DNA of 64,000 nt from Octopus sinensis (Eukaryota). Under the pieces are notes generated by a model that saw only the letters and a list, made by a program, of their open reading frames with translations, was not told the origin of the DNA and did no database searches. Position 1 is the first letter of the stretch; every line of letters starts with the position of its first letter. The translations under genes and the position numbers were made by a program. Shown here piece after piece: positions 1 through 64,000 of this stretch. The stretch is taken from the NCBI RefSeq assembly GCF_006345805.1, contig NC_043013.1:29450001-29514000 (forward strand), given 5' to 3'.

Positions 1-1252
1 TATACAAATGCAAAAACACACACACAAACACACATGCACACGCACACACAGTCAAACACACGCACACACACACACACAGACACACGGACACACACATACA
101 CACGCGCAAACACATATATAGGCAGTATGCACGTATATATGTTGGTAGATTGGTAGGTAAGTATGTGTGCATACTGTATATTGAGGTACATATTCATGCA
201 TGTATGTGTGTAAGTTTTTATGTTGTAATATCCATTGAAGTACATTTGTAGGTATATATGCAGGTATATATATATATTGATCGATATATATTTATGTATA
301 TATGTATATATACATACATATATTTAAACATATATATTTATATATGCATATATATGTATCAATATATATTTGTATATGTATATATATATATATGTATGTG
401 TATATGTATGTATATATAGACACACATACGCACACATATATATATGTATGTGTATATATATATATATATCATATATATACGTAATATATATATACATATA
501 TATATATAACCATATAATATATATATATATATTCTAATATATATATACATATATATATACATATATATAACATATATATATATATATTATATATATATAC
601 TATACACACACACCATATATATATGATGTGAGTGTACGTTTATATATGTAAATAATGTGTGTGCTTCTGTGTAAGTATGTATGTCTGTATGTACGTACGT
701 CCGTATGTACGTACGTCTGTATGCCTGTGGGTGGGTGTTCTCAAAGAGTGCATATCTATTAGTGGGCGATATGGAAGGAGGAGCTATATGAGTAGGAGAA
801 ACTAGACGTGATTTTTTTTTATCAGGTCACGTTGACCAATATTATCTACGGTGATATGTACTTTAACATAGAAAATTTGACGTCTATCTCGATGTTTTGT
901 GGAAAGACAGCGCAGCATATGACGCGCGCACGTACACACATGCACACACATGTACACACATGCACGCACATATATACACACACACACACACACAGATACA
1001 TATATCTATATGTGTGACTATATGTACGTATGCATGGATGCATTTATGTTTGTACGTATGTCGGTATGTATAATTGTATGTGTCTACGTATGCAGGTAGC
1101 TATTATATGTACAAATATATGTTGATAAAGTGATATCGGTATGTTTCATGTGTGTATAAAATATGCACACGTACACAATATATGTTTATCTCTGATTGAT
1201 TATATATATATATAAATGCATGTATATGTGTGTATATATATATGTATATATG

Positions 1253-1285
<33 letters not shown>

Positions 1286-1289
1286 ATAC
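1..1289. repeat. Compound (CA)n/(TA)n/(TATG)n microsatellite tract
   Basis: Directly visible dinucleotide and tetranucleotide runs; the IY/HT/VC-rich ORFs here are translations of these repeats. Confidence 0.9.
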
Positions 1290-1677
1290 GGCGCAGGAGT
1301 GGCTGTGTGGTAAGTAGCTTGCTTACCAACCACATGGTTCCGGGTTCAGCCCCACTGCGTGGCACCTTCCACAAGGGTCTTCTACTATAGCTCCGGACGG
1401 AGCAAAGCCATATGTGTGGATTTGGTAGACGGAAACTGAAGGAAGCCCATCGTATATAGATATGTATGTATATGTTAATTGTGTCTGTGTTTGTCCCCTA
1501 CTATCGCTTGACAACCGATACTGGTGTGATTACGTCCCCGTGACTTAGCGGTTCGGCAAAAGAAACCGATATAATAAGTACTAGACTTACAAAGAATAAG
1601 TCCTGCGGTCGATATATTCGACTAAAGGTGGTGCTCCGGCATGGTCGCAGTGAAATGACTGAAATAAGTAAAAGAGT
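1290..1677 (+). mobile_element. tRNA-derived SINE, family A, near full length
   Basis: Head GGCGCAGGAGTGGCTGTGTGGTAAG with B-box-like GGTTCAGCCCC, internal (TG)-rich spacer, tail ending GTAAAAGAG; recurs at 36066-36497(-), 43640-44040(+), 58229-58630(+). Confidence 0.85.
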
Positions 1678-1914
1678 ATATAATATATATGTAATAATGC
1701 GAAGATTCCCGGTCTGGTTTGAAACCACTAGTGGCTGTCATTGAATTTTACAAGAAACTTTTAGTATGGGTTCTGTTTTTCTTCTAGTCCAGAATGACCA
1801 CAGCCTTTGGGCTGAAACGCCAGAAAGAATAAAAATTGTTCTCGTAGTTAGTCCTCCGATATATATATATATAATATAATATTAATATATATATATATAT
1901 CTATATATAATACT

Positions 1915-2140
1915 ATATATATTTTGTGTGTTTTGTATGTGTGTGTACCGTCGGCAATTTTTTTCTCCGTCTTCCTTCTTTGGATCTTTCTTTTTCCATG
2001 TTTCTGACGAAGAGCTCCGCTCGAAACGTTTAAACCTCCTTCTTTCCTTCTTTCCTGAGCGTCCAATAATACTATAACTTGTTCCACGTCCTCGCTTTGT
2101 TGTGTTTTCTCTTTGTGTTTTCATTTTTGGATTAACTATA
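1915..2140 (+). mobile_element. Short (TA)n-flanked element with HHR-like variant motif
   Basis: GTTT-CTGACGA-A-GAGC(TCC)GCTC-GAAAC-GTTT-AAAC at ~2000-2035; (TA)-rich on both sides; related motif at 24481-24514(-) and 60061-60090(+). Confidence 0.55.
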
Positions 2141-2740
2141 TGTGTATATATATATATATATAGTTATATATATTATATAAAAGGCTAGTAAATAAATTAC
2201 TTTGCCGCATACTTTTACTAAGCCCTTTTATATAATATAATTTGAATTCGCCTTGAATGGATCCTTTCATACTGAACACTTGTGAAATGGATTAATGTTA
2301 ATTAATTTTGCCCTCATTGTTGAAATTATATTTATATATATATATATATATATATCTATAGATATATATATATATATAGAATATATATCCATGTATATAT
2401 ATATATATGTATACACAGACAACACACACCCCACACACAAAATCTACAGGAACATGGACTAAAATCTTAAGAAAATACCAAATTGCAATAATTTTAATGT
2501 CATGATTAGTGATAGCGAAACATGTCGACAACCACAGTGCTGTTTCATTTAAAATGTATTAAAACAATGTAAACTGTGTGCATTTTCCTTCTTTTATCGT
2601 AAAGAAAGAGCAAGAAAAACAAACAAAAAGATAGAATCACTTGAAATTTGAAATGGGAAGAATTTAGAGGATGCGAACAGTAAAGGTCATGCCTATAATA
2701 ACTGTTGCGTTGGGTACAGTAAGTCAAAATATAGACAAAT

Positions 2741-3027
2741 ATCTGTTTGTTCTTTCTTGAGCCACGCCTGGCTCATAAGGGCCGGTTTCCCGGTTTCCTT
2801 GGCGTATAGGTTCCCCACCTGGACGCCGGTCCGTCGCAGGTGAACTGCAAGATGCAGGAGGAAAGAGTGAGAGAAAGTTGTGGCGAAAGAGTCAGCAGAA
2901 GTTCGCCAATACCTTCTGCCGGAGCCGCGTGGAGCTTAGGTGTTTCGCTCATAAACACACACATCCCCCGGTCTGAGATTCGAACCCGCGAGTCCGCTGC
3001 TCTAACCACTAGGCTATGTGCCTCCAC
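2741..3027 (-). mobile_element. tRNA-derived SINE with 10-bp TSD
   Basis: Minus-strand head GTGGAGGCACATAGCCTAGTGGTTAGAGC...GGGTTCGAATCTC; ATAGACAAAT repeated at 2731-2740 and 3028-3037; second copy at 54265-54562(-). Confidence 0.85.
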
Positions 3028-3414
3028 ATAGACAAATGGCTGAAGGATATTCAAGTAGAATGCCCTGGAGAGCTCTTGCAGTAAGTTTTCTCTTACGGAT
3101 AGCAAGGATTATCAGGTGGGCTCTAAGCACTTGAAAGACAGCTGAAAACTTGTGGATACCTAAGATTACAGGTAGTAACCCGATATCCATAATTCCTACC
3201 AGGAATAAGACGAACTGAGTCAACCAAAATAATAATAATAATAATAAAATAATAAATAATAATAATAAATAATAATAATAATAATAATGATGATGATATA
3301 ATAATAATAATAATAATAATAATAAGAATAATAATAATAATAAGAAGAATAAAAATAAGAAGAAGAAGAGAAAGAAAAGAAGAAGAAGAAGAAGAAGAAG
3401 AAGAAGAAGAAGAA

Positions 3415-4359
3415 AATGAAGAAAACAACAAAAGCTATAAAACAATTGAATTGAAATCCAAACTAAAAACAGAAACAGCAACGAACCATGATAAAACGAT
3501 GGCAAGAAAAGCCCCTTCATGGTAAATACTGGACTCAACTAAACGCAAAAGAAATAGACATAGAAAAATCCCAGCAATGGTTGAGAAGCTCAGGACTCAA
3601 AGCAGAGACAGGGGGATTTTTAATTGCAGCACAAGACCAAAGCCTCCCCACCAGAAATTACCAAAAACATGTAATGAAAAGAAATATAACAAGTAACTGC
3701 AGAATATGTGGAGATGGACAAGAAACAATAAATCATGTTATCTTGGCTGCCCAGTCCTAGCTAAGAGGAATAAATTCAGACATGACAAAGTTGGAACCTA
3801 CATACACTGGAAGCTATGCCAACATTATGGAATAACACAGAAAAAAGATGGTATAGGCACACACCAGAAAAGGTCACAGAAAACGAGAAAGCAACCATAC
3901 TCTGGGATATGCTGATACACACAGATAGAAATTAAGGCCAACAGACCAGATATAGTTGTCAAAGATCATGAAGAAAAAAAATGCTTTCTAATTGATGTAT
4001 CAATACCGGCAGATGACAACGTGTCTCTAAAAGAAATGGAGAAACTTTCAAAATACAAAGACCTGGAAATAGAGGTAACCAGAATGTGGAATCTAAAAAC
4101 AGAAACGATTCCTATCATAGTAGGTGCATTAGGCATGATAAAAAAATACTCAGATAAATATATAACAAAAACACCAGGACTTACAAACACATATAACATA
4201 CAGAAAATTGCACTACTAGGCACTGCACACATTCTACGCAGAACACTTTCCATACAATAACCATCAGAGCATCACAACAAATCACAGCACATACCTAAGG
4301 CACACAGAGCTGCGCTCGGTAATGAAGTGAAAGCACGCTATAAAAATAAAACTACTGAA
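3415..4359 (+). mobile_element. 5'-truncated R4/Dong-like non-LTR retrotransposon, 3' end (zinc finger + restriction-like endonuclease), degraded
   Basis: ORF pieces GLKAETGGFLIAAQDQSLPTRNY, CRICG...ETINH, HDKVG..IHWKLC, RPDIVV...LIDVSIP...KLSKYKDL, IPIIVGALG; (TAA)n/(GAA)n flanks fit microsatellite-targeting R4/Dong elements. Confidence 0.8.
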
Positions 4360-4391
4360 TGATAATAATAATAATGATAATAATTATAATT

Positions 4392-4866
4392 TGAGTTACT
4401 GAGAATAAAGACTGCAAAATCCTGTGGGAAGCAATGATACCGTGTGACCACCCGATCAGACATCTAAAACCTGACATTATTGCAGTGAACAAAAAAGAAA
4501 GATTTGCATGAAAATTGACAAAGTATATCCCGGTGACAACAAGATGGAAGAGAAAGAAGAAAAAAAGGAACAACTATGACGATTTGAAGTGGGAAATGCG
4601 CAGATTGCGGGCAATGATGAGAGTGGACATGATACCAATAGTAATTGGCGCACTTGGAATTATCAGCTCTCAACTACCAGAATGGCTCAAAAAGGTTGGT
4701 ACAAATGTAAAGATAAAGCATCTCCAAAAATCATCTTGGAACTGCAAGAGTCCATGGTAAGGTTCTTGAAGCATGATCCGTAAACAAGTGTCACCTTAGT
4801 CTGCTGGCTGTGGGTAGCAGGCACTTTCCATAATATCCAGTGAAATAAACTGAGAGTTTTCATCAA
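4392..4866 (+). mobile_element. Second R4/Dong-like 3' fragment
   Basis: KPDII, YDDLKWEMRRL, IPIVIGALG motifs; ends in a long (TAA)n. Confidence 0.7.
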
Positions 4867-4884
4867 ATAATAATAATAATAATA

Positions 4885-4955
<71 letters not shown>

Positions 4956-5275
4956 TTCTTTTATATTGTATGACTGTTTTGATATGTGCGCGTGTCTGAG
5001 CTGAACAATGTGTTAATTCGTGTGGGTATACAGATCTTAATATATAAGAAATACACAATCATCTTATATATACCCTTAACCAATACAACAGCTCCACTAT
5101 TCTACCTCAACATGCACTTCCTGTTTCCCTTACCTTCATTTCCTCTTCAACATCTCCTTATTTTTCAATACATTGTCCATCGTATTTATTCAATTATTCT
5201 TTTTGTTATTAAATACACAACTACTTAAATACAAACACTCATATACTTCATTCATTCATCTATTCTTTCTTTCTT

Positions 5276-5372
<97 letters not shown>

Positions 5373-5559
5373 CACAGCTCACCCAACAGACAGTAAGTAG
5401 TCCGCATAATTATCCTATTAGTCGCTGAACACAATGGGTTCTAGAAAAATACACACACACACAAGCACACACACACACACACGCATACATACACAAAGTA
5501 TACTTATATTACAGTGTCTCTATGTCAATCCCTCGTTTAATTATAATTAATTATACATC

Positions 5560-7770
5560 CTTAGCAATATTTCGTTTCGTTGATAGCCAGTTTAAATTGC
5601 AGAAGCGAGGTGAAAGAAAATCAAGAAATGAACGAGAAGTCAAAGGAAAGACATCGTTGCTGGATGTGGGTGTTACACAAAAAGTTAATGATGAATATTT
5701 ATTAGCAAAATCTGAACTCTCTGCTCTAAAACAAATTGGAAACAAAATGACTTCATCTAAAACTTGGAGTGAAACTGTTGTTCAGGGACTATCTGCAATG
5801 CTCGAAGATATCGCTCCTGAAATTGAACTGCACCGGTAACTTACAACAAAAATCTGAAGAACACCTCAAGATATACGCGATGGATTTGATATTGGCAATT
5901 TAATACGAAGAGCAGAAAACAGAGTAAAATTTCTAGTTGATATTTCTAATCACAGGAGTCACAATGGTGGATGATCTACGGTGGAGTGTCAAGAGCTAAG
6001 CTATGTTTCGTTTGCAGTGTCAACTCACGTTGACATTAGAGAATGGATTATCCACCACAGAAATATGAAAAAAAAAAAAAGATATGTGATAGCATTCCTA
6101 AACTTAAATATAGTAACGAACACTAATGGAATTAGGTATCATGGAGACAGCTCAGACAAAGGAGTTATTCATGGAACATTTTCTGCATAAACAAATTGTA
6201 CTAAAGGACACTAACTCGGTTAACAATTCTCCATCGTATAACTGACATTATTTTATTTTTGGGTAAAAGGAGGTTAGCATTCTCTGATACTTCTCATCTC
6301 ATTGGCGATCTTCACAATGGTAACTTACGTGGGCTGGTTGAACTTTTGTCTCGTGTACTTGAAACTCATACCACGAAAGTCAATGTAAACAAGAGAAAAA
6401 ATAGAAAGGTTGCAAGCACTTTATTTGTTCGGTGAAACACAAAATGAACTCATTTCTCTTTGCTCCGATCATATTTTGAAACATAATCTCTTAAAGATCA
6501 AAGGCAATATACTATTGAATAATAGGTGACGCAACACCTGATCCCATATAAGTCGAACAAACAACATTTATTATATGTTACCTTCATAGTAAAATTTAAG
6601 ATTTAAGAAAGATTTTTCTTCTTTGAAGATTGTTGTGAGAAGTCATTGTAAATCTGATAAAAGAAACATCGAGAAAACAGAAATCTCTTGTAAAGATGCC
6701 AATATGACAGCTAGATACAAAGGAAATCAAAGTATGAAAATCCGCTCACTATTTGTGGATGCCATATTGTGAATTAACGTAGCACGAGTTCAGTTCAGTG
6801 CTATACTAAAGTAGTTATCGTTTTTGATAGAATAAAAGGCGCACGGGTATATTAGACGCACCACAATTTCATCAGTGCATATTCAAGAAAAAAGCCCCCG
6901 GTTTTATATGCATTCCAGATCATTGGGAAGCCCAACTTCGCATATGGGGACCGGAACAATTTCTTTTGACATTTTTTGTCTGCGTCTTCTATGCCATAAC
7001 ATACTGTGCTACTTTTTCAGAACAACTTTAATATCCTTTTAATAACTTTTCCTGTAGTTAATTTAACATAAATTCTCCTGATTCTCCTGGGTGAAACAAA
7101 GTGTCAAACATTGCACCATATGCTAACTATCCTTTGGTCAACTGAAACCATTAGTTAAATCATTTGTTTATAATCTTAATGGTACGAAATTATCACGACT
7201 GGATAGTTTGAAATTCAATTTATACTAAAGACCAGAAGTGAATTAACAAAATTTATTAAATACATACACACTTTTAGGTGCGTGGTTATGTTTTCCGTCT
7301 GATTCAAAATTCTTGCTGCAATTAACTTTCGTCTGAGAGTATCATCGGCAAGGGATACTATAGTTAATATTGAAGTGGGCAACACGGAAATGCTCACTGA
7401 AAACCTGCAGAGACTACGAGATCAACGTGACTTTACTGAGAGATTCAAAACATGTTGGTAACAGTCTGAAAATTGAAATCAAACTACAAAAAAAAAAAAA
7501 CGAAACCCAGTCAAAGCGAAATCAATTTTTTTCTTCTTCTTACGAAATCGTCAGGGGATAAAATCTGTGTAAAAGATCCTGACAGATATTCGGAATCATT
7601 ATTTTAGACGTGCTTTTACGTCCTTTTCAATTCTATCGTAGATGGTATACCAAAAATATTTGTAACTGCACAGGAAATTGCTGGTGCCTTTTCATGCGTC
7701 TTGCACTATCTGTATACATATCGGAAAACCGTTTGGCCTCAGAGTTCCTGTTAATTGCAGAAATTTACAA
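5560..7770 (+). pseudogene. Highly decayed hAT-type transposase relic
   Basis: Scattered motif remnants read by eye: D-A-T-P-D and E-Q-T-T-F (~6525-6570), ARYKG (~6710), CGCH (~6753); many stops and frameshifts; boundaries approximate. Confidence 0.4.
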
Positions 7771-7879
7771 TGTTGAAATAAATTGCAAATGAATTTTAGA
7801 TCGACACGAAAACACTATGCTCAGTCACAACTTTAACTATGCTGTTTACATATATATATATATATTATATATATATATA

Positions 7880-8090
7880 TATTCTTTTACTTGTTTCAAT
7901 CAAATGACTGGGACCATGCTGGAGCACCGGCTTTTAGTCGAAGAAATCGACCTCGGACTTATTTTGTGTAAGTTTATTCTATCAGTCTCTCAGGCCGAAC
8001 CGCTAAGTTACGGGGACGTAAGCACACCGACATAGGTTGTCAGGCGATGGTGTGTGTGGGTGGGACAAACATAGACATAGACACACACAT
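7880..8090 (-). mobile_element. SINE family A, 3' half
   Basis: Reverse complement of the 1490-1677 tail; the matching 5' half lies at ~8715-8840(-), on the other side of the palindromic element. Confidence 0.7.
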
Positions 8091-8102
8091 AAAAATACAC
8101 AT

Positions 8103-8138
<36 letters not shown>

Positions 8139-8142
<4 letters not shown>

Positions 8143-8675
8143 TATTGGTGAATTGAAGAAATGGAGCTGAACGCAGATTGAACAGAAATCGTTTTATTTC
8201 ATTCTACACGTGTTTCGAAAGGCACAAATTACCAAAATCCGATTGAATAATGGGACCATATTGTGTCTTTCTCTTCAGGAAGAAAAAAGGAAATCCGTTG
8301 GAAAAACAAAAACAGAACAGAGGCGGAGCAAAAAACAAATCGAACTGTGCTCCTAAGAGCCCATGGCGAAACTCCTTTTTTCTTCCTGAAGAGAAAGACA
8401 CAATATGGTCCCATTATTCAATCGGATTTTGGTAATTTGTGCCTTTCGAAACACGTGTAGAATGAAATAAAACGATTTCTGTTCAATCTGCGTTCAGCTC
8501 CATTTCTTCAATTCACCAATAATGTTTTAATTTCAATTATCCGCACCAACGCACGGTTGCAACGCCAGATGGTTGTACCTCCAACCGTGCTGTTTACTGC
8601 TGTGATTTTTGCTACTAAGGTATCGGTTAAACTGTTGATTAATCTACTACAAGATTATTCATCTTTCTATTTCAC

Positions 8676-8680
<5 letters not shown>
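8139..8680. mobile_element. (TA)n-inserted element with 153-bp inverted repeat, each arm carrying an HHR
   Basis: 8139-8291 reads as the reverse complement of 8373-8525 with an 81-bp spacer; (TA)n on both sides. Confidence 0.85.
8381..8466 (+). ncRNA. Minimal type I hammerhead ribozyme motif (mirror copy on minus strand ~8198-8283)
   Basis: TTC-CTGAAGA(8386-8392)-GAAAG...CTTTC-GAAAC-ACGT-GTA-GAA; stem II GAAAG/CTTTC, palindromic ACGT loop III, GUA cleavage triplet, short stem I. Confidence 0.7.
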
Positions 8681-8718
<38 letters not shown>

Positions 8719-8872
8719 GATAGGCTCCTTTCAGTTTCCGTCCACCAAATCCACTCACAAGGCTTTGTCGGCCTGAGGCTATAATAGAAGACACTTGACC
8801 AAAGTGCCACGCAGCGGTGCTGAACCCGGACCATGTGGTTGATATATATATACATATACACACGCACACACA

Positions 8873-8947
<75 letters not shown>

Positions 8948-8992
8948 ATCTATATCTATATATATATATATATATATGTGTATATATATATA

Positions 8993-9257
8993 TTGGTAAA
9001 ACGGTAAGATAACAAAAGAAAGAAAGCGACCTCAATATTATGTAAATAGGGGAAATTTATCTATACAATAATATGTTACATTACTCGATAGTCAAGATAA
9101 AACTCTGAGTTTCAGATGCCGAAGTGGAAATCCACAAACCATCTCTTCGGTTATCTGGCTATTAACACCGAAGAGATGGTGTTGTGGATTTCCACTTCGG
9201 CATCTGAAACTCAGAGTTTTATCTTGACTATCGAGTAATGTAACATATTATTGTATA
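8993..9257. mobile_element. (TA)n-inserted element with ~90-bp inverted repeat and variant HHR
   Basis: 9062-9151 vs 9167-9257 inverted; minus strand 9095-9156 reads AGATAA-CCGAAGA-GATG...CATC-T-GAAAC-TCAGA-GTT-TTATCT. Confidence 0.7.
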
Positions 9258-9576
9258 TATATATATATATATATGTTGTGTGTGTGTGTGTGTGTGTGTG
9301 TATTACTTGCTACTTATGATTAGCTTGTAGTAAACAACTCGCCTACTGATGGTGGTGTATTTTGTTGATCAGCCTTTATCGATAATATTGATCTGAGCGA
9401 GACTTCAGTTCTTGCATTCTATGTGTTGACTAAGCGAAACTTCATGTCCCAGTTATATGAAAATCGATTAAGAGTATTCATCGTTTTTTTTTTTTCAATC
9501 CGTAGAGATATAAGTAAAATTTACGTATTTGTACGTTTACGGCGTATATTTGCAGAAGTTTTATCATACCTTAAGT

Positions 9577-10270
9577 GCAAGCGCGTGGCTTAGTGGTTAG
9601 AGCAGTCGACTCACGACTTCGATCCTTGAGCAAGACACTTTATTTCTCGTTGCTGCAATCCACCTCAGCCGGCAAAAACGGGTAGTACCTGCATTTCAAA
9701 GGGACACCCTTGTCACATTTTGCTTCGCTGAATCTCACCGAGAACTTCATTAAAGGTACGAGTATCTATGCTATTTGATGAATGAGGGATGTCGCTTTGT
9801 GACATTTCTACCAGTGTCCAGTTTATCCTGTTGACCACAAGCCACTGAGAGGAACCTTTACGCTGCTGTTATCTACCTGATAGAAACATCAACCAAACCG
9901 CCCTCAAACCATTCAGTATAATTTTAATTTACATATAGTCATGTATAATTATATAATCTCACAGTAAAGGCGCATAGTTTAGTGGTTAGCATATTGGGCT
10001 CACAGTCGTAAGGTCCTGGGTTCGATTCCGAGCAGCGCGCTGTATCCTTGAGCAAGGCACTTTATTTCACATTGTTCCAGTTCACTCAGCTGACAAAAGT
10101 TGTATACTTTTATTTCAAAAGGCCAGCCTTGTTACATTGTGTCGCCCTGAATCTCCCTGAGAACTACATTAAAGGTACAAGTGTCTGCGGAATGCTCAAG
10201 CATTTGCACGTTAATTTTACGGGCAGGCTGTTCCCTTAATCGGATCAGCTCGTTGTCGTAACTGACTGAG
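9577..10270 (+). mobile_element. Two decayed tRNA-derived SINEs (~9577-9770 and ~9966-10270)
   Basis: A-box TGGCTTAGTGG/TAGTTTAGTGG, B-box GGTTCGATTCC, shared core CTTGAGCAAG(A/G)CACTTTATTTC. Confidence 0.7.
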
Positions 10271-10417
10271 GGCCAGTCATCATACCTTGGTTCTACTCTG
10301 ACAGTGTTAAACACTAATGTCACGCATTAGTTTTCCGTAGTTACCAGATTTGTTACTATTAGGATACAAGCAGAATGGATACCCGTTTCTCTGTTATTGG
10401 TCAAGTGACGTCGATAC

Positions 10418-11440
10418 TTGCCTGAAATCCATAACAAATACACCTTCGAGTTGCAATATGCTGATGATACGGTACTTGTCAATTACAGCTCCGCTGGCCT
10501 TCAAAGGCTCTTGGACCACATGTTAGATGCATACAGCCATACTGGCCTAGTCATCAATACCAAGAAGACGGAATTCTTCCAACAGTCTCGTGCGTCCGAC
10601 ACCAACCCATGCTCCTTCCATATTGAAGATGTGACAATTGCTAATATTAACCAATTCACGTACCTTGGCTCAGTCTTCAACAACACCCTCGATCTGACAG
10701 ACGATATTCAGCGCCGTATTCGTCTTGCCTCTGCTGTGTTTGGTCGGCTAAGTACTCGCATCCTTCTAAACAAAAACATCAACATCAGAACAAAAGTGGC
10801 TGCCTACAATGCTGTTTGTGACTTAGTCCTGCTATATGGCAGCGAGTCTTGCATGACTTACCTGCGTCATATCAAGATGCTCGAACGGTTTCATATCTCT
10901 CGCCTTCAATAACTTCTTGGCTTACACTGGTGGAACAGGATCCCTTATGTTGAGATACGTGGCCGAATATACAGCCAGTCATTGGAGGTAACAATCGCTA
11001 ACCGCCAACTGAGATGGGCATGTCATTCGAATGTCTTCAAATCGATTGCCCCGCCTTGTTATGTACGGCGAACTTGAAGATGGAAGATGCTCTGTCGGTG
11101 GCCAGCACAAACGCTTTAAAGATCACCGGAAGGCAACGCTGAAAAAGTGTCATATTTCTCCCGACAGTCTCGAATCAATGGCTGCAGAGTGCACTAGCTG
11201 GCACGACGCATACAAGACTGGCATCACCAAACTCCAAGAAGATCTACTGCAGAGTGAAGCGGCACGTCGCGCCCGGCAGAACGAGCAGAAACCTGGACGT
11301 CAACAGCTGCAAGGGTTTATATGGTCCACCTGCAGACGTATCCTTCTCTCCAGAATCGGACTTCACAGTCATCAGAGGTCACATAACTAGAAATGACGTT
11401 TGGAAAAAGTACTCATCGCTTCACGATGTTCACGAAATGA
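10418..11440 (+). mobile_element. 5'-truncated RTE-clade LINE (RT C-terminus + C-terminal zinc finger), degraded
   Basis: LQYADD, GLVINTKKTE, FTYLGS, RLPRLVMYGEL, TCRR...SRIGLHSHQRSH; stop at 10912; followed by (TACA)n. Confidence 0.85.
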
Positions 11441-12086
11441 TGATTCATATATATACGTACATACATACATACATACATACATACATACATACATACATAC
11501 ATACACATACATACATACATACATACATACATACATACATACATACATACATACATACATAGGCAACGCCAATCGTAAATAATTTTATTTTATTTACAAA
11601 AGATTGCAGAAACTATGCATAGTCCAGAAAGGAGAGGGCAAACGTTTTTATTTCTCTTTCCATTTCAGAATTACAACTATTAGTGGTTTGGAGTTTAACT
11701 GCTCTTTCTAGTGAGACAGATGTCCTATTATAGCCATCTCTTATATGTTTGTTTGTATATATATATATTTGTGTGTGTGTGTGTAATTCGTCTCTGCACA
11801 TCATTTCTTGAGCTGGAAGTACTTTCTTATTATAACGTGCAGCTGTCTAAAATGTCAATGTTGAACTGAAGCATATTCGATGGTCTCAAAGCAAGGGAAG
11901 CGAGAGTGTTAAACATTTGCCACATTCGTATTCGATCCTTCAAATATTGTTTCAGAACAGCATCACTTGAGGCATGCACTATGAATTCCTAATATGCATA
12001 TTAAAATTATTGTATTACTATTTGCTACAAAACAATTGTGTTTATCCATCCATGTATGTATGTATGTATGTATGTATGTATGTATG

Positions 12087-12117
<31 letters not shown>

Positions 12118-12148
12118 GTATGTATGTAAGTATGTATCAGTCTGTCTG

Positions 12149-12203
<55 letters not shown>

Positions 12204-12416
12204 CCCCTATTCTCTCTCTCACACACACAGACACACAAATGCACACAAACATTTTAGAGAAGTAAGCATATTTGATGAATCTAAACTTATTTGGCATCTC
12301 TGAAAATATTCAATACGTATTATATGTATGTATATATATAAATATATATATATATACACACACCACATATATATATATATATATTATATATATATATATT
12401 TATATATATAAGTATA

Positions 12417-12448
<32 letters not shown>

Positions 12449-12562
12449 CATATATGTATATATATTTTTATATATGTATATGTATTTATATGTATGTATA
12501 TATGTATATATATTATATATATAATATATATATATATATAATATATATATATATAAATATAT

Positions 12563-15290
12563 TAGTTGCGGATTCTAGCTCGCTCTGATACTGAGTTGAG
12601 TTGATGCCTTCTAGTATCTCAAAATTCAATATATAATCATTTATGATTATAGTATTCTACGCTGAAGAGAAAAGAAGTTTTGGTAAGGTAGAATTATTTA
12701 ATATTAATTCTTATGCTTTCCTAAAAACTTGATTTCGAAACGTGCGTCCGTAGATAACTTAAAATTGTATGATAGATTGCCGTCAATTCATTCTCTCTTA
12801 CCTGTTTGTGTCTGCCTTCCAATTGCTGTTTTTACTGAGATCTCCCTTTTTAGTAGAAGAAATAGCTATAACTCTTTGACTGCTATTTCTAAATTCGGTA
12901 TGTGGTAAGGCAATTCGTTGCTAGACCCTTTATTGCTTAGTATTACTTAAATTTTCCTCGAATGAGGCTTTTACATGCCGAAGACTACTTGTTGTAATTG
13001 ATAATTATTCCAATTAATTAATTTCACCCTTCATTATTACGGATAACCATATTTTATCTCAGTAGATGACCACAGCATCTTGTTTTGGCTACACGCGGGT
13101 GGGAGGGGCTGGTGACACAATCTTTTCATTCACACTTTCAATTTGGGGATACTAGTTGCGGATTCTAGCTCGCTCTGATACTGAGTTGAGTTGGTGCCTT
13201 CTAGTATCTCAAAATTCAATATATAATCATTTATGATTATAGTATTCTACGCTGAAGAGAAAAGAAGTTTTGGTAAGTAGAATATTTAATATTTAATTCT
13301 TTGCTTTCCTAAAAACTTGATTTCGAAACGGGCGTCCGTAGATAACTTAAAATGTATGATAGATTGCCGTCAATTCATTCTCTCTTACCTGTTTGTGTCT
13401 GCCTTCCAATTGCTGTTTTTACTGAGATCTCCTTTTTAGTAGAAGAAATAGCTATAACTCTTTGACTGCTATTTCTAAATTCGGTATGTGGTAAGGCAAT
13501 TCGTTGCTAGACCCTTTATTGCTTAGTATTACTTAAATTTTCCTCGAATGAGGCTTTTACATGCCGAAGACTACTTGGTGTAATTGATAATTATTCCAAA
13601 TTAATTAATTTCACCCTTCATTATTACGGATAACCATATTTTATCTCAGTAGATGACCACAGCATCTTGTTTTGGCTACACGCGGGTGGGAAGGGGCTGG
13701 TGACACAATCTTTTCATTCACACTTTCAATTTGGGGATACTAGTTGCGGATTCTAGCTCGCTCTGATACTGAGTTGAGTTGGTGCCTTCTAGTATCTCAA
13801 AATTCAATATATAATCATTATGATTATAGTATTCTACGCTGAAGAGAAAAGAAGTTTTGGTAAGTAGAATATTTAATATTTAATTCTTATGCTTTCCTAA
13901 AAACTTGATTTCGAAACGGGCGTCCGTAGATAACTTAAAATTGTATGATAGATTGCCGTCAATTCATTCTCTTACCTGTTTGTGTCTGCCTTCCAATTGC
14001 TGTTTTTACTGAGATCTCCTTTTTAGTAGAAGAAATAGCTATAACTCTTTGACTGCTATTTCTAAATTCGGTATGTGGTAAGGCAATTCGTTGTTAAACC
14101 CTTTATTGCTTAGTATTACTTAAATTTTCCTCGAATGAGGCTTTTACATGCCGAAGACTACTGGTGTAATTGATAATTATTCCAAATTAATTAATTTCAC
14201 CCTTCATTATTACGGATAACCATATTTTATCTCAGTAGATGACCACAGCATCTTGTTTTGGCTACACGCGGGTGGAAGGGGCTGGTGACACAATCTTTTC
14301 ATTCACACTTTCAATTTGGGGATACTAGTTGCGGATTCTAGCTCGCTCTGATACTGAGTTGAGTTGGTGCCTTCTAGTATCTCAAAATTCAATATATAAT
14401 CATTTATGATTATAGTATTCTACGCTGAAGAGAAAAGAAGTTTTGGTAAGGTAGAATTATTTAATATTTAATTCTTATGTTTCCTAAAAACTTGATTTCG
14501 AAACGTGCGTCCGTAGATAACTTAAAATTGTATGATAGATTGCCGTCAATTCATTCTCTCTTACCTGTTTGTGTCTGCCTTCCAATTGCTGTTTTTACTG
14601 AGATCTCCTTTTTAGTAGAAGAAATAGCTATAACTTTGACTGCTATTTCTAAATTCGGTATGTGGTAAGCAATTCGTTGCTAGACCCTTTATTGCTTAGT
14701 ATACTTAAATTTTCCTCGAATGAGGCTTTTACATGCCGAAGACTACTTGGTGTAATTGATAATTATTCCAATTAATTAATTTCACCCTTCATTATTACGG
14801 ATAACCATATTTTATCTCAGTAGATGACCACAGCATCTGTTTTGGCTACACGCGGGTGGGAAGGGGCTGGTGACACAATCTTTTCATTCACACTTTCAAT
14901 TTGGGGATACTAGTTGCGGATTCTAGCTCGCTCTGATACTGAGTTGAGTTGGTGCCTTCTAGTATCTCAAAATTCAATATATAATCATTTATGATTATAG
15001 TATTCTACGCTGAAGAGAAAAGAAGTTTTGGTAAGGTAGAATTATTTAATATTTAATTCTTATGCTTTCCTAAAAACTTGATTTCGAAACGGGCGTCCGT
15101 AGATAACTTAAAATTGTATGATAGATTGCCGTCAATTCATTCTCTCTTACCTGTTTGTGTCTGCCTTCCAATTGCTGTTTTTACTGAGATCTCCCTTTTT
15201 AGTAGAAGAAATAGCTATAACTCTTTGACTGCTATTTCTAAATTCGGTATGTGGTAAGGCAATTCGTTGCTAAACCCTTTATTGCTTAGT
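12563..15290 (+). repeat. Head-to-tail array of a ~588-bp non-coding unit (4.6 copies), one HHR per unit; retrozyme-like
   Basis: Unit starts (TAGTTGCGGATTCTAG) at 12563, 13153, 13741, 14326, 14911; near-identical copies; both ends run into (TA)n. Confidence 0.95.
12656..12754 (+). ncRNA. Minimal type I hammerhead ribozyme (first of five in the array)
   Basis: Stem I TCTACG/CGTAGA, core CTGAAGA (12662-12668), long stem II GAAA.GAAGTTTT...AAAACTT..TTTC, GAAAC-GTGC-GTC (cleavage after 12748). Confidence 0.85.
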
Positions 15291-15300
15291 ATATATATAT

Positions 15301-15356
<56 letters not shown>

Positions 15357-16070
15357 TTAATTAGTCCGGCAGCATGACCGAAGATTGTCTTTTGTATTCA
15401 TTTCTAGCTTTTCTTAGCAATAACCTTTTATATCCATCTAGGTGTGAATTTAGCTACAGCGAAACAATGTCAGACCACAGAACAATGATTTCGTCCGTGT
15501 TTTCGCACGGGAGATGCCAACTGTCTCTATTGGGATGAAGTTGCGGTAAAAGTACAATTTCATAACAATTAGGTATCAGTATTATTTTCTGATTACTTAT
15601 CTTAAAGTACTCAACCAGGCCGTGATAAATAAAGTCATTAAGGAAAGACATTTTGTACTTATTCTGGTACATAATCACTCTCTTCCTCTCTTTTCCTTTG
15701 TCTCTTCATAGTCACGCGCGTACGCACACACACACACACACACATACACACACACACATACACACTTGTGTATACATGTATGTGTGAATGAGTTGTAGAC
15801 ATATCAACTTCTGTGTATCTATTGCTCATTCTTTCAATCTTTCACATCATAAATATACATTTATATAGACACATACACACGAATACATATGTCTGTGTGG
15901 GTTTGCGTGTATGTGTGCGTGTGTGTGTGTAGGTATATATATATATATATATATATGCATATATATATATATGTATGTATATATATATATGTTAGTGTCT
16001 GTGTGTGTATATATATATATACACACACACACATATATATATACATGCACACACACACGCACACACACAC

Positions 16071-16124
<54 letters not shown>

Positions 16125-16728
16125 GTATGTATGTTTTTATGTATGTATGTATGTATATATGTATGTATGTATGTATGTATGTGTGTATGTGAGTGTGCTG
16201 AAAGGTTCCTGACTGTGGGCAAACACACTGTCTTTTACTACCCGCCATTGCTTCTTCACCAAACTTTTTGGCGCCCTCCGATTCTTCCCCTCTCTTCCTC
16301 CCATCCTCCTCCCCTCTTCCTCCCATCCTCCTTAATCCCTTCTTTCTCCTTTTCTCTTGGTCACTGATTCTGTCCCCTGCCTTCCACCCTCTTTGATTCC
16401 CTCTCTCTCTGTCTCTCTTTCTCTCTCTCCTGCGACCTGCTGCTTCTTAAACCATTCTGTTGGCCTTCGTATCTCGACCAACATGTGTCCCCGCTACCGA
16501 AACGGTAATTATTTCTACGCCAGCTATGTTGTTGTTGTTGTTTTTGTCTCATTTGGTCTAAAGTCGTATGACAACCACCGTTATATATATTTTGTTTATT
16601 CATTACTGTTTTCAATTTCGTTTTCGTCTCTTGTATTCACATCCGTCTTGTGCGTTCACATTCCTGTCTTCTACCAAGAAATCTAATGCTTACAGCTTAG
16701 TTTTTTTTCTTGGGGCTGGCCGAGTTGG

Positions 16729-16797
16729 AGCAAATATCAGAATTGAACAGCCGAAATTTGCTATGATGATTCGGTGTCTGACTGAAGATTGAAGGCT
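16729..16797 (+). ncRNA. Candidate non-circularly permuted (pseudoknotted) hammerhead ribozyme; repeated at ~19193-19261 and ~19922-19990
   Basis: AGCAAAT-A-TCAGA ... CAGCC-GAA-ATTTGCT ... TCTGA-CTGAAGA: stem III (7 bp) and stem I (5 bp) flank the core nucleotides in register, but the strand order is non-standard and the stem II partner is ambiguous. Confidence 0.5.
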
Positions 16798-17217
16798 TCG
16801 AATGATTTGTCTGTGTTCCGTGTTCGTCCCTTCCTGTATATCACGTTCATTATATATAAAAACATTCATTCTTATATTATTGCGGCGTTACGTGCACCCC
16901 CCCCCCCCGTTTGTTTGTCCAATTTTAAACCCTGCACGACTTCTATACACACTGTCTTTTACTACCCGCCATTGCTTCTTCACCAAACTTTTTGGCGCCC
17001 TCCGACTCTTCCCCTCTCTTCCTCCCATCCTCCTCCCCTCTTCCTCCCATCCTCCTTAATCCCTTCTTTCTCCTTTTCTCTTGGTCACTGATTCTGTCCC
17101 CTGCCTTCCACCCTCTTTGATTCCTCTCTCTCTGTCTCTCTTTCTCTCTCTCCTGCGACCTGCTGCTTCTTAAACCATTCTGTTGGCCTTCGTATCTCGA
17201 CCAACATGTGTCCCCGC

Positions 17218-18944
17218 GGATCAGTTGTCTGTTCGTCAGTTTGAGTTCGGTCGTGTTTTTTTACGCTCGTAAAATTCGGTAAAAAAGATCAAAAAGAATT
17301 GTTGTGTTGTTGTGGAAATTTTGAACGGCGTTTTAAAGCGGTTTCGCGTTCCACTGGTTCTGCGCGTTACACTTTTTCTGTTTTGACGGCCGTTTTGGCC
17401 TGTCAGGCGGGAGGAGATGGATGACCACTCCCTAGTGGAGGAGTCGGAGGAAGAATGGATATTTGAGAGCTTGTCGGAGACATCGAACTCTGAAGACGAG
17501 CAAATCGGTGATGTAAATAATGTGGAGAAAAATTACAGGAAAACGTACGCAGGAGTTGCAAAAAAGAAGACGGAACAGGAAAAAGAAATAAACCTAGAAA
17601 AATTGCCAGGTTTCCAGAGGTATATGAGGAAGGACAGCGGCGAGGTGGAACTGGAACCACCACCAAAGAGAAAGGAATGGTACAATAAGAGGACCATAAT
17701 TTACAGGGTGTTCGTGAACGAAAGAAAGAAAATAGAGATCGTAAACATGGAATGGATAGAGGAGGCCCTGAGAAGATCGGAGGAGGAAATCATTTTCCTG
17801 ACTCGAGGATCGAAGTACGGTACTGTAGTGGTGCATTTTAAAAGTGAGACTGCAGCGAGGAGGATGGCGGTGAAGGCGGTGAAGTCAGAGAAAGGGTAAC
17901 ACTTTTACCTATGTACTTGAATAGAAGGATCACACGAGTAAGGGTGGAGGGAGTGCCACCAAACGTGGAGGCTGAGTGGATTGTGGCGGCTGTGATCAGC
18001 GGCCACGAGGAGAAAGTAGATATTCTCCATGCCTCGGTCAAGACCGAGGGCTGAGAGAGGCGTAATAGTGGAGCTGAACGTGGCAGGCGGACAGCGAGGT
18101 ACTGGTGGACCTGGCGGAGAGCATTAAATTGGGAGACGTGATTATGAGAGTGTGGGTGGAGGGCAGAGCTCCACGTTGTTACAAGTGTGGCCTGAGGGGC
18201 CACATAAGAGCCTTCTGCCCTCCCCCACCAAGAGAAAAGGAAATCGTTGAGGAAATCTCCAAAAGAGGAGGCCCCAAAAGAAGAAGAAATTAAAGAGAAG
18301 CAGACGGAAAGGGAAATGACAGAGGAGGAGGAGATGCAAAAAGAGTGTGAGGAGGGCAGAAAGAAGAGAAAAGGAAAGAAAAGGAAAAATGTGCGGCGAA
18401 GCCCCAACCCACCCCATACCACCCCACACCCTTGGAGACCCATCCTGCCCCCGCAAAACAGCAATCCCACCCACTCCCCGCCTACAAAAAACGAAAACAG
18501 ACACACAGAACATACAAAAGCCCCAGTCCTACTTTTTATGTGTTGTGGGGAAGGGGGATACTGAGAACGCAAGAAGGCTTTTTGAAGACGATGTATGGCA
18601 GGAGTATGAGGACGGAAGCTATGCGGTATTCGATTTTGAACTCATGGGCTCTTTGATGAGCAAGTGCAATGAACTACGTATAAATTGTTTATCAGCATTT
18701 ATGAAGGATGATATGATAGAGAGATATGAGAGAAATGAAAGGTAGGTGAGGTGAAAAACTTTGGAATCGTGATAGGAAACGGAAAGGTAAGTGATGCTGG
18801 CGGAGGGGGCCGTTAGCATCGCTTTCATGTTATCATTTTTTCATTTTAACATTCATTTAATCATAATTTTAATCGCATTGTTTTATGTCCCCCATGTTTT
18901 GTAATGTTCCCTCTTCGTGGCCCCTAGTGGGTAATAAAGAAATA
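17218..18944 (+). mobile_element. ORF1-only non-LTR retroelement (Tx1/L1-like) with 19-bp TSD
   Basis: GACCAACATGTGTCCCCGC at 17199-17217 and 18945-18963; ends AATAAAGAAATA; single gag-like ORF and no RT. Confidence 0.85.
17417..18745 (+). pseudogene. Frameshifted ORF1/gag-like protein with CCHC zinc knuckle
   Basis: Consecutive ORF pieces: acidic N-terminus, RRM-like YGTVVVHFKSE and RVRVEGVPP, CYKCGLRGHIRAFC (CX2CX4HX4C), Glu/Lys-rich linker, C-terminal domain ending 18745. Confidence 0.75.
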
Positions 18945-20762
18945 GACCAACATGTGTCCCCGCTACCGAAACGGTAATTATTTCTACGCCAGCTATGTTG
19001 TTGTTGTTGTTTTTGTCTCATTTGGTCTAAGTCGCATGACAACCACCGTTATATATATTTTGTTTATCATTACTGTTTTCAATTTCGTTTTCGTCTCTTG
19101 TATTCACATCCGTCTTGTGCGTTCACATTCCTGTCTTCTACCAAGAAATCTAATGCTTACAGCTTAGTTTTTTTCTTGGCTGGCCGAGTTGGAGAAAATA
19201 TCAGAATTGAACAGCCGAAATTTGCTATGATGATTCGGTGTCTGACTGAAGATTGAAGGCTTCGAATGATTTGTCTGTGTTCCGTGTCTCGTCCCTTCCT
19301 GTATTTCACGTTCATTATATATAAAAACATTCATTCTTTATTATTGCGGCGTTACGTGCACCCCCCCCCCCCCCGTTTGTTTGTCCAATTTTAAACCCTG
19401 CACGACTTCTATACACACTGTCTTTTACTACCCGCCATTGCTTCTTCATCACCAAACTTTTTGGCCGGCGCCTCCGACTCTTCCCCTCTCTTCCTCCCAT
19501 CCTCCTCCCCTCTTCCTCCCATCCTCCTTAATCCCTTCTTTCTCCTTTTCTCTTGGTCACTGATTCTGTCCCCTGCCTTCCACCCTCTTGATTCCCTCTC
19601 TCTCTGTCTCTCTTTCTCTCTCTCCTGCGACCTGCTGCTTCTTAAACCATTCTGTTGGCCTTCGTATCTCGACCAACATGTGTCCCCGCTACCGAAACGG
19701 TAATTATTTCTACGCCAGCTATGTTGTTGTTGTTGTTTTTGTCTCATTTGGTCTAAAGTCGTATGACAACCACCGTTATATATTTTGTTTATTCATTACT
19801 GTTTTCAATTTCGTTTTCGTCTCTTGTATTCACATCCGTCTTGTGCGTTCACATTCCTGTCTTCTACCAAGAAATCTAATGCTTACAGCTTAGTTTTTTT
19901 TCTTGGGGCTGGCCGAGTTGGAGCAAATATCAGAATTGAACAGCCGAAATTTGCTATGATGATTCGGTGTCTGACTGAAGATTGAAGGCTTCGAATGATT
20001 TGTCTGTGTTCCGTGTTCGTCCCTTCCTGTATTTCACGTTCATTATATATAAAAACATTCATTCTTATATATATATATATCCCAATAAGGTTCGAAAATC
20101 GATTATGTTCATTTTTTCAGCCTGCGGAGAAATGGCTAGAATTTGCCATGTTTATAATTATACCATATGTTACATGTGTATATATATATGTGTGTGTGTG
20201 TGTGTGTATGTGTGTGTGTGTATGTGTGTGTGTATGTATGTATATATGTATATATATATATATGTGTCCATACATATACCATGCATTCGTATATACATGC
20301 ATATATACATACATCCCTTCTGGGGTGCAAAGGAATAAATATAAGATTGGAGCACTCAATATACTTGGTTTGAGTTACATGAAAATTTTAACGATCTGGC
20401 TCAGCTCAACGTTGCGTTAAGATTCGTAAGACCGTACCGCACATACACGAAACTTGAAGTAATGCAGCGTGAGTGAAAGAATTATAATCCTTCCCGCTCT
20501 CTGTCTCTGTATAACTATATAAGTAGTAACTATTGAAAATGTTTTTATTTTTCATCCCCTTCGAAATTACTCTTAACTGTGGTTTCGACTTTGACTGTTC
20601 GTTTTAGCATGTAAGGTATCCTGTTAGGGTTATCACTTTTGTGTATAAATATACACTTATTTTATATGAAAAATATGTTATCTATTGACTATTTTATGCA
20701 TGCTAGCCACTGGTAGAACATTTCTCTAATTTCTCTACCCTATATATATATATATATTATCG

Positions 20763-20796
<34 letters not shown>

Positions 20797-21134
20797 TCAG
20801 TAAAACTTTAGATTCAGTTGAATATGGTACTTAAGTTAAAGGAACCAGAATTTAGTATGGTGTTATCCATATAATTCAAAATTGGGTGATTATAATCAAA
20901 ACAAGCAACAAGGATATCCAGAGGTAATGCAGTACAATCGTTTCATGCGACTCCATTTAGCCAAAGACACCGATAGAATAAGTACTAGGGTCACGAACAA
21001 TAAGTCCTGGGGTAGATTTGTTCGACTAAAGGCAATGCTCCAGCAAGGTTCAGTCAAATGACTGAAACAAATAAAAAAAATGAGTAAAAGAATATATTAT
21101 TTATATATATATATATTATATTATATATATATAT

Positions 21135-21208
<74 letters not shown>

Positions 21209-21595
21209 ATATATATTTATTGAACGACTAGTTACAAATATCCTTTATTCTCGACATATGTTTCGAAGGCTGCATATTCCTAATTCTGAAGGAATAAGGA
21301 GTACATTATGCAGATTTCTCATCAGGAAAATCAAGCAACTTATGGCGACACCAAAATGCACAAAAAACTTTTAGTCAGCTATATACTTATAATTTTAAAA
21401 TAAATATACAAATTTCCGCACGAAGACACGTAGTCTATGCCCTAGGGACGTAGCTTCAACCGCGTTCTTTCTGATGTGAATTTGCTACCCAGGTATCGGT
21501 TATCTTTCGAATTATCCTTAATAAGATAATTCATTCAATTACTCAAATATATATATATATATAATCAAAATAAGCAACAATGATATCCAGAGGTA

Positions 21596-21685
21596 ATGCA
21601 GCATGATCGTTTCATGCGACTCCATCTAAATGAACAATGCAAGTATTACATCAATTTTAAAATGTAGAGCAATCTTCAGCTGCAT
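21596..21685 (-). ncRNA. Degenerate type I hammerhead motif
   Basis: ATGCAG-CTGAAGA-TTGC...GCAT-GAAAC-GATC-ATG-CTGCAT; partial sister copies read GATC-ATA (~21811,+) and GATT-GTA (~20930,-), implying a GATC-GTA consensus. Confidence 0.6.
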
Positions 21686-22086
21686 AAAAATATAGAATTT
21701 CGTTAAATTCGAAGGACTCATTTCTAATAAGAAAACTATACAAATGAATCCTTCGAATTTTAAAATTGATGTAATACTTGCATTATTCAATTAAATGGAG
21801 TCGCATGAAACGATCATACTGCATTACCTCTGGATATCATTGTTGCTTATTTTGATTATATATATATATATTTGAGTAATTGAATGAATTATCTTATTAA
21901 GGATAATTCGAAAGATAACCGATACCTGGGTAGCAAATTCACATCAGAAAGAACGCGGTTGAAGCTACGTCCCTAGGGCATAGACTACGTGTCTTCGTGC
22001 GGAAATTTGTATATTTATTTTAAAATTATAAGTATATAGCTGACTAAAAGTTTTTTGTGCATTTTGATGTCGACATAAGTTGCTTG

Positions 22087-22171
22087 ATTTTCCTGATGAG
22101 AAATCTGCATAATGTACTCCTTATTCCTTCAGAATTAGGAATATGCAGCCTTCGAAACATATGTCGAGAAT
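22087..22171 (+). ncRNA. Canonical minimal type I hammerhead ribozyme (mirror copy 21247-21331, minus)
   Basis: Stem I ATTTTC/GAGAAT, CTGATGA (22093-22099), stem II GAA..CTGCATA/TATGCAG..TTC, GAAAC-ATAT-GTC with palindromic loop III. Confidence 0.85.
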
Positions 22172-22198
22172 AAAGGATATTTGTTAACTAGTCGTTCA

Positions 22199-22277
<79 letters not shown>

Positions 22278-22558
22278 TAATATATATATTCTTTTACTCA
22301 TTTTTCTTTTATTTGTTTCAGTCATTTGACTGGAGCCTTGCTGGAGCATTGCCTTTAGTCGAACAAATCTACCCCAGGACTTATTGTTCGTGACTCTAGT
22401 ACTTATTCTATCGGTATATTTGGCTAAATCACTAAGTTACGGACATAAACACACCAAAATCGGTTGTCAAGCGACGGTGGGAAACAAACACAGACACGAA
22501 AATACATATATGCATACATATATATGTGGTGTGTGTATATAATATATTAATATATGTA

Positions 22559-23234
22559 TAGAAGAAATAGCTATAACTCTTTGACTGCTATTTCTAAATT
22601 CGGTATGTGGTGAGGCAATTCGTTGCTAAACCCTTTATTGCTTAGTATTACTTAAATTTTCCTCGAATGAGGCTTTTACATGCCGAAGACTACTTGGTGT
22701 AATTGATAATTATTCCAAATTAATTTAATTCACCCTTCATTATTACGGATAACCATATTTTATCTCAGTAGATGACCACAGCATCTTGTTTTGGCTACAC
22801 GCGCGTGGGAAGGGGCTGGTGACACAATCTTTCCATTCGCACATTGAATTCGGTGAACTAGTTGCGGATTCTAGCTCGCTCTGATACTGAGTTGAGTTGG
22901 TGCTATCTAGTATCTCAAAATTCAATATATAATCATTTATGATTATAGTATTCTACGCTGAAGAGAAAAGAAGTTTTTGGTAAGATAGAATTATTTAATA
23001 TTAATTCTTATGCTTTCCTAAAAACTTGATTTCGAAACGTACGTCGTAGATAACTTAAAATTGTATGATAGATTGCCGTCAATTCATTCTCTCTTACCTG
23101 TTGTGTCTGCCTTCAATTGCTGTTTTTACTGAGATCTCCCTTTTTAGTAGAAGAAATAGCTATAACTCTTGACTGCTATTTCTAAATTCGGTATGTGGTG
23201 AGGCAATTCGTTGCTAAACCCTTTATTGCTTTGT
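22559..23234 (+). mobile_element. Dispersed, circularly permuted ~1.15-unit copy of the 588-bp HHR repeat
   Basis: Same sequence as the 12563-15290 unit but starting at TAGAAGAAATAGC; ~85-bp terminal redundancy; HHR loop III reads GTAC; TA-rich flanks. Confidence 0.9.
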
Positions 23235-23333
23235 ATATATAGATATATATATATATATAAACAATGAATTAAATAGTGAGATTCAATTAACAATCTAGTA
23301 CTTTAGTTATATTATAACATAATATACTATATA

Positions 23334-23467
23334 TACATTATTTACATTATTTACATTTGATAGATATTTGTCCTCATCTTGTTTGTTCCCGTGGGCATAT
23401 GGCTTAGTGGTTCAGAGCGCGGGCTACTAACCCCAAGATTCCAAATTTAATTCCGAGCAGTGACCTG

Positions 23468-23498
<31 letters not shown>

Positions 23499-23516
23499 AC
23501 AACAACAACAACAACA

Positions 23517-23547
<31 letters not shown>

Positions 23548-23763
23548 AGGAGAAGGAGAAGGAGAAGGAGAATGATAACAAGGAAAAATAGCTGAGGGAT
23601 CAGAACCCAGGTTCGAAATTTCCTCAAGACATCTAATGATGGCTGGAGGGTATATCAGCCAAAATGTTGTGTTAACAATAAAGAGGATGAGGACAAATAT
23701 CCGGCAAATGTAAATAATGTAAGTAATATACATACTTCCTCATCTCTTAAATATAGAACTGTA
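23334..23763 (+). mobile_element. tRNA-headed SINE with decayed HHR-like 3' module and inverted partial copy of its 3' end upstream
   Basis: A-box TGGCTTAGTGG at ~23400; triplet-repeat spacer; ACAT-CTAATGAT-GGCTG...CAGCC-AAAAT-GTT-GTGT at ~23629-23672; 23334-23387 is inverted relative to ~23674-23727. Confidence 0.6.
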
Positions 23764-24264
23764 TTGAAATATACTATATATATAATATAAGATACCATAG
23801 AAATATTATTAAAAAACCAAAATAGACAACAATTGGCTTCGACTTGTATACATTATTTGATTTATAAACAATTCATATCCACTTATATAAGTCTCTTCAG
23901 AGCTTTGGTTTAAAAAGCCGATGAAATTCCGTGTGAAAGGACGGTTGGATTCCCAAAAATTAATTCAAATTTATTGTTTGTAATATTCATTATACTATTT
24001 AAGTGGTATTCAACTGACGTACTAGTGAATTGGATGTTTTACACACTCCTTTGAAGGAATTCCTTTCCTTAGTTTGTTACTTATATATATATATATATAT
24101 ATAATATATATATACACGTCCGTCTTCTTTCAGTTTCCGCCTACCAAATCCACCCACCAAGCGTTGGTCGCACCGAGGCTATAGTAGAACTTGCCCATGG
24201 AGCCACGCAGTGGGACTTAACACGGATCCATGTGGTTGGGAAGCAAGCTTCCTACCCCACAGCC

Positions 24265-24309
<45 letters not shown>

Positions 24310-24399
24310 TGTGTGCGTGCGTGTACATACCTATTTATGTGTGTTGTTTTATGTAAGTATATATATATATATATATATACAGAGAGAGAGAGAGAGAGA

Positions 24400-24577
24400 G
24401 ACATATATATAGGGAGAGAAGACAGGCGGTGTAGACAACAAACAGATGTATTAGTTTAACAGTCGGGAAGTGAAAAAGCCTTTCACGTTTCGAGTCTACG
24501 CTCTTCCACAGAAACGAACACAGAAAGAAACAAGGAGAGAAAATACTGTATGTGTAGTGGCTAGCGATCAATCATGC

Positions 24578-24580
<3 letters not shown>
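24400..24580 (-). mobile_element. Short (TA)n-associated element with HHR-like variant
   Basis: Minus strand CTGTGGAAGAGC(GTAG)ACTC-GAAAC-GTG at 24481-24514; related to 60030-60175(+) and 1915-2140(+). Confidence 0.45.
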
Positions 24581-24616
<36 letters not shown>

Positions 24617-24629
24617 TAAATAGATAGAA

Positions 24630-24714
<85 letters not shown>

Positions 24715-25226
24715 GAAATTGCGTAAAATTGTAATGAAATAGTCAAGTAAAATAAGTGCTTGAGTTTTGAACTGTACCCTTATTTATATGATATCATTTA
24801 CTCTAACAACGCAAGAATTATGTTTGAATTTGAAATTCCATCCTCAAAAGTGAAACCACATGTTTTGCTGCTCATTCTAATGTGTATAAATATATACATA
24901 CATATATACACATGCATACATACATACGTACATACATACATATTTATATATATATATATATATATGATATATATATATATATATATATAATGATATATAT
25001 AATATATAATAATATTATATATATATATATGTATATATATATATAGACATATATTTTATATAAATACTTCATAATGTGTCTGCTTGTACACCAGGCTAAC
25101 ATTACTGTCAAGATTAGTAAAGAAATGCATTAAAGAAAAAGTATGTAATGATCGTCATTTATACCTTGCCTTGTATACATACATACATAAATACATACAT
25201 ACATGCATACACACATACACACACAA

Positions 25227-25260
<34 letters not shown>

Positions 25261-25271
25261 GTATATATATT

Positions 25272-26810
25272 TACTGAACCACAAAAGCCGATGTTGCACA
25301 CATGCATATTAAATAGAAACTGTTTTTTTTTTTTAATGAACAGACTGCCATAGTATTGACTAAAGAGTTCTAATTAAGAAACCGTTCTTTCCTAATAATA
25401 AAACGTCATTTCCTGAAACATGTTCGATGTCACGTGGTGTCACGTGATGATGGAGTGTCCTGGTTCCAAAGAGATGAATTCAATATCTCCTGTGACCAAT
25501 GTTAGCGTTGATTACCGCCAGGCATCTTACGTACATTGAATGCACCAAACGATTGATAAATGTCACGGAGATAGCAACCTACACTCTGTTAAAACTTGCA
25601 GTGTGTTGTGCCGCTGTTGTCAGCCTTGGACGGATGTTCTTTAGCATTCTTTGGATTTGTCCCACAGCGGCTCTATAAGGTTCAAGTCCGGACATAGGGT
25701 AGGATATGGCAGTTTCTGGATGCTGTGCTGTTGGAGGCAGTCTCTTGTCAACTTGGCAGTATGGGCACAAGCGTTTTTGTGTTGGACCACGTGACTCCTA
25801 TGACGGGCAAAATATTGCGTAATGTGAAGCCTCAACACCTGGTCGATGTAGCGAGCAGCGTTTACTCTATTGCCCTAGCCATGGCCGATGTTTTGGAAGA
25901 CCACGGGTCCAAGTTTCTGGTTGAGTGCAATCGACCCCATACCATAATGCTCTGTCCTCCCCATGAGTCTCTCTCCATCACACACCCATCGGCATGACTT
26001 TCACCTCTTCTTCTCCAAACCATAGCTCTGCCATCTGCCACAGAAATGCAATATCAACTTTCATCAGAGAATACTACAGTCCTCCGCTGCTGATATCGCT
26101 AGTTCTGACGTTTTTGGGCCAACAGCAGACGTGACCGTCGATGACGATCTGTGCGGATATAGCCCTCTAGCTGGACGTCGACAACACAGATTGAAAGATC
26201 TCAGCCGGCGACGAACTGTCTCTGCATAGATAGGTCTGTCGGGACTCCTTATGGTCTGCCTAGCTAATTCCGTTGCCCTCTGGAATCGGTCCTGGAAGTG
26301 CTGTCGGTGTAGGTTGCGATCTTGACGAGCCGTTGTAACCATCGGTCGGCTACTGCGTGGAGGATCACCCGTGCTGTTTGTTGCTTTGTATCGCTCCCTC
26401 AACTGCTCAGTTATCCGAATACAGCTGTTCAAGTCATTAGTAATGACCCATAGACATTGACCGGCATGGAGACGTCCAATGGTTTGCTCCCTCTAATTTC
26501 TTCTCAGTCTTGCGAAACGAACGACAGGCTGGTAAATTTGGGTGTCTTTTATGCCCGATGTGTCAACGTTTCGACCCTGCATCATGCTTTTCATAAAGAT
26601 GCGTTTGCGAGAATTACCATGTTCACGAACAGTGAACGAGTTCGAACCCTAGATGCAATCCTTGTGTTTTCAAAAGACAATGGTATTGTGGCTCAGTGAT
26701 CTCTATCTGATGTCAAACTACCCAGAAATATAATAAAATCCTTATGATCTCAATATCATGTGTGAAACAAATAATCTTTTAGAATGCAACGCTTCTTTTG
26801 TGGTTCAGTA
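25272..26810 (-). mobile_element. Tc1/mariner DNA transposon, decayed transposase
   Basis: Terminal inverted repeats TACTGAACCACAAAAG / CTTTTGTGGTTCAGTA in TA context; PRSSRPMVTTARQDR, TVRRRL, PDLNLIEPLWD motifs. Confidence 0.85.
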
Positions 26811-26829
26811 TATATATGTATATATATAT

Positions 26830-27685
26830 TGGTCACTCCTAATGATTTTCGCGTATGAGTATTTGAAGAGCGGATTTTTAAAAAGAAAACCGTTTTTGAA
26901 AATACAAGAACAATAGAAGCTACATCTACCTGCGTTGGATGTGTAAGAGTCCAGGTATGGCTTTTGCTATGAAGGCGCAATGGGGACACTGGTGATTTTG
27001 ATTATGCCTAAGATTTTGACATTTGATATCTTATCTTGCCATTTTATGTTACAGATATTGCACAGGCGGCACAGGCGGCACAAGTTTCAATTTTCTTTTA
27101 TGTGTCTGTAGTAGGGAGTTCATGTTTTTGCCCCATACAAAAGGGTATTTAAGACACGGATTCGTATACACTTATTTTAGTTTTCAGATTGACACCGTGT
27201 TCATCCCATAAACGTCAGGAAAGTTTTTCAAAAGCATTCGTAGCCTTAGAATATTCTAACACTGATTTCATCATCAAGAGTATTCTTACAGTTTATTGTG
27301 TTTCCAAGATATTTAAATAACCTGACCCATTTGAGTGGTTTGCTGTCTATCATCATGTTTGAATTTTGGTTGGAATAAAACTTCAGTCTTTTGACACTGA
27401 TAGTAAGTCCAAATGTACGAGCTTCCCCACCAAGCCTGTCGACCGTTTCCTATGATAAGCACCACATATATAGTTATAATAATGATAAACTATGGATAGA
27501 ACTTATAAATATTTTAATGTATCTCTACGTGCGCTTCGACAGATCACATAATTTTTGTGACCATAATGCGTATTCCTGGGACGATGACAATACAGTCTGT
27601 AATATCCATGGACATCAGGTAAATCTTTGTTCATGCGTTCATTTCTTTAGGCAATATGGTCACAAATAACATGTTATATTTGGAA
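26830..27685 (-). mobile_element. Decayed RTE-clade LINE fragment
   Basis: Minus-strand reading by eye: ARTFGLTISVKKTEV, FKYLGNT, LDDEISVRI.KATNAF. Confidence 0.65.
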
Positions 27686-27904
27686 ACGCGCATAGTGATA
27701 CATTAAAATATTTATAAATTCCATCCATGGGTTATTATTATTATTATTATTATTATGTTTACTCTACGTTATATCGACACAACATGATGGGATCCCATAA
27801 AACTGCTGATGTAGGTTGGAATCACTAGGCCGTAGGCGACATAGTAAAATAGCAGCTTCATATGCGTACTCAAAAGCGTTTCCTGCAAACTAACTTAAGG
27901 ATGG

Positions 27905-27906
<2 letters not shown>
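27686..27906. repeat. Unclassified ~220-bp dispersed repeat abutting (TA)n; second copy 49655-49874
   Basis: Near-identical copies 22 kb apart with the same start (ACG(C/T)GCATAGTGATAC) and the same end (AAGGATGG then (TA)n). Confidence 0.9.
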
Positions 27907-27976
<70 letters not shown>

Positions 27977-27979
<3 letters not shown>

Positions 27980-30900
27980 ATATTTCGGAATGGTCATATT
28001 GCCAGTTTAGCCAATAAAACACACGCACTATATATTTGGTGTTATTTTGCTTCAGTGATATTTATTTTTTACATTAATCTTAATCTTATTTCGGCCAAAG
28101 TTCTTTCGTCACACTCCTGTGACCGCATCAGTGGTCCTTTGTTTTCTTCTCACTTACTTGTGGCTCTCCTTACTAACCGTCAGCTATTTTGTATTTCTAT
28201 TGTATGTCTTCATTTGTGCATGCTTATATCTCTATGTGCGTCTATGTTTATTTAGTGTGTGTGTGGGGGGGATGCCTGTAATATTTGTATCTTCTGTTAT
28301 ATACATTCTTGTAATTTGTGTTTTTTTTTTGTTGTTGTTGCTTTTGTTCTAATTTTGTTCATGTGTTTACATCCACCCATTATATCATTACATATGCTTG
28401 TATGTATGTATACAAACAATTTAGTAATAATAATAATAAATCTAATCGAAAAAAAAAAAAAAGAATATACATATACATATATATATACATACATATACAT
28501 ATACATATATATATATATACATATATACACACATATATACACATATACATGTACATATATATACACATATACATATATATAGATATTCATTTCTATTTCT
28601 TTAATTACCTGTGTATTTATTATGTTTGCAGGATCCACTATTGTCATATGTTGTGGTGTGCGCTATTGCTCCATTCTAGTTTTCTATTCAGGCTAGGTTT
28701 ATTTTCTATTATATGTGTAGCTTCTGTAATTTGTCTAATTGTTGCATCTGTTCTATGTGTGGACAATATCTTAATCTCTATGTTATTGATTGATCCCCCG
28801 TGTTCTTGTTCAGCGTGTTGGTACAGAATCGATGAGCTTTTACCTTCCTTGAGTTGTCTCCAATGTTCATTCACCCGCTCACCAATGCTTCTTGCAGTTT
28901 CCCCTACGTATGTTACTGTCTTGTTACTGCATCGTCCCTCTATACATCTTATACTATAGACCACATTTCTGGCTTTACAGTTCGTTTGTGGGAAATCTAC
29001 ATACAGTGCAATAGTTATCCGTACAGAGTTCTACTAAAAGGATAGCTTCTACCAATTATAGATCTGATAGGGTTGCCTGGCTTTTCAACAACCTTAATTC
29101 TTAGTTTAAGTTTATCTAGGGTCCTTCTAAAGCGGTACGCTAGTTCACCTCCAGGGGTGGTGTCAACGAACATGACACTCTGGTATTTATGGCTATCATA
29201 CCAAGAGTTGGCCTTCCCTATTTTCTTTTTTGTCCTTTCTATAGTGTTCCATGACTTGTTCCTATAGAGTGGGCAAATCCCATTCCTATCATTACATAAT
29301 ATATTATCAAATTTCTTCATGGCTCCTTTGTATACTCTGATCCTTTCTTTATGGCTGTAACCTGAGAACTGCATGCGGTGAATGAAATACTGTATGTGTC
29401 TCTTTAATTCTGTAGGCTCGCACATGCGTGACACATTTCTCATTATTCTGACGAGGTCTGCCATCAAAATATTGAATTTGGCATTGCCCGCAATGGCTGA
29501 GTTCCGGTGGATCAGGTATTTTGAGGCCATAGGTTTTGCATAGTATGAATGAAGGATTTGGGTTTTATTTTTCACAATTTCTAGCCAGAGTTCAGTGTCT
29601 AGTACTGGTAGTCTATGGTTGGGGGTTTAAGTGGGGTAGTCTATTGTGACCTTAATACTCTGGTGGATGGAGTTAGCTATTTGCTGGATGCTCTCCATAG
29701 TATTAGTTTCTATTACTATATCAACAGTACTCTCTTGTGGGGGTGCCTTTACTACTATATTGATATCATCAACATAGCGAGAGTACATGTTTACGAGTAT
29801 GGATTTCTGCAGTAGGCATTCTTTAAGCCTTCTGTCCCACCATACCATGAAGAGGTTGGCCACATCACCAGCGATACTAACACCGATGGCTGCCCCCTCG
29901 TCCTGGGCATATATTTTATTATTAAATTTAAATGTGTGGCCTTTTAGGGTAACTCTTATACTAGCTCCTAGTGCATGTGCGATCATTTTCTTTACCTGAT
30001 GGACATTTGCGGGGCTCCGTATGGCTCTGGTCCATCCGCGCCATCTTTCTATATGTGTCTTCCTAGCCATAGAAGTAATTGTAGGCGGTCTACCTCTTAA
30101 ACATCTACTGGGGCAGAAACTACTAAGATTATGTTTATCTAAGTATTCACTATTATATGTCAGTCTAAGTAGGAGGCCCAGTTCTTCTGTGTCGACATTA
30201 CAGAACTCCACCTGGCTCTCGTTGATCATCTCCACGCACTTCTCCACTGCAAAATCTACGTCAATCGATGGGTATAGGGATACCACATCCATGCTACCTA
30301 CTATACATCCTGTCAAGTCACAAGTTTTGTTACAGTCACTGATCCTGCTTAGGAGATCTTCTGTGCTGTCACACACATCAGGTGACATCCTGATTATAGG
30401 GCATATGATCATTGAGAGGAAGTAGGAGATTCTGTAATTGCTAGCGATATTCGCTCCACAGACTGGTCTTGTTGGTGGTCCTGCTATAGGGTCAGTAAAA
30501 CCTTTATGGTCCTTGCGAAGTCCATACAGTGCCGGGATATCATTGTTCCAGGCTTAGAAATTCTTTGCAGTACGTTTCTGAGGTCCCAGAACAATTGTCC
30601 ACATCATCATGTGGGCATTGAGGACCTTTTCTCTCTCCTCATGCGCCTGTACAGTTGTTACTTTTGTATTGGCGATATGAGGTTGCATTGCCTGGATGTA
30701 GTTCGGTAAGCTGTCTATTGACATCCTGCCGGACTTATCCGTGGGAAGGCATATCACCTCTCCGTTCCTCGTGCGCTGAATGAGCTTCTGTAGGCCACAT
30801 GCAGGTTTAATCCCTGTTGTTGGGCATCTGTCTTATTCTGTCTCTGTCTCTTAATGTATAATCCTAAAATCTGTCTAAGTTTGGTCCTAGCTATAGTGAA

Positions 30901-32215
30901 CTGTGCTTCCATGTGGTCATTAGTACGTCTTGGGATGTATACTCTTTTGTTGAAGGGTAATGTTGTTGGATAAATTCGGTTCATGCAGTAAGTTTTGTCG
31001 CATACGTTGAAGAATTGAGTGTCAAAGGGATGGGTATACATGTCAATAGTCTCTCTAGGGTTATCTTCATTATCGTTATTGTTTCCAACATCAGCCTTCC
31101 TATTATTATTATCACCATTACCACTACTACTACTACTAGTATTCCTATTACCACCACAACTATCACTACTATCCTCATTACTACTTCTACTGTTACCATC
31201 ACCACTACTACTACCACTATTATTGTTATTACCTTTATTCCTACCATTGCCATTATTACTATCATCGCTAGTGATATATTCATTGTTCCTGTTTCTGGTA
31301 TATGTGTTGTTTATATTAGTGTTGGGTTTTATGTCTGTCTGTTGGTCCCTGTCAATCCCCCTGTTGCGGTCGTTATTTTTGTTCCTATGAGTATTGTTAT
31401 CTGTTTCAAGTCCGCTGACTCCCTGTCCAAGGATCCTGTTGCATTCAACTTTATTCTCCATCGTGACCCCTATGACACAACTTTTATTCGTGTCTTTGTG
31501 ACTATGGCTATCTGTGTGGTGTTTTGTGTGTCGGTTCTCCCTATAATTGTTGTTGTTGTTGCTGTTGTATACGATTTTTCTCTCTCTGTTTGTTTTTTTG
31601 TTTTTGTATCTATTGTTTGTGTCTATGCATACATTTTTTCTATTGTTATTGTTGTTGTCGCTGTTAGGGTTCGTGTTGTTGTTGTTGTTGCCGCTGTTAG
31701 GGTTCGTGTTGCTTTTGTTGCTACGGTTGTTATTGTTGCGGTCATTATTGTTGTGTTGTTGTTGCTGCGGTTAGTGTTTTTTCGCGTTGTTGTTGTTGTC
31801 GCAAGTGTTGTTGTCATAGTATCTATTTAAATTCCAACGTATTTTTGTGAACGACTTTTCAATCTCGGACAGGCATTTGATGGTATTCACTTTACTATAC
31901 ACTGCATACTTTGGTGGTAGTTGAAGTATCGATATTTCATCTGGGTCCGTTGTTACTCCCCCATAGATGTTCGCTTCATTGTCTTTATTGAACTCTTCTG
32001 GTAGTAGCACATCTTCCATAATAATTCCATTTATTGTATCTGGATACTTCTGCTTTTCTTCCTTTGCGAGCTCATATTGACGTTTCTGTTTCAACCACGA
32101 TAACTTCCTCTTAAAATGGATATTGCATTGGTGTATTACATGTCTGTTTTCTTCATATATTATATCCATTATTAAGGTTTTCTCCTTTCGTGTGGTGATA
32201 CTTTTAATTTCTTTT
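27977..32215 (-). mobile_element. Penelope-like retroelement (RT + C-terminal GIY-YIG endonuclease; Naiad-like), 5'-truncated and frameshifted
   Basis: PTDKSG, GSMDVVSLYPSI, GAAIG...ANLFM, YSRYVDDI, CPLYR..W, SVMFVDTTPGGEL, Cys-rich linker (CTDNYCTVC), VYSIRC...[16 protein letters not shown]...E...LN. The 3' boundary at (TA)n is inferred; coding pieces span 28644-32215. Confidence 0.85.
28093..28137 (-). ncRNA. Variant hammerhead-like motif downstream of the Penelope-like ORF
   Basis: GGACCA-CTGATGC-G-GTCACA(GGAG)TGTGAC-GAAAG-AA-CTT-TGGCC; good stem II, imperfect stem I, core A9 replaced by C. Confidence 0.5.
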
Positions 32216-32446
32216 AAAATGTTCAGAACGGCATTGTTTTCGTCAGAAAAGTAGATATAATTTTTTATCAAAGTGGTTATATATTCTATAATTTTCACAG
32301 ACAATCAATACAATATTAATTGTTATTGTCTGCGATTTTGGTGTAATTTGAGAGGATAATACAAAAGTTATGGATGATTTAGTGATTTACTGCAAAACCC
32401 ATGGCGGCCAACATGATCAGAACGGTTGAAAAAATAACAAAATAAT

Positions 32447-33919
32447 GTTAGTTAGTTAGTTAGTTAGTTAGTTAATTTGGCTCAAAAGCAAATAGCAAGG
32501 CCATGTAGGGGGGCATGGAGTTAAGTACAGGGTGGTGTTCATGTAAAGAGTTCAGGCCACTTGAGGTCCAGGGAGGCTTTGAACAAAGCGGTCGTCGGCA
32601 TCTTCACCATCTCGTCTGGCAGCTTGTTCCACGGATCCGCAACCCGGACGGAGAAAGCTCCTCTCCTTCGATTGAGATGAAATCGTCGCAGGTAGAGCTT
32701 TTCGGAATGACCCTGCAGCCGACGCTCCGGAGCAGGAGTGAAGAACAGCTCTTTCGAGAGGTTACACTTCCCGCTTATGATGTTGTGGGCGAGAATGAGA
32801 TCACCACGGCGGCGGCGTTTTTCAAGAGAACAAAGGTCGAGCGTCCTCAGCCTTTCTTCGTAGGACAAATTTTTGAGACCATGAACCATGCGGATAGCCA
32901 GCCTCTGGACTCTTTCGAGGTGCTGTATGTCTTTGAGGAGATAAGGAGAAGAGGCTTGAATCCCATACTCCAATATGGGTCTCACCAGCGTGACATAGAG
33001 TGGCAGGAATATGGCTGCTGTGAGCATTCCGAATGACCGTCGAATCAAAAACAGAATTCCGCGCGCTTTGTTGGCAGCATGGACGCACTGGGCCGAAGGC
33101 GAAAAGGAGGAATCCACCAAGATACCCAGGTCCTTTACCTGATCGGTCCTCTCCAGCAGCAGACGACCCGGCTCGAAATCAAGTTGAATTGCAGGAGTAG
33201 AGCCGACAGGCAGATGACAGCACTTTGACACGTTCAGACACAGGTCCCAATCGTTAGACCACTTCCAAATTTGGTGGAGGCATCGACGAAGATCCTCTAT
33301 ACTACCGCGAGGAGCGACCAGTTTGATATCGTCGGCAAATAGAAGGGTGTGTTGCGTGAGGTCGTCGGGCAAGTTATTTATGAAGACTAAGAACAACAAG
33401 GGCCCAAGCACTGAACCTTGAGGCACGCCACTGCTCGCACTGGAGACGTCGGACCGCGAACCATTCACTTGAACTTGGAAGGAGCGATCTGAGAGGAAGG
33501 CACCAACCCATCGTACAATATCTGGATGGAAACTATATGCTTGAAGCTTGACAAGTAGTAGGCGGTGGTTTACCGAGTCAAAAGCTTTGGCAAAGTCCAA
33601 TAAAACGATGTCAACAGCATCACTATCATCGAGGATGCGCGTCACTAATTCTTCCATTACTAGTAAGTTGGTCAAGCATGATCTCTTCGGCACGAAGCCG
33701 TGTTGGGAATCAGTGATCGAGGCTGTGTTTAGGAGGTGGAGCATCATACTTTTCTTAAGGATGGTTTCGAACATCTTGCTGATTATTGATGTAAGGGAAA
33801 CCGGTCGGTAGTTAAGCGGGTCTTCGCGGCTCCCTTTCTTGAAAATTGGGAAGATTATCGCTGTTCTCCAGTCTGCAGGTATAACACCCGTCGCCAATGA
33901 CATATTGAATAGTCGTGTT
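32447..33919 (-). mobile_element. 5'-truncated CR1-group LINE nested in Tc1
   Basis: Absent from Tc1 copy 2; 3' tail of (TAAC)n; uninterrupted RT ORF. Confidence 0.9.
32539..33903 (-). CDS. Reverse transcriptase domain (ORF2 fragment, 454 aa) of a CR1-group LINE
   Basis: NYRPVSLTS, QHGF, LDFAKAFDSVNH, SGVPQGSVLGPLLF, LFADDIKL, KDLGI, RRRRGDLI; open frame but N-terminally truncated. Confidence 0.9.
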   Translation of the reverse strand: MSLATGVIPADWRTAIIFPIFKKGSREDPLNYRPVSLTSIISKMFETILKKSMMLHLLNTASITDSQHGFVPKRSCLTNLLVMEELVTRILDDSDAVDIVLLDFAKAFDSVNHRLLLVKLQAYSFHPDIVRWVGAFLSDRSFQVQVNGSRSDVSSASSGVPQGSVLGPLLFLVFINNLPDDLTQHTLLFADDIKLVAPRGSIEDLRRCLHQIWKWSNDWDLCLNVSKCCHLPVGSTPAIQLDFEPGRLLLERTDQVKDLGILVDSSFSPSAQCVHAANKARGILFLIRRSFGMLTAAIFLPLYVTLVRPILEYGIQASSPYLLKDIQHLERVQRLAIRMVHGLKNLSYEERLRTLDLCSLEKRRRRGDLILAHNIISGKCNLSKELFFTPAPERRLQGHSEKLYLRRFHLNRRRGAFSVRVADPWNKLPDEMVKMPTTALFKASLDLKWPELFT

Positions 33920-35254
33920 ATGACAGAGAATACTGGAATTATTTAATATTTAGTGTGAAGCCCTTTAGCTTCAATTTCTTGCTGGTTGATCTTATTCCAT
34001 TCTTCCTGAAGGGCATTCCATAATTGCTCAGTTGTTTTAGGATTTCTGGCTTTCGAACGTTCTCCTAGAATATTCCACACATTTTCAATAGGATTGAGAT
34101 CTGGGCTTTGAGCTGGCCAATCCATAACAATAACCTTTTCAGCCTTGAGGAAGTTCATGACCACCTTAGCCTTGTAACATGGGGCATTGTCCTGCATGAA
34201 TTTGGGTGGTCGCTTAGTTGAATTTCTCAGCACAGGCAAGACATGATCTTTTACAAGTTGTTTATAAACTCCTGGATTTACCTTTACATGTAATCGCACC
34301 AAAGGACCCACACCATCTCCAGATATCATTCCCCAAACCATGACACTTCCTCCACCGAATTTAACACTAGTCTTAAGGCATTTAAGTAACAATTTTTCAC
34401 CTACCTTTCTACGAACGTACCTTTTCCCATCTAAGCCAAATAGCATAAACTTAGATTCATCACTGAAGTGCACCGTTTGCCATTTTTCTTGAGATTAGAA
34501 CACATGTTCGGTTGCAAAGTTAAGACGACACTTTTTATTCATGGAGCTGATCAGTGGCTTCACTGCAGGTGCTCTTGCTTGTAGGTCATGTTCAACTAAA
34601 CGACGAGACACAGTTTTTCGAGATAAAGTTTTCTTCAATACAATGCTCATTTTCCGAGAAACAGCAGCAGCAGTTTTAAATCTGTCCTTTTTAACCAACT
34701 TTACCATAGCACGATCTTCTCTCTTGGTCGTTTTTCTTGGCCTACCTGAAAACTTTCTTGCTTCACACGAACCACAATCTTCGTAGACCTTAAGAATACC
34801 GTGTACAACACTTTTTGACTTGTTAACAATCTTTGCAATAGATCCAATACTTAAATTATCCTCCCTTCGAAGCTTAATAATCTGCTGACGAATTGGTAAC
34901 GGAGTAAGTGGCATTATATTAACAAAGTACACTGCAAATATTCTTACTAATGTTTAGTAAACGAACCGTCACGTAAACAAATTCAAAACATTAGAGTTCG
35001 CCGGTTAAATATACTAAAACACGGAGTAAAAGCAACCGTTCTGATCCTTTTGGCCGCCATGGGTTTTGCAGTAAATCACTAAATCATGCATAACTTTTGT
35101 ATTATCCTCTCAAATTACACCAAACTCTCAGGCAATAACAAATAATATTGTATTCATTGTCTGTGAAAATTATAGAATATAAAACAACTTTGATAAAAAA
35201 TTATATCTACTTTTCTGACGAAAACAATGCCGTTCTGAACATTTTGGCCGAAAC

Positions 35255-35305
<51 letters not shown>

Positions 35306-36065
35306 AATTCATTCAAAATTGTACAAACAAAATAATGGAATTGTGAACAGATACAAAATATCCCCAAAATAGAACTACATAATATCATACTTTAACGACA
35401 AGGAAACCTTAACAACACCATGTCCGAAGCTGAAGAGGGTGGAATTAGACCAAGAAAAAATTTAATACTGATTGAAGAAGCGCTGGACTATTTTACTGTG
35501 ACTGAAGGGTTCTTATTTGTGGTACAATTTCGTGGTTTTCCTAGAAGAAACCACTAAAAGCTTGTAGTGAAACAGAATATATTATGTAACTACAAAATAT
35601 GTGCAGGCTGGAGATAAAGAATCAACCGCAATTCTTAGAAGTTATGGCAGTATTATGTTATAACAACAGAAAAGAGGCAGTATAGATATATGTGAGAAAT
35701 CTCAGAGAATGACAAAACGACCATGCTCAAGAATATACCAACCTACATAGATCTGGGAATCAAAGAGCTCACTGAAGGGGTACTGTTATTAACGACCATT
35801 AGAAAAAGAAGTACCTTCTGATCGAGATATCGGAACCAACAGACGGCATGGTATCGCAAAAGGAAGAGGAGAATTATTCGAATATAAAGATCTAGAAATA
35901 GAGATAGCCATACTGTGGCGACTGAAAATAAACAATTTCTGTAATGCGAAATGCCTTGCCAATGATTGTAAAAATGCAGACAAATACATAACCAAAGACA
36001 TATCTTATGAGTTATTTAAAATATACAGCATGGAGAAAATAGCGCTACAAGTAAACTGCATGCGT

Positions 36066-36291
36066 TTTATTTATTTTTATTTTTATTTTTTTTATTTTTA
36101 TTTGTTTCAGTCATTTGACTGCGGCCATGCTGGAGCACCGCCTTTAGTCGAGCAAATCGACCCCGGGATTTATTCTTTGTAAGCCCAGTACTTATTCTAT
36201 CGGTCTCTTTTGCCGAACCGCTAAGTGAAGGGGATGTAAACACACCAGCATCGGTTGTCAAGCAATGCAAGGGGGACAAACACAGACACAA

Positions 36292-36325
<34 letters not shown>

Positions 36326-36497
36326 GCATATATACGACAGGCTTCTTTCAGTTTCCGTCTACCAAATCCACTCACAAGGCATTGGTCGGCCCGGGGCTAT
36401 AGCAGAAGACACTTACCCAAGATGCCACGCAGTGGGACTGAACCCGGAACCATGTGGTTGCTTAGCAAGCTACTTACCACACAGCCACTCCTGCGCC
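36066..36497 (-). mobile_element. SINE family A, full length
   Basis: Reverse complement of 1290-1677. Confidence 0.85.
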
Positions 36498-36820
36498 TAT
36501 TTTGTGTACTTTTAATAAAAAAAAAAGAGACGCAGAACCGAAACAAAATACTGTGTAAAGCCGAAGCACACAGATCTTTGCTCAGAAAATACGCAATATA
36601 AATAAGATTAGTGAAATAATGATACACTTGGAAAAGTCAACAAAAGAATCTTAATGTCATTGACCCTACTTGCTAAACACACCGAACTAGAGACAATATA
36701 TTTTTAACATCTGCTCAGCTAAATTTACATAAGGCCGTCGACGATGTCGTCAACGTCGTCGTAGTCATCATCATCATCATCATCATCAAAATCTTCTTCC
36801 TCCTCCTCTTCTCCCTCCTT

Positions 36821-36851
<31 letters not shown>

Positions 36852-37202
36852 ACTATGCAAAAAAAAACCCAACAAAAACAACTATGACAACAGCCACGGC
36901 AGGAACGATAGCAGCGACATCTACACCAACCCCCAACATGTGCAGCAATATCAAGCAAAACAACTCTTGCAAATTTTAAACTATTATCATTTCGTTAAGC
37001 CTATTGTCTTTCTTTTTTACCCTCTCTTCTTCAAAGCAGTGTTTTGAGTACATATTCCCTAAAAACCTCCTGGCAAGTCCATGGTTTGGGTTAGTTGCGA
37101 GGCGTGCGGTTTCAGTGAAGTTGTTAACCTCGTGTGAATGAGCTGGCATTCATTAAAGATAGATTTGCTAAAACGAGAACAACGAAAGTAGTAGTAGTAG
37201 TC

Positions 37203-37247
<45 letters not shown>

Positions 37248-37301
37248 ATGATAATAATAATAATTGTAGTAGTAGTAGTAATAGTAGTAGTAGTAGTAGT
37301 A

Positions 37302-37370
<69 letters not shown>

Positions 37371-37384
37371 TAACAACAACAACA

Positions 37385-37725
37385 CCAAGGGTTTCACGTT
37401 TTGACACAAGGCCACACATTTCAGGGAAGTGGGTAGTCGATTACATTGACCCCAGTGCTCAACTGGTACTTATTTTATCAACCCTGAAAGGATGGAACGC
37501 AAAGTCGACCTCGGCGAAATTTGAACTCACAACGTAGCGCCGAGCGAAATATTGCCAAGTATTTCGCCCGGCGTGCCAGCGATTCTGCCAGTTCACCACC
37601 TGAATAATAATAATAATGATAATGGTTTCAAATTTTGTCATAAGGGCAGCTTTTTTTGAGGGTTGGGGGAATGAGTCGATTACATCGATCCAGTGTTCAA
37701 CTGGCACTTATTTCAGCGACCCCGA
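37385..37725 (-). mobile_element. SINE family B copy plus partial copy in (TAA)n
   Basis: Minus-strand GGTGGTGAACTGGCAGAATCG...GAGTTCAAATTTCGCCGAGGTCGACTTTG; same family at 56450-57188(-), 61490-61690(+), 63757-64000(-). Confidence 0.8.
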
Positions 37726-37765
37726 ATAATTAATTAATTAATTAATTAATTAATTAATTAATAAC

Positions 37766-37853
<88 letters not shown>

Positions 37854-38244
37854 TAATAATAACAATAATAATAATAATAACAATAATAATAATAATAATA
37901 ATGATCAAGTGTGACGCGGTGATGGAGATTAAGAATTGAATTGTTGATTGTCACACCAGAATGATTTATTTGTCTGCTTGTTTACATATATTAATTTATT
38001 AAAATCTAATGAATATATACGCATCTATAAATATATTTAATCTTTTTGTTATCGGTAGAGTATTTTGTTTTTGATATGTATGTGTTTTACGCCGAATTAA
38101 TAAAAGTTCAAGTGACAGAACATCGCTCACATAAATTTTAAACTCATTAAGCTTTTCAAATCATGCAGGCCATCTGTATTTGTCGCTTTATTGAAACTAA
38201 AATTACATTCAAAGAGTATTGACATTTCGTCGACCGCTTTATAC

Positions 38245-38631
38245 ACGTATGTATGTATGTATGTGTATGTGTATGTATGTATACATGTATGTATGTGTGT
38301 GTGTATGTATGTATGTGTGTGTATGTGTATGTATGTATACATGTATGTATGTATGCGTGTGTATGTATGCATGCATGCATGTATGTATGCATATATGCTC
38401 TGTGTGTATGTATGTATGTATGTATGTATGTATGTTTGTATGTATGTGTGCACGTGTGTGTATGTATGTATGTATGTGTGCATGTATGTATGTGTGTGTA
38501 TACATATATACATATATATATACACAGAGACACACTCTCACATACACACACATATATATACACATATATGGGTGCGTGCGTGTTCATGAATGTATAAATA
38601 CATATACATACATACATGCATACATACATAT

Positions 38632-38697
<66 letters not shown>

Positions 38698-38767
38698 GCA
38701 TACATACATTCATACATACATACATATATATATATAGAGAGAGATATATAGATATATATATATATGC

Positions 38768-38846
<79 letters not shown>

Positions 38847-38850
38847 ATAT
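38245..38850. repeat. (TATG)n/(TA)n microsatellite
   Basis: Directly visible. Confidence 0.95.
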
Positions 38851-39719
38851 CGGAGGAAAACAAAACTAAATACTAAAAACAGAAACAGCAAAAGTCCAGA
38901 GGACATTCACAGTTAATATTATTATGTTGACGCTCATAGAAGGAGAAAAAAGTTATAAAGTAAAAGTTACGCACGTGCACATACATATATGTACACGCGT
39001 GCACACAAACACACATCTATACTCACAGGAAAGCCTATATATGCTGACGTGTATGCTCGCGCACATTAACATGCATTTATATTTGTGTGTGTCTATGCAT
39101 GTCTATATATGTGTGTGTGTTTGTGTGTGTGTGTGTGTGCGTGTGTGTGTGTATGTGTGTGTGTGTGCGTGCGTGTGTGGGTTTTTAACTATGTCTGTGC
39201 TCGTGCTCCCACGATTGTTTTCGTATGTCTAGGGAACCGCTCTTATTTCAAACATTCAATATCGAAACCAAGATTAATGTTGTTGATTTTTTCCCCTTCT
39301 TTTTAACTCCTTTGTGTTTACTTTAGAGAGCAATAACGTTTCTAAATCCTTCAAATATCTTACGATTTTCTATAGGAGCGTTATTAATAACGAGATAACA
39401 GACAAAAATTGAGGCACAAGAAATAAACTACGGAAGCAAAAGTGACTTAACCGTTCAACAATTTTATCCACGATAATAACGCCTTTATCTGCTACAGCTT
39501 TTTTCCTGGTTGTACGAGGATAATCTGCAAATAATTAAATATTTGTTGAATATATGCATCCACACGCGCGTATTCACACATATTTATATATATATATGAG
39601 ATAAGTTTACATTTAAAGATATTAAGAGGTGTCCATCATAGGACTCCCTTACGCTAGAAGGAACAGCTAAAGTCCAGACCACTAATTAGGGATAAATTCT
39701 GGAAGGGAATGAAAAATAA

Positions 39720-41925
39720 AAGCATTTACCATCTATTTCCTGGACCATGGTTTCTGACTTTTTTTTTAGCTGGATTGGCCACGTGTTTATATGTTTAATC
39801 TTGGCGTACCTGTTGACGAAGACTTCGCCTGGCAAATTATCTGTTCGTCACATCATACCAGCTTTTCTCCATCTGGAGGTGTGGACCGAGCCAGACCCCG
39901 AGCAATTTAACTGGACCGTCTGTCCAGCAAACCCACGACGCTGTTGGACGGCATGGACTTGCCTCTCCAGGTGACGAGTTGCAAGGCCACTGATTTTTTC
40001 CGCATAAATTTTTGCTCCTGTCATCGCTTCATATTCTTGTAGTGTGTCGCCAATCAGGTAGGTCTATATGCCTGTGGCTCGACACTATGACAGTGACATC
40101 ATCGGCGTAAGCAGATACGCTTTTCCCACATCCTAGATCACGTGGAACACTCCTCAAAGTCTCCAACATCCGCAGCAGTGGCTCAAGAGTCGGGACATAC
40201 GGAAGGGGATAGAGAAGGTACCCTTGCCGAACCGAGCGCAAGATGCTGAATGGTTCTGACAGGTGACCATTCACCTGAACAACAGAGAAGATGCCGCTGT
40301 ACGAAGCAGCGATCCAACAGCGGGAAACCGTGCCGAAACTGTCTGCCCTGGGAACAGCTGCCAAATATTGATGGTCGACCCTATCGAAGGCTTTAGATTG
40401 ATCTAAATTGGTCAAATCCCCACCCATGCTAGCTTCGTTACCCACTCTCTCTATGATGTAGCGCATGAGGTGGAGGCTGTCGCGAATAGTCCTGTTTTGG
40501 ATGGTGCATATTTGCGCCTCGCTAATCAGCTTGTCCACAACAAGCGCCAACATCTTGGCTGACACCTTGGCTAAAATCTTCAACTCTGCATTCTCTGAAA
40601 TTCTCTATAACGTACCCCTTGTCTGGGTCCTTTCTCAGCAGTGCCACTATCCCTCGGCAAACAAAAGTGGGAATTCTCCTATTTTGTTGCCAGTTGAGGT
40701 AGACATCTGCTGAGAGGCTCGCAAACAAGTCTAGCATTAAAATATAAAGCTCGTAGGGCTTTATATTTTCCTCTCGTGCAGCTCTTCATCGCTTCCTCTA
40801 TTTCCGCGGCTGTTATCGGCCTTTTGCAGCACTCCGCCTCGTTCGCCGAGAATTGCAGCTGGCCGTCCACGTAGACTCAGAAGTCTGCCCTGTTATCCGT
40901 CCTACCACTCGTCACGAACAGTCGAGCAAAGTGCTGCTGAAAGGCCGCACACATATGCTTCGGGTCGAACATCTCGCACCCGTTCAGATCCACCAAAGAC
41001 CGAATGGTGGCTTTGTTGCTACGTTTTGCCTCCGCCAATCGGGCCCATCGTGCGGCTTTCGTTCCTCCCCGCTTAGTGAACGCGCCTTAGTTCTGACAAC
41101 GCACCCTTCGTGTTTGGCGACGAAACTTTGGTCGAGGGCCAACCTGGCGGCCAACACGTTGGTTGCGATGCTTGTCCTAAATGCCTAATCTAAACATCTA
41201 ACTAAATTTCACTTTATTCTATTTCTTTCTACTAAATGGATTATAATCTAATTGACCTTTTAAGAGCAAACCACCAGTTGTTGTTGACGATTGCACCCGC
41301 CAACTAAAATACTAATCCAGTCTCTATAAACTTGACACGCCGGTAACGACGTGTTCAGCTTCCAGTAACCGGGACCCTGTCTACGAAGCCTATCTAAGTC
41401 GATCGTACAGATCACGAATTTGTGGTCTGTGTAGCCGACAAAATGTAATTGTGGATAAACTATACTATCCTTATCTGCTGGCCTACAGAAGCCTCTATCT
41501 AAGTACTATCGAGATAATCCAATGCGATTTGTCCAAGTCCACATTGGCACATTCAGGTAATCTTGGCGGTACCTGTCAGACAGTTGAAAACGTTTGAGCA
41601 GGTTTTTGAGGCTTTTGCACCCCTTCTCCTATCAGATCCTCTCACACAATCGAAATGTCCAATTAAGACAGCGTTCCAATCTACTAACACAAATTTTCGA
41701 GACGTTTCCAGGAAAACCTCCAGACGCTTGAGGTAATCCGGCTGCCCAGCCAATGTCAGAGTAGAGGCAGCCACCAGTCTGAAGGCACCGTCGTCACTGC
41801 TGTTCACATCTAGGACCACCGACTTACCTTCTGGATCTAGGGAGATTACCTTTATTTTCAAATCCAGACCTTTCCAGAAAAGTACCGCAGTACCATCACC
41901 GCCGTCCCCTGACCGACTCGGAGGT
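39720..41925 (-). mobile_element. Decayed Tx1/L1-clade LINE ORF2 (AP endonuclease + RT)
   Basis: G.AVLFWK, DPEGKSVVLDV, DWNAVL (endonuclease); LDQSKAFDRVDH, VRQG..LYPL, SAYADDVT (RT); many frameshifts. Confidence 0.8.
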
Positions 41926-43639
41926 AGAAAAATAGTAATAACAACAACAACAATAATGATAATAATTGGTTCTGTGTTGGGTGGAGGAAAACGGTAGCTT
42001 GTGTGGATCATTACACTGATGGGATGCAAAATATGGATTTAACATCAATGAAAAAGAAAAAGACAATCAAATAGCGACATATAAACGACTTAAAAAATAT
42101 AACGTATAAGTTCCAAAACAGGGGCACCTGGTGAGAGAAAATTTGGACACCACACGAATCGTCAAGCTCCTTTCAACAATGACTGATATGTCTCTTACTT
42201 CTCGGGATTTTGGAAAATTGTTTTTAATCGTTAATCTAAAATTCCTACTTAAGTTAGTCTTCACAGACATCTATAGTATCCCCAGTGAATATCGACACGT
42301 ATACATGTCACTCATCCCCTATAAATTGCTTATGCGAACGTTTTTACCGTGGTGGGAGAGAGTGGCTGATAGTACAACTAGGAGCTAAGTGAGTATCTGA
42401 TCCCAATCCAGATGCCAGATAATCTTTTGTTTTCACTTTACCCAAAACTGCAACTTAGTCTCTGACACTGGTTGCGGAAATACGCACTCAGTTTGCTACT
42501 CTTCACTGTTCAGAAGTATCGTAATCACAGTACAAATCCACATACCAAACGAAACCGTAGTGCATTGTTGTATGATGCAAAACTTCACTTTCCTGTATTA
42601 CATTAAACTTTCTTTTTTGTCTGAAGGTCAAATTCAACCTAGGTAGACAATGATCAATCCACTGAGCTCTCTTCGAGGACAAAAACGAAATTATTTTTAA
42701 AATGCTCTAATTTTTGAATTGGTATTGTAGCTTTAGCATATTTGGTGCAATTTGTTTTCTACTAATGAGCTGCGACCGTATGCACGAGTTATTTATACTT
42801 ATAGTCTGCTGTATTTATGATAAAAGAATACACACATAAAAATCTAAAATCTCGTACATATTATTTTCTGAGAATTATTTCCCGTCCAGCTTAGTGACTG
42901 TTCAAAAGTTTATACTATAAAAGTAAACATTTGGTTCCTCTGTGTATGAGTGGTTGTGTAGACTACGCTGAACGGATGATGTCTTTTCTTCTCTTTTCTG
43001 GGTATGATGGCCGAGAAAATGTTATGTGTCTAACGAAAACTTCACATGATAACCATTTTATTGTGCATAAATAAGAAGCATTACAAAGATATTGTAAGCT
43101 TCGATAATCAGTTCAAAGAATTTGAAGCCCTAACATCGAACTTACAGATGAAGAATGAATGCAAAAAAAGTTCTACTTCCCGGTATCAAACATATTGTCA
43201 ATAGCCACACTTGAAGGAGTGGAAAGAAACCTCATGATCCTGGCTTATCTCTGTCCAGAAAAGTTCCAAAACGGTTCAGTACATATTCTGAATGACAATT
43301 GTGTTTCTTTTGTGGTGGAAAAACAAGTGAAGTGGGAATTATTTCCAGAAGCTTAACCTTACTAAAAATAGTCATGCCTAAATAACTGCTATAGGGAGTG
43401 TCATAACGTAGCAAACCTTCCAGAAGAAACTCAGATTACAACCGAAGCCACGTGTTATACAAAAATGATTACATTAGATTCAATTACCGATGTCGTGAAT
43501 TGATCCGAATCAAGGACTTAAGCACACCTAAAATTGATGTTGAATTAAAAGAAAATGAGCTATTTTAATCCATCAAAATGATTGTGGGGCGCAAAAGTTT
43601 TGTATTCCAAGATCTGACAGATATATTGAGAGACAGTTT

Positions 43640-44040
43640 GGAGTGGCTGTGTGGTAAGTAGCTTGCTTACCAACCATATGGTTCCGGGTTCAGTCCCACT
43701 GCGTGGCACCTTGGACGAGTGTCTCCTACTATAGTCTCGGGCCGACCAAAGCCTTGTGAGTGGATTTGGTAGACGGAAACTGAAAGAAGCCCGTCGTATA
43801 TATGTATATATATATGTGTGTGTGTGTTTGTGTGTCTGTGTTTGTCCCCCTAGCATTGCTTGACAACCGATGCTGGTGTGTTTATGTCCCCGTTACTTAG
43901 CGGTTCGGCAAAAGAGACCGATAGAATAAGTACTGGGCTTACAAAAGAATAAGTCCTGGGGTCGAGTTGCTCGATTAAAGGCGGTGCTCCAGCATGGCCG
44001 CAGTCAAAATGACTGAAACAAGTAAAAGAGTAAAAGAGTA
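43640..44040 (+). mobile_element. SINE family A, near full length
   Basis: Matches 1290-1677; tail (GTAAAAGA)2. Confidence 0.85.
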
Positions 44041-44667
44041 GAATGACATCCAGAAGTTTGTGACTTTAGGACATTGAAACATTCACTTGTTTGTCGGATG
44101 TCCATCTAACTATTCATCTACCGATTAATCTCCGCAACTAGACGAGGAGTCTCATAAAGACAGTGGAATGTCCAAGGAAAGGTCATGTTTCCCCCCACCC
44201 CTTTTTTTTACTGCGTTGAGAGAAAGTGCTCCCCTGCGACTGTTGTGTAATGTGAAGAGGAAGCAGTCTTTCAAAACAGCCTGCTTTTTTTCTGGCTGCG
44301 TTTGTTTTTTGTTCATGTATTTGCTATAAGGTCTGCTGATACGGGGCTGGTGTTGCAGTTGATGATTTTTATTTTTTTTATTTTTGCTGCTTCAGTTTTG
44401 TTGCTGTGATATTCCTGTTTGCCTCATAATTGCTTTAGGTAACTTCAAATGCCTTGAAGTGGTTTTGCACTTTTCTCATCGCTTTGGTCATGCACTTTTA
44501 AATAATTATGCTTCTCTGTGAACGATTCACCTCGCCTTCTCGAAGCACAATCACCTTTTTTTATATATATGGCTTCACTCGCCTTTTATGGTTTTCTTTG
44601 AATTGGAATTCAGTCCAACGATTGATGCTTCGAACAAACGAACTAACTTGATATTACGTTGTTGAAC

Positions 44668-45390
44668 CTCCTTCTCTTCTTCTTCTTAGTCGTCTTCTTC
44701 TTCTTCTTCTTATTCTTGTCTTCTTCTTCCTTCTTCTTCTTCTCTTCTTCGTGCTTCTTTTCGTCTTCTTCTTCTTTTCTTCCTTTCTTCGTCTTCTTGG
44801 TGTATTAGTCTGTCTTCTTCTTCTTCTTCTTCCTTCCTTCTAATCTTCTACTCCCCCATCCCCCTCATCATTATCATCTCCTTCTTTTTCCTCTTCCTTC
44901 TTCTTCTTCTTTTTTCTTTTTTCCTTCTTTCTACTTCTTCTTCTTCTTCTTCTCTTCGTCTTTTCTTCTTCTTCTCTTCTTCTTCTTCCTCCTCTACTTC
45001 CTCTTCTCTTCTTCTTCTCTTCTCCTCCTCATCTTCCTCCATTCCTCCTCTTCCTCCTTCTTATTCTTCTTCTTCTTCTCCCTTTCTTCTCTTTTCTTCT
45101 CTCTTATTCTTTCTTCTCCTCTTCCTCTTTTTATTCTTCTTCTTCTTCTTCTTCTTCTTCTCCTCCTCATCTTCCTCCCATCCTCCTCCTCCTCCTTCTT
45201 CTTCTTCTTCTTCTTCTTCTTCTCCTCTTCCTTCTTTTTCTTCTTCTTCTTCTTCTTCTTCTTCTTCTTCTTCTATTCCGCCTCCTGCTACTGCTGCTGT
45301 TCCTCTTCCTTCTCTTCCTTGTTTCTTGTTGTTGTCGCTGTTATTAATGTCTTCCTCTGCTTTCTTCTTCTTCTTCTTCTTCTTCTTGCT
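44668..45390. repeat. ~720-bp degenerate (CTT)n polypyrimidine tract
   Basis: Directly visible. Confidence 0.9.
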
Positions 45391-48197
45391 GTTGATAAAC
45401 GCTTTCGTCCCGCGTTTTATTCAACTTTTACCTAATATTTTCAAATGCGTTATTGTTGGTGTTTTCGGTGTTGAATTTGTTATTATTTTCATTTCCGTCT
45501 ATTTTGCCATTTTTCATCTCGTTTTTATTGTTGTTGCTACAATTATTGCTGTTGTTGTTGTTGTTGTCGCTACTGCTGCTTTTGCTGCTGTTCTTGTTTA
45601 ACACTTGGTCAGCTCTGATTGAGCAGGCTTTCGACAAAATACACCCAGGCAGCATTCATTATGGCATTCTTGAATGTGTAACGTGACCGACAAAGTTGCG
45701 TGACCTGGTGGTGTGGCTGTTAAGTTCACGATCGTCAAGATATGGGTTCAGTTCTCAGACCGAAGAGCATGCTGTATCCTTGAGCAAGTCATTTTATTTT
45801 ACCTGTTGTTTCAGTCCATTCAGTTGTAAACGATTACCTGTCGCATCTGGAGGATTAACCTTGTGCCTCTGGGTCCCCGTTCAGTGACAAAGCTTTTCTA
45901 TCCTCTGTCACTTAAATGCCATAGAAACTGGGATAATCTCTAATCTTTGAGTTTGAAGAGTTCAGAAACCATTTATCTAGTACTATGTTGTTTCAGTACG
46001 CCGGACAAAATGCTTAATAGGATTTCGTCTGCATTTATGTCCTTAGTTCAACCACCGAGACCGACTTCATCTTTCATCTTTTAAGGATCGATGAAATAAG
46101 TACCAGTCAGCATTTGGATGATATAATCGACTACGCCTCTCCTCCAAAATTTCACGAATGACCTTTGATCGTTTTATTTATTTTTCAAACTATATTACTA
46201 ATTATACCTCTGCTTGTCTTCTTTCATATTTATTTTGCTTCTTTCTTCAAACTTTCTCCGTATTTAAATATTTCTGGCTCATCGTTTTTCTTCGTTTATT
46301 TCTCTAAAACATTCCTTCTTTTCATGTTTACTCATTGTTTTTTTTGTTTCGATCCAATTTCTCTCTTACACCGCGTTCTTCTTATTACAATCTCCCAGTA
46401 ACCACCATTGATTTTCCTCTTTCCCTTTATCAGCCTTCTTCTTTCAGGATATCTCTCACACTTTCCTGTTTCTTTTGTCTTCTTAGCAATTCCCTTTTTC
46501 TCTCCCACCAACATCTCATAGCTTCCTCTCTTTATGTTGTCTTCTCTCGTAACCCTTCTCTTTTCCATTTCTCCTTTCACTCTTTCCCCTCTTTCCTCTC
46601 TTTCCTATTTATCATCTCTGTTTCCACTTTTTTCCTCACTCACTTGTCCACCCTCTTCTCTTCCTACGCTCATGCTCCTCTTTATCTTTCACCTTTCTTT
46701 ATCACACCCTCCTCTGCTTCCATCCTTTCTTTCTTTACCTCATTCTCTGTTATGACTTTATACAAATCTTTAGTATCAGCCGATGCTGTTATAATACAAG
46801 GAATGCAGACGATCCGTGTAGTAAGCGGTGTCATCTGTTGCATTAGTTGATATGCTGACAGTTTGATAGATTCTTTTTTAAAATCTGTTACGTGTTGCAT
46901 CATGAGATAAATCAAAGAGTGAGTGAAATGGTATAATACTTTCTTTCTTTCTTGCTTTATTTATTTGCTTCATTGTTGTGTAATAGTATAAGGTATGATA
47001 TTGGTTTTTTTCTTTGCTATTTTCCCTACAGCAAATTATAGACTATTAAAGATGGGTTTAACTAGCATAAATGTTCTACCACCTTATATATATTCAAATA
47101 TCTGTAAGCATTTTGTAGGGCGGTAAAAAGTTTTCTTGGAATCTTTTTTATTGCATTAACTTTAATTGTTTCTCTTTATATATATATTATATATATACTG
47201 GCTTAATCAGGAATAAAAGCGCTACACCCATGACCTTCGTTCTTCCTCCGAAAATGGTGACCTTTCTATGTTTGTCATGATATAGTTCGTAAAAGCATAG
47301 CTAGACAAACTTTATCCAAACACGTCACTTTAAACTATACGGTTTATGCGTCGTACAAAATTTCATATTAGGATGTTTTATCAGCTTTATGAAACTTATT
47401 TATAAAAACCAAAACCTAAATATCTGAAAGATATTAACTTGGTACGAGACAACAAATAAATCCTGGCGAATCTCTCCATCAATACTTTCACGACCTCTTG
47501 CTTCTGGATAAAGATTCTGATAAGTTTTCATCATCTATGCATCTATGCATAGAAATCACTCAAAAAGCATATGTAGACTATAACTTACTAATAAAGGATC
47601 TCCCTATTCGATAATTTACAAAAATTAATGTTCCACCGAAAAATCGTATAGAAGGAACATTCTACAAAATTCTATACAATGAAAGTATTTGAGAAGTGGA
47701 ACAGATTGTCATCAGCTTATTTTGACATAGCTGACGAGTTAGCTAGTACCTTCTTGGCATACCTGCTAAAATAGTAACTAAATATTCCTCAAATTGTCTT
47801 TGACTGTCTTACGAAATAACACTAAAGACCGTAGTCTCCTCCACTTTACATTATATATCACTACTACCGTAGCTTTTGCGCCTCAGAGCTGAATGATCAC
47901 ATACCACCTCTACGCAAGTAGTTTTAGATTCTTTCTCCTCCACCTCCTCCTCTCACCATCGGTATTATATCCACTTTTATAAGCCTGGAACTAACCTCCA
48001 CACTCAGTCCTTTTTTCCTCTGGATTCCTATGCATATGTTTTACGATCATAAACATAACAATGAATTTACCTACAACGTGTTTGGTGGCATAATGATGAT
48101 GTATTGATTCGGGATCTAATTATACACACAACACACACACACACACACACACACATACACACACACACACACACACACATGTATGTATGTATGTATG

Positions 48198-48696
48198 TCG
48201 GGTCGTCGGCGACTAAACCGGCAACCCCACCAAGCTTGCTTGGTGAGGAGGGTGTTTATTGGACACCCTGCGGGATGAAAAACAAAACCTGTCAAAGGGC
48301 GGAGGAACTCCTGAGAATCAACGGCCATCCAATAAATGTATTAAGGATGTATCATGCGCGGGGACGTAGAAATAATCGGATTGAATATCTGATCACGCGG
48401 TTAAACCATTGGGAGCGAAGGACTCCTAGCCTTTGTTTGGGCATCCTTCTAGGAGAAGGTAACTCAGGTAACTGGGATAACTCCGACATAAAACCTGCGA
48501 CTCAGTGGTTACCGATGACGTTGACTTGTTCTTCTTTTCGGATTATGGCTGCTGTTGCTTAGTGAGTGAGATTGACTCAGTGCACCGCCTTTCCTCACTT
48601 TAAAAAAAATCTTCTTGCAGAGGCATTGCACGATAACAATATTGATTAAGCTTCGTGCAATGGCCATACTCGATAATGAGGGGGCAGCCACCACCA
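48198..48696 (+). mobile_element. ~500-bp non-coding GC-richer insertion in (TATG)n, possibly a LINE-derived non-autonomous element
   Basis: Sharp boundaries with (ATGT)n on both sides; no credible ORF; classification is inference. Confidence 0.45.
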
Positions 48697-48899
48697 TGTA
48701 TGTATGTATGTATGTATGTATGTGTACATTAGGGATACGAATTTTTAATTTTTAATTTTTTTCCTCAATTTATAATTTTTAAAAACTCAAAAACAATTTC
48801 CTGCATCATATTTAGACGAGCTTTTATGCATAAGTGACTCAAGTGAACTCACTTTTGAGCTATCTTTAAAAAAGTTCACCCATGAATCCATGTTTGTAT

Positions 48900-49520
48900 T
48901 CTTATGCAAAACCTAAGCTATTTACAAAGTAGTCTTCAAGGAAAATGGTGAAATGAAGAAACACTTTGTCGATACGCTACGCAATCAGAAATAGAGCCTG
49001 CATTTCGTTGATAAACATATTGATAGAAATGAATATCAAGCGGTTGTCATCAAGAATGAAACAAGTGAAATCATGCTGGCTGCTCTGAAGCTGAGACGAT
49101 TGCAGAAGGATTGAAAAGCGTCTTGAACGAATTTCACTTGTGTGGTGCAATCTCAATGATTATTGCTGATACGCCAAGTGTGAATACAGGAAGAAAGAGT
49201 AGAGTAGTGGTTAGACTGCAAAGAATGTTCTTGAGCAAAGGCTACGACAAGCCACAATTTGTGAGCTGCCAACACCATGTCTTGGACAGAATCCTGCGCG
49301 TTAATATGGCTGAGGAGTTAGCAGGCACAAGCAACTCGCCCAACATCGAATACTTTTGTGTCAAAGAACTCATGACAGTTATGAAGAACTCCAAGGCTCC
49401 TTCCAGAATGGAACTTATGTTATTGAAGATCAAACTGGCTGGAGATATGATGTGAAGTTTCTTTTTCACTTAACCCGTGCCTTCAGGTTCTTCCATGAAA
49501 ACGGAGACCTACAGTGGTGC
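48900..49520 (+). pseudogene. hAT-like transposase relic
   Basis: ADTPSVNTG and FVSCQHHVLDRIL (DT..VNTG and CxxH motifs). Confidence 0.5.
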
Positions 49521-49654
49521 CATTTAATTTAAGAACGCTAGTATACTGATGTTAAAACATTTTTTCATATGTTCAAGTTGTAAATTGTGAATTAAGATGT
49601 ATATCAAAATAAAGAGTCTCTCACAAAAAGCCATACATTTCTTCAAAAAAATTG

Positions 49655-49874
49655 ACGTGCATAGTGATACATTAAAATATTTATAAATTCCATCCATGGG
49701 TTATTATTATTATTATTATTATTATGTTTACTCTACGTTATATCGACACAACATGATGAGATCCCATAAAACTGCTGATGTAGGTTGGAATCACTAGGCC
49801 GTAGGCGACATAGTAAAATAGCAGCTTCATATGCGTACTCAAAGCGTTTCCTGCAAACTAACTTAAAGGATGGT
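49655..49874. repeat. Second copy of the ~220-bp (TA)n-abutting repeat
   Basis: Near-identical to 27686-27906. Confidence 0.9.
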
Positions 49875-49932
49875 TATATATTATATATTATAATATATAT
49901 ATATATTATATATATATATATATATTATATAT

Positions 49933-49966
<34 letters not shown>

Positions 49967-49985
49967 CATATATATAGATACATAC

Positions 49986-50017
<32 letters not shown>

Positions 50018-50084
50018 TATAGATATAATATATAATATATATATATATATATAATATATACATAATATATATATATACATACAA

Positions 50085-50135
<51 letters not shown>

Positions 50136-50161
50136 TATATATATAATATATATATATATAT

Positions 50162-50195
<34 letters not shown>

Positions 50196-50258
50196 CTATA
50201 TATTATATATAATTATATATATATATATATATATATATACATACATATATATATATAT

Positions 50259-50319
<61 letters not shown>

Positions 50320-51913
50320 CAGTTGCGGCAAAATGTTCAGAACGGCATTGTTTCGTTAGAAAAGTAAGTATAAGTTTTTATCAAAGTTATTTTTTATTCT
50401 ATATTTTCACAAACAATAAATACAATGTTAGTTGTTATTGTCTGATATTTTGGTGTAATTTGAGAGGATAATACAAAATTTATGGATGATTTAGTGATTT
50501 ACTGCAAAATCCATGGCGGCCAAAATGATCAGTACGGTTGAAAAAATAACAAAATAATCAAAAATGACAGAGAATACTGGAATTATTTAATATTTAGTGT
50601 GAAGCCCTTTAGCTTCAACCACACTCTGACATCTTCGACTGCATGAGGAAATTAAATTTTCAATTTCTTGCTGGTTGATCGTATTCCATTCTTCCTGAAG
50701 GGCATTCCATAATTGCTCAGTTGTTTTAGGATTTCTGGCTTTCGAACGTTCTCCTAGAATATTCCACACATTTTCAATAGGATTGAGATTTGGGCTTTGA
50801 GCAGGCCAATCCATAACAATAACCTTTTCAGCCTTGAGGAAGTTCATGACCACCTTAGCCTTGTGACATGGGGCATTGTCCTGCATGAATATGGGTGGTC
50901 GCTTAGTTGAATTTCTCAGCACAGGCAAGACATGATCTTTTACAAGTTGTTTATAAACTCCTGCATTTACCTTTCCATGTAATCGCATCAAAGGACCCAC
51001 ACCATCTCAAGATATCATCCCCCAAACCATGACACTTCCTCCACCGAATTTAACACTAGTCTTAAGGCATTTAGGCGAGAATTTTTCACCTACTTTTCTA
51101 CGAACGTACCTATTCCCATCTGAGCCAAATAACATAAACTTAGATTCATCACTGAAATGCACCGTTTGCCATTTTTCTTGAGACCACAACACATGTTCGG
51201 TTGCAAAGGTAAGACGACACTTTTTATTCTTGGAGCTGATAAGTGGCTTCACTGCAGGTGCTCTTGCTTGTAGGTCATGTTCAACTAAACGACGAGATAA
51301 AGTTTTCTTCAATACAATGCTCATTTTCCGAGAAACAGCACAGCAGTTTTAAATCTGTCCTTTTTAACCAACTTTACCATAGCACGATCTTCTCTCTTGG
51401 TCGTTTTTCTTGGCCTACCTGTAAACTCTCTTGCTTCACACGAGCCACAATCATCGTAGACCTTAAGAATACCGTATACAACACTTTTTGACTTGTTAAC
51501 AATCTTTGCAATAGATCCAATACTTAAATTATCCTTCCTTCGAAGCTTAATAATCTGCTGACGAATTGGTAACGGAGTAAGTGGCATTATATTAACAAAG
51601 TACACTGCAAATATTCTTACTAATGTTTAGTAAACGAACCGTCACGTAAACAAATTCAAAAGATTAGAGTTCGCCGGTTAAATATACTAAAACACGGAGT
51701 AAAAGCAACCGTTCTGATCATTTTGGTCGCCATGGGTTTTGCATCCATAACTTTTGTATTATCCTCTCAAATTACACCAAACTCTCAGGCAATAACAAAT
51801 AATATTGTATTCATTGTCTGTGAAAATTATAGAATATAAAACAACTTTGATAATAAATTATATCTACTTTTCTGACGAAAACAATACCGTTCTGAACATT
51901 TTGGCCGCCACTG
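50320..51913 (-). mobile_element. Tc1 transposon copy 2, full length with TA target sites
   Basis: TA|CAGTTGCGGCAAAATGTTCAGAACGG ... CCGTTCTGAACATTTTGGCCGCCACTG|TA; ~210-bp TIRs with inner repeat GGCGGCCAAAATGATCAG; transposase 50587-51605 broken by frameshift and stop. Confidence 0.95.
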
Positions 51914-52723
51914 TATGTAAGCAGGCATATAGGCGAAGAATATCATCCAGAATGCATCCGACCTAAAATTAAGCACAGTGGTGGAAGTGTGATGGTGTGG
52001 GGTTGAATGTCTGGTAATGGCGTCGGTCCTATAATCCGATTCAAGGGCATTATGCATAGTAAGTCCTATCTAGAAATATTGGATAAGACTATGCTTTCAT
52101 ACGCCCGAAAACATTTGGGCCGGTCTTGGACTTTCCAGCATGACAACGACAAGAAACACACCTCGCACCTAGTCAGAGATTACATTAGGTCTAAGAGAGT
52201 TCGGTTGATGCAGTGGCCGGCGCAGTAGCCTGACCTAAATCCTATCGAGAATCTTTGGGAGAGGTTGGGTAGGGCTGTACAAAGTAGTAAGCCAAAGAAT
52301 AAGGGTAATTTTTAAACGTTATTAGCCAAAGCTAGGAGAAAATCTCAGGAACAGTGATAAATGATCTGAACAATTCTATGTTTCGCAGATGCAAAGCTGT
52401 ATTAAGTAATTTTGGATACTAATTGTGTGAGTTTATTAGTATTATTTTTTTTTTTATCTTAGAATAAACTTTTTAAAGCAGAAAAATGAAATTTTACAAA
52501 TCGTTCTTAAATTAAATGGCGCTATAAATTACGATAATTAAATTTATTTTTAATCTAAAATTAACGTATTGATATTACGCTGTAAAGTTGTACACCATAT
52601 TAAAGCTCGTGAAAGTTTCTTTATTTTGACATAAATCTTAATTCACAATTTACAACTTGAATATATAAAAAGTGCCATTTTATCAAAAGTATACTAGCAT
52701 TCTTAAATTAAACGGTGCCACTG
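51914..52723 (+). mobile_element. 3' half of a different Tc1 family
   Basis: KHSGGSVMVWG, FQHDNDKKHTS, WPAQ.PDLNPIENLW; terminus ...GTGCCACTG|TA at 52723. Confidence 0.8.
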
Positions 52724-53823
52724 TACCTTTCATCAAATTTCAGAAAATTCCGAACATCAATAATGCCAGATGGGATTCGAAGCAATCTTAGCCCTTGTTG
52801 CATTTTCCCTCACGTCATCTGTAAGAAAGATTGCATTTGGTCTGCCAGCTCATTTCATATGACTGGATGGACCACTGGTTCACTGACCAAATGCATAAAG
52901 CCGAAGATTATGCAGACCGCAAGCCTTACTACCCTACAAGACTGCTTTGAAATGCTTGACAAATCACTGGAATTAAGAGCCATCAAAACTAAACATCACC
53001 GGAAGCAATCAATGCTGTGAGCGAGCAATTAAGGTCATGCAAGAACTATACGCCATATGCAAGAACAAAGCCAACCTGCTATTGCGTTTCGTTCTCTCTA
53101 ATGACTTGCCGCAACTTGACTATTGACTAATTTGACTTTATAGGACTTACCTTCTTTTTATTGTTCTTGAACGCAGAATACAGTTCTTTTAACATTCACG
53201 GATCTTTTGGATCTTTTCCCATTTTCGTTTATTATTCATCAAGGGTTCTAGTTTTGGGAAATCCACCCAAATGTAACCGAGTGTTAAAAATTTCAATGTT
53301 AGTCATGGGTGAACTTTTCGATCAAATACTAAAAAAAACATTAATTTTCATTGCTTTCTAGCAAACGCTCATCAGAATCTGATACATGACTATGGAGTTG
53401 AAAAAGAGTTGTATCTCTGGTGTACATATACATTACATTTTGCTCGATTTGATCTTCGATCGTTATCGAGTAATATCTTATTGTTGAGTGTATACACAAT
53501 ACTAGACTAGTTTCGAATGACAAATTTTTATCCCTAAACGTGTCTAATAGCATTGTTATTCACTAAGCCTCTGGCACATGTAACCCCATAAATCTTATCA
53601 ATTAATCATCTCATACATTTCACCTTTTGAATTTTTTTTTTTGTTGCCTTTTTACTTGTCTCAGTCGCTAGACTGCGGCCATACTGGGGCACTACCTTGA
53701 ATGGTGTAGCTGAACAAATTTACGCCGGTAGTAGTGTTTAAAAGTCTTGTACTTATATCTTTCTCTTTTGTTGAATAAATCAACACTGTTTAATAAGCGG
53801 GGGGGGGGCACAAATACACAGAA

Positions 53824-53883
<60 letters not shown>

Positions 53884-54048
53884 GCAGCCCGACTTTTTTT
53901 TAACCCAATGTAAATATTGGGTCTTTCAACTCAATATTTACATGCTACCATATATAGGTTTGTGAGTGCTTCGAGATACACTATCCCCAAATGGATTTTG
54001 TCACTTTCTCTCGGAAGCTTATAAATTCTTATGACGTTAACGTTATAT

Positions 54049-54110
<62 letters not shown>

Positions 54111-54264
54111 CACACATCTGTATATGATGGGCTTCAACATAGATTCCATCTTATATATTCACTCACTAGGCATTGGTCAGCGCAAGGGTTGACTAGCTAC
54201 CGTTCAATGGGGCTTCACCCGCAACCATGTGGTTGGAAAGCAAGCTTTTTAACCACACCGCCAT

Positions 54265-54562
54265 TGTTTGTTCTTTCTCGAACCACGCCTGATTCATAGG
54301 GCCGGTTTCCCGTTTTCCTTGGCGTATAGGTTCCCCACTTGGACGGGACGCCGTCTCAAGTGAGCTGCATGATGCAGGAGGAAAAAGTGAGAGAAAGTTG
54401 TGGCGAAAGAGTCAGCAGAAGTTCGCCATTACCTTCTGCCGGATCCGCGTGGAGCTTAGGTGTTTTGCTCATAAACAAACACATCGCCCGGTCTGAGATT
54501 CGAACCCGCCTTCCCTCGACCGTGAATCCGCTGCTCTAGCCACTAGGCCATGTGCCTCCACA
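54265..54562 (-). mobile_element. tRNA-derived SINE, same family as 2741-3027
   Basis: High similarity to 2741-3027. Confidence 0.85.
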
Positions 54563-54946
54563 CCCACACTGCCATACGTTAGTCAAATTAAGAATGCGTT
54601 CATTAGTTTATAACACGGTATAAATACATTAAATTTTGAAAACATGAGAATTGGAAACTTTCACAGTTATGGTTTTTCCCATTTTAAGGGGATCATGTGA
54701 ATGTGACGTTGTGGCGATCATGCCTTTCTCTCCTCTGGTGATTGCTGGAATAAGTAAGGCATTGTCATTAACTGTGTCTCGAAATCTGTTGTAAAAATGT
54801 TATTTCCGGGAGTTTATTATAATGTGATATGGGATGCTCGCCTATTATATTTATATCTTCATATAGTTTTTAATAGATTAGGCAAAATGAGGAAATGCAG
54901 CTTTTATGGCCATTTCAGGGTCTCCAACTCTTGTAGGAGAAAGGAA

Positions 54947-55386
54947 GTATCTTTTCGGCTTGACCGGCAGTTTTTTCTAGCGGTGTCATATGAAATTGTC
55001 ACCCATAATTATGACACTAGTATCGATCTATTGCATTTCAATCTGTTTTAGGGTTAGGGTTAGGATTAGGGTTAGTTAGGGTTAGGGGTGGGAGGAAGGG
55101 TATCTTTTTTTCTTCAGAAATGTAAATAAACCCAATCTGTTTCTTAAACGAGGGACATATTCATACGGCACAGAATGTGTTCACCTCAATAGACGTCATT
55201 CATTGGTTGAAATTGCAGAAATTGAAAAAAAACAAAAACAAATATCTTACAAACTATAGAATTTTCTCAATAAAGCCAAGAGAAAAAGATGTTTTATAAA
55301 TACATTCTACCAGTATACGAAGTTTAAAAGTGTTTAGTTACGTGGAAATTATTTTAAAAAAACTGCCGGTCAAACCGAAAAGATCC
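54947..55386. mobile_element. MITE (~440 bp) with ~30-bp TIRs, 8-bp TSD and internal (TTAGGG)n
   Basis: GTATCTTTTCGGCTTGACCGGCAGTTTTTT vs AAAAAACTGCCGGTCAAACCGAAAAGATCC; GAAAGGAA at 54939-54946 and 55387-55394. Confidence 0.85.
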
Positions 55387-56800
55387 GAAAGGAAGAAATT
55401 TATCCTTTGATAGGAGACTGATCTGGAATGCTTTAAACAAAGTGGATTGGGTTACTCCCCACCAAATCCTTGTGGTGATGTTAAACCGAGGGACGTTCTA
55501 AGCCATAATAAAAGCTTCAAAAATTAAGCAAAATCTGGAAAGTGTCCCCCTAGTCCAGTCCTGGTTATTAGGATTTACTAAACGAAGTTTGATCGACATG
55601 TGAATATGGGAGAAGACATTTGCCGAAGTTGGCACGCAATGGGATTGAACCTGAAGCGACGCAGCTACGAAGTGAAGTTCTTAACTACACAACTAATATT
55701 GCACCATGAATTTCGTTATAGGAGAGTGGAGGAAAACATTAGCAATTAAAAGTAGCATCAAAAGCTGAAGCGAATTCGATTTAATTGGAAATCGATAGTG
55801 GAATTATTGCTATGAACTCACATGGAAGATTATAGAACAAAAAAAAAATGAATTTGTTTTAATAATCTGAATTCGAAACCTGGCCGCTTTAATTCACACT
55901 CGTCGTCATTCACCTGTTGTTATCTTGTTATCTTGCAACAGCAAATGTAAACACAGCCACTGCTTCTTAGCAATGAGCTGATTGTAACGATACGATTACG
56001 CCATGTCAACGACCTCTTTCTTTAGCGCTTTGACCTCTTTTGCTATTCACTTGCATTTAAGAGCAATTTTGTTTTGTTTTCCCGCACGTTTATTTTCGCT
56101 TACACTGTACTACTTTCTTTATTTTCTCTCTTTCTTTCTTCCTTTCTTTTTTCCTTTCTTTCTTTTCTTTATTTCTGTTTGGTTTCGTTGTCTCAACTTC
56201 TCACCTCCCATCTCTCCTCTTCCTTCAGCTCACGTCGGTGTTCTCAATTAAATCTTTGTATTTTCTTTTCATTTTTGGCAAGTTAATTTGAAATAAATTT
56301 CTGTTATTTTCCTTTACCGATTAAAAAAAAAAACCTACAAATTGTTTCGGTTTTTTATTTTGATTCTTCGTATTTTTATCGAGACGAAATATTGCGACGT
56401 ATCAAAAAACATAAGAAAGCGAAAATGCTAGTAATGATGATAATAATTCTAATTTCGGCACAAGGTCAGCAGTTTTGAGGTAGACAGGAGGAGAGCCGAT
56501 TGCGTTGGTCCCCAGTGTTCAACTGGTACTTATTTTATTGACCGTGAAAAGGTGGGAGGCAAAGCCAACTTCGGCGGAATATGAACTGAGAACGTAAAGA
56601 CGGACGAAGTGCCGCTAAGCATTTCGTTCGATTCTATTATACTACTTTCTTTATTCTCTACCAGCTTGTCGCCTTATAGTAAATTTTCTACCAGCTTGTT
56701 GCTTTATAGTTTCTTTATTGGCCACAAGGGCATACCACATACAATACATAACGTTGTGATATAAAATGATTACAAATGAACATGTTGGAATGTATGTATA

Positions 56801-57188
56801 TTCTTTTTCTACTCTAGGCACAAGGTTCAAAATTTTGCGGGAGGAGGTCAGTCGATTGGATCGACCCCAGTACGTAACTGGTACTTAATTTATCGACCCC
56901 GAAAGGATAAAAGGCAAAGTCGATCTCATCGGAATTTGAACTCAAACAAAATACGTATTTCTTTACTACCCACAAGGGACTAAACACAGAGGGGGGAAAA
57001 AAAGGACAGACAAACGGATTAAGTCGATTATATCGACCCCAGTGCGTAACTGGTACTTATTTAATCGACCCCGAAAGGATGAAAGGCAAAGTCGACCTCG
57101 GCGGAATTTGAACTCGGAACGTAACGGCCGACGAAATACTGCTACGCATTTCGCCCGGCGTGCTAATGTTTCTGCCAGCTCACCGCCT
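56801..57188 (-). mobile_element. SINE family B (compound)
   Basis: Head AGGCGGTGAGCTGGCAGAAAC on minus; flanked by TTGGAATGTATGTA repeats. Confidence 0.8.
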
Positions 57189-57201
57189 TGGAATGTATGT
57201 A

Positions 57202-57545
57202 CAGGGTAAAAACCCCCTTCGGTCATGAATGACCATGGGATTGCACCTAGAAAGTTACCCTCCTAGACGCAAGTCCGGGCAAGGTTGTTTATGGAAGACC
57301 AGCAGTCGCCCATGCATACCAGCCTCCCCTCTCCACGCCACCAGTGTTATCCAAGGGAAAGACAAAGGTCGATGCAGCTTGGCACCAGTGACGTCGCAAC
57401 TCATTTCTACAGCTGAGTGAACTGGAGCAACGTGAAATAAAGTGCCTTGCTCAAGAACACAACACGCAGCCCGGTCCGGGATTCGAGCTCACAACCTCAC
57501 GATCGTAAGCTCGACGCTCTAACCACTGAGCCATGCGCCTTCACA
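57202..57545 (-). mobile_element. tRNA-derived SINE family C with 12-bp TSD
   Basis: Head GTGAAGGCGCATGGCTCAGTGGTTAGAGC on minus; GGAATGTATGTA at 57190-57201 and 57546-57557; another copy at 60419-60730(+). Confidence 0.85.
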
Positions 57546-58228
57546 GGAATGTATGTATATTATAAAATAACAGGAAGGTCAAAATATAATAGAAGATGAA
57601 AATAAAAATGGACTGAAATTTACAGCCACAGAAGATATTCAGGAGGACAAGGATACTTCAAAATTTTACACTGTCTTCTCACACCTTCGACCAAGGTCTC
57701 TTTTTAAAACCCTGTATATATATAATATCATAATACTTTTATCAAGTTTCTCTTGCGCTCTGTTTGGCCATGTGACTTAAGAAGTCCACTTCGTAATCAT
57801 GCCGTTCTGAGCTCAATCCAGCTGTCCTTCATCTTTAAAAATGTGTCTTTTTACATAACATTTGGTCGACTAAAACCTTATGGGTGGAATTTGATAAACG
57901 GAAACAACGTCGAAATCCGTCGTGAAACTATATGTGTGCCTAAAATTTTTTACCGCGCATCGGGAAAAAAAAATGCAAAGATTACTGAAAAAACTGGAGC
58001 TCTTAGATAATGATCCACCGAGTTACAATCGGAAATGCAATGAACTGATGATCTGCCGGTTGGGAACCTCTAATTAACAACACTGTCCTTCACAAATTGT
58101 TACGTAAAATAAATAAATAAATTAATTAATTAATTAATATATGGATAAAGTCAACCTTAGACAATAAAAAAGTGATCATGAAAGAAACTCTTCATTAATC
58201 CACGAATTATTATAATGATTTGAACAGA

Positions 58229-58630
58229 GGCGAAGGAGTGGATGTGTGGTAAGTAGCTTGCTTACCAACCACGTGGTTCCGAGTTCAGTCCCACAGTGTG
58301 ACACCTTGGGCAAGTGTCTTCTACTATAACCTCGGGCCGATGAAAACCTTGTGAATGAATTTCGTAGACGGAAACTGAAAGAAGCCCGTCGTATTCGTGT
58401 GTATTAGTTTGTGTGTCTGTGTTTATTCCGCCAACATCGCTTGACAACCGATGCTGGTGTGTTTACGTCCCCATAACATAGCAGTTCGGCAAAAGAGACC
58501 AGACCGATAGAATAAGTACTAGGCTTACAAAGAATAAGTCCTGGCGTCAATTTGTTCGACTAAAGGCGGTGCCCCGGCATGGCCGCAGTCAAATGACTGA
58601 ATCAAGTAAAAGCTTAAAAGAATAAAAAGA
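58229..58630 (+). mobile_element. SINE family A, full length
   Basis: Matches 1290-1677. Confidence 0.85.
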
Positions 58631-58905
58631 TCAATACAATAATTACATTAAGCGATGAAGTACGTAACCTAAAGAAAGACAATCATATATCAAGAACAAA
58701 CAGCATCCGCATTTTGTCAACATAATATGGCTGCTATATTGTCTTAGTATTATTGGGGCTTTCTGTTTTAAACTGTATATCGTCTCAAATATACAGAACT
58801 GTGGTATGTTTGGAAAAAATTTCGATAATCATTCTATTCCATGTTTTTTTTTTAAGCGTATTTTCTTAGTTTGATTTAATAACGACTCGCTTTATAGGAA
58901 AATAA

Positions 58906-58981
<76 letters not shown>

Positions 58982-59425
58982 TTCTGCTCAATACTACAGA
59001 TTTGCTTGTCAGTTGTTTGACCTTAACCAGTTGACCATGTCCCTTAGTGGCTGACGATATGTTCATCTCTGATCATAGGCAGAAGTAGTGGGGGAGCATC
59101 ATAGCCGTGTGTTGAAAGGAATTCTTGAAGGTTTGGATAATTCACCTTTGGAAACATGGGTGGTTCGTTCAACAGCCTTAAACAACCCTTATTCGGGGAC
59201 CTTTTGAACGGGATGGGTTACTCGACCAGACGAAAATTCTAACTGGGCCTCACCTGTAAGGTCATGAGCTCTTTATCTTGATATGAGATCACCATGTCAT
59301 GCACATATGGTTGTGATGCATGTGCCTAGTGTACCCTTATCAGACGGGTTGTCATGATGGGTATACTGGGCTTCGTATATTTTACCTCAGTGTCACTTTG
59401 ATGGCAAGCACTGCTCTCTCACTCA
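58982..59425. mobile_element. ~440-bp non-coding element embedded in (TAA)n
   Basis: Sharp (TAA)n boundaries on both sides; internal hairpin CCTAGTGTACCC/GGGTATACTGGG; unclassified. Confidence 0.45.
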
Positions 59426-60199
59426 ATAATAATAATAATAGTAATAAAGTTGTTTTCTATACCTGTGAAAGCCTTTCCAACATTGTTTATATTCTTGTAT
59501 AATGTTATTATTTTTCCAGTTGTCAACTAGTCTCTTAGAGAGTATAGATGTGAGGGATTGGTATATTATTGACAAATATAATATCAGTCCGTAGATATAG
59601 AGTTTCCTAGTATTTTTGTTTTACATCAATTGATATGACTAAAACATGCGAAATTCTGTAGCAGGTAGTTAGTACAAGGGAGACAATAAATTTCCTCACA
59701 ATATTTGGCGGAATTTGAAGTTTAAATATGAAATTAGAAGTAAGAAGATGCACAGAATATGTGTGCTTTATATGTAAGGATTTTTTGCTTACTTCTTAAT
59801 GATAAACATCAAATTTCTACAGATTGATATATAATGATTAAATATTTTAAACAGAAATTACAATCATTATTAACCCCTTAGGCGCTAGCATTCTCGGTTG
59901 CGTTGGTAAATCACTGTTAGGTACCGCTTGGATTTCGAAAATTAGCCAAAGCTCATTTCGACAAACCAAATTACGTATTTGGTGTGTGTTTGTGCGTGCG
60001 CGTGTGTGTGTGTATCCACAAGTTTTTTTTTCATTCTCTGTGTTTATTTTCTCTTATCCCTTTCTGTTGAAGAGCGTAGGCTCGAAATTTTTCCCTGAGC
60101 ATCAAACTAATACACTTGCTTGTTGTTCATACACCTATCTTTGTCTTTAGTTTTTCTGTAAATTTCAACTATGTATATATATGTATGTACGTATGGACT

Positions 60200-60245
<46 letters not shown>

Positions 60246-60418
60246 CCATACGTACATACATATACATACATACATACATACATACGTACATACATATACA
60301 TACATACATACATACATACATACATACATACATACATACATACATACATACATACAAACACAGACACACAAACATACAAACACACACATAAACACACACA
60401 TATATATATATATATATA

Positions 60419-60730
60419 GTGAAGGCGCGTGGCTCAGTGGTTAGAGCGTTGGGCTTGCAATCATGGTGGTAGTGAGTTCGATTCCCGGACCGGACAGTGT
60501 TGTGTTCTTGAGCAAGACATTTTATTTAACGTGGTTCCAGTTCACTCAGCTGCAGAAACGTGTTGCGATGTCACTGGTACCAAGCTGTAACGGCGTTTGC
60601 CTTTCCCCTGGATAACATCGGTGGTGTGGAGATGGAAGGCCGATATACATGGGCGACCGCTGGTCTTCCATAAAACAACCTTGCCCGGCTTTGTGCCTCG
60701 GAGGGTAACTTTCCAGATGCAATCAGTTTT
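60419..60730 (+). mobile_element. tRNA-derived SINE family C
   Basis: A-box TGGCTCAGTGG, B-box AGTTCGATTCC; similar to 57202-57545. Confidence 0.85.
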
Positions 60731-60833
60731 GTGAAGGCACATATATATATTAGATAGAATGAGATAAATCCAAGGCTGTGAAGAGTTTTCTTGACATTTA
60801 TAATGAAACAGTCTTATAACTGTTTCTGGGATA

Positions 60834-61339
60834 TCTATATATATAAAACTCTAGTTGTGTGAGTGTCTGTCCCCTTCGATTTAGATTCCTAACTCCTCCC
60901 ACATTTTGCAGTGCAGTTTAACCAAATTCGGGTATCTTATAGTCGTGATTCATATCGAGCCCGTCTGACTATTAGCGCGCGTTAACGATGAGTCTACGAT
61001 TTTAAAAATAATTTAACATCATTTTTCATTCCATTTTAATGCATAAAATGCATCGTGTGTCGATGGCGGCGGAGTTGGCGTCCACGCTCACAGTTGCACC
61101 TGTTTGCTTCTCCCCCTTCCCTCCCTCGTGAAGCTGTGGGGAAGGGAGTGTAAAGAAATCAACGTCGTAATGCGTTGTGAAGGAAACCAGCGTTCTTTTA
61201 GAACAACGACTTCATGGCTTGAAGACACCAAAACAAAAATGGCTAAGAAAGCCCGAATTTATAAGGGAAGTAACTCTCTAAAAATGCTTATATAGTTATT
61301 TCCCTTACAAACCCGAGCAACGCCGGGCGATACTGCTAG
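60834..61339 (+). mobile_element. Non-autonomous Helitron (~505 bp)
   Basis: A|TCTATATATATAAAA 5' end; subterminal hairpin CCCGAGCAACGCCGGG followed by CTAG|T; no TSD. Confidence 0.8.
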
Positions 61340-61362
61340 TTATGTATATATTTCTCTGTGTG

Positions 61363-61406
<44 letters not shown>

Positions 61407-62806
61407 ACAGCAACATTAACGCCATAATTTCCATATTCCTCTTACATACATAGCTTACGGAAATAAATTAAAAGAAAATCATAGGGTTTCAAAATGGCAG
61501 AATAGTTAGCATGCCCGGCAAAATGTTGAGCGGTATTTCATCTGTCTTCATCTTGAAATTCCACCGAGGTCCACTTTGCTTTTCATCCTTTTAAAGTCGA
61601 TAAAATAAGTACCTGTTGAACACTGGGGTTGATATAATCGATTTAATCCCTCCCTCTGAATTTTCTTGCCTTCTGCCAAAAGTTGAAACCAATAAATTAA
61701 AAGAAAATCAATACAGTAAAACATTGAATTTTATTAAAAGAACGCTGGCCTAAAGGCTTCGTTGTCTCTTGTTTTATCCTCGTGTATTTTGTTTCCAAAC
61801 TTCACTTCATCGCTCAGTCTAGCTTGTCTTGATTTCAGAATCGGTAAAATAAATATATGAAATATACTGAGGTAAGCTGTGTAGAAGCTGGATGCTGGAG
61901 TGAGCCAAATGATATTATAACAAGCAACAAGGCAGCACTGACGACAATTTTCAGGGCCTTGGAGATTGGTTGATGCAAGGAAGGAAGTTCTCATATTGAA
62001 GACTAGTCCAAAAGATTACAACAAAGTGGACTCTGCTGAAGGAACCCCTGGGCTAGATTGTAGTGTCAAACCGAAGGATTAATTAAATCTATCACACAAC
62101 GAATAAGAATCGCCTATCTAAGCGGCATGCGCATAACAGTTTCTGTCTACCAAATTTCACACAAATGGCGTTAGTTAATACGAAACTATGCTAAAACAAT
62201 TATTTAGGGTACCGAGGTGTTGCAGCAAGGAGAAACAACAGGCTTACAAAGCGAACATCTTAATCACATAGCCATGCATATGTTCCTGTCCGAGGATATT
62301 GGCAATTTACTTTTCTCCCAGTCTCACGGGAAAAAAAGGAAACAAATTGTATCACAAATTGCTATTGAATCAGTCTTTAACAAATTGAAATACAAAACCT
62401 GTATCACTGGGGTTTGAACTCAAAGCGGTGTAACGCAGAAGAAACTAACCTTGAACCGAAGCTTTTTTATCACCGCTATTTTCTGTTAAAGTCACGACCA
62501 TTTCCAACGTTCCTCAATAAGTAGAATTACAGCGGAACTACGAAACGTATGTGACCTTCACTTCATATTTCATTTTCGCAAGTTACATATAATTTGCGTC
62601 ACATTTTAACCCCCTATAATTCCGTATGTCTTGTTTCCTTCTCTTCTTGTTTAGTTGAAAAATAATTCTACAATTACGATTGTTAACATGTCTTACTTGG
62701 CGAAATAACCTGTTAGTTAACAACCATTATACGAGTTAACCTAGTTATATTTTATTTCGCTAAAAACAACTAAAATACTACAGAAACAGCATTCTTAAAA
62801 AATACA

Positions 62807-62841
<35 letters not shown>

Positions 62842-63057
62842 TTAGACTTCTAAAGTAATCATATGTTGTAATTTTTTAAATGAGTTATAGTTATAATAGT
62901 TAGAAACTTTTTGATGTGCCAAATCTTCAGTCATCTTCACATGCCCTATTTCAGGCATGTAAAATAATAGCTCTAAGCTCAAAGTCAGCCTACACTCCCC
63001 ACTCTCTCGCTTTCTCATGTGTGTATGTGTGTGTTTTATTATTATTATTATTATTAC

Positions 63058-63112
<55 letters not shown>

Positions 63113-63179
63113 TTATTATTATTATTATCATTATTATTATTATTATCGTTATTATTGTATTAAAACTCACAGCTTTTAT

Positions 63180-63756
63180 TACTAGATATGATGGAAAGTG
63201 TCAGCTGTCCACAGCCAGCAGACAAAGGTGACATTTGTTTTACTGGTCATGCTTCAAGAACCCTGCGGAGAATTCTTGCCGTTCAAAGCAACGCAGATTT
63301 TTGTAGGTGTTTTACCTTCACACTTGCACTAATCTTTTTCAGCTGTGCTGGTAGTTGAATGTTGATACTTCCAAGTGTACCAATTACTATTGGCACCACG
63401 TCTACTCTCTTCATTGACCACAAATTTCGTGTTTCTCACTTCAAATTGTCATAGTTGTTATTTTTCCTTCTTCTTTCACATTGATCTTCTTGTCACTGGA
63501 GCATGCCATGTCGATTATCATACATGTTCTTTCTTTAATATTCACCACAACATTGTCCGGTTTCCGATTCTAGTCAGGTGATCGCGCTAGATCATTGCAT
63601 CCCACAGGATTTTACAATTCTCATTTTCGCTGACTCCTTCTGGGGTTTGCTCATACCACGTCTTTGCTCTTTGTAGACCGTAATTTCTATAGAGCTTCCA
63701 ATGGATCATTCTTGCCATATAGTCATGGCTTCTTTTGTATTCACGTTGTGCCAATT
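63180..63756 (-). mobile_element. Decayed R4/Dong-like 3' fragment next to (TAA)n
   Basis: Minus-strand reading RSHDYMARMIHWKLYRNYGL..KTWYEQTP, KILWD, NRKPD, VPIVI.TL. Confidence 0.65.
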
Positions 63757-64000
63757 CGGCCTCGGCCGAATTTGAGCACAGACGTAGCGGTAGACGAAAT
63801 ACCTATTTCTTTACTACCCACAAGGGGCTAAACACAGAGGGGACAAACAAGGACAGACAAACAGATTAAGTCCATTATATCGACTCCAGTGTGTGGCTGG
63901 TACTTATTTAATCGACCCCGAAAGGATGAAAGGCAAAGTCGACCTCGGCGGAATTTGAACTCAGAACGTAGTGGCAGACGAAATACCGCTGAACATTTCG
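63757..64000 (-). mobile_element. SINE family B, cut by the window edge
   Basis: Matches 56950-57150. Confidence 0.8.

Follow-up and report, generated by a model that had tools for sequence, protein, structure and literature searches.

TA microsatellites near a broken Penelope-like element in Octopus sinensis carry several hammerhead-bearing element families, one with a candidate type-SGC motif

Four described systems are among the closest to the elements reported here. The Penelope-like elements of PMC8557442 (2021) combine an insertion bias toward (TA)n with inverted truncated copies, a one-sided tail, no visible target-site duplication (TSD) and a CX2-5CxxC linker that Craig et al. linked to microsatellite targeting; non-autonomous multi-copy derivatives were described in Chlamys (PMC8557442). 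The minimal hammerheads (min-HHRs) of Penelope pseudo-LTRs have a short or palindromic stem III and one unpaired base past position 9, and include many solo motifs and opposite-strand pairs of high variability (PMC4209133). Non-LTR retrozymes of animals are non-coding tandem units with one type I hammerhead each, low GC and high self-pairing, and the idea of their mobilization by Penelope-type enzymes is already in print (PMC7229834; bioRxiv 10.64898/2026.07.22.740005); no cephalopod non-LTR retrozyme was found in the literature searched. Type-SGC hammerheads, with the block order cleavage site, GAAA and CUGAnGA, stems I–III crossing as pseudoknots and a helix that connects stems I and II on their outer sides, come from metatranscriptomes, with none from the genomes of known organisms (Eckert et al. 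2023, PMC10085705).

We compared with these systems a 64,000-nt stretch of Octopus sinensis contig NC_043013.1 (hereafter the window; Table 1). TA microsatellites lie at the ends of its hammerhead-bearing elements. Insertion was likely the work of the reverse transcriptase (RT) and GIY-YIG endonuclease (EN) of several Penelope-like families, with some of the elements being non-coding passengers and others likely truncated ends of full elements, a reading to which we give a probability of about 0.75. Penelope-type mobilization into (TA)n is well supported by the literature and by anatomy, namely terminal direct repeats in partial tandems, inverted copies at the 5′ end and 3′ ends fixed at TA microhomology. 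The window shares with the PMC8557442 elements every feature named above, including a likeness to the Chlamys derivatives; inside (TA)n a TSD can be neither seen nor excluded.

Table 1. Features of the window, with positions counted from its first nucleotide.
Feature	Position	Strand	Description
Family A	8140..8677	.	Inverted arm 8140-8291(-), core 8278; sense arm 8373-8525, core 8386; 150-nt 3′ tail 8526-8677
Family D	8993..9253	.	Head-to-head inverted; variant core 9150(-); truncated arm, core 9168(+), without stem I
Family C array	12559..15292	+	4.7 tandem units of ~588 nt; canonical type I hammerhead with long stem II in 5/5 units
Family E	16223..20066	+	724-nt units, ~2.9 in tandem, split by LINE-like insert; 3′ end in (TA)n
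Candidate type-SGC hammerhead, family E	16729..16803, also ~19193-19267 and ~19922-19996	+	Evidence: shuffles, contig variants
SGC candidate, helices			Stem III 16729-35/16756-62; stem I 16737-42/16776-81; stem II 16749-52/16794-97; closing helix 16769-74/16798-803
SGC candidate, core			Predicted cut after 16736; GAAA 16753-56; CUGAAGA 16782-88; 5 extra nt 16789-93
LINE-like insert	17218..18944	+	Zinc-knuckle ORF1-like frames; 19-nt target duplication; inside family E unit 2
Family B left copy	21216..21547	-	Canonical core 21325(-); tail homologous to family A, inverted
Family G	21564..21856	.	Head-to-head inverted; decayed type I core 21679(-), read by eye; further 3′ piece 20891-20959
Family B right copy	21871..22203	+	Canonical core 22093(+); (TA)n 37 nt past cut site
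Dispersed family C copy	22559..23237	+	1.15 units; 90-nt terminal direct repeat (pseudo-LTR); 3′ end same as that of array
Family F	23340..23730	+	Inverted copy of own 3′ end; tRNA-like SINE head with A box; (AAT)n tract; decayed minimal hammerhead 23633
Family J	24400..24580	-	Minimal hammerhead-like motif, core 24511(-); U at position 6, G17; TA both sides
Element H	27470-27905, copy at 49655		Ends in TA
Penelope-like element, frameshifted	27977..32304	-	RT 29627-30553; GIY-YIG 28644-29030; 3′ end in (TA)n

An earlier sequence-only reading of this DNA had listed hammerheads or hammerhead-like motifs at eight sites. Those at 8381, 12656 (five copies) and 22087 proved canonical and those at 9095, 21596, 23629 and 28093 variant or decayed, whereas the one at 16729 is not type I. 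The tandem and inverted duplications that it reported are present as tandem units in families C and E and as inverted copies in A, B, D, F and G. Its view that the motifs share little sequence did not hold: families A (8386) and B (22093) are homologous (z of 9 and 18), and the group at 2004, 24511 and 60064, among the further hammerhead-like elements that it overlooked, is also related. In sum, its observation is partly confirmed and its interpretation partly supported.

The short inverted elements differ in how well their motifs are preserved. Family A sits inside the TA tract of a SINE, with (TA)n on both sides and arms identical at 152/153 positions; the two family B copies are identical at 330/333. 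Stem III is palindromic in both A and B, and stem II is kept between them through three double changes, a level of covariation that, in two sequences, was reached by 65/500 shuffles. The family D core at 9150(-) has a 6-bp stem I, U4C and one extra U before GAAA, and its short arm ends at a TATA microhomology. The family G core at 21679(-) has G at position 17 and mismatches at 10.1–11.1 and 15.2–16.2; A17 is present in the two other partial copies, in one of which the stem III pair is restored. Both copies of family J have U at position 6. No hammerhead was found in element H by descriptors or a local Rfam scan. Variants with A9C or U6 may reportedly already be covered by the work of Lunse and colleagues (2017) on Penelope hammerheads. 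Families A, B, D, F, G, J and K and the motif at 28131 share with the min-HHRs the short or palindromic stem III, the unpaired base and the pairing habits described above, but differ from them in the long stem II of A, B, C and G, U6 in J and C9 in 28131 (PMC4209133). For the short inverted elements, an origin as 5′-truncated 3′ ends of other Penelope-like families is an equally good explanation.

The neighboring element at 27977–32304 has an RT followed by a C-terminal GIY-YIG domain with CCHH residues, as in EN+ elements (Pfam RVT_1, E = 2.8e-4; GIY-YIG, E = 2.7e-4; both under the curated cut-off), and a C-X4-C-X2-C linker between RT and EN near 29000 in a shifted frame. It is putatively a Neptune-type EN+ Penelope-like element, the clade being assigned from motifs, not a tree. 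Unlike the elements of PMC8557442, it is broken, its coding region being split over several frames instead of a single intact ORF. A relaxed descriptor matched a hammerhead variant in it (core 28131(-), A9C), and no second copy of its 3′ end, as a flanking pseudo-LTR, was found in the window. Among 80 related loci, L001–L052 were scanned for hammerheads, the weakest matches (L053–L080) were left out and 3′ ends were read for 13. The closest relative retrieved, L001 (52% RT identity), ends in (TA)n, and inspection by eye showed in it a core variant carrying C9; the core of L028 is canonical and precedes (TA)n by ~60 nt. Descriptor matches at L002:3208 and L003:3084 lie inside ORFs and were taken as chance. 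Dinucleotide runs of at least 6 occur in just 2/52 loci scanned, many of which end before the 3′ end, and in several, among them L003, L006 and L023, sequence continues past the hammerhead without (TA)n; TA targeting is therefore not a fixed trait of the clade. Window elements matched the related loci in nothing beyond 27–34-nt low-complexity stretches, and no Penelope RT alignment was obtained in viral contigs.

In its strong form, the proposal of the sequence-only reading makes every family an independent non-coding ribozyme parasite and gives them all one (TA)n-targeting helper, of which this neighbor would be the representative. The families and the Neptune-type neighbor do all end in (TA)n, and the Penelope-type mobilization part of that proposal stands. 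The neighbor is, however, frameshifted, and in comparisons with the hammerhead families tested it gave no significant same-strand similarity, its highest value (z 3.3) being with element H, which has no hammerhead match. This leaves the idea of one helper for all families unsupported. Against it stand also the 190 Penelope-like families of O. vulgaris, 31 of them recently active (PMC13282606), and the match of the short inverted elements to usual truncated insertions (PMC8557442 Fig. 2 legend; PMC4209133). We consider that proposal unlikely. As for ribozyme RNA parasites, only the 588-nt (C), 724-nt (E) and tRNA-headed (F) elements look like independent non-coding passengers, the rest being equally readable as truncated 3′ ends.

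Family C can be classed as a retrozyme as the term is used in the literature, with self-cleavage and circular RNA predicted. Every tandem unit, and not merely two consecutive ones, has a type I hammerhead. It is non-coding (GC 35%, longest ATG frame 37 aa, no LTR), its monomer is strongly self-paired (z −5.0, 0/100 shuffles) and the array ends in (TA)n 192 nt past the final cut site. The two insertions have an identical 3′ end base and differing 5′ ends. A sixth copy of the motif, claimed previously, was located in the dispersed insertion (core at 22958), but it is one base short at the junction of cleavage site and stem I. Family C shares the above properties of non-LTR retrozymes, from which it differs in a 55–75-nt insertion in stem II and a fixed 3′ end in (TA)n (PMC7229834; bioRxiv 10.64898/2026.07.22.740005); its 588-nt unit exceeds invertebrate circles (170–400 nt) and is within the 51–972 bp of Li et al. 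Just 1/9 predicted Xenopus retrozymes cleaved in vitro (bioRxiv 10.64898/2026.07.22.740005). Half or more of the family C words are present in 20/24 runs listed, from 11 studies; no RNA run was among those listed, which has no bearing on expression.

Family E is very abundant, with 1301, 999, 490 and 2 contigs aligned in four runs, and most contigs stop at the TA-joined end. Summed depth across the 3′ end dropped from 452,295 to 49,350 (X1), 559,361 to 181,178 (X2) and 66,661 to 5,100 (X15); in X1, 22 contigs go on as (AT)n at 16877. The C and E arrays could alternatively be ordinary satellites that expanded locally through unequal crossing-over after one truncated insertion, with hammerheads as inactive relics. 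Variants are shared among array units in a mosaic pattern, Li et al. discuss local amplification (bioRxiv 10.64898/2026.07.22.740005) and several motifs here are decayed; yet a dispersed C copy shares the 3′ end of the array and has a pseudo-LTR, the contigs of E number hundreds per run and have a common TA-joined end, and C cores are intact in 5/5 units. This origin is slightly less probable still than the single helper.

The head of family F has an intact A box and lacks a B box at 3 mismatches; it aligned to 2/3 other SINE heads above all 200 shuffles, with ARAGORN and Rfam blank. Its hammerhead core, read by eye in this copy, is not intact (G5 and G12 both A), and it has no long TA run at its end. 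The Schistosoma SM-alpha/Sj-alpha repeats are SINE-like elements with a hammerhead and a promoter-like head. With family F they share that head followed by a hammerhead (PMC6765202); family F differs in being a single decayed copy that carries, at its 5′ side, its own 3′ end in inverted orientation. Such a head also fits SINE-like passengers of LINEs that target simple repeats, such as Dong-R4 or RTE. Dong elements target microsatellites. Both Dong-R4 and RTE were recently active in O. vulgaris (PMC13282606), but Penelope-type insertion is marked by partial tandems, by 3′ ends repeated in inverted form at the 5′ side and by tails on one side only (PMC8557442), and no LINE-like 3′ tail was seen in window elements. 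LINE mobilization is very improbable.

The motif census favors Penelope-type mobilization into (TA)n. A strict type I descriptor gave nine matches in three families, A, B and C (cores 8386(+), 8278(-), 12662, 13252, 13839, 14425, 15010, 22093(+) and 21325(-)), versus a mean of 0.02 and a maximum of 1 in 100 block shuffles; a relaxed one gave 12 in the window versus 0.65 in 40 shuffles. Seven of seven CUGAnGA-core insertions end ≤330 nt from (TA)n, compared to 2/26 other CUGAnGA heptamers (Fisher p = 8e-6), and control heptamers in 7.8–29 kb were near TA in 0/6 cases. Neither outcome that the sequence-only reading had named as damaging, a motif density like that of shuffles or a lack of association with (TA)n, was thus seen. 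Its distance of ~100–250 nt from (TA)n is roughly right, since the predicted cut lies 35–218 nt from the next (TA)6 at 13/14 tabulated sites, with 413 nt at 23629 (family F). Hammerheads were absent from the Rfam matches listed for the window (150 of 230) and from three local scans, the models probably being defeated by the long stem II. Chance resemblance in DNA rich in AT and microsatellites has next to no probability as the source of the motifs. It is true that 30% of positions in 7.8–29 kb have a downstream TA run ≤250 nt away and that three sites were read only by eye, 21596 having given no descriptor match. The counts and control heptamers nevertheless refute chance for the 28131 motif and for families A, B, C and D, so that it applies at most to E, F, G and J.

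What is new within the window is the 724-nt family E with its SGC-like motif; hammerhead elements of the remaining kind are already published. No type I reading of the 16729 site, including one with U15.1–A16.1, fitted by strict or relaxed descriptors or by eye, and family E has no match in either descriptor to the type I hammerhead that marks each retrozyme unit. Judged from sequence, the motif fits a candidate non-circular type-SGC hammerhead with four helices, an intact core and five extra core nucleotides. It has the S-G-C block order and crossing stems of the published class with UH, GAAA and CUGAnGA intact, and 5–6 pairs in stem I, 4 in stem II, 7 in stem III and 6 in the helix joining I and II; copy 2 has a break in stem III. 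The 6 nt between stem III and the joining helix lie within the published 0–44. It differs from known members in being in an octopus genome, in a linker of 6 nt versus typically 3, and in the five nucleotides between CUGAnGA and stem II, where at most 1–2 are known (PMC10085705); no indel was listed there among the contigs.

Evidence on whether this motif has been maintained is mixed. It was reached by 3/3351 shuffles, and no variant was listed among contigs at 11 core positions (chance about 0.07). Single stem variants keep or create a pair in 4/9 cases versus 19% by chance. In one diverged contig, stem III shows a paired deletion and stem I carries two compensating changes, but the core-adjacent pair is lost. 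Structure in family E was not above shuffles. The motif pattern occurred in no stretch of the genome contigs scanned; five stretches in viral contigs were judged chance, the rest of the motif missing in all. For the LINE-like insert, 17387–17899 gave no Pfam match. It is possible, though with the odds somewhat against it, that family E has a working SGC-order hammerhead whose core tolerates a 4–5-nt insertion and which would be the first known both from an animal genome and from a retroelement; this would be the self-processing signal of a Penelope-dependent RNA parasite unseen by type I descriptors and Rfam, and would imply a hidden class of permuted-ribozyme retrozymes.

Cleavage, circles and transcripts are predictions for all families here, and the following cycle would account for the anatomy. 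Passenger RNA would be transcribed from a tandem or a Pol III head and cut by the hammerhead, in dimeric form wherever stem III consists of a short palindrome; the monomers may then circularize. A Penelope-type enzyme would nick (TA)n and prime at a fixed TA-like site ~35–220 nt downstream of the cut site. Reading of the template round a circle or along an uncut multimer would yield 1.15 to 4.7 units, and second-strand priming at an internal TATA-like site could produce the inverted arms of A, B and D. Family E probably follows the same cycle, with an SGC-order hammerhead or a relic of one.

The community adds a cephalopod case with clean anatomy to the known picture of retrozymes and hammerhead-bearing Penelope ends in microsatellites. 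Its identical 3′ ends at TA microhomologies, together with insertions spanning several cut sites, allow circular-template and twin-priming models of Penelope-type insertion to be tested directly. Should cleavage by the family E motif be confirmed, non-circularly permuted hammerheads would not be confined to environmental RNA replicons and would occur at high copy in an animal genome, and searches based on types I–III would have overlooked a whole group of elements.

In this AT-rich, microsatellite-dense window, a strict type I descriptor matched nine hammerhead cores on both strands, where 100 dinucleotide shuffles (500-nt blocks) averaged 0.02, and a descriptor tolerating Penelope-type variants gave 12 matches versus 0.65 (40 shuffles). 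The motifs are thus in excess of dinucleotide-shuffled sequence, in line with the sequence-only reading. Of its individual sites, those recovered by either descriptor stand, two were read by eye as decayed and the site at 16729 was without any type I reading. The proposed tie to (TA)n also held. With each insertion represented by its nearest core, (TA)6 lay within 330 nt downstream in all seven insertions (K, A, C array, E array, G, B and dispersed C; letters are our own repeat labels) versus 2 of the 26 remaining CUGAnGA heptamers, which served as the control (p = 8e-6). The accompanying claim that the families are all unrelated was not upheld. A and B can be aligned both in the hammerhead (z = 9) and along a 150-nt tail (z = 18), and both have palindromic stem III loops. 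Three stem II pairs are kept between them despite changes on both sides, a covariation that, coming from two sequences, is weak alone and was matched by 65 of 500 shuffles. J and K are likewise related to each other; core position 6 is U in both J copies, while the K core is canonical.

Hammerhead motifs, repeats and related features (window coordinates unless a locus is named)
Feature	Position (strand)	Basis or remark
Type I cores	8278(-), 8386(+), five within 12662-15010(+), 21325(-), 22093(+)	strict descriptor
Extra cores	9150(-), 22958(+), 28131(-)	relaxed descriptor
Decayed motifs	21679(-), 23633(+)	by eye
Motifs absent from the sequence-only reading	2004(+), 24511(-), 60064(+)	by eye
J/K group	1955-2137(+), 24400-24580(-), 60020-60175(+)	three related minimal hammerhead-like elements adjoining TA runs
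Family A, aligned to B	8140-8677	
Family B, aligned to A	21216-21547, 21871-22203	
Family E candidate	16729-16803	
LINE-like element in family E	17218-18944	zinc-knuckle frame, 19-nt target duplication
Palindrome	20955-22429	imperfect, 1.5 kb
Element H	27470-27905, 49655-49875	common 3' end in (TA)n, inverted 5' copy
SINE split at internal TA tract	7847-8139 with 8682-8844; 22253-22560	
Reverse transcriptase (RT) of Penelope-like neighbour	29627-30553(-)	
Tc1/mariner copies	32216-35262, 50317-51919	
Core variants in related loci	L001:2490-2540	U3-A8 with C9, by eye; closest locus
	L002:4975-5015	U15.1-A16.1, by eye
	L011:2760-2800	U3-A8, by eye

Judged by sequence criteria, family C qualifies as a putative non-LTR retrozyme, with the core intact in five of five units, 35% GC, a longest frame of at most 37 aa and a folding z of -5.0. 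At least half of its words are present in 20 of the 24 public runs listed (11 studies, five organism labels). The family is present as an array of 4.7 units and as a detached copy of 1.15 units that bears a 90-nt terminal repeat. The two insertions end 3' at the identical base, ~190 nt past the cut site, where the unit's own continuation starts with TA, and their 5' starts differ. Cut sites therefore lie inside the inserted sequence, and its template would have to be circular or an uncut multimer. Families A, B and D have one arm that ends at an internal microhomology (T, TATA-like or AATAAATATA) joined to (TA)n, and the longer tail lies on the opposite side, the layout that second-strand priming within the RNA would be expected to leave, as in the twin priming known from L1 work. 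Taken together, the anatomy of the hammerhead insertions points to Penelope-type insertion, for which Craig et al. (PMC8557442) describe truncated copies in inverted orientation, tails on one side, an absence of TSDs and a (TA)n bias. A common SINE has its internal TA tract split by insertions, and SINEs therefore supply target sites. Each side of the palindrome comprises a SINE half, B and a G arm; the arms differ at 2/333 (B), 5/106 (G) and 4/136 (SINE) positions, suggesting either that a composite read-through was duplicated in inverted orientation or that the arms underwent conversion later. Element H has a Penelope-like shape; a hammerhead was sought in its copies and none was found, and it may contain another structured RNA.

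The adjacent frameshifted Penelope-like element, Neptune-type by its motifs, carries an A9C hammerhead variant 121 nt upstream of (TA)n. Stretches of its RT match predicted proteins of Octopus vulgaris at up to 99%, which identifies the window as Octopus DNA. Among 52 related metagenome loci scanned, descriptor matches lay ~1.1 kb past the RT match in five (L003, L005, L006, L023 and L028) and TA runs at the 3' end in two (L001 and L028); L003, L006 and L023 run on without TA. No same-strand sequence common to this neighbour and the window's hammerhead families was found. Several helpers are likelier than the single one first proposed, because O. vulgaris has 190 Penelope-like families (6.83% of the genome), 31 recently active (PMC13282606). 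For the short elements, an origin as truncated ends may be explanation enough. In family F the head keeps its A box intact, resembles other SINE heads in the window and has no recognisable B box; the element further carries a dead hammerhead and, inverted, a copy of its 3' end. It is likely a Penelope passenger with a tRNA-like head and may be compared with the hammerhead SINEs of schistosomes. Of the Tc1/mariner copies, one contains a LINE fragment and lies directly against the Penelope-like element's 5' end.

In family E (724-nt unit), the three hammerhead blocks run site, then GAAA, then CUGAAGA; the crossing stems have seven, five and four pairs, and a six-pair helix closes the last block. 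The text of Eckert et al. (PMC10085705), whose figures and supplements may contain eukaryotic or insertion-bearing examples, describes this permuted type-SGC architecture, extra helix included, and reports none in genomes of known organisms; family E differs in its five extra bases between CUGAAGA and stem II, compared to at most two in the known motifs of that text. Among 3351 window shuffles, 105 gave any block order with at least 16 pairs, 26 SGC and three SGC plus the extra helix, using an SGC descriptor written after the site was seen. Contigs from four public runs (1301, 999, 490 and 2) aligned to 16445-16946. In three of the runs, summed depth (not a copy number) fell sharply just past 16877; among the loose ends listed, 22 contigs from run X1 go on from there as (AT)n. 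The TA-joined end is therefore general for the family.

In favour of the SGC reading, all 11 core positions are free of listed variants (chance ~0.07), the base preceding the cut shows a permitted A-to-C variation, and the commonest X1 variant extends stem I to six pairs. A diverged contig (X10 record 10, depth 2.5) has one base deleted on each side of stem III and two stem I pairs changed on both sides. Against it stand, besides the five extra bases, the loss of the first stem I pair in that contig, variants at 16762, 16771 and 16781 that disrupt pairs (4/9 single stem variants leave a pair intact or form one, versus 19% expected), an interruption of stem III in unit 2, and a 7-contig loose end at 16758, among those listed, in which stem I is not obviously kept. 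A nested fold, supported by three variants at 16723-26, also competes with part of stem III. We put the probability that the motif is an active SGC ribozyme at roughly one in three. At loose ends 16804-16817, other subfamilies carry the motif to 16804 and then different 3' sequence, so the motif is not confined to a single element. The LINE-like element within family E is possibly target-specific and, as our guess, perhaps Tx1-like.

Open-literature searches found no publication on octopus retrozymes or an animal SGC hammerhead; the giant squid genome paper counts 235 Rfam hammerheads with no context given. The hammerhead observation is real and mostly of a kind already known (background sources: PMC4209133, PMC7229834, bioRxiv 10.64898/2026.07.22.740005, PMC3088659, PMC6765202 and PMC6962438). 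Its main value lies in the family E candidate and the clean insertion anatomy.

Follow-up and report, generated by a model that had tools for sequence, protein, structure and literature searches.

Animal non-LTR retrozymes were defined by Cervera and de la Pena (2020; PMC7229834), who report that coral, mussel, and axolotl contain circles of 170 to 400 nt and suggest Penelope-like elements as the helpers of these retrozymes. A 2026 preprint (Li, Clavereau and Pollet; 10.64898/2026.07.22.740005) describes units of 51 to 972 bp, links them to pseudo-LTRs, and reports cleavage in one of nine predicted Xenopus retrozyme dimers, the other eight having failed; no mollusc is sampled in the part of it available to us. 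The animal hammerheads described by Cervera and de la Pena (2014; PMC4209133) have a helix II of 4 bp, or of 7 to 8 bp in minimal forms, and those that cleave as dimers show a palindromic loop III pattern. Craig et al. (2021; PMC8557442) describe Penelope-like elements with a (TA)n bias and inverted copies, list Octopus Penelope-like families with a (TA)n preference, and point out "half-core" motifs with a 35- to 50-nt spacing, including one in an Octopus Naiad. For giant squid, 235 Rfam hammerhead matches are given, with no analysis in the part of the source available (PMC6962438). Further related literature was compared in the same partial form (PMC7761336, PMC6765202, PMC6155905, and PMC8490949). 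In the literature covered, which takes in subscription papers only thinly and whose supplements may show such forms, we found neither an octopus or other cephalopod retrozyme nor a natural hammerhead with a long stem II.

The window analyzed here, a 64,000-nt stretch of microsatellite-rich animal genome DNA, contains a tandem array (family A) in which every unit carries a type I hammerhead with an unusually long stem II. Based on the hammerhead cores, the insertion junctions, and the predicted folds, we conclude that family A is probably a high-copy, non-autonomous animal non-LTR retrozyme that is moved via RNA circles by a Penelope-like enzyme.

RESULTS

Structure of the family A array

The array on the + strand (Table 1) consists of 4.65 tandem units of 585 to 590 bp that are ~98% alike, which agrees with an earlier, sequence-only reading of this DNA that had placed ~4.6 near-identical noncoding units here. 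The units start at 12563, 13153, 13741, 14326, and 14911, and the fifth is partial. The predicted cleavage sites, at unit position 184, lie 588, 588, 587, and 586 nt apart, as expected from the ~588-nt monomers of that reading. The long monomer, which had been put forward as a special feature, is not new, because ~587 nt falls within the range of unit lengths already reported in the parts of the 2026 preprint available. The longest ATG-initiated open reading frame in the three units checked has 37 codons, and the units are noncoding, with a GC content of 0.34 to 0.35. Self-comparison of the window revealed no LTR-internal-LTR layout in family A, and no tRNA gene was found in the 64 kb. Tandem Repeats Finder has a longest period of 500 and is hence blind to this array.

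Pairwise, the array copies differ by 2 to 9 substitutions and 1 to 14 gap columns. Differences private to a single copy comprise 11 deletions and 3 substitutions, and this predominance of deletions makes them look partly like long-read consensus error, which is probably what they are in part. The array is a mosaic, in which variants are shared by copies that are not neighbors; we therefore rejected a single pass around one monomeric circle as the origin of the whole array. One of the local variants, a G at alignment column 364, occurs in copies 1, 2, and 4 and is rare in public sequencing runs. In monomers delimited by successive cuts, it is linked to the GGGC form of loop III in 4 of 4, an outcome that chance gives 1 time in 4.

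Table 1. Positions of the features discussed, numbered from the first letter of the window
Feature	Coordinates	Strand	Remarks
Family A tandem array	12563..15290	+	Between (TA)n tracts
(TA)n tract, 5' junction of array	12321..12562	.	Likely insertion target
(TA)n tract, 3' junction of array	15290..15352	.	Element ends at unit position ~380
Type I hammerhead, copy 1	12656..12754	+	Loop III GTGC; 68-nt stem II region; predicted cut after 12748
Hammerhead, copy 2	13246..13342	+	Loop III GGGC; predicted cut after 13336
Hammerhead, copy 3	13833..13930	+	Loop III GGGC; predicted cut after 13924
Hammerhead, copy 4	14419..14517	+	Loop III GTGC; predicted cut after 14511
Hammerhead, copy 5	15004..15103	+	Loop III GGGC; predicted cut after 15097
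Second family A locus	22559..23236	+	1.15 units; 95% identical; 90-bp terminal redundancy
Family B, left arm	21234..21561	-	328-nt inverted pair; core 21253-21325; 54-nt stem II region; loop III ATAT
Family B, right arm	21857..22184	+	Core 22093-22165; (TA)n after a short tail
Family C element	8139..8680	-	Between (TA)n tracts; ~70% like B
Broken Penelope-like element	28581..32304	-	RT, CX4CxxC linker, C-terminal GIY-YIG; ends in (TA)n
SINE-like family copies	1290-1678, 7880-8119, 22292-22525, 36096-36491, 43640-44046, 58229-58630		

The family A hammerhead has a canonical core and a long stem II

All five array copies carry the series TCTACG-CTGAAGA-spacer-GAAAC-loop-GTC-CGTAGA, with an intact core, a 6-bp stem I, a G10.1-C11.1 pair, a helix III of 2 bp, and a predicted cleavage site GUC. 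The elements that define a canonical type I hammerhead (CUGANGA, GAAA, NUH, 6-bp stem I, G10.1-C11.1, and a helix III of 1 to 2 bp) are thus all found in family A, and a complete hammerhead is present in at least two consecutive units of the repeat, in fact in 5 of the 5 copies. On this point the earlier claim of an intact hammerhead in every unit stands. Its description of stem II as extended is also right, but the ~65 nt given for it is slightly short: the spacer between CTGAAGA and GAAA measures 68, 66, 67, 68, and 69 nt in copies 1 to 5. Within these 66 to 69 nt, stem II is formed by 4 bp, a 2-by-2 internal loop, and then a long helix. The canonical 4-bp helix II with a short loop 2 that touches loop 1 is absent.

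The distribution of loop III forms over the five copies (Table 1) is as previously read. A palindromic loop III is found in copies with GTGC or GTAC and not in those with GGGC. The self-complementary forms GTGC, GTAC, ATAT, and ACGT, which match the pattern described in PMC4209133, are predicted to form duplexes of -7.0 to -10.3 kcal/mol, while pairing of GGGC with GGGC is weak (-3.3 versus -8.8 kcal/mol). The cleavage-competent fold lies above the local minimum by 2.1 kcal/mol for GTGC and by 4.4 kcal/mol for GGGC.

An Rfam scan of the window gave no match at gathering score, and no hammerhead was reported at an E value of ≤10 over positions 12500 to 13800, which hold the first two units. The copy at the second locus scores 16.9 bits with RF00163, against a threshold of 34. 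A default hammerhead search therefore misses this element, as the sequence-only reading had anticipated. The weak Rfam matches to MH_s25 and to microRNAs in the window are chance or simple hairpins, and GTCCGTAGA at 59587 is a chance 9-mer without a core.

Two further families pair a long stem II with different letters

A scan of the window for the hammerhead core with a spacer of 45 to 75 nt yields 10 matches, compared with 0.04 expected from 100 shuffles. Six of these are in family A, and the others are two inverted pairs, families B and C (Table 1). When stems are demanded in addition, 7 matches are found, compared with 0.07 expected from 30 block shuffles of the window. Because each inverted pair is probably one event, the matches represent three independent sequences, two of which, B and C, are related. 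The arms of family B are 99% alike, and their hammerheads face outward around a 300-bp hairpin element (arms at 21549-21663 and 21757-21871), a similar end of which lies at 20891-20959. The cores of family C, at 8205-8278 (-) and 8386-8459 (+), sit inside a 153-nt perfect inverted pair and have a 55-nt stem II region, loop III ACGT, a GTA site, and an interrupted stem I. Both families consist of single units in inverted pairs, have their ribozyme close to the 3' end and a short tail, and are flanked by (TA)n. Within the window, we found no sequence link between family A and family B or C outside the core.

The spacer between the core halves is 54 to 69 nt in the three families. With stem II anchored at the core, 10 of its first 12 positions are paired in A, B, and C alike (shuffle p of 0.006, 0.0009, and 0.003, respectively). 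Positions 7 to 11 are all paired within each family (5/5), using different letters, and when the two arms are taken from different families, only 1 to 2 of 5 remain paired for A crossed with B or C, and 4 of 5 and 2 of 5 for B crossed with C. Controls in which the arms are slid score lower, by a margin of only 1 to 2 pairs for family A. The pairing of a long stem with different letters across three families indicates, at the level of sequence comparison, that the ribozyme is under selection. A natural hammerhead with a stem II of 54 to 69 nt may be new.

Family A loci lie in (TA)n and exceed one unit

The second family A locus begins at unit position 288, the array at position 1. In its hammerhead, loop III reads GTAC and one C is missing from the predicted cleavage site. 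Both loci lie in (TA)n, are longer than one unit, and end at the same place, ~190 nt beyond the cleavage site. A microsatellite target and a variable 5' end are thus seen at 2 of the 2 loci in the window. Since both are embedded in (TA)n, a target-site duplication is indiscernible at either. We found no inverted 5'-truncated partner copy at these two loci. No family A 3' end, either at these loci or among the run junctions listed below, coincides with unit position 184, where cleavage is predicted. The copied RNA therefore spanned that site, and we infer that the template was either a ligated circle or an uncleaved multimer. An uncleaved linear multimer fits the family A junctions equally well.

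Family A is abundant in public sequencing runs

At least half of the words of the unit are present in 20 of the 24 public runs listed, which cover 6 organism labels and 10 studies. Family A contigs number 5323, 2051, 34, and 29 in four runs; together with the second locus in the window, these thousands of contigs, which are counts of contigs and not of copies, indicate many dispersed copies. The copies are 95 to 99% alike across several organism labels. The exact head-to-tail joint from 13740 to 13153 occurs in three of four runs and a variant joint in the fourth, and variant joints are found in all but one of the four. Among the loose ends listed, which are 21 rows of 193, further TA junctions lie behind 13529 (at least 2 contigs) and behind 13639 (at least 21 contigs).

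In the runs, GTGC and GTAC dominate loop III and GGGC is nearly absent. The second letter is T in 74218 of 74218 and in 480659 of 480724 depth units in two deep DNA-like runs. We conclude that GGGC is a local form of loop III and a rare one.

None of the 24 runs is listed as RNA. In run X6, which we guess to be RNA, A>G changes occur at 13206, 13239, and 13377, all of them at predicted A-U pairs and absent from a DNA-like run with the same organism label. These three changes are possibly A-to-I editing. Across runs, the ratio of A>G to T>C is 19:11 in X6 and X10 (both guessed to be RNA) versus 8:12 in two others, which is not a significant difference (Fisher p=0.15).

Exact family A motifs are absent from the metagenome and viral contigs searched, and the general long-stem motif is likewise absent from the viral contigs. 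In the metagenome contigs, of which 45 of 64 parts were covered, the general motif matches at least 121 loci, 38 of them distinct. None of these 38 control matches has a stem I of ≥5 bp and none resembles A, B, or C; one has a comparable stem II and four have a self-complementary loop III.

The family A monomer is predicted to fold strongly as a circle

The circular fold of the first monomer has a predicted energy of -154 kcal/mol (z of -6.8 against 60 shuffles), compared with a z of -2.3 for the antisense, and the predicted pairing of the circular monomers is 63 to 67%. Variants found in the runs break a predicted pair at 9 of 39 places, versus 14.2 expected (p of ~0.02), where the 39 places are those listed and leave out 13 further rows and a second variant at 13271. 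None of the same 39 places falls in the 35 core positions, but this is not significant (P=0.09). A stable hairpin (z of -3.9) spans the unit junction at 13140-13215, and by eye, the subfamily variants in the runs appear to retain its base stem via G-U pairs.

A Penelope-like element lies in the same window

The broken Penelope-like element (Table 1) includes a reverse transcriptase open reading frame at 29627-30553 that shares 99% identity with a protein whose record carries the label Octopus vulgaris, which makes the host an Octopus. Pfam matches to RVT_1 and GIY-YIG were obtained, both under curated cut-offs, from the 2 informative ORFs of 6, and the CX4CxxC linker is seen in the homologue. 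An insertion separates RT motifs in this element, which also contains a long stretch rich in Asn. Its layout fits the Neptune/Nematis type. Near relatives of the protein (40 to 57%) come mostly from marine-type contigs, with none in viral contigs. Three loci were found in genome contigs, one of which (L122) is a real relative: a short contig, binned into a bacterial metagenome-assembled genome but probably host DNA, that carries a Penelope-like ORF at 38-2310. By reading, the 3' part of L122 has no CTGANGA core.

Family A shows no homology to the window element (score of 26, shuffle mean of 25). The final 20 nt of the element are similar to the beginning of family C, also with a score of 26; this weak hint, noticed post hoc, is the best among 195 tiles after TA tracts, and 15 of 4264 tiles reach that score. 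In the file of Octopus Naiad, Chlamys, and Hydra consensuses (PMC8557442), six of seven motifs have no exact match, in a format whose line breaks could hide matches, and the match of the seventh is coding and irrelevant. No autonomous partner for family A was matched among the window element, these consensuses, and the viral and genome contigs. We regard the window element as a candidate for the kind of helper that family A would use.

Several other repeats were observed in the window. A GC-richer element at 16223-20070 has long direct repeats (16476-17217 resembles 18945-19689, and 16223-16877 resembles 19413-20070) with short ORFs between them that lack a clear Pfam match. Two transposon copies at 33920-35262 and 50564-51919, with terminal pieces at 32216-32428, are 92% alike and are presumably Tc1/mariner-like, judging by ORF motifs. 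LINE-like reverse transcriptase fragments lie at 32539-33942 (-), which is an open frame of 467 codons, at 10409-11390 (+), and at 40029-42038 (-). A dispersed SINE-like family (Table 1) has members of 250 to 400 bp that are 75 to 90% alike and often lie beside (TA)n.

DISCUSSION

Proposed mechanism

If family A is a retrozyme, its arrays would be transcribed on the + strand and each hammerhead, with the core and stems observed, would cut after GUC to give ~587-nt monomers. Cleavage would probably be best as a dimer, because helix III has only 2 bp and a self-complementary loop. By analogy with the animal retrozymes of PMC7229834, a host ligase such as RtcB would join the monomers into self-paired circles. 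A Penelope-like reverse transcriptase/endonuclease would then nick (TA)n and prime at TA-like spots in the RNA, and reverse transcription would go around at least once, giving inserts of more than unit length with variable 5' ends, like those at the junctions in the window. Local unequal exchange or conversion may afterward have reshuffled the array into the mosaic observed. The long stem II would take the place that a short helix II and loop 2 normally occupy, and we speculate that the internal loop 3 to 5 bp from the core may provide a contact with stem I.

A broader proposal is that octopus harbors a whole class of active long-stem-II hammerheads on abundant, A-to-I-edited RNA circles that are targeted to (TA)n and driven by Penelope-like enzymes, with the internal loop replacing loop 2 and several TA-like priming phases recording reverse transcription of circles. 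We offer this only as a tentative possibility, and a doubtful one in its full extent.

Alternative explanations

The alternative that survives best is that family A is a linear, non-autonomous Penelope derivative, a pseudo-LTR satellite that uses no circle. Its hammerhead would only trim read-through transcripts, and tandem copies would arise via linear multimeric RNA or template jumping followed by unequal crossing-over. We consider this rather unlikely, though it accounts readily for the mosaic array and for the common 3' end at both loci. Families B and C, as single units in inverted pairs with a 3'-near ribozyme and a short tail, look like the Penelope-like insertions described in PMC8557442, and the likeness, noticed post hoc, between the end of the Penelope-like element and the start of family C (score of 26) points the same way. 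The 2026 preprint, in the part available, also prefers a pseudo-LTR origin with local amplification (10.64898/2026.07.22.740005). Against these points, 3' junctions are found at more than one phase (13529 and 13639), a strong circular fold is predicted for the complete unit, comparable arrays of coral, mussel, and axolotl yield circles (PMC7229834, as far as available), and neither the window element nor the Naiad, Chlamys, and Hydra consensuses supply a pseudo-LTR that matches family A.

It is improbable that family A is an inactive satellite, in which a once-functional ribozyme has been silenced by its long stem II or by local changes and the repeat spreads only at the DNA level. The GGGC loop in 3 of 5 copies, the C lost at the second locus, and the interrupted stem I of family C are consistent with such decay, and eight of the nine dimers tested elsewhere were inactive (10.64898/2026.07.22.740005, in the part available). 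However, the core is retained in three families whose long stems are paired by different letters, copies from several organism labels are 95 to 99% alike, and the insert ends look retroposition-like. An artefact of assembly, or a motif arisen by chance, is a very unlikely explanation of the array: private differences are mostly deletions (11 versus 3 substitutions) and none of the contigs listed spans a whole unit, but the 10 motif matches compare with 0.04 expected, head-to-tail joints are present in independent runs, and the flanks differ on the two sides of the array.

Implications

A long-stem-II hammerhead that Rfam misses suggests that counts of animal retrozymes are too low. If the long-stem class exists, searches with a short loop limit have missed many animal retrozymes, and some Penelope "half-core" motifs, with their 35- to 50-nt spacing, could be real ribozymes. 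The (TA)n junctions provide a genome-scale handle on whether Penelope-like enzymes copy animal retrozymes from circles. Octopus is known for heavy A-to-I editing, and a long, highly paired, and probably abundant family A RNA could serve as a substrate for it.

Comparison with known systems

Family A most closely resembles the animal non-LTR retrozymes, with which it shares noncoding head-to-tail repeats, one type I hammerhead per unit, a GC content below 50%, a self-paired predicted circle, many copies, and co-occurrence with Penelope-like elements. It differs from them in its unit of 587 nt, compared with 170 to 400 nt for the non-LTR retrozyme circles tested in the sources as available, and in its stem II region of 66 to 69 nt, compared with a 4-bp helix and a short loop in those sources. 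It also differs in its insertion into (TA)n, and its own cleavage and circles are predictions. The available parts of PMC7229834 and 10.64898/2026.07.22.740005 include no cephalopod example.

The pseudo-LTR hammerheads of Penelope-like elements (PMC4209133; PMC8557442, each as available) likewise have a type I core and a short palindromic helix III, and their inserts share with family A the (TA)n bias and a length of more than one unit, while their inverted pairs recall B and C. In contrast to them, family A has no ORF, its stem I (6 bp) and helix III (2 bp) are of the canonical, not the minimal, form, its helix II is far longer than their 7 to 8 bp, and no autonomous partner was matched. The CTGAAGA core of family A recurs in Hydra-1_Obim, where, however, helix II has 7 bp and the loop 8 nt (PMC8557442, in the part available).

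The satellite hammerheads of axolotl and newt (HHR_Amex1/2) and Sm-alpha of Schistosoma are, like family A, tandem satellites with a weak helix III. In the available part of PMC7229834, helix III of Amex2 consists of 2 bp and a tetraloop, and cleavage is more efficient in the dimeric form. Unlike family A, these satellites have a short helix II, contacts between loop 1 and loop 2, and units of 330 to 350 bp. Finally, the LTR retrozymes of plants also form hammerhead-delimited noncoding circles, of 600 to 1000 nt (PMC5680766, as available), but these have a type III ribozyme, LTRs, PBS/PPT, and a 4-bp target duplication, whereas family A is built of simple tandem units with a type I ribozyme.

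Follow-up and report, generated by a model that had tools for sequence, protein, structure and literature searches.

How can a repeat enter a genome so that one end of each insertion lies at the same internal position of the repeat unit, while the other end varies and the insertions cover one unit in one place and several in another? This question is raised by a segment at position 22559 of a 64,000-nt stretch of Octopus sinensis DNA (contig NC_043013.1, positions 29,450,001 to 29,514,000; hereafter the window, with coordinates counted from its first letter). We consider it probable that the underlying 588-bp unit is a non-LTR retrozyme, copied into (TA)n tracts by a Penelope-like reverse transcriptase (RT) and GIY-YIG endonuclease acting in trans.

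Two insertions share a 3′ end and differ in length

In a self-comparison of the window, the segment at 22559 was 95% identical to the units of a head-to-tail array (12563-15292, plus strand), with no other match in the window. The array is 2,730 nt long (4.65 units) and carries five intact type I hammerhead motifs; the solo insertion (22559-23236, plus strand) is 678 nt long (1.15 units), and unit length across the copies is 585-590 nt. Both insertions end in CCCTTTATTGCTT(A/T)GTAT followed by (TA)n, with an end motif that reads TTGCTT(A/T)GTAT, whereas the same unit position inside the array reads on from GTAT into TACTT and not into (TA)n. The last unambiguous element base is G15289 in the array and G23233 in the solo copy; the TAT that follows (15290-15292 and 23234-23236, respectively) is compatible with both element and flank, and the solo copy ends at 23236 if the TAT is counted to the element and at 23233 if it is not. 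The 5′ starts are out of phase, at 12563 in the array (TAGTTGCGG) and at 22559 in the solo copy (TAGAAGAAA), and both are preceded by a TA-rich microsatellite with an overlap of 0-2 nt. The shared 3′ end follows the predicted hammerhead cut by 195 nt in the array and by 191 nt in the solo copy. The preliminary description of this locus had claimed a common stop before (TA)n at one unit position, about 200 nt downstream of the cut site, with different starting points and spans of 1.15 versus 4.6 units, and these measurements bear it out on each count.

Because it exceeds one unit, the solo copy is terminally redundant: its first 90 nt (22559-22648) are 97.8% identical to its last part (23148-23236), which ends in GTAT before (TA)n. 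The last base of 22559-22648 is the shared end position, at which the sequence here carries on into the remainder of the unit. The microsatellites flanking the array lie at 12321-12562 and 15290-15352 (the first three bases of the latter overlap the TAT of the unit), and the (TA)n-rich 3′ flank of the solo copy at 23237-23260. With such flanks, a target-site duplication is undefinable at either insertion, and only ATATAT was recovered. The solo copy begins just 3′ of the pyrimidine-rich TTTTTAG of the unit. Splice-like sites, possibly due to chance, occur in the unit at 22559, 22610, 22769 and 22979, and an A/G polymorphism at 22612 preserves a GTRAG donor-like motif; no splice-like joints are listed among the public contigs matched to 22559-23147.

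The shared 3′ end is genuine, but it is based on two of two copies. The probability that two independent ends coincide by chance is 0.005 if ends are distributed uniformly and a distance of up to 1 nt is allowed, 0.017 if they are confined to the 58 TA sites of the unit, and 0.05 if they are confined to its 20 TAT sites (n = 2 copies in each case). With two copies and a chance of up to 5% under the last assumption, one may ask whether any RNA step is needed: the repeat could be a satellite spread by DNA circles or recombination, with ends that coincide by chance, through (TA)n nucleated at TAT, or through long-read assembly. We regard such an origin as very unlikely, and the pattern of one fixed and one variable end argues against it, as do several observations reported below.

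The unit carries a hammerhead motif, folds strongly and is non-coding

A descriptor scan found a type I hammerhead in five of five array units, with a CTGAAGA core, a 6-bp helix I, GAAA, a short helix III and GTC; helix II has a 4-bp base and a long extension, and the predicted cuts fall after 12748, 13336, 13924, 14511 and 15097. The corresponding motif of the solo copy (22952-23050, plus strand; CTGAAGA at 22958, a long helix II, GAAA at 23034, a palindromic helix III and a cut near 23044) is missing one of the two C residues at the cut site, and unlike the five array units it does not pass the motif scan. Since this extra C is present not only in the five array units but also in contigs of all four public sets that we compared, its absence from the solo copy is either a private mutation or a homopolymer error. 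The helix III loop reads GUAC in the solo copy but GUGC or GGGC in all five array units, which have thus lost the perfect GTAC palindrome; a palindromic GTAC loop is described as a trait of metazoan hammerheads that act as dimers (PMC4209133). This loss could make cleavage as a dimer less efficient and thereby favour multimers that stay uncleaved.

Over the whole window, a relaxed hammerhead scan returned 10 hits, compared to none in each of 10 block shuffles; five of the hits lie in the array, two at 8140-8525, two at 21221-22198, and one, with an altered core, at the 3′ end of a Penelope-like element. The Rfam hammerhead model gave no hit over the window at the gathering threshold, and an Rfam search over 14300-15300 at E up to 10 returned two chance-level hits and no hammerhead; the long helix II is the likely cause of this miss. 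The squid genome paper does no more than count 235 Rfam hammerheads (PMC6962438).

The unit folds far better than its shuffles, both as a linear molecule (z = −5.7) and as a circle (z = −5.3, 67% paired, 0 of 40 shuffles as good). In the three array units that were folded, the active hammerhead fold lies 2.1-4.4 kcal/mol above the minimum. A conserved hammerhead together with strong folding on one strand is at odds with spread of the repeat without RNA. No stop-to-stop frame over 14326-15292 is longer than 67 aa, which leaves the unit without coding capacity; no open reading frame (ORF) adjoins the array or the solo locus, and G+C is 0.31 in the 2-kb bins 12001-14000 and 22001-24000. Several of the features by which non-LTR retrozymes are recognised are present: hammerheads in consecutive units (in the array, not in the solo copy alone), non-coding sequence, a fitting size, G+C below 50%, self-pairing, and a co-occurring Penelope-like element.

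The array and the solo copy descend separately from a variable family

Between the solo unit and the four full array units we counted 16-22 substitutions, compared to 2-9 among the array units themselves. We compared 22559-23147 with four public contig sets, which contained 4,630, 1,335, 1,440 and 36 matching contigs. At 22726, 22728, 22833, 22839, 22904 and 22905, about 99-100% of the contig depth has the letter of the array, and the six letters found at these positions in the solo copy are therefore private to it. The segment 22840-22858 (plus strand) differs between the solo copy and the array, and loose contig ends show additional forms of it; three letters that are common to the four full array units (at 22804, 22846 and 22854) are absent among the listed contig variants, in a stretch that is poorly covered. 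Given the private solo sites and the further forms of 22840-22858 in the contigs, the array and the solo copy are separate descendants of the family consensus, and 22840-22858 is a variable stretch of the family. It had been noted earlier that the solo insertion is not a local copy of the array, which agrees with these counts and with the private letters; 22840-22858 had at the same time been taken for a junction segment, and although it does differ from the array, it is not an insertion junction. The many substitutions between the solo copy and the array also imply that neither is a mis-assembled copy of the other, which weighs against an assembly origin of the shared end. Many of the differences between copies are homopolymer indels, which suggest weak polishing and count in favour of an assembly origin, and assembly error may affect the fine structure of the array.

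The 588-bp family was found in all four contig sets, and so was its head-to-tail joint (23144 to 22559). The number of variant contigs implies many genomic copies, bearing in mind that contig depth is not copy number. Both copies of the terminal redundancy in the solo insertion have a G where the five array units have an A; this G is a minority allele, with A in 74-80% of the depth in the three larger contig sets. Weak hints at the same end position come from one contig of set X2, which leaves the unit exactly after 22648 and continues for 8 unmatched letters, and from one contig of a variant subfamily in set X9, which enters (TACA)n within about 4 nt of the 22648 position. None of the 18 listed loose ends of the three larger sets (X1, X2 and X3) lies at 22648 with (TA)n; the loose ends listed number 24 out of 252 and the pieces listed 32 out of 7,551, and identical junctions collapse into few contigs. 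We discarded a higher contig depth at 22579-22738 in two sets, as contig depth cannot rank parts of the stretch, and did not take X9 contigs that start at 23052, near the cut, as evidence of cleavage, as their 30-nt overlap with the previous contig has the look of a graph branch. Exact 25-nt and 29-nt patterns of the unit matched 0 loci in metagenome contigs, and the exact 25-nt pattern matched none in viral and prokaryote genome contigs.

A decayed Penelope-like element and other repeats adjoining (TA)n

The window contains a decayed Penelope-like element of the Neptune/Nematis type (approximately 28003-32400, minus strand), interrupted by stops and frameshifts. Its RT and GIY-YIG frames, at approximately 28644-30553 on the minus strand, were recognised through weak Pfam hits below the curated cut-offs, and its linker region contains a CX4CxxC motif, which marks Neptune and Nematis Penelope-like elements (PMC8557442). 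Of the 83 hits of a protein search, many are Octopus vulgaris predictions, with as much as 99% identity across roughly one third of the query; such elements are thus multi-copy in Octopus. A long Asn-rich low-complexity stretch precedes the RT, and the altered hammerhead core lies near 28131. There is no tRNA gene in the window.

Two further hammerhead families are arranged as inverted repeats. The first is an inverted pair (8140-8677; 153 nt, 100% identity) with a different type I hammerhead and a palindromic helix III, located between two (TA)n runs; it has two ends 153 nt apart, which is reminiscent of a long Penelope-type tail, and one of these ends has a target overlap of only 1 nt. The second is a palindrome of about 1 kb (21221-22198) with (TA)n flanks, arms that are 97-99% complementary, and a third hammerhead family in each arm, 36-37 nt from the outer arm ends. 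Part of each arm is 70% similar to 8534-8693, and a fragment recurs at 20891-20959. In these two inverted families, (TA)n begins 36-37 and 65 nt past the cuts; Penelope-like insertions are described as showing inverted pairs, microsatellite targets and also a second end (PMC8557442). Each of the three hammerhead families in the window thus runs into (TA)n shortly 3′ of its motif, which again speaks against coincidence of ends without an RNA step.

A second non-coding tandem family (16223-20070) has a unit of about 724 bp, spans about 2.9 units and at its end passes into (AT)n with an overlap of TATAT; motif scans found no hammerhead in it. This array is broken at 17218-18944 by an interrupted ORF1-like piece with a zinc-knuckle-like motif and a 19-bp duplication. 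Two copies of a transposase element (33920-35262 and 50317-51919, about 91% identical), which by their motifs we take to be Tc1/mariner-like, have inverted ends of about 220 bp next to (TA)n. A 299-bp repeat is present in two copies (27686-27983 and 49655-49949, 95% identical) that end in (TA)n, the first of which has an 11-nt sequence repeated on both sides.

The array contains two linked unit types

When the array is divided into monomers from cut to cut, two linked types emerge, arranged Y X X Y X Y. Type X (M1, M2 and M4) has a G before the end motif and a G in loop 3, and type Y has an A and a T, respectively, in M3, with which M0 and M5 agree at their one readable site; M1 and M2 additionally share a deletion in helix II. 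This two-haplotype reading is based on three sites. In the phase of the array start, the array units showed an apparent four-gamete conflict that could be taken for recombination within units; the conflict vanished when monomers were phased from the helix III loop to the next variable site, and we read it as two haplotypes and not as proof of recombination inside units.

Both insertions run across the cut site, the solo copy once and the array five times, and the template must therefore have been continuous at this site, that is, a ligated circle or an uncleaved multimer. As the insertion ends are not at the cut site, copying probably begins internally and not at the 3′ end of the cleaved RNA. 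Which continuous template was used is a separate matter. One pass round a monomer circle would not be expected to give the order Y X X Y X Y, and since the array's units are two haplotypes, the 4.65 units of the array do not correspond to such a pass. The order fits a heteromeric template plus one later duplication, a later unequal crossover, or assembly mosaicism; the solo copy, which has one minority allele at both of its redundant ends, fits either a monomeric or a heteromeric template. The proposal in the preliminary description that a circular or multimeric RNA was copied by rolling reverse transcription is thus upheld as regards a continuous template, but not as an account of 4.6 units from a single monomer circle.

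An unlikely alternative retains the monomer circle: a monomeric circular RNA would anneal to nicked (TA)n through one TAT, the RT would roll round it a variable number of times, and the length of the array would be that of the run. This would account for the three-base TAT overlap at both insertion ends, for the alleles that the four full array units share and the solo copy lacks, and for the minority G shared by the two halves of the solo redundancy, as a single template unit would give; the nearby 724-bp family also ends with an overlap, the 5-nt TATAT. A monomer circle, however, predicts identical units, whereas the array has linked types, and M1 and M2 share an extra deletion. Nor can microhomology alone fix the position, given 20 TAT sites per unit, and one end of the family at 8139 overlaps its target by 1 nt. 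Starts of a Penelope-like RT in vitro are reported to be non-homologous to the target (PMC11167929), which also argues against priming at TAT. The TAT may belong wholly to the target, a (TA)n junction does not allow priming by microhomology to be recognised, and the earlier suggestion of a fixed TAT microhomology as primer is not supported.

The copies might instead be 5′-truncated pseudo-LTRs of an autonomous Penelope-like family, with the shared end being the usual RT start of that family and the array the product of later unequal crossover. Li et al. propose a pseudo-LTR origin for retrozymes (10.64898/2026.07.22.740005), the 90-nt direct repeats of a 1.15-unit copy could seed expansion, M1 and M2 resemble a local duplication, and one X9 contig has 255 unmatched letters before 22578. 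Even so, we find this origin improbable here. The solo copy already contains a whole closed unit that lacks an ORF, and its joint is present in four of four contig sets, which implies that the closed unit itself moves; no RT or GIY-YIG frame lies beside either locus, and neither end of the window's Penelope-like element is matched. In a direct comparison with both ends of that element, the 588-bp unit showed no DNA similarity, with scores in the shuffle range. Local alignments of the unit with the Penelope-like ends, the 724-bp unit and the 299-bp repeat were all within or near the shuffle range; in the alignments with the lowest shuffle counts, which involve AT-rich stretches, 2 and 3 of 100 shuffles reached the score.

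A possible course of insertion and its implications

In the retrozyme reading that we prefer, arrays would be transcribed on the plus strand into multimers that may cut themselves as dimers and then undergo ligation to circles. A Penelope-like endonuclease would nick a (TA)n tract, and the RT would begin not at the cut end of the RNA but at a favoured position within it, which protein binding or RNA folding would determine. From there it would run 5′-ward across the cut site and stop at a variable point, leaving 1.15 or several units. The array would have come from a template with two unit types, or would have been reshuffled later by unequal crossover. A more specific version, which we put forward tentatively and with considerable doubt, is that the retrozyme is abundant, that its copies, thousands in number, are phase-locked to a single internal start some 190 nt beyond the cut, and that arrays keep the unit order of heteromeric circles; an equally doubtful example would be a Y-X dimer circle traversed two and a half times.

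Published work on Penelope-like elements and retrozymes already covers both an internal start past the hammerhead and the copying of more than one unit from circles or multimers. Tandem insertion of more than one unit by retrozymes and Penelope-like elements is published as a proposal: for Penelope-like elements, reverse transcription of more than one unit from circles was proposed in 2014 (PMC4209133), and the synthesis of tandem cDNA from retrozyme circles by a Penelope-like RT has been proposed as well (PMC7229834). What is added here, to a class that is itself known, is an Octopus example of a probable non-LTR retrozyme with what may be a fixed internal end of the Penelope type in two of two local copies. 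The distance of about 190 nt between cut site and end makes for sharp predictions about copy ends. Cleaved linear monomers would leave a pile of 190-nt copies that start at the cut; circles would leave periodic identical units, and linear multimers would leave the heterogeneity of the parent array. With a variant-rich family in a public octopus assembly, the choice between circle and multimer is cheaply testable; without that test, the octopus unit is one more retrozyme family. If the idea of phase-locked copies is true, they would constitute a genome-scale fossil record of the use of ligated circles versus linear multimers by a Penelope-type RT.

Comparison with known systems

In literature on cephalopod Penelope-like elements and hammerheads, and in literature on insertion junctions, both covered mostly through papers outside subscription, we found no study of cephalopod retrozymes and no mapping of retrozyme insertion ends, respectively. 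The octopus unit resembles metazoan non-LTR retrozymes (PMC7229834; 10.64898/2026.07.22.740005) in its non-coding, AT-rich, head-to-tail units with a type I hammerhead in each, in its strong self-pairing, and in its co-occurrence with Penelope-like elements. At 588 bp, it is larger than the 150-450 bp given in 2020, but within the 51-972 bp of a 2026 preprint that links retrozymes to pseudo-LTRs (10.64898/2026.07.22.740005); its helix II is extended to about 70 nt. Circular RNA from non-LTR retrozymes is reported for coral, mussel and axolotl (PMC7229834). In a study of Xenopus, cleavage in vitro is reported for only one of nine predicted elements (10.64898/2026.07.22.740005).

Non-autonomous head-to-tail Penelope-like insertions are described in Chlamydomonas (PMC8557442, PMC9940879, 10.1101/2022.05.23.493040), and a bias towards (TA)n is described as well (PMC8557442). 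With Chlamys MRC1 and Naiad/Neptune (PMC8557442), the octopus insertions have in common microsatellite targets that hide the target-site duplication, 5′ truncation and head-to-tail copies. Unlike the octopus unit, Naiad and most Chlamys elements are described as lacking canonical hammerheads (PMC8557442), and unlike the elements in this comparison, the octopus unit has no 3′ match to an autonomous partner, as judged from the Penelope-like element in the window.

A parallel to the shared end is the Poseidon element PAc of Anolis carolinensis (PMC11167929), which likewise has an AT-rich target and an internal start 3′ of the hammerhead cut. For the purified PAc protein, internal RT starts about 85-92 nt past the cut match genomic ends, the starts are reported as not homologous to the AT-rich DNA that is cut, and hammerhead cleavage is not required, uncleaved RNA being the main substrate in vitro (PMC11167929). 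PAc is autonomous, starts in an AC-rich stem-loop and has a second ‘tail’ site (PMC11167929); no second end 30-40 nt further on is seen in the two copies of the 588-bp unit, which differs from PAc in being non-coding and in ending 191-195 nt past the cut, with a 3-nt overlap with the target.
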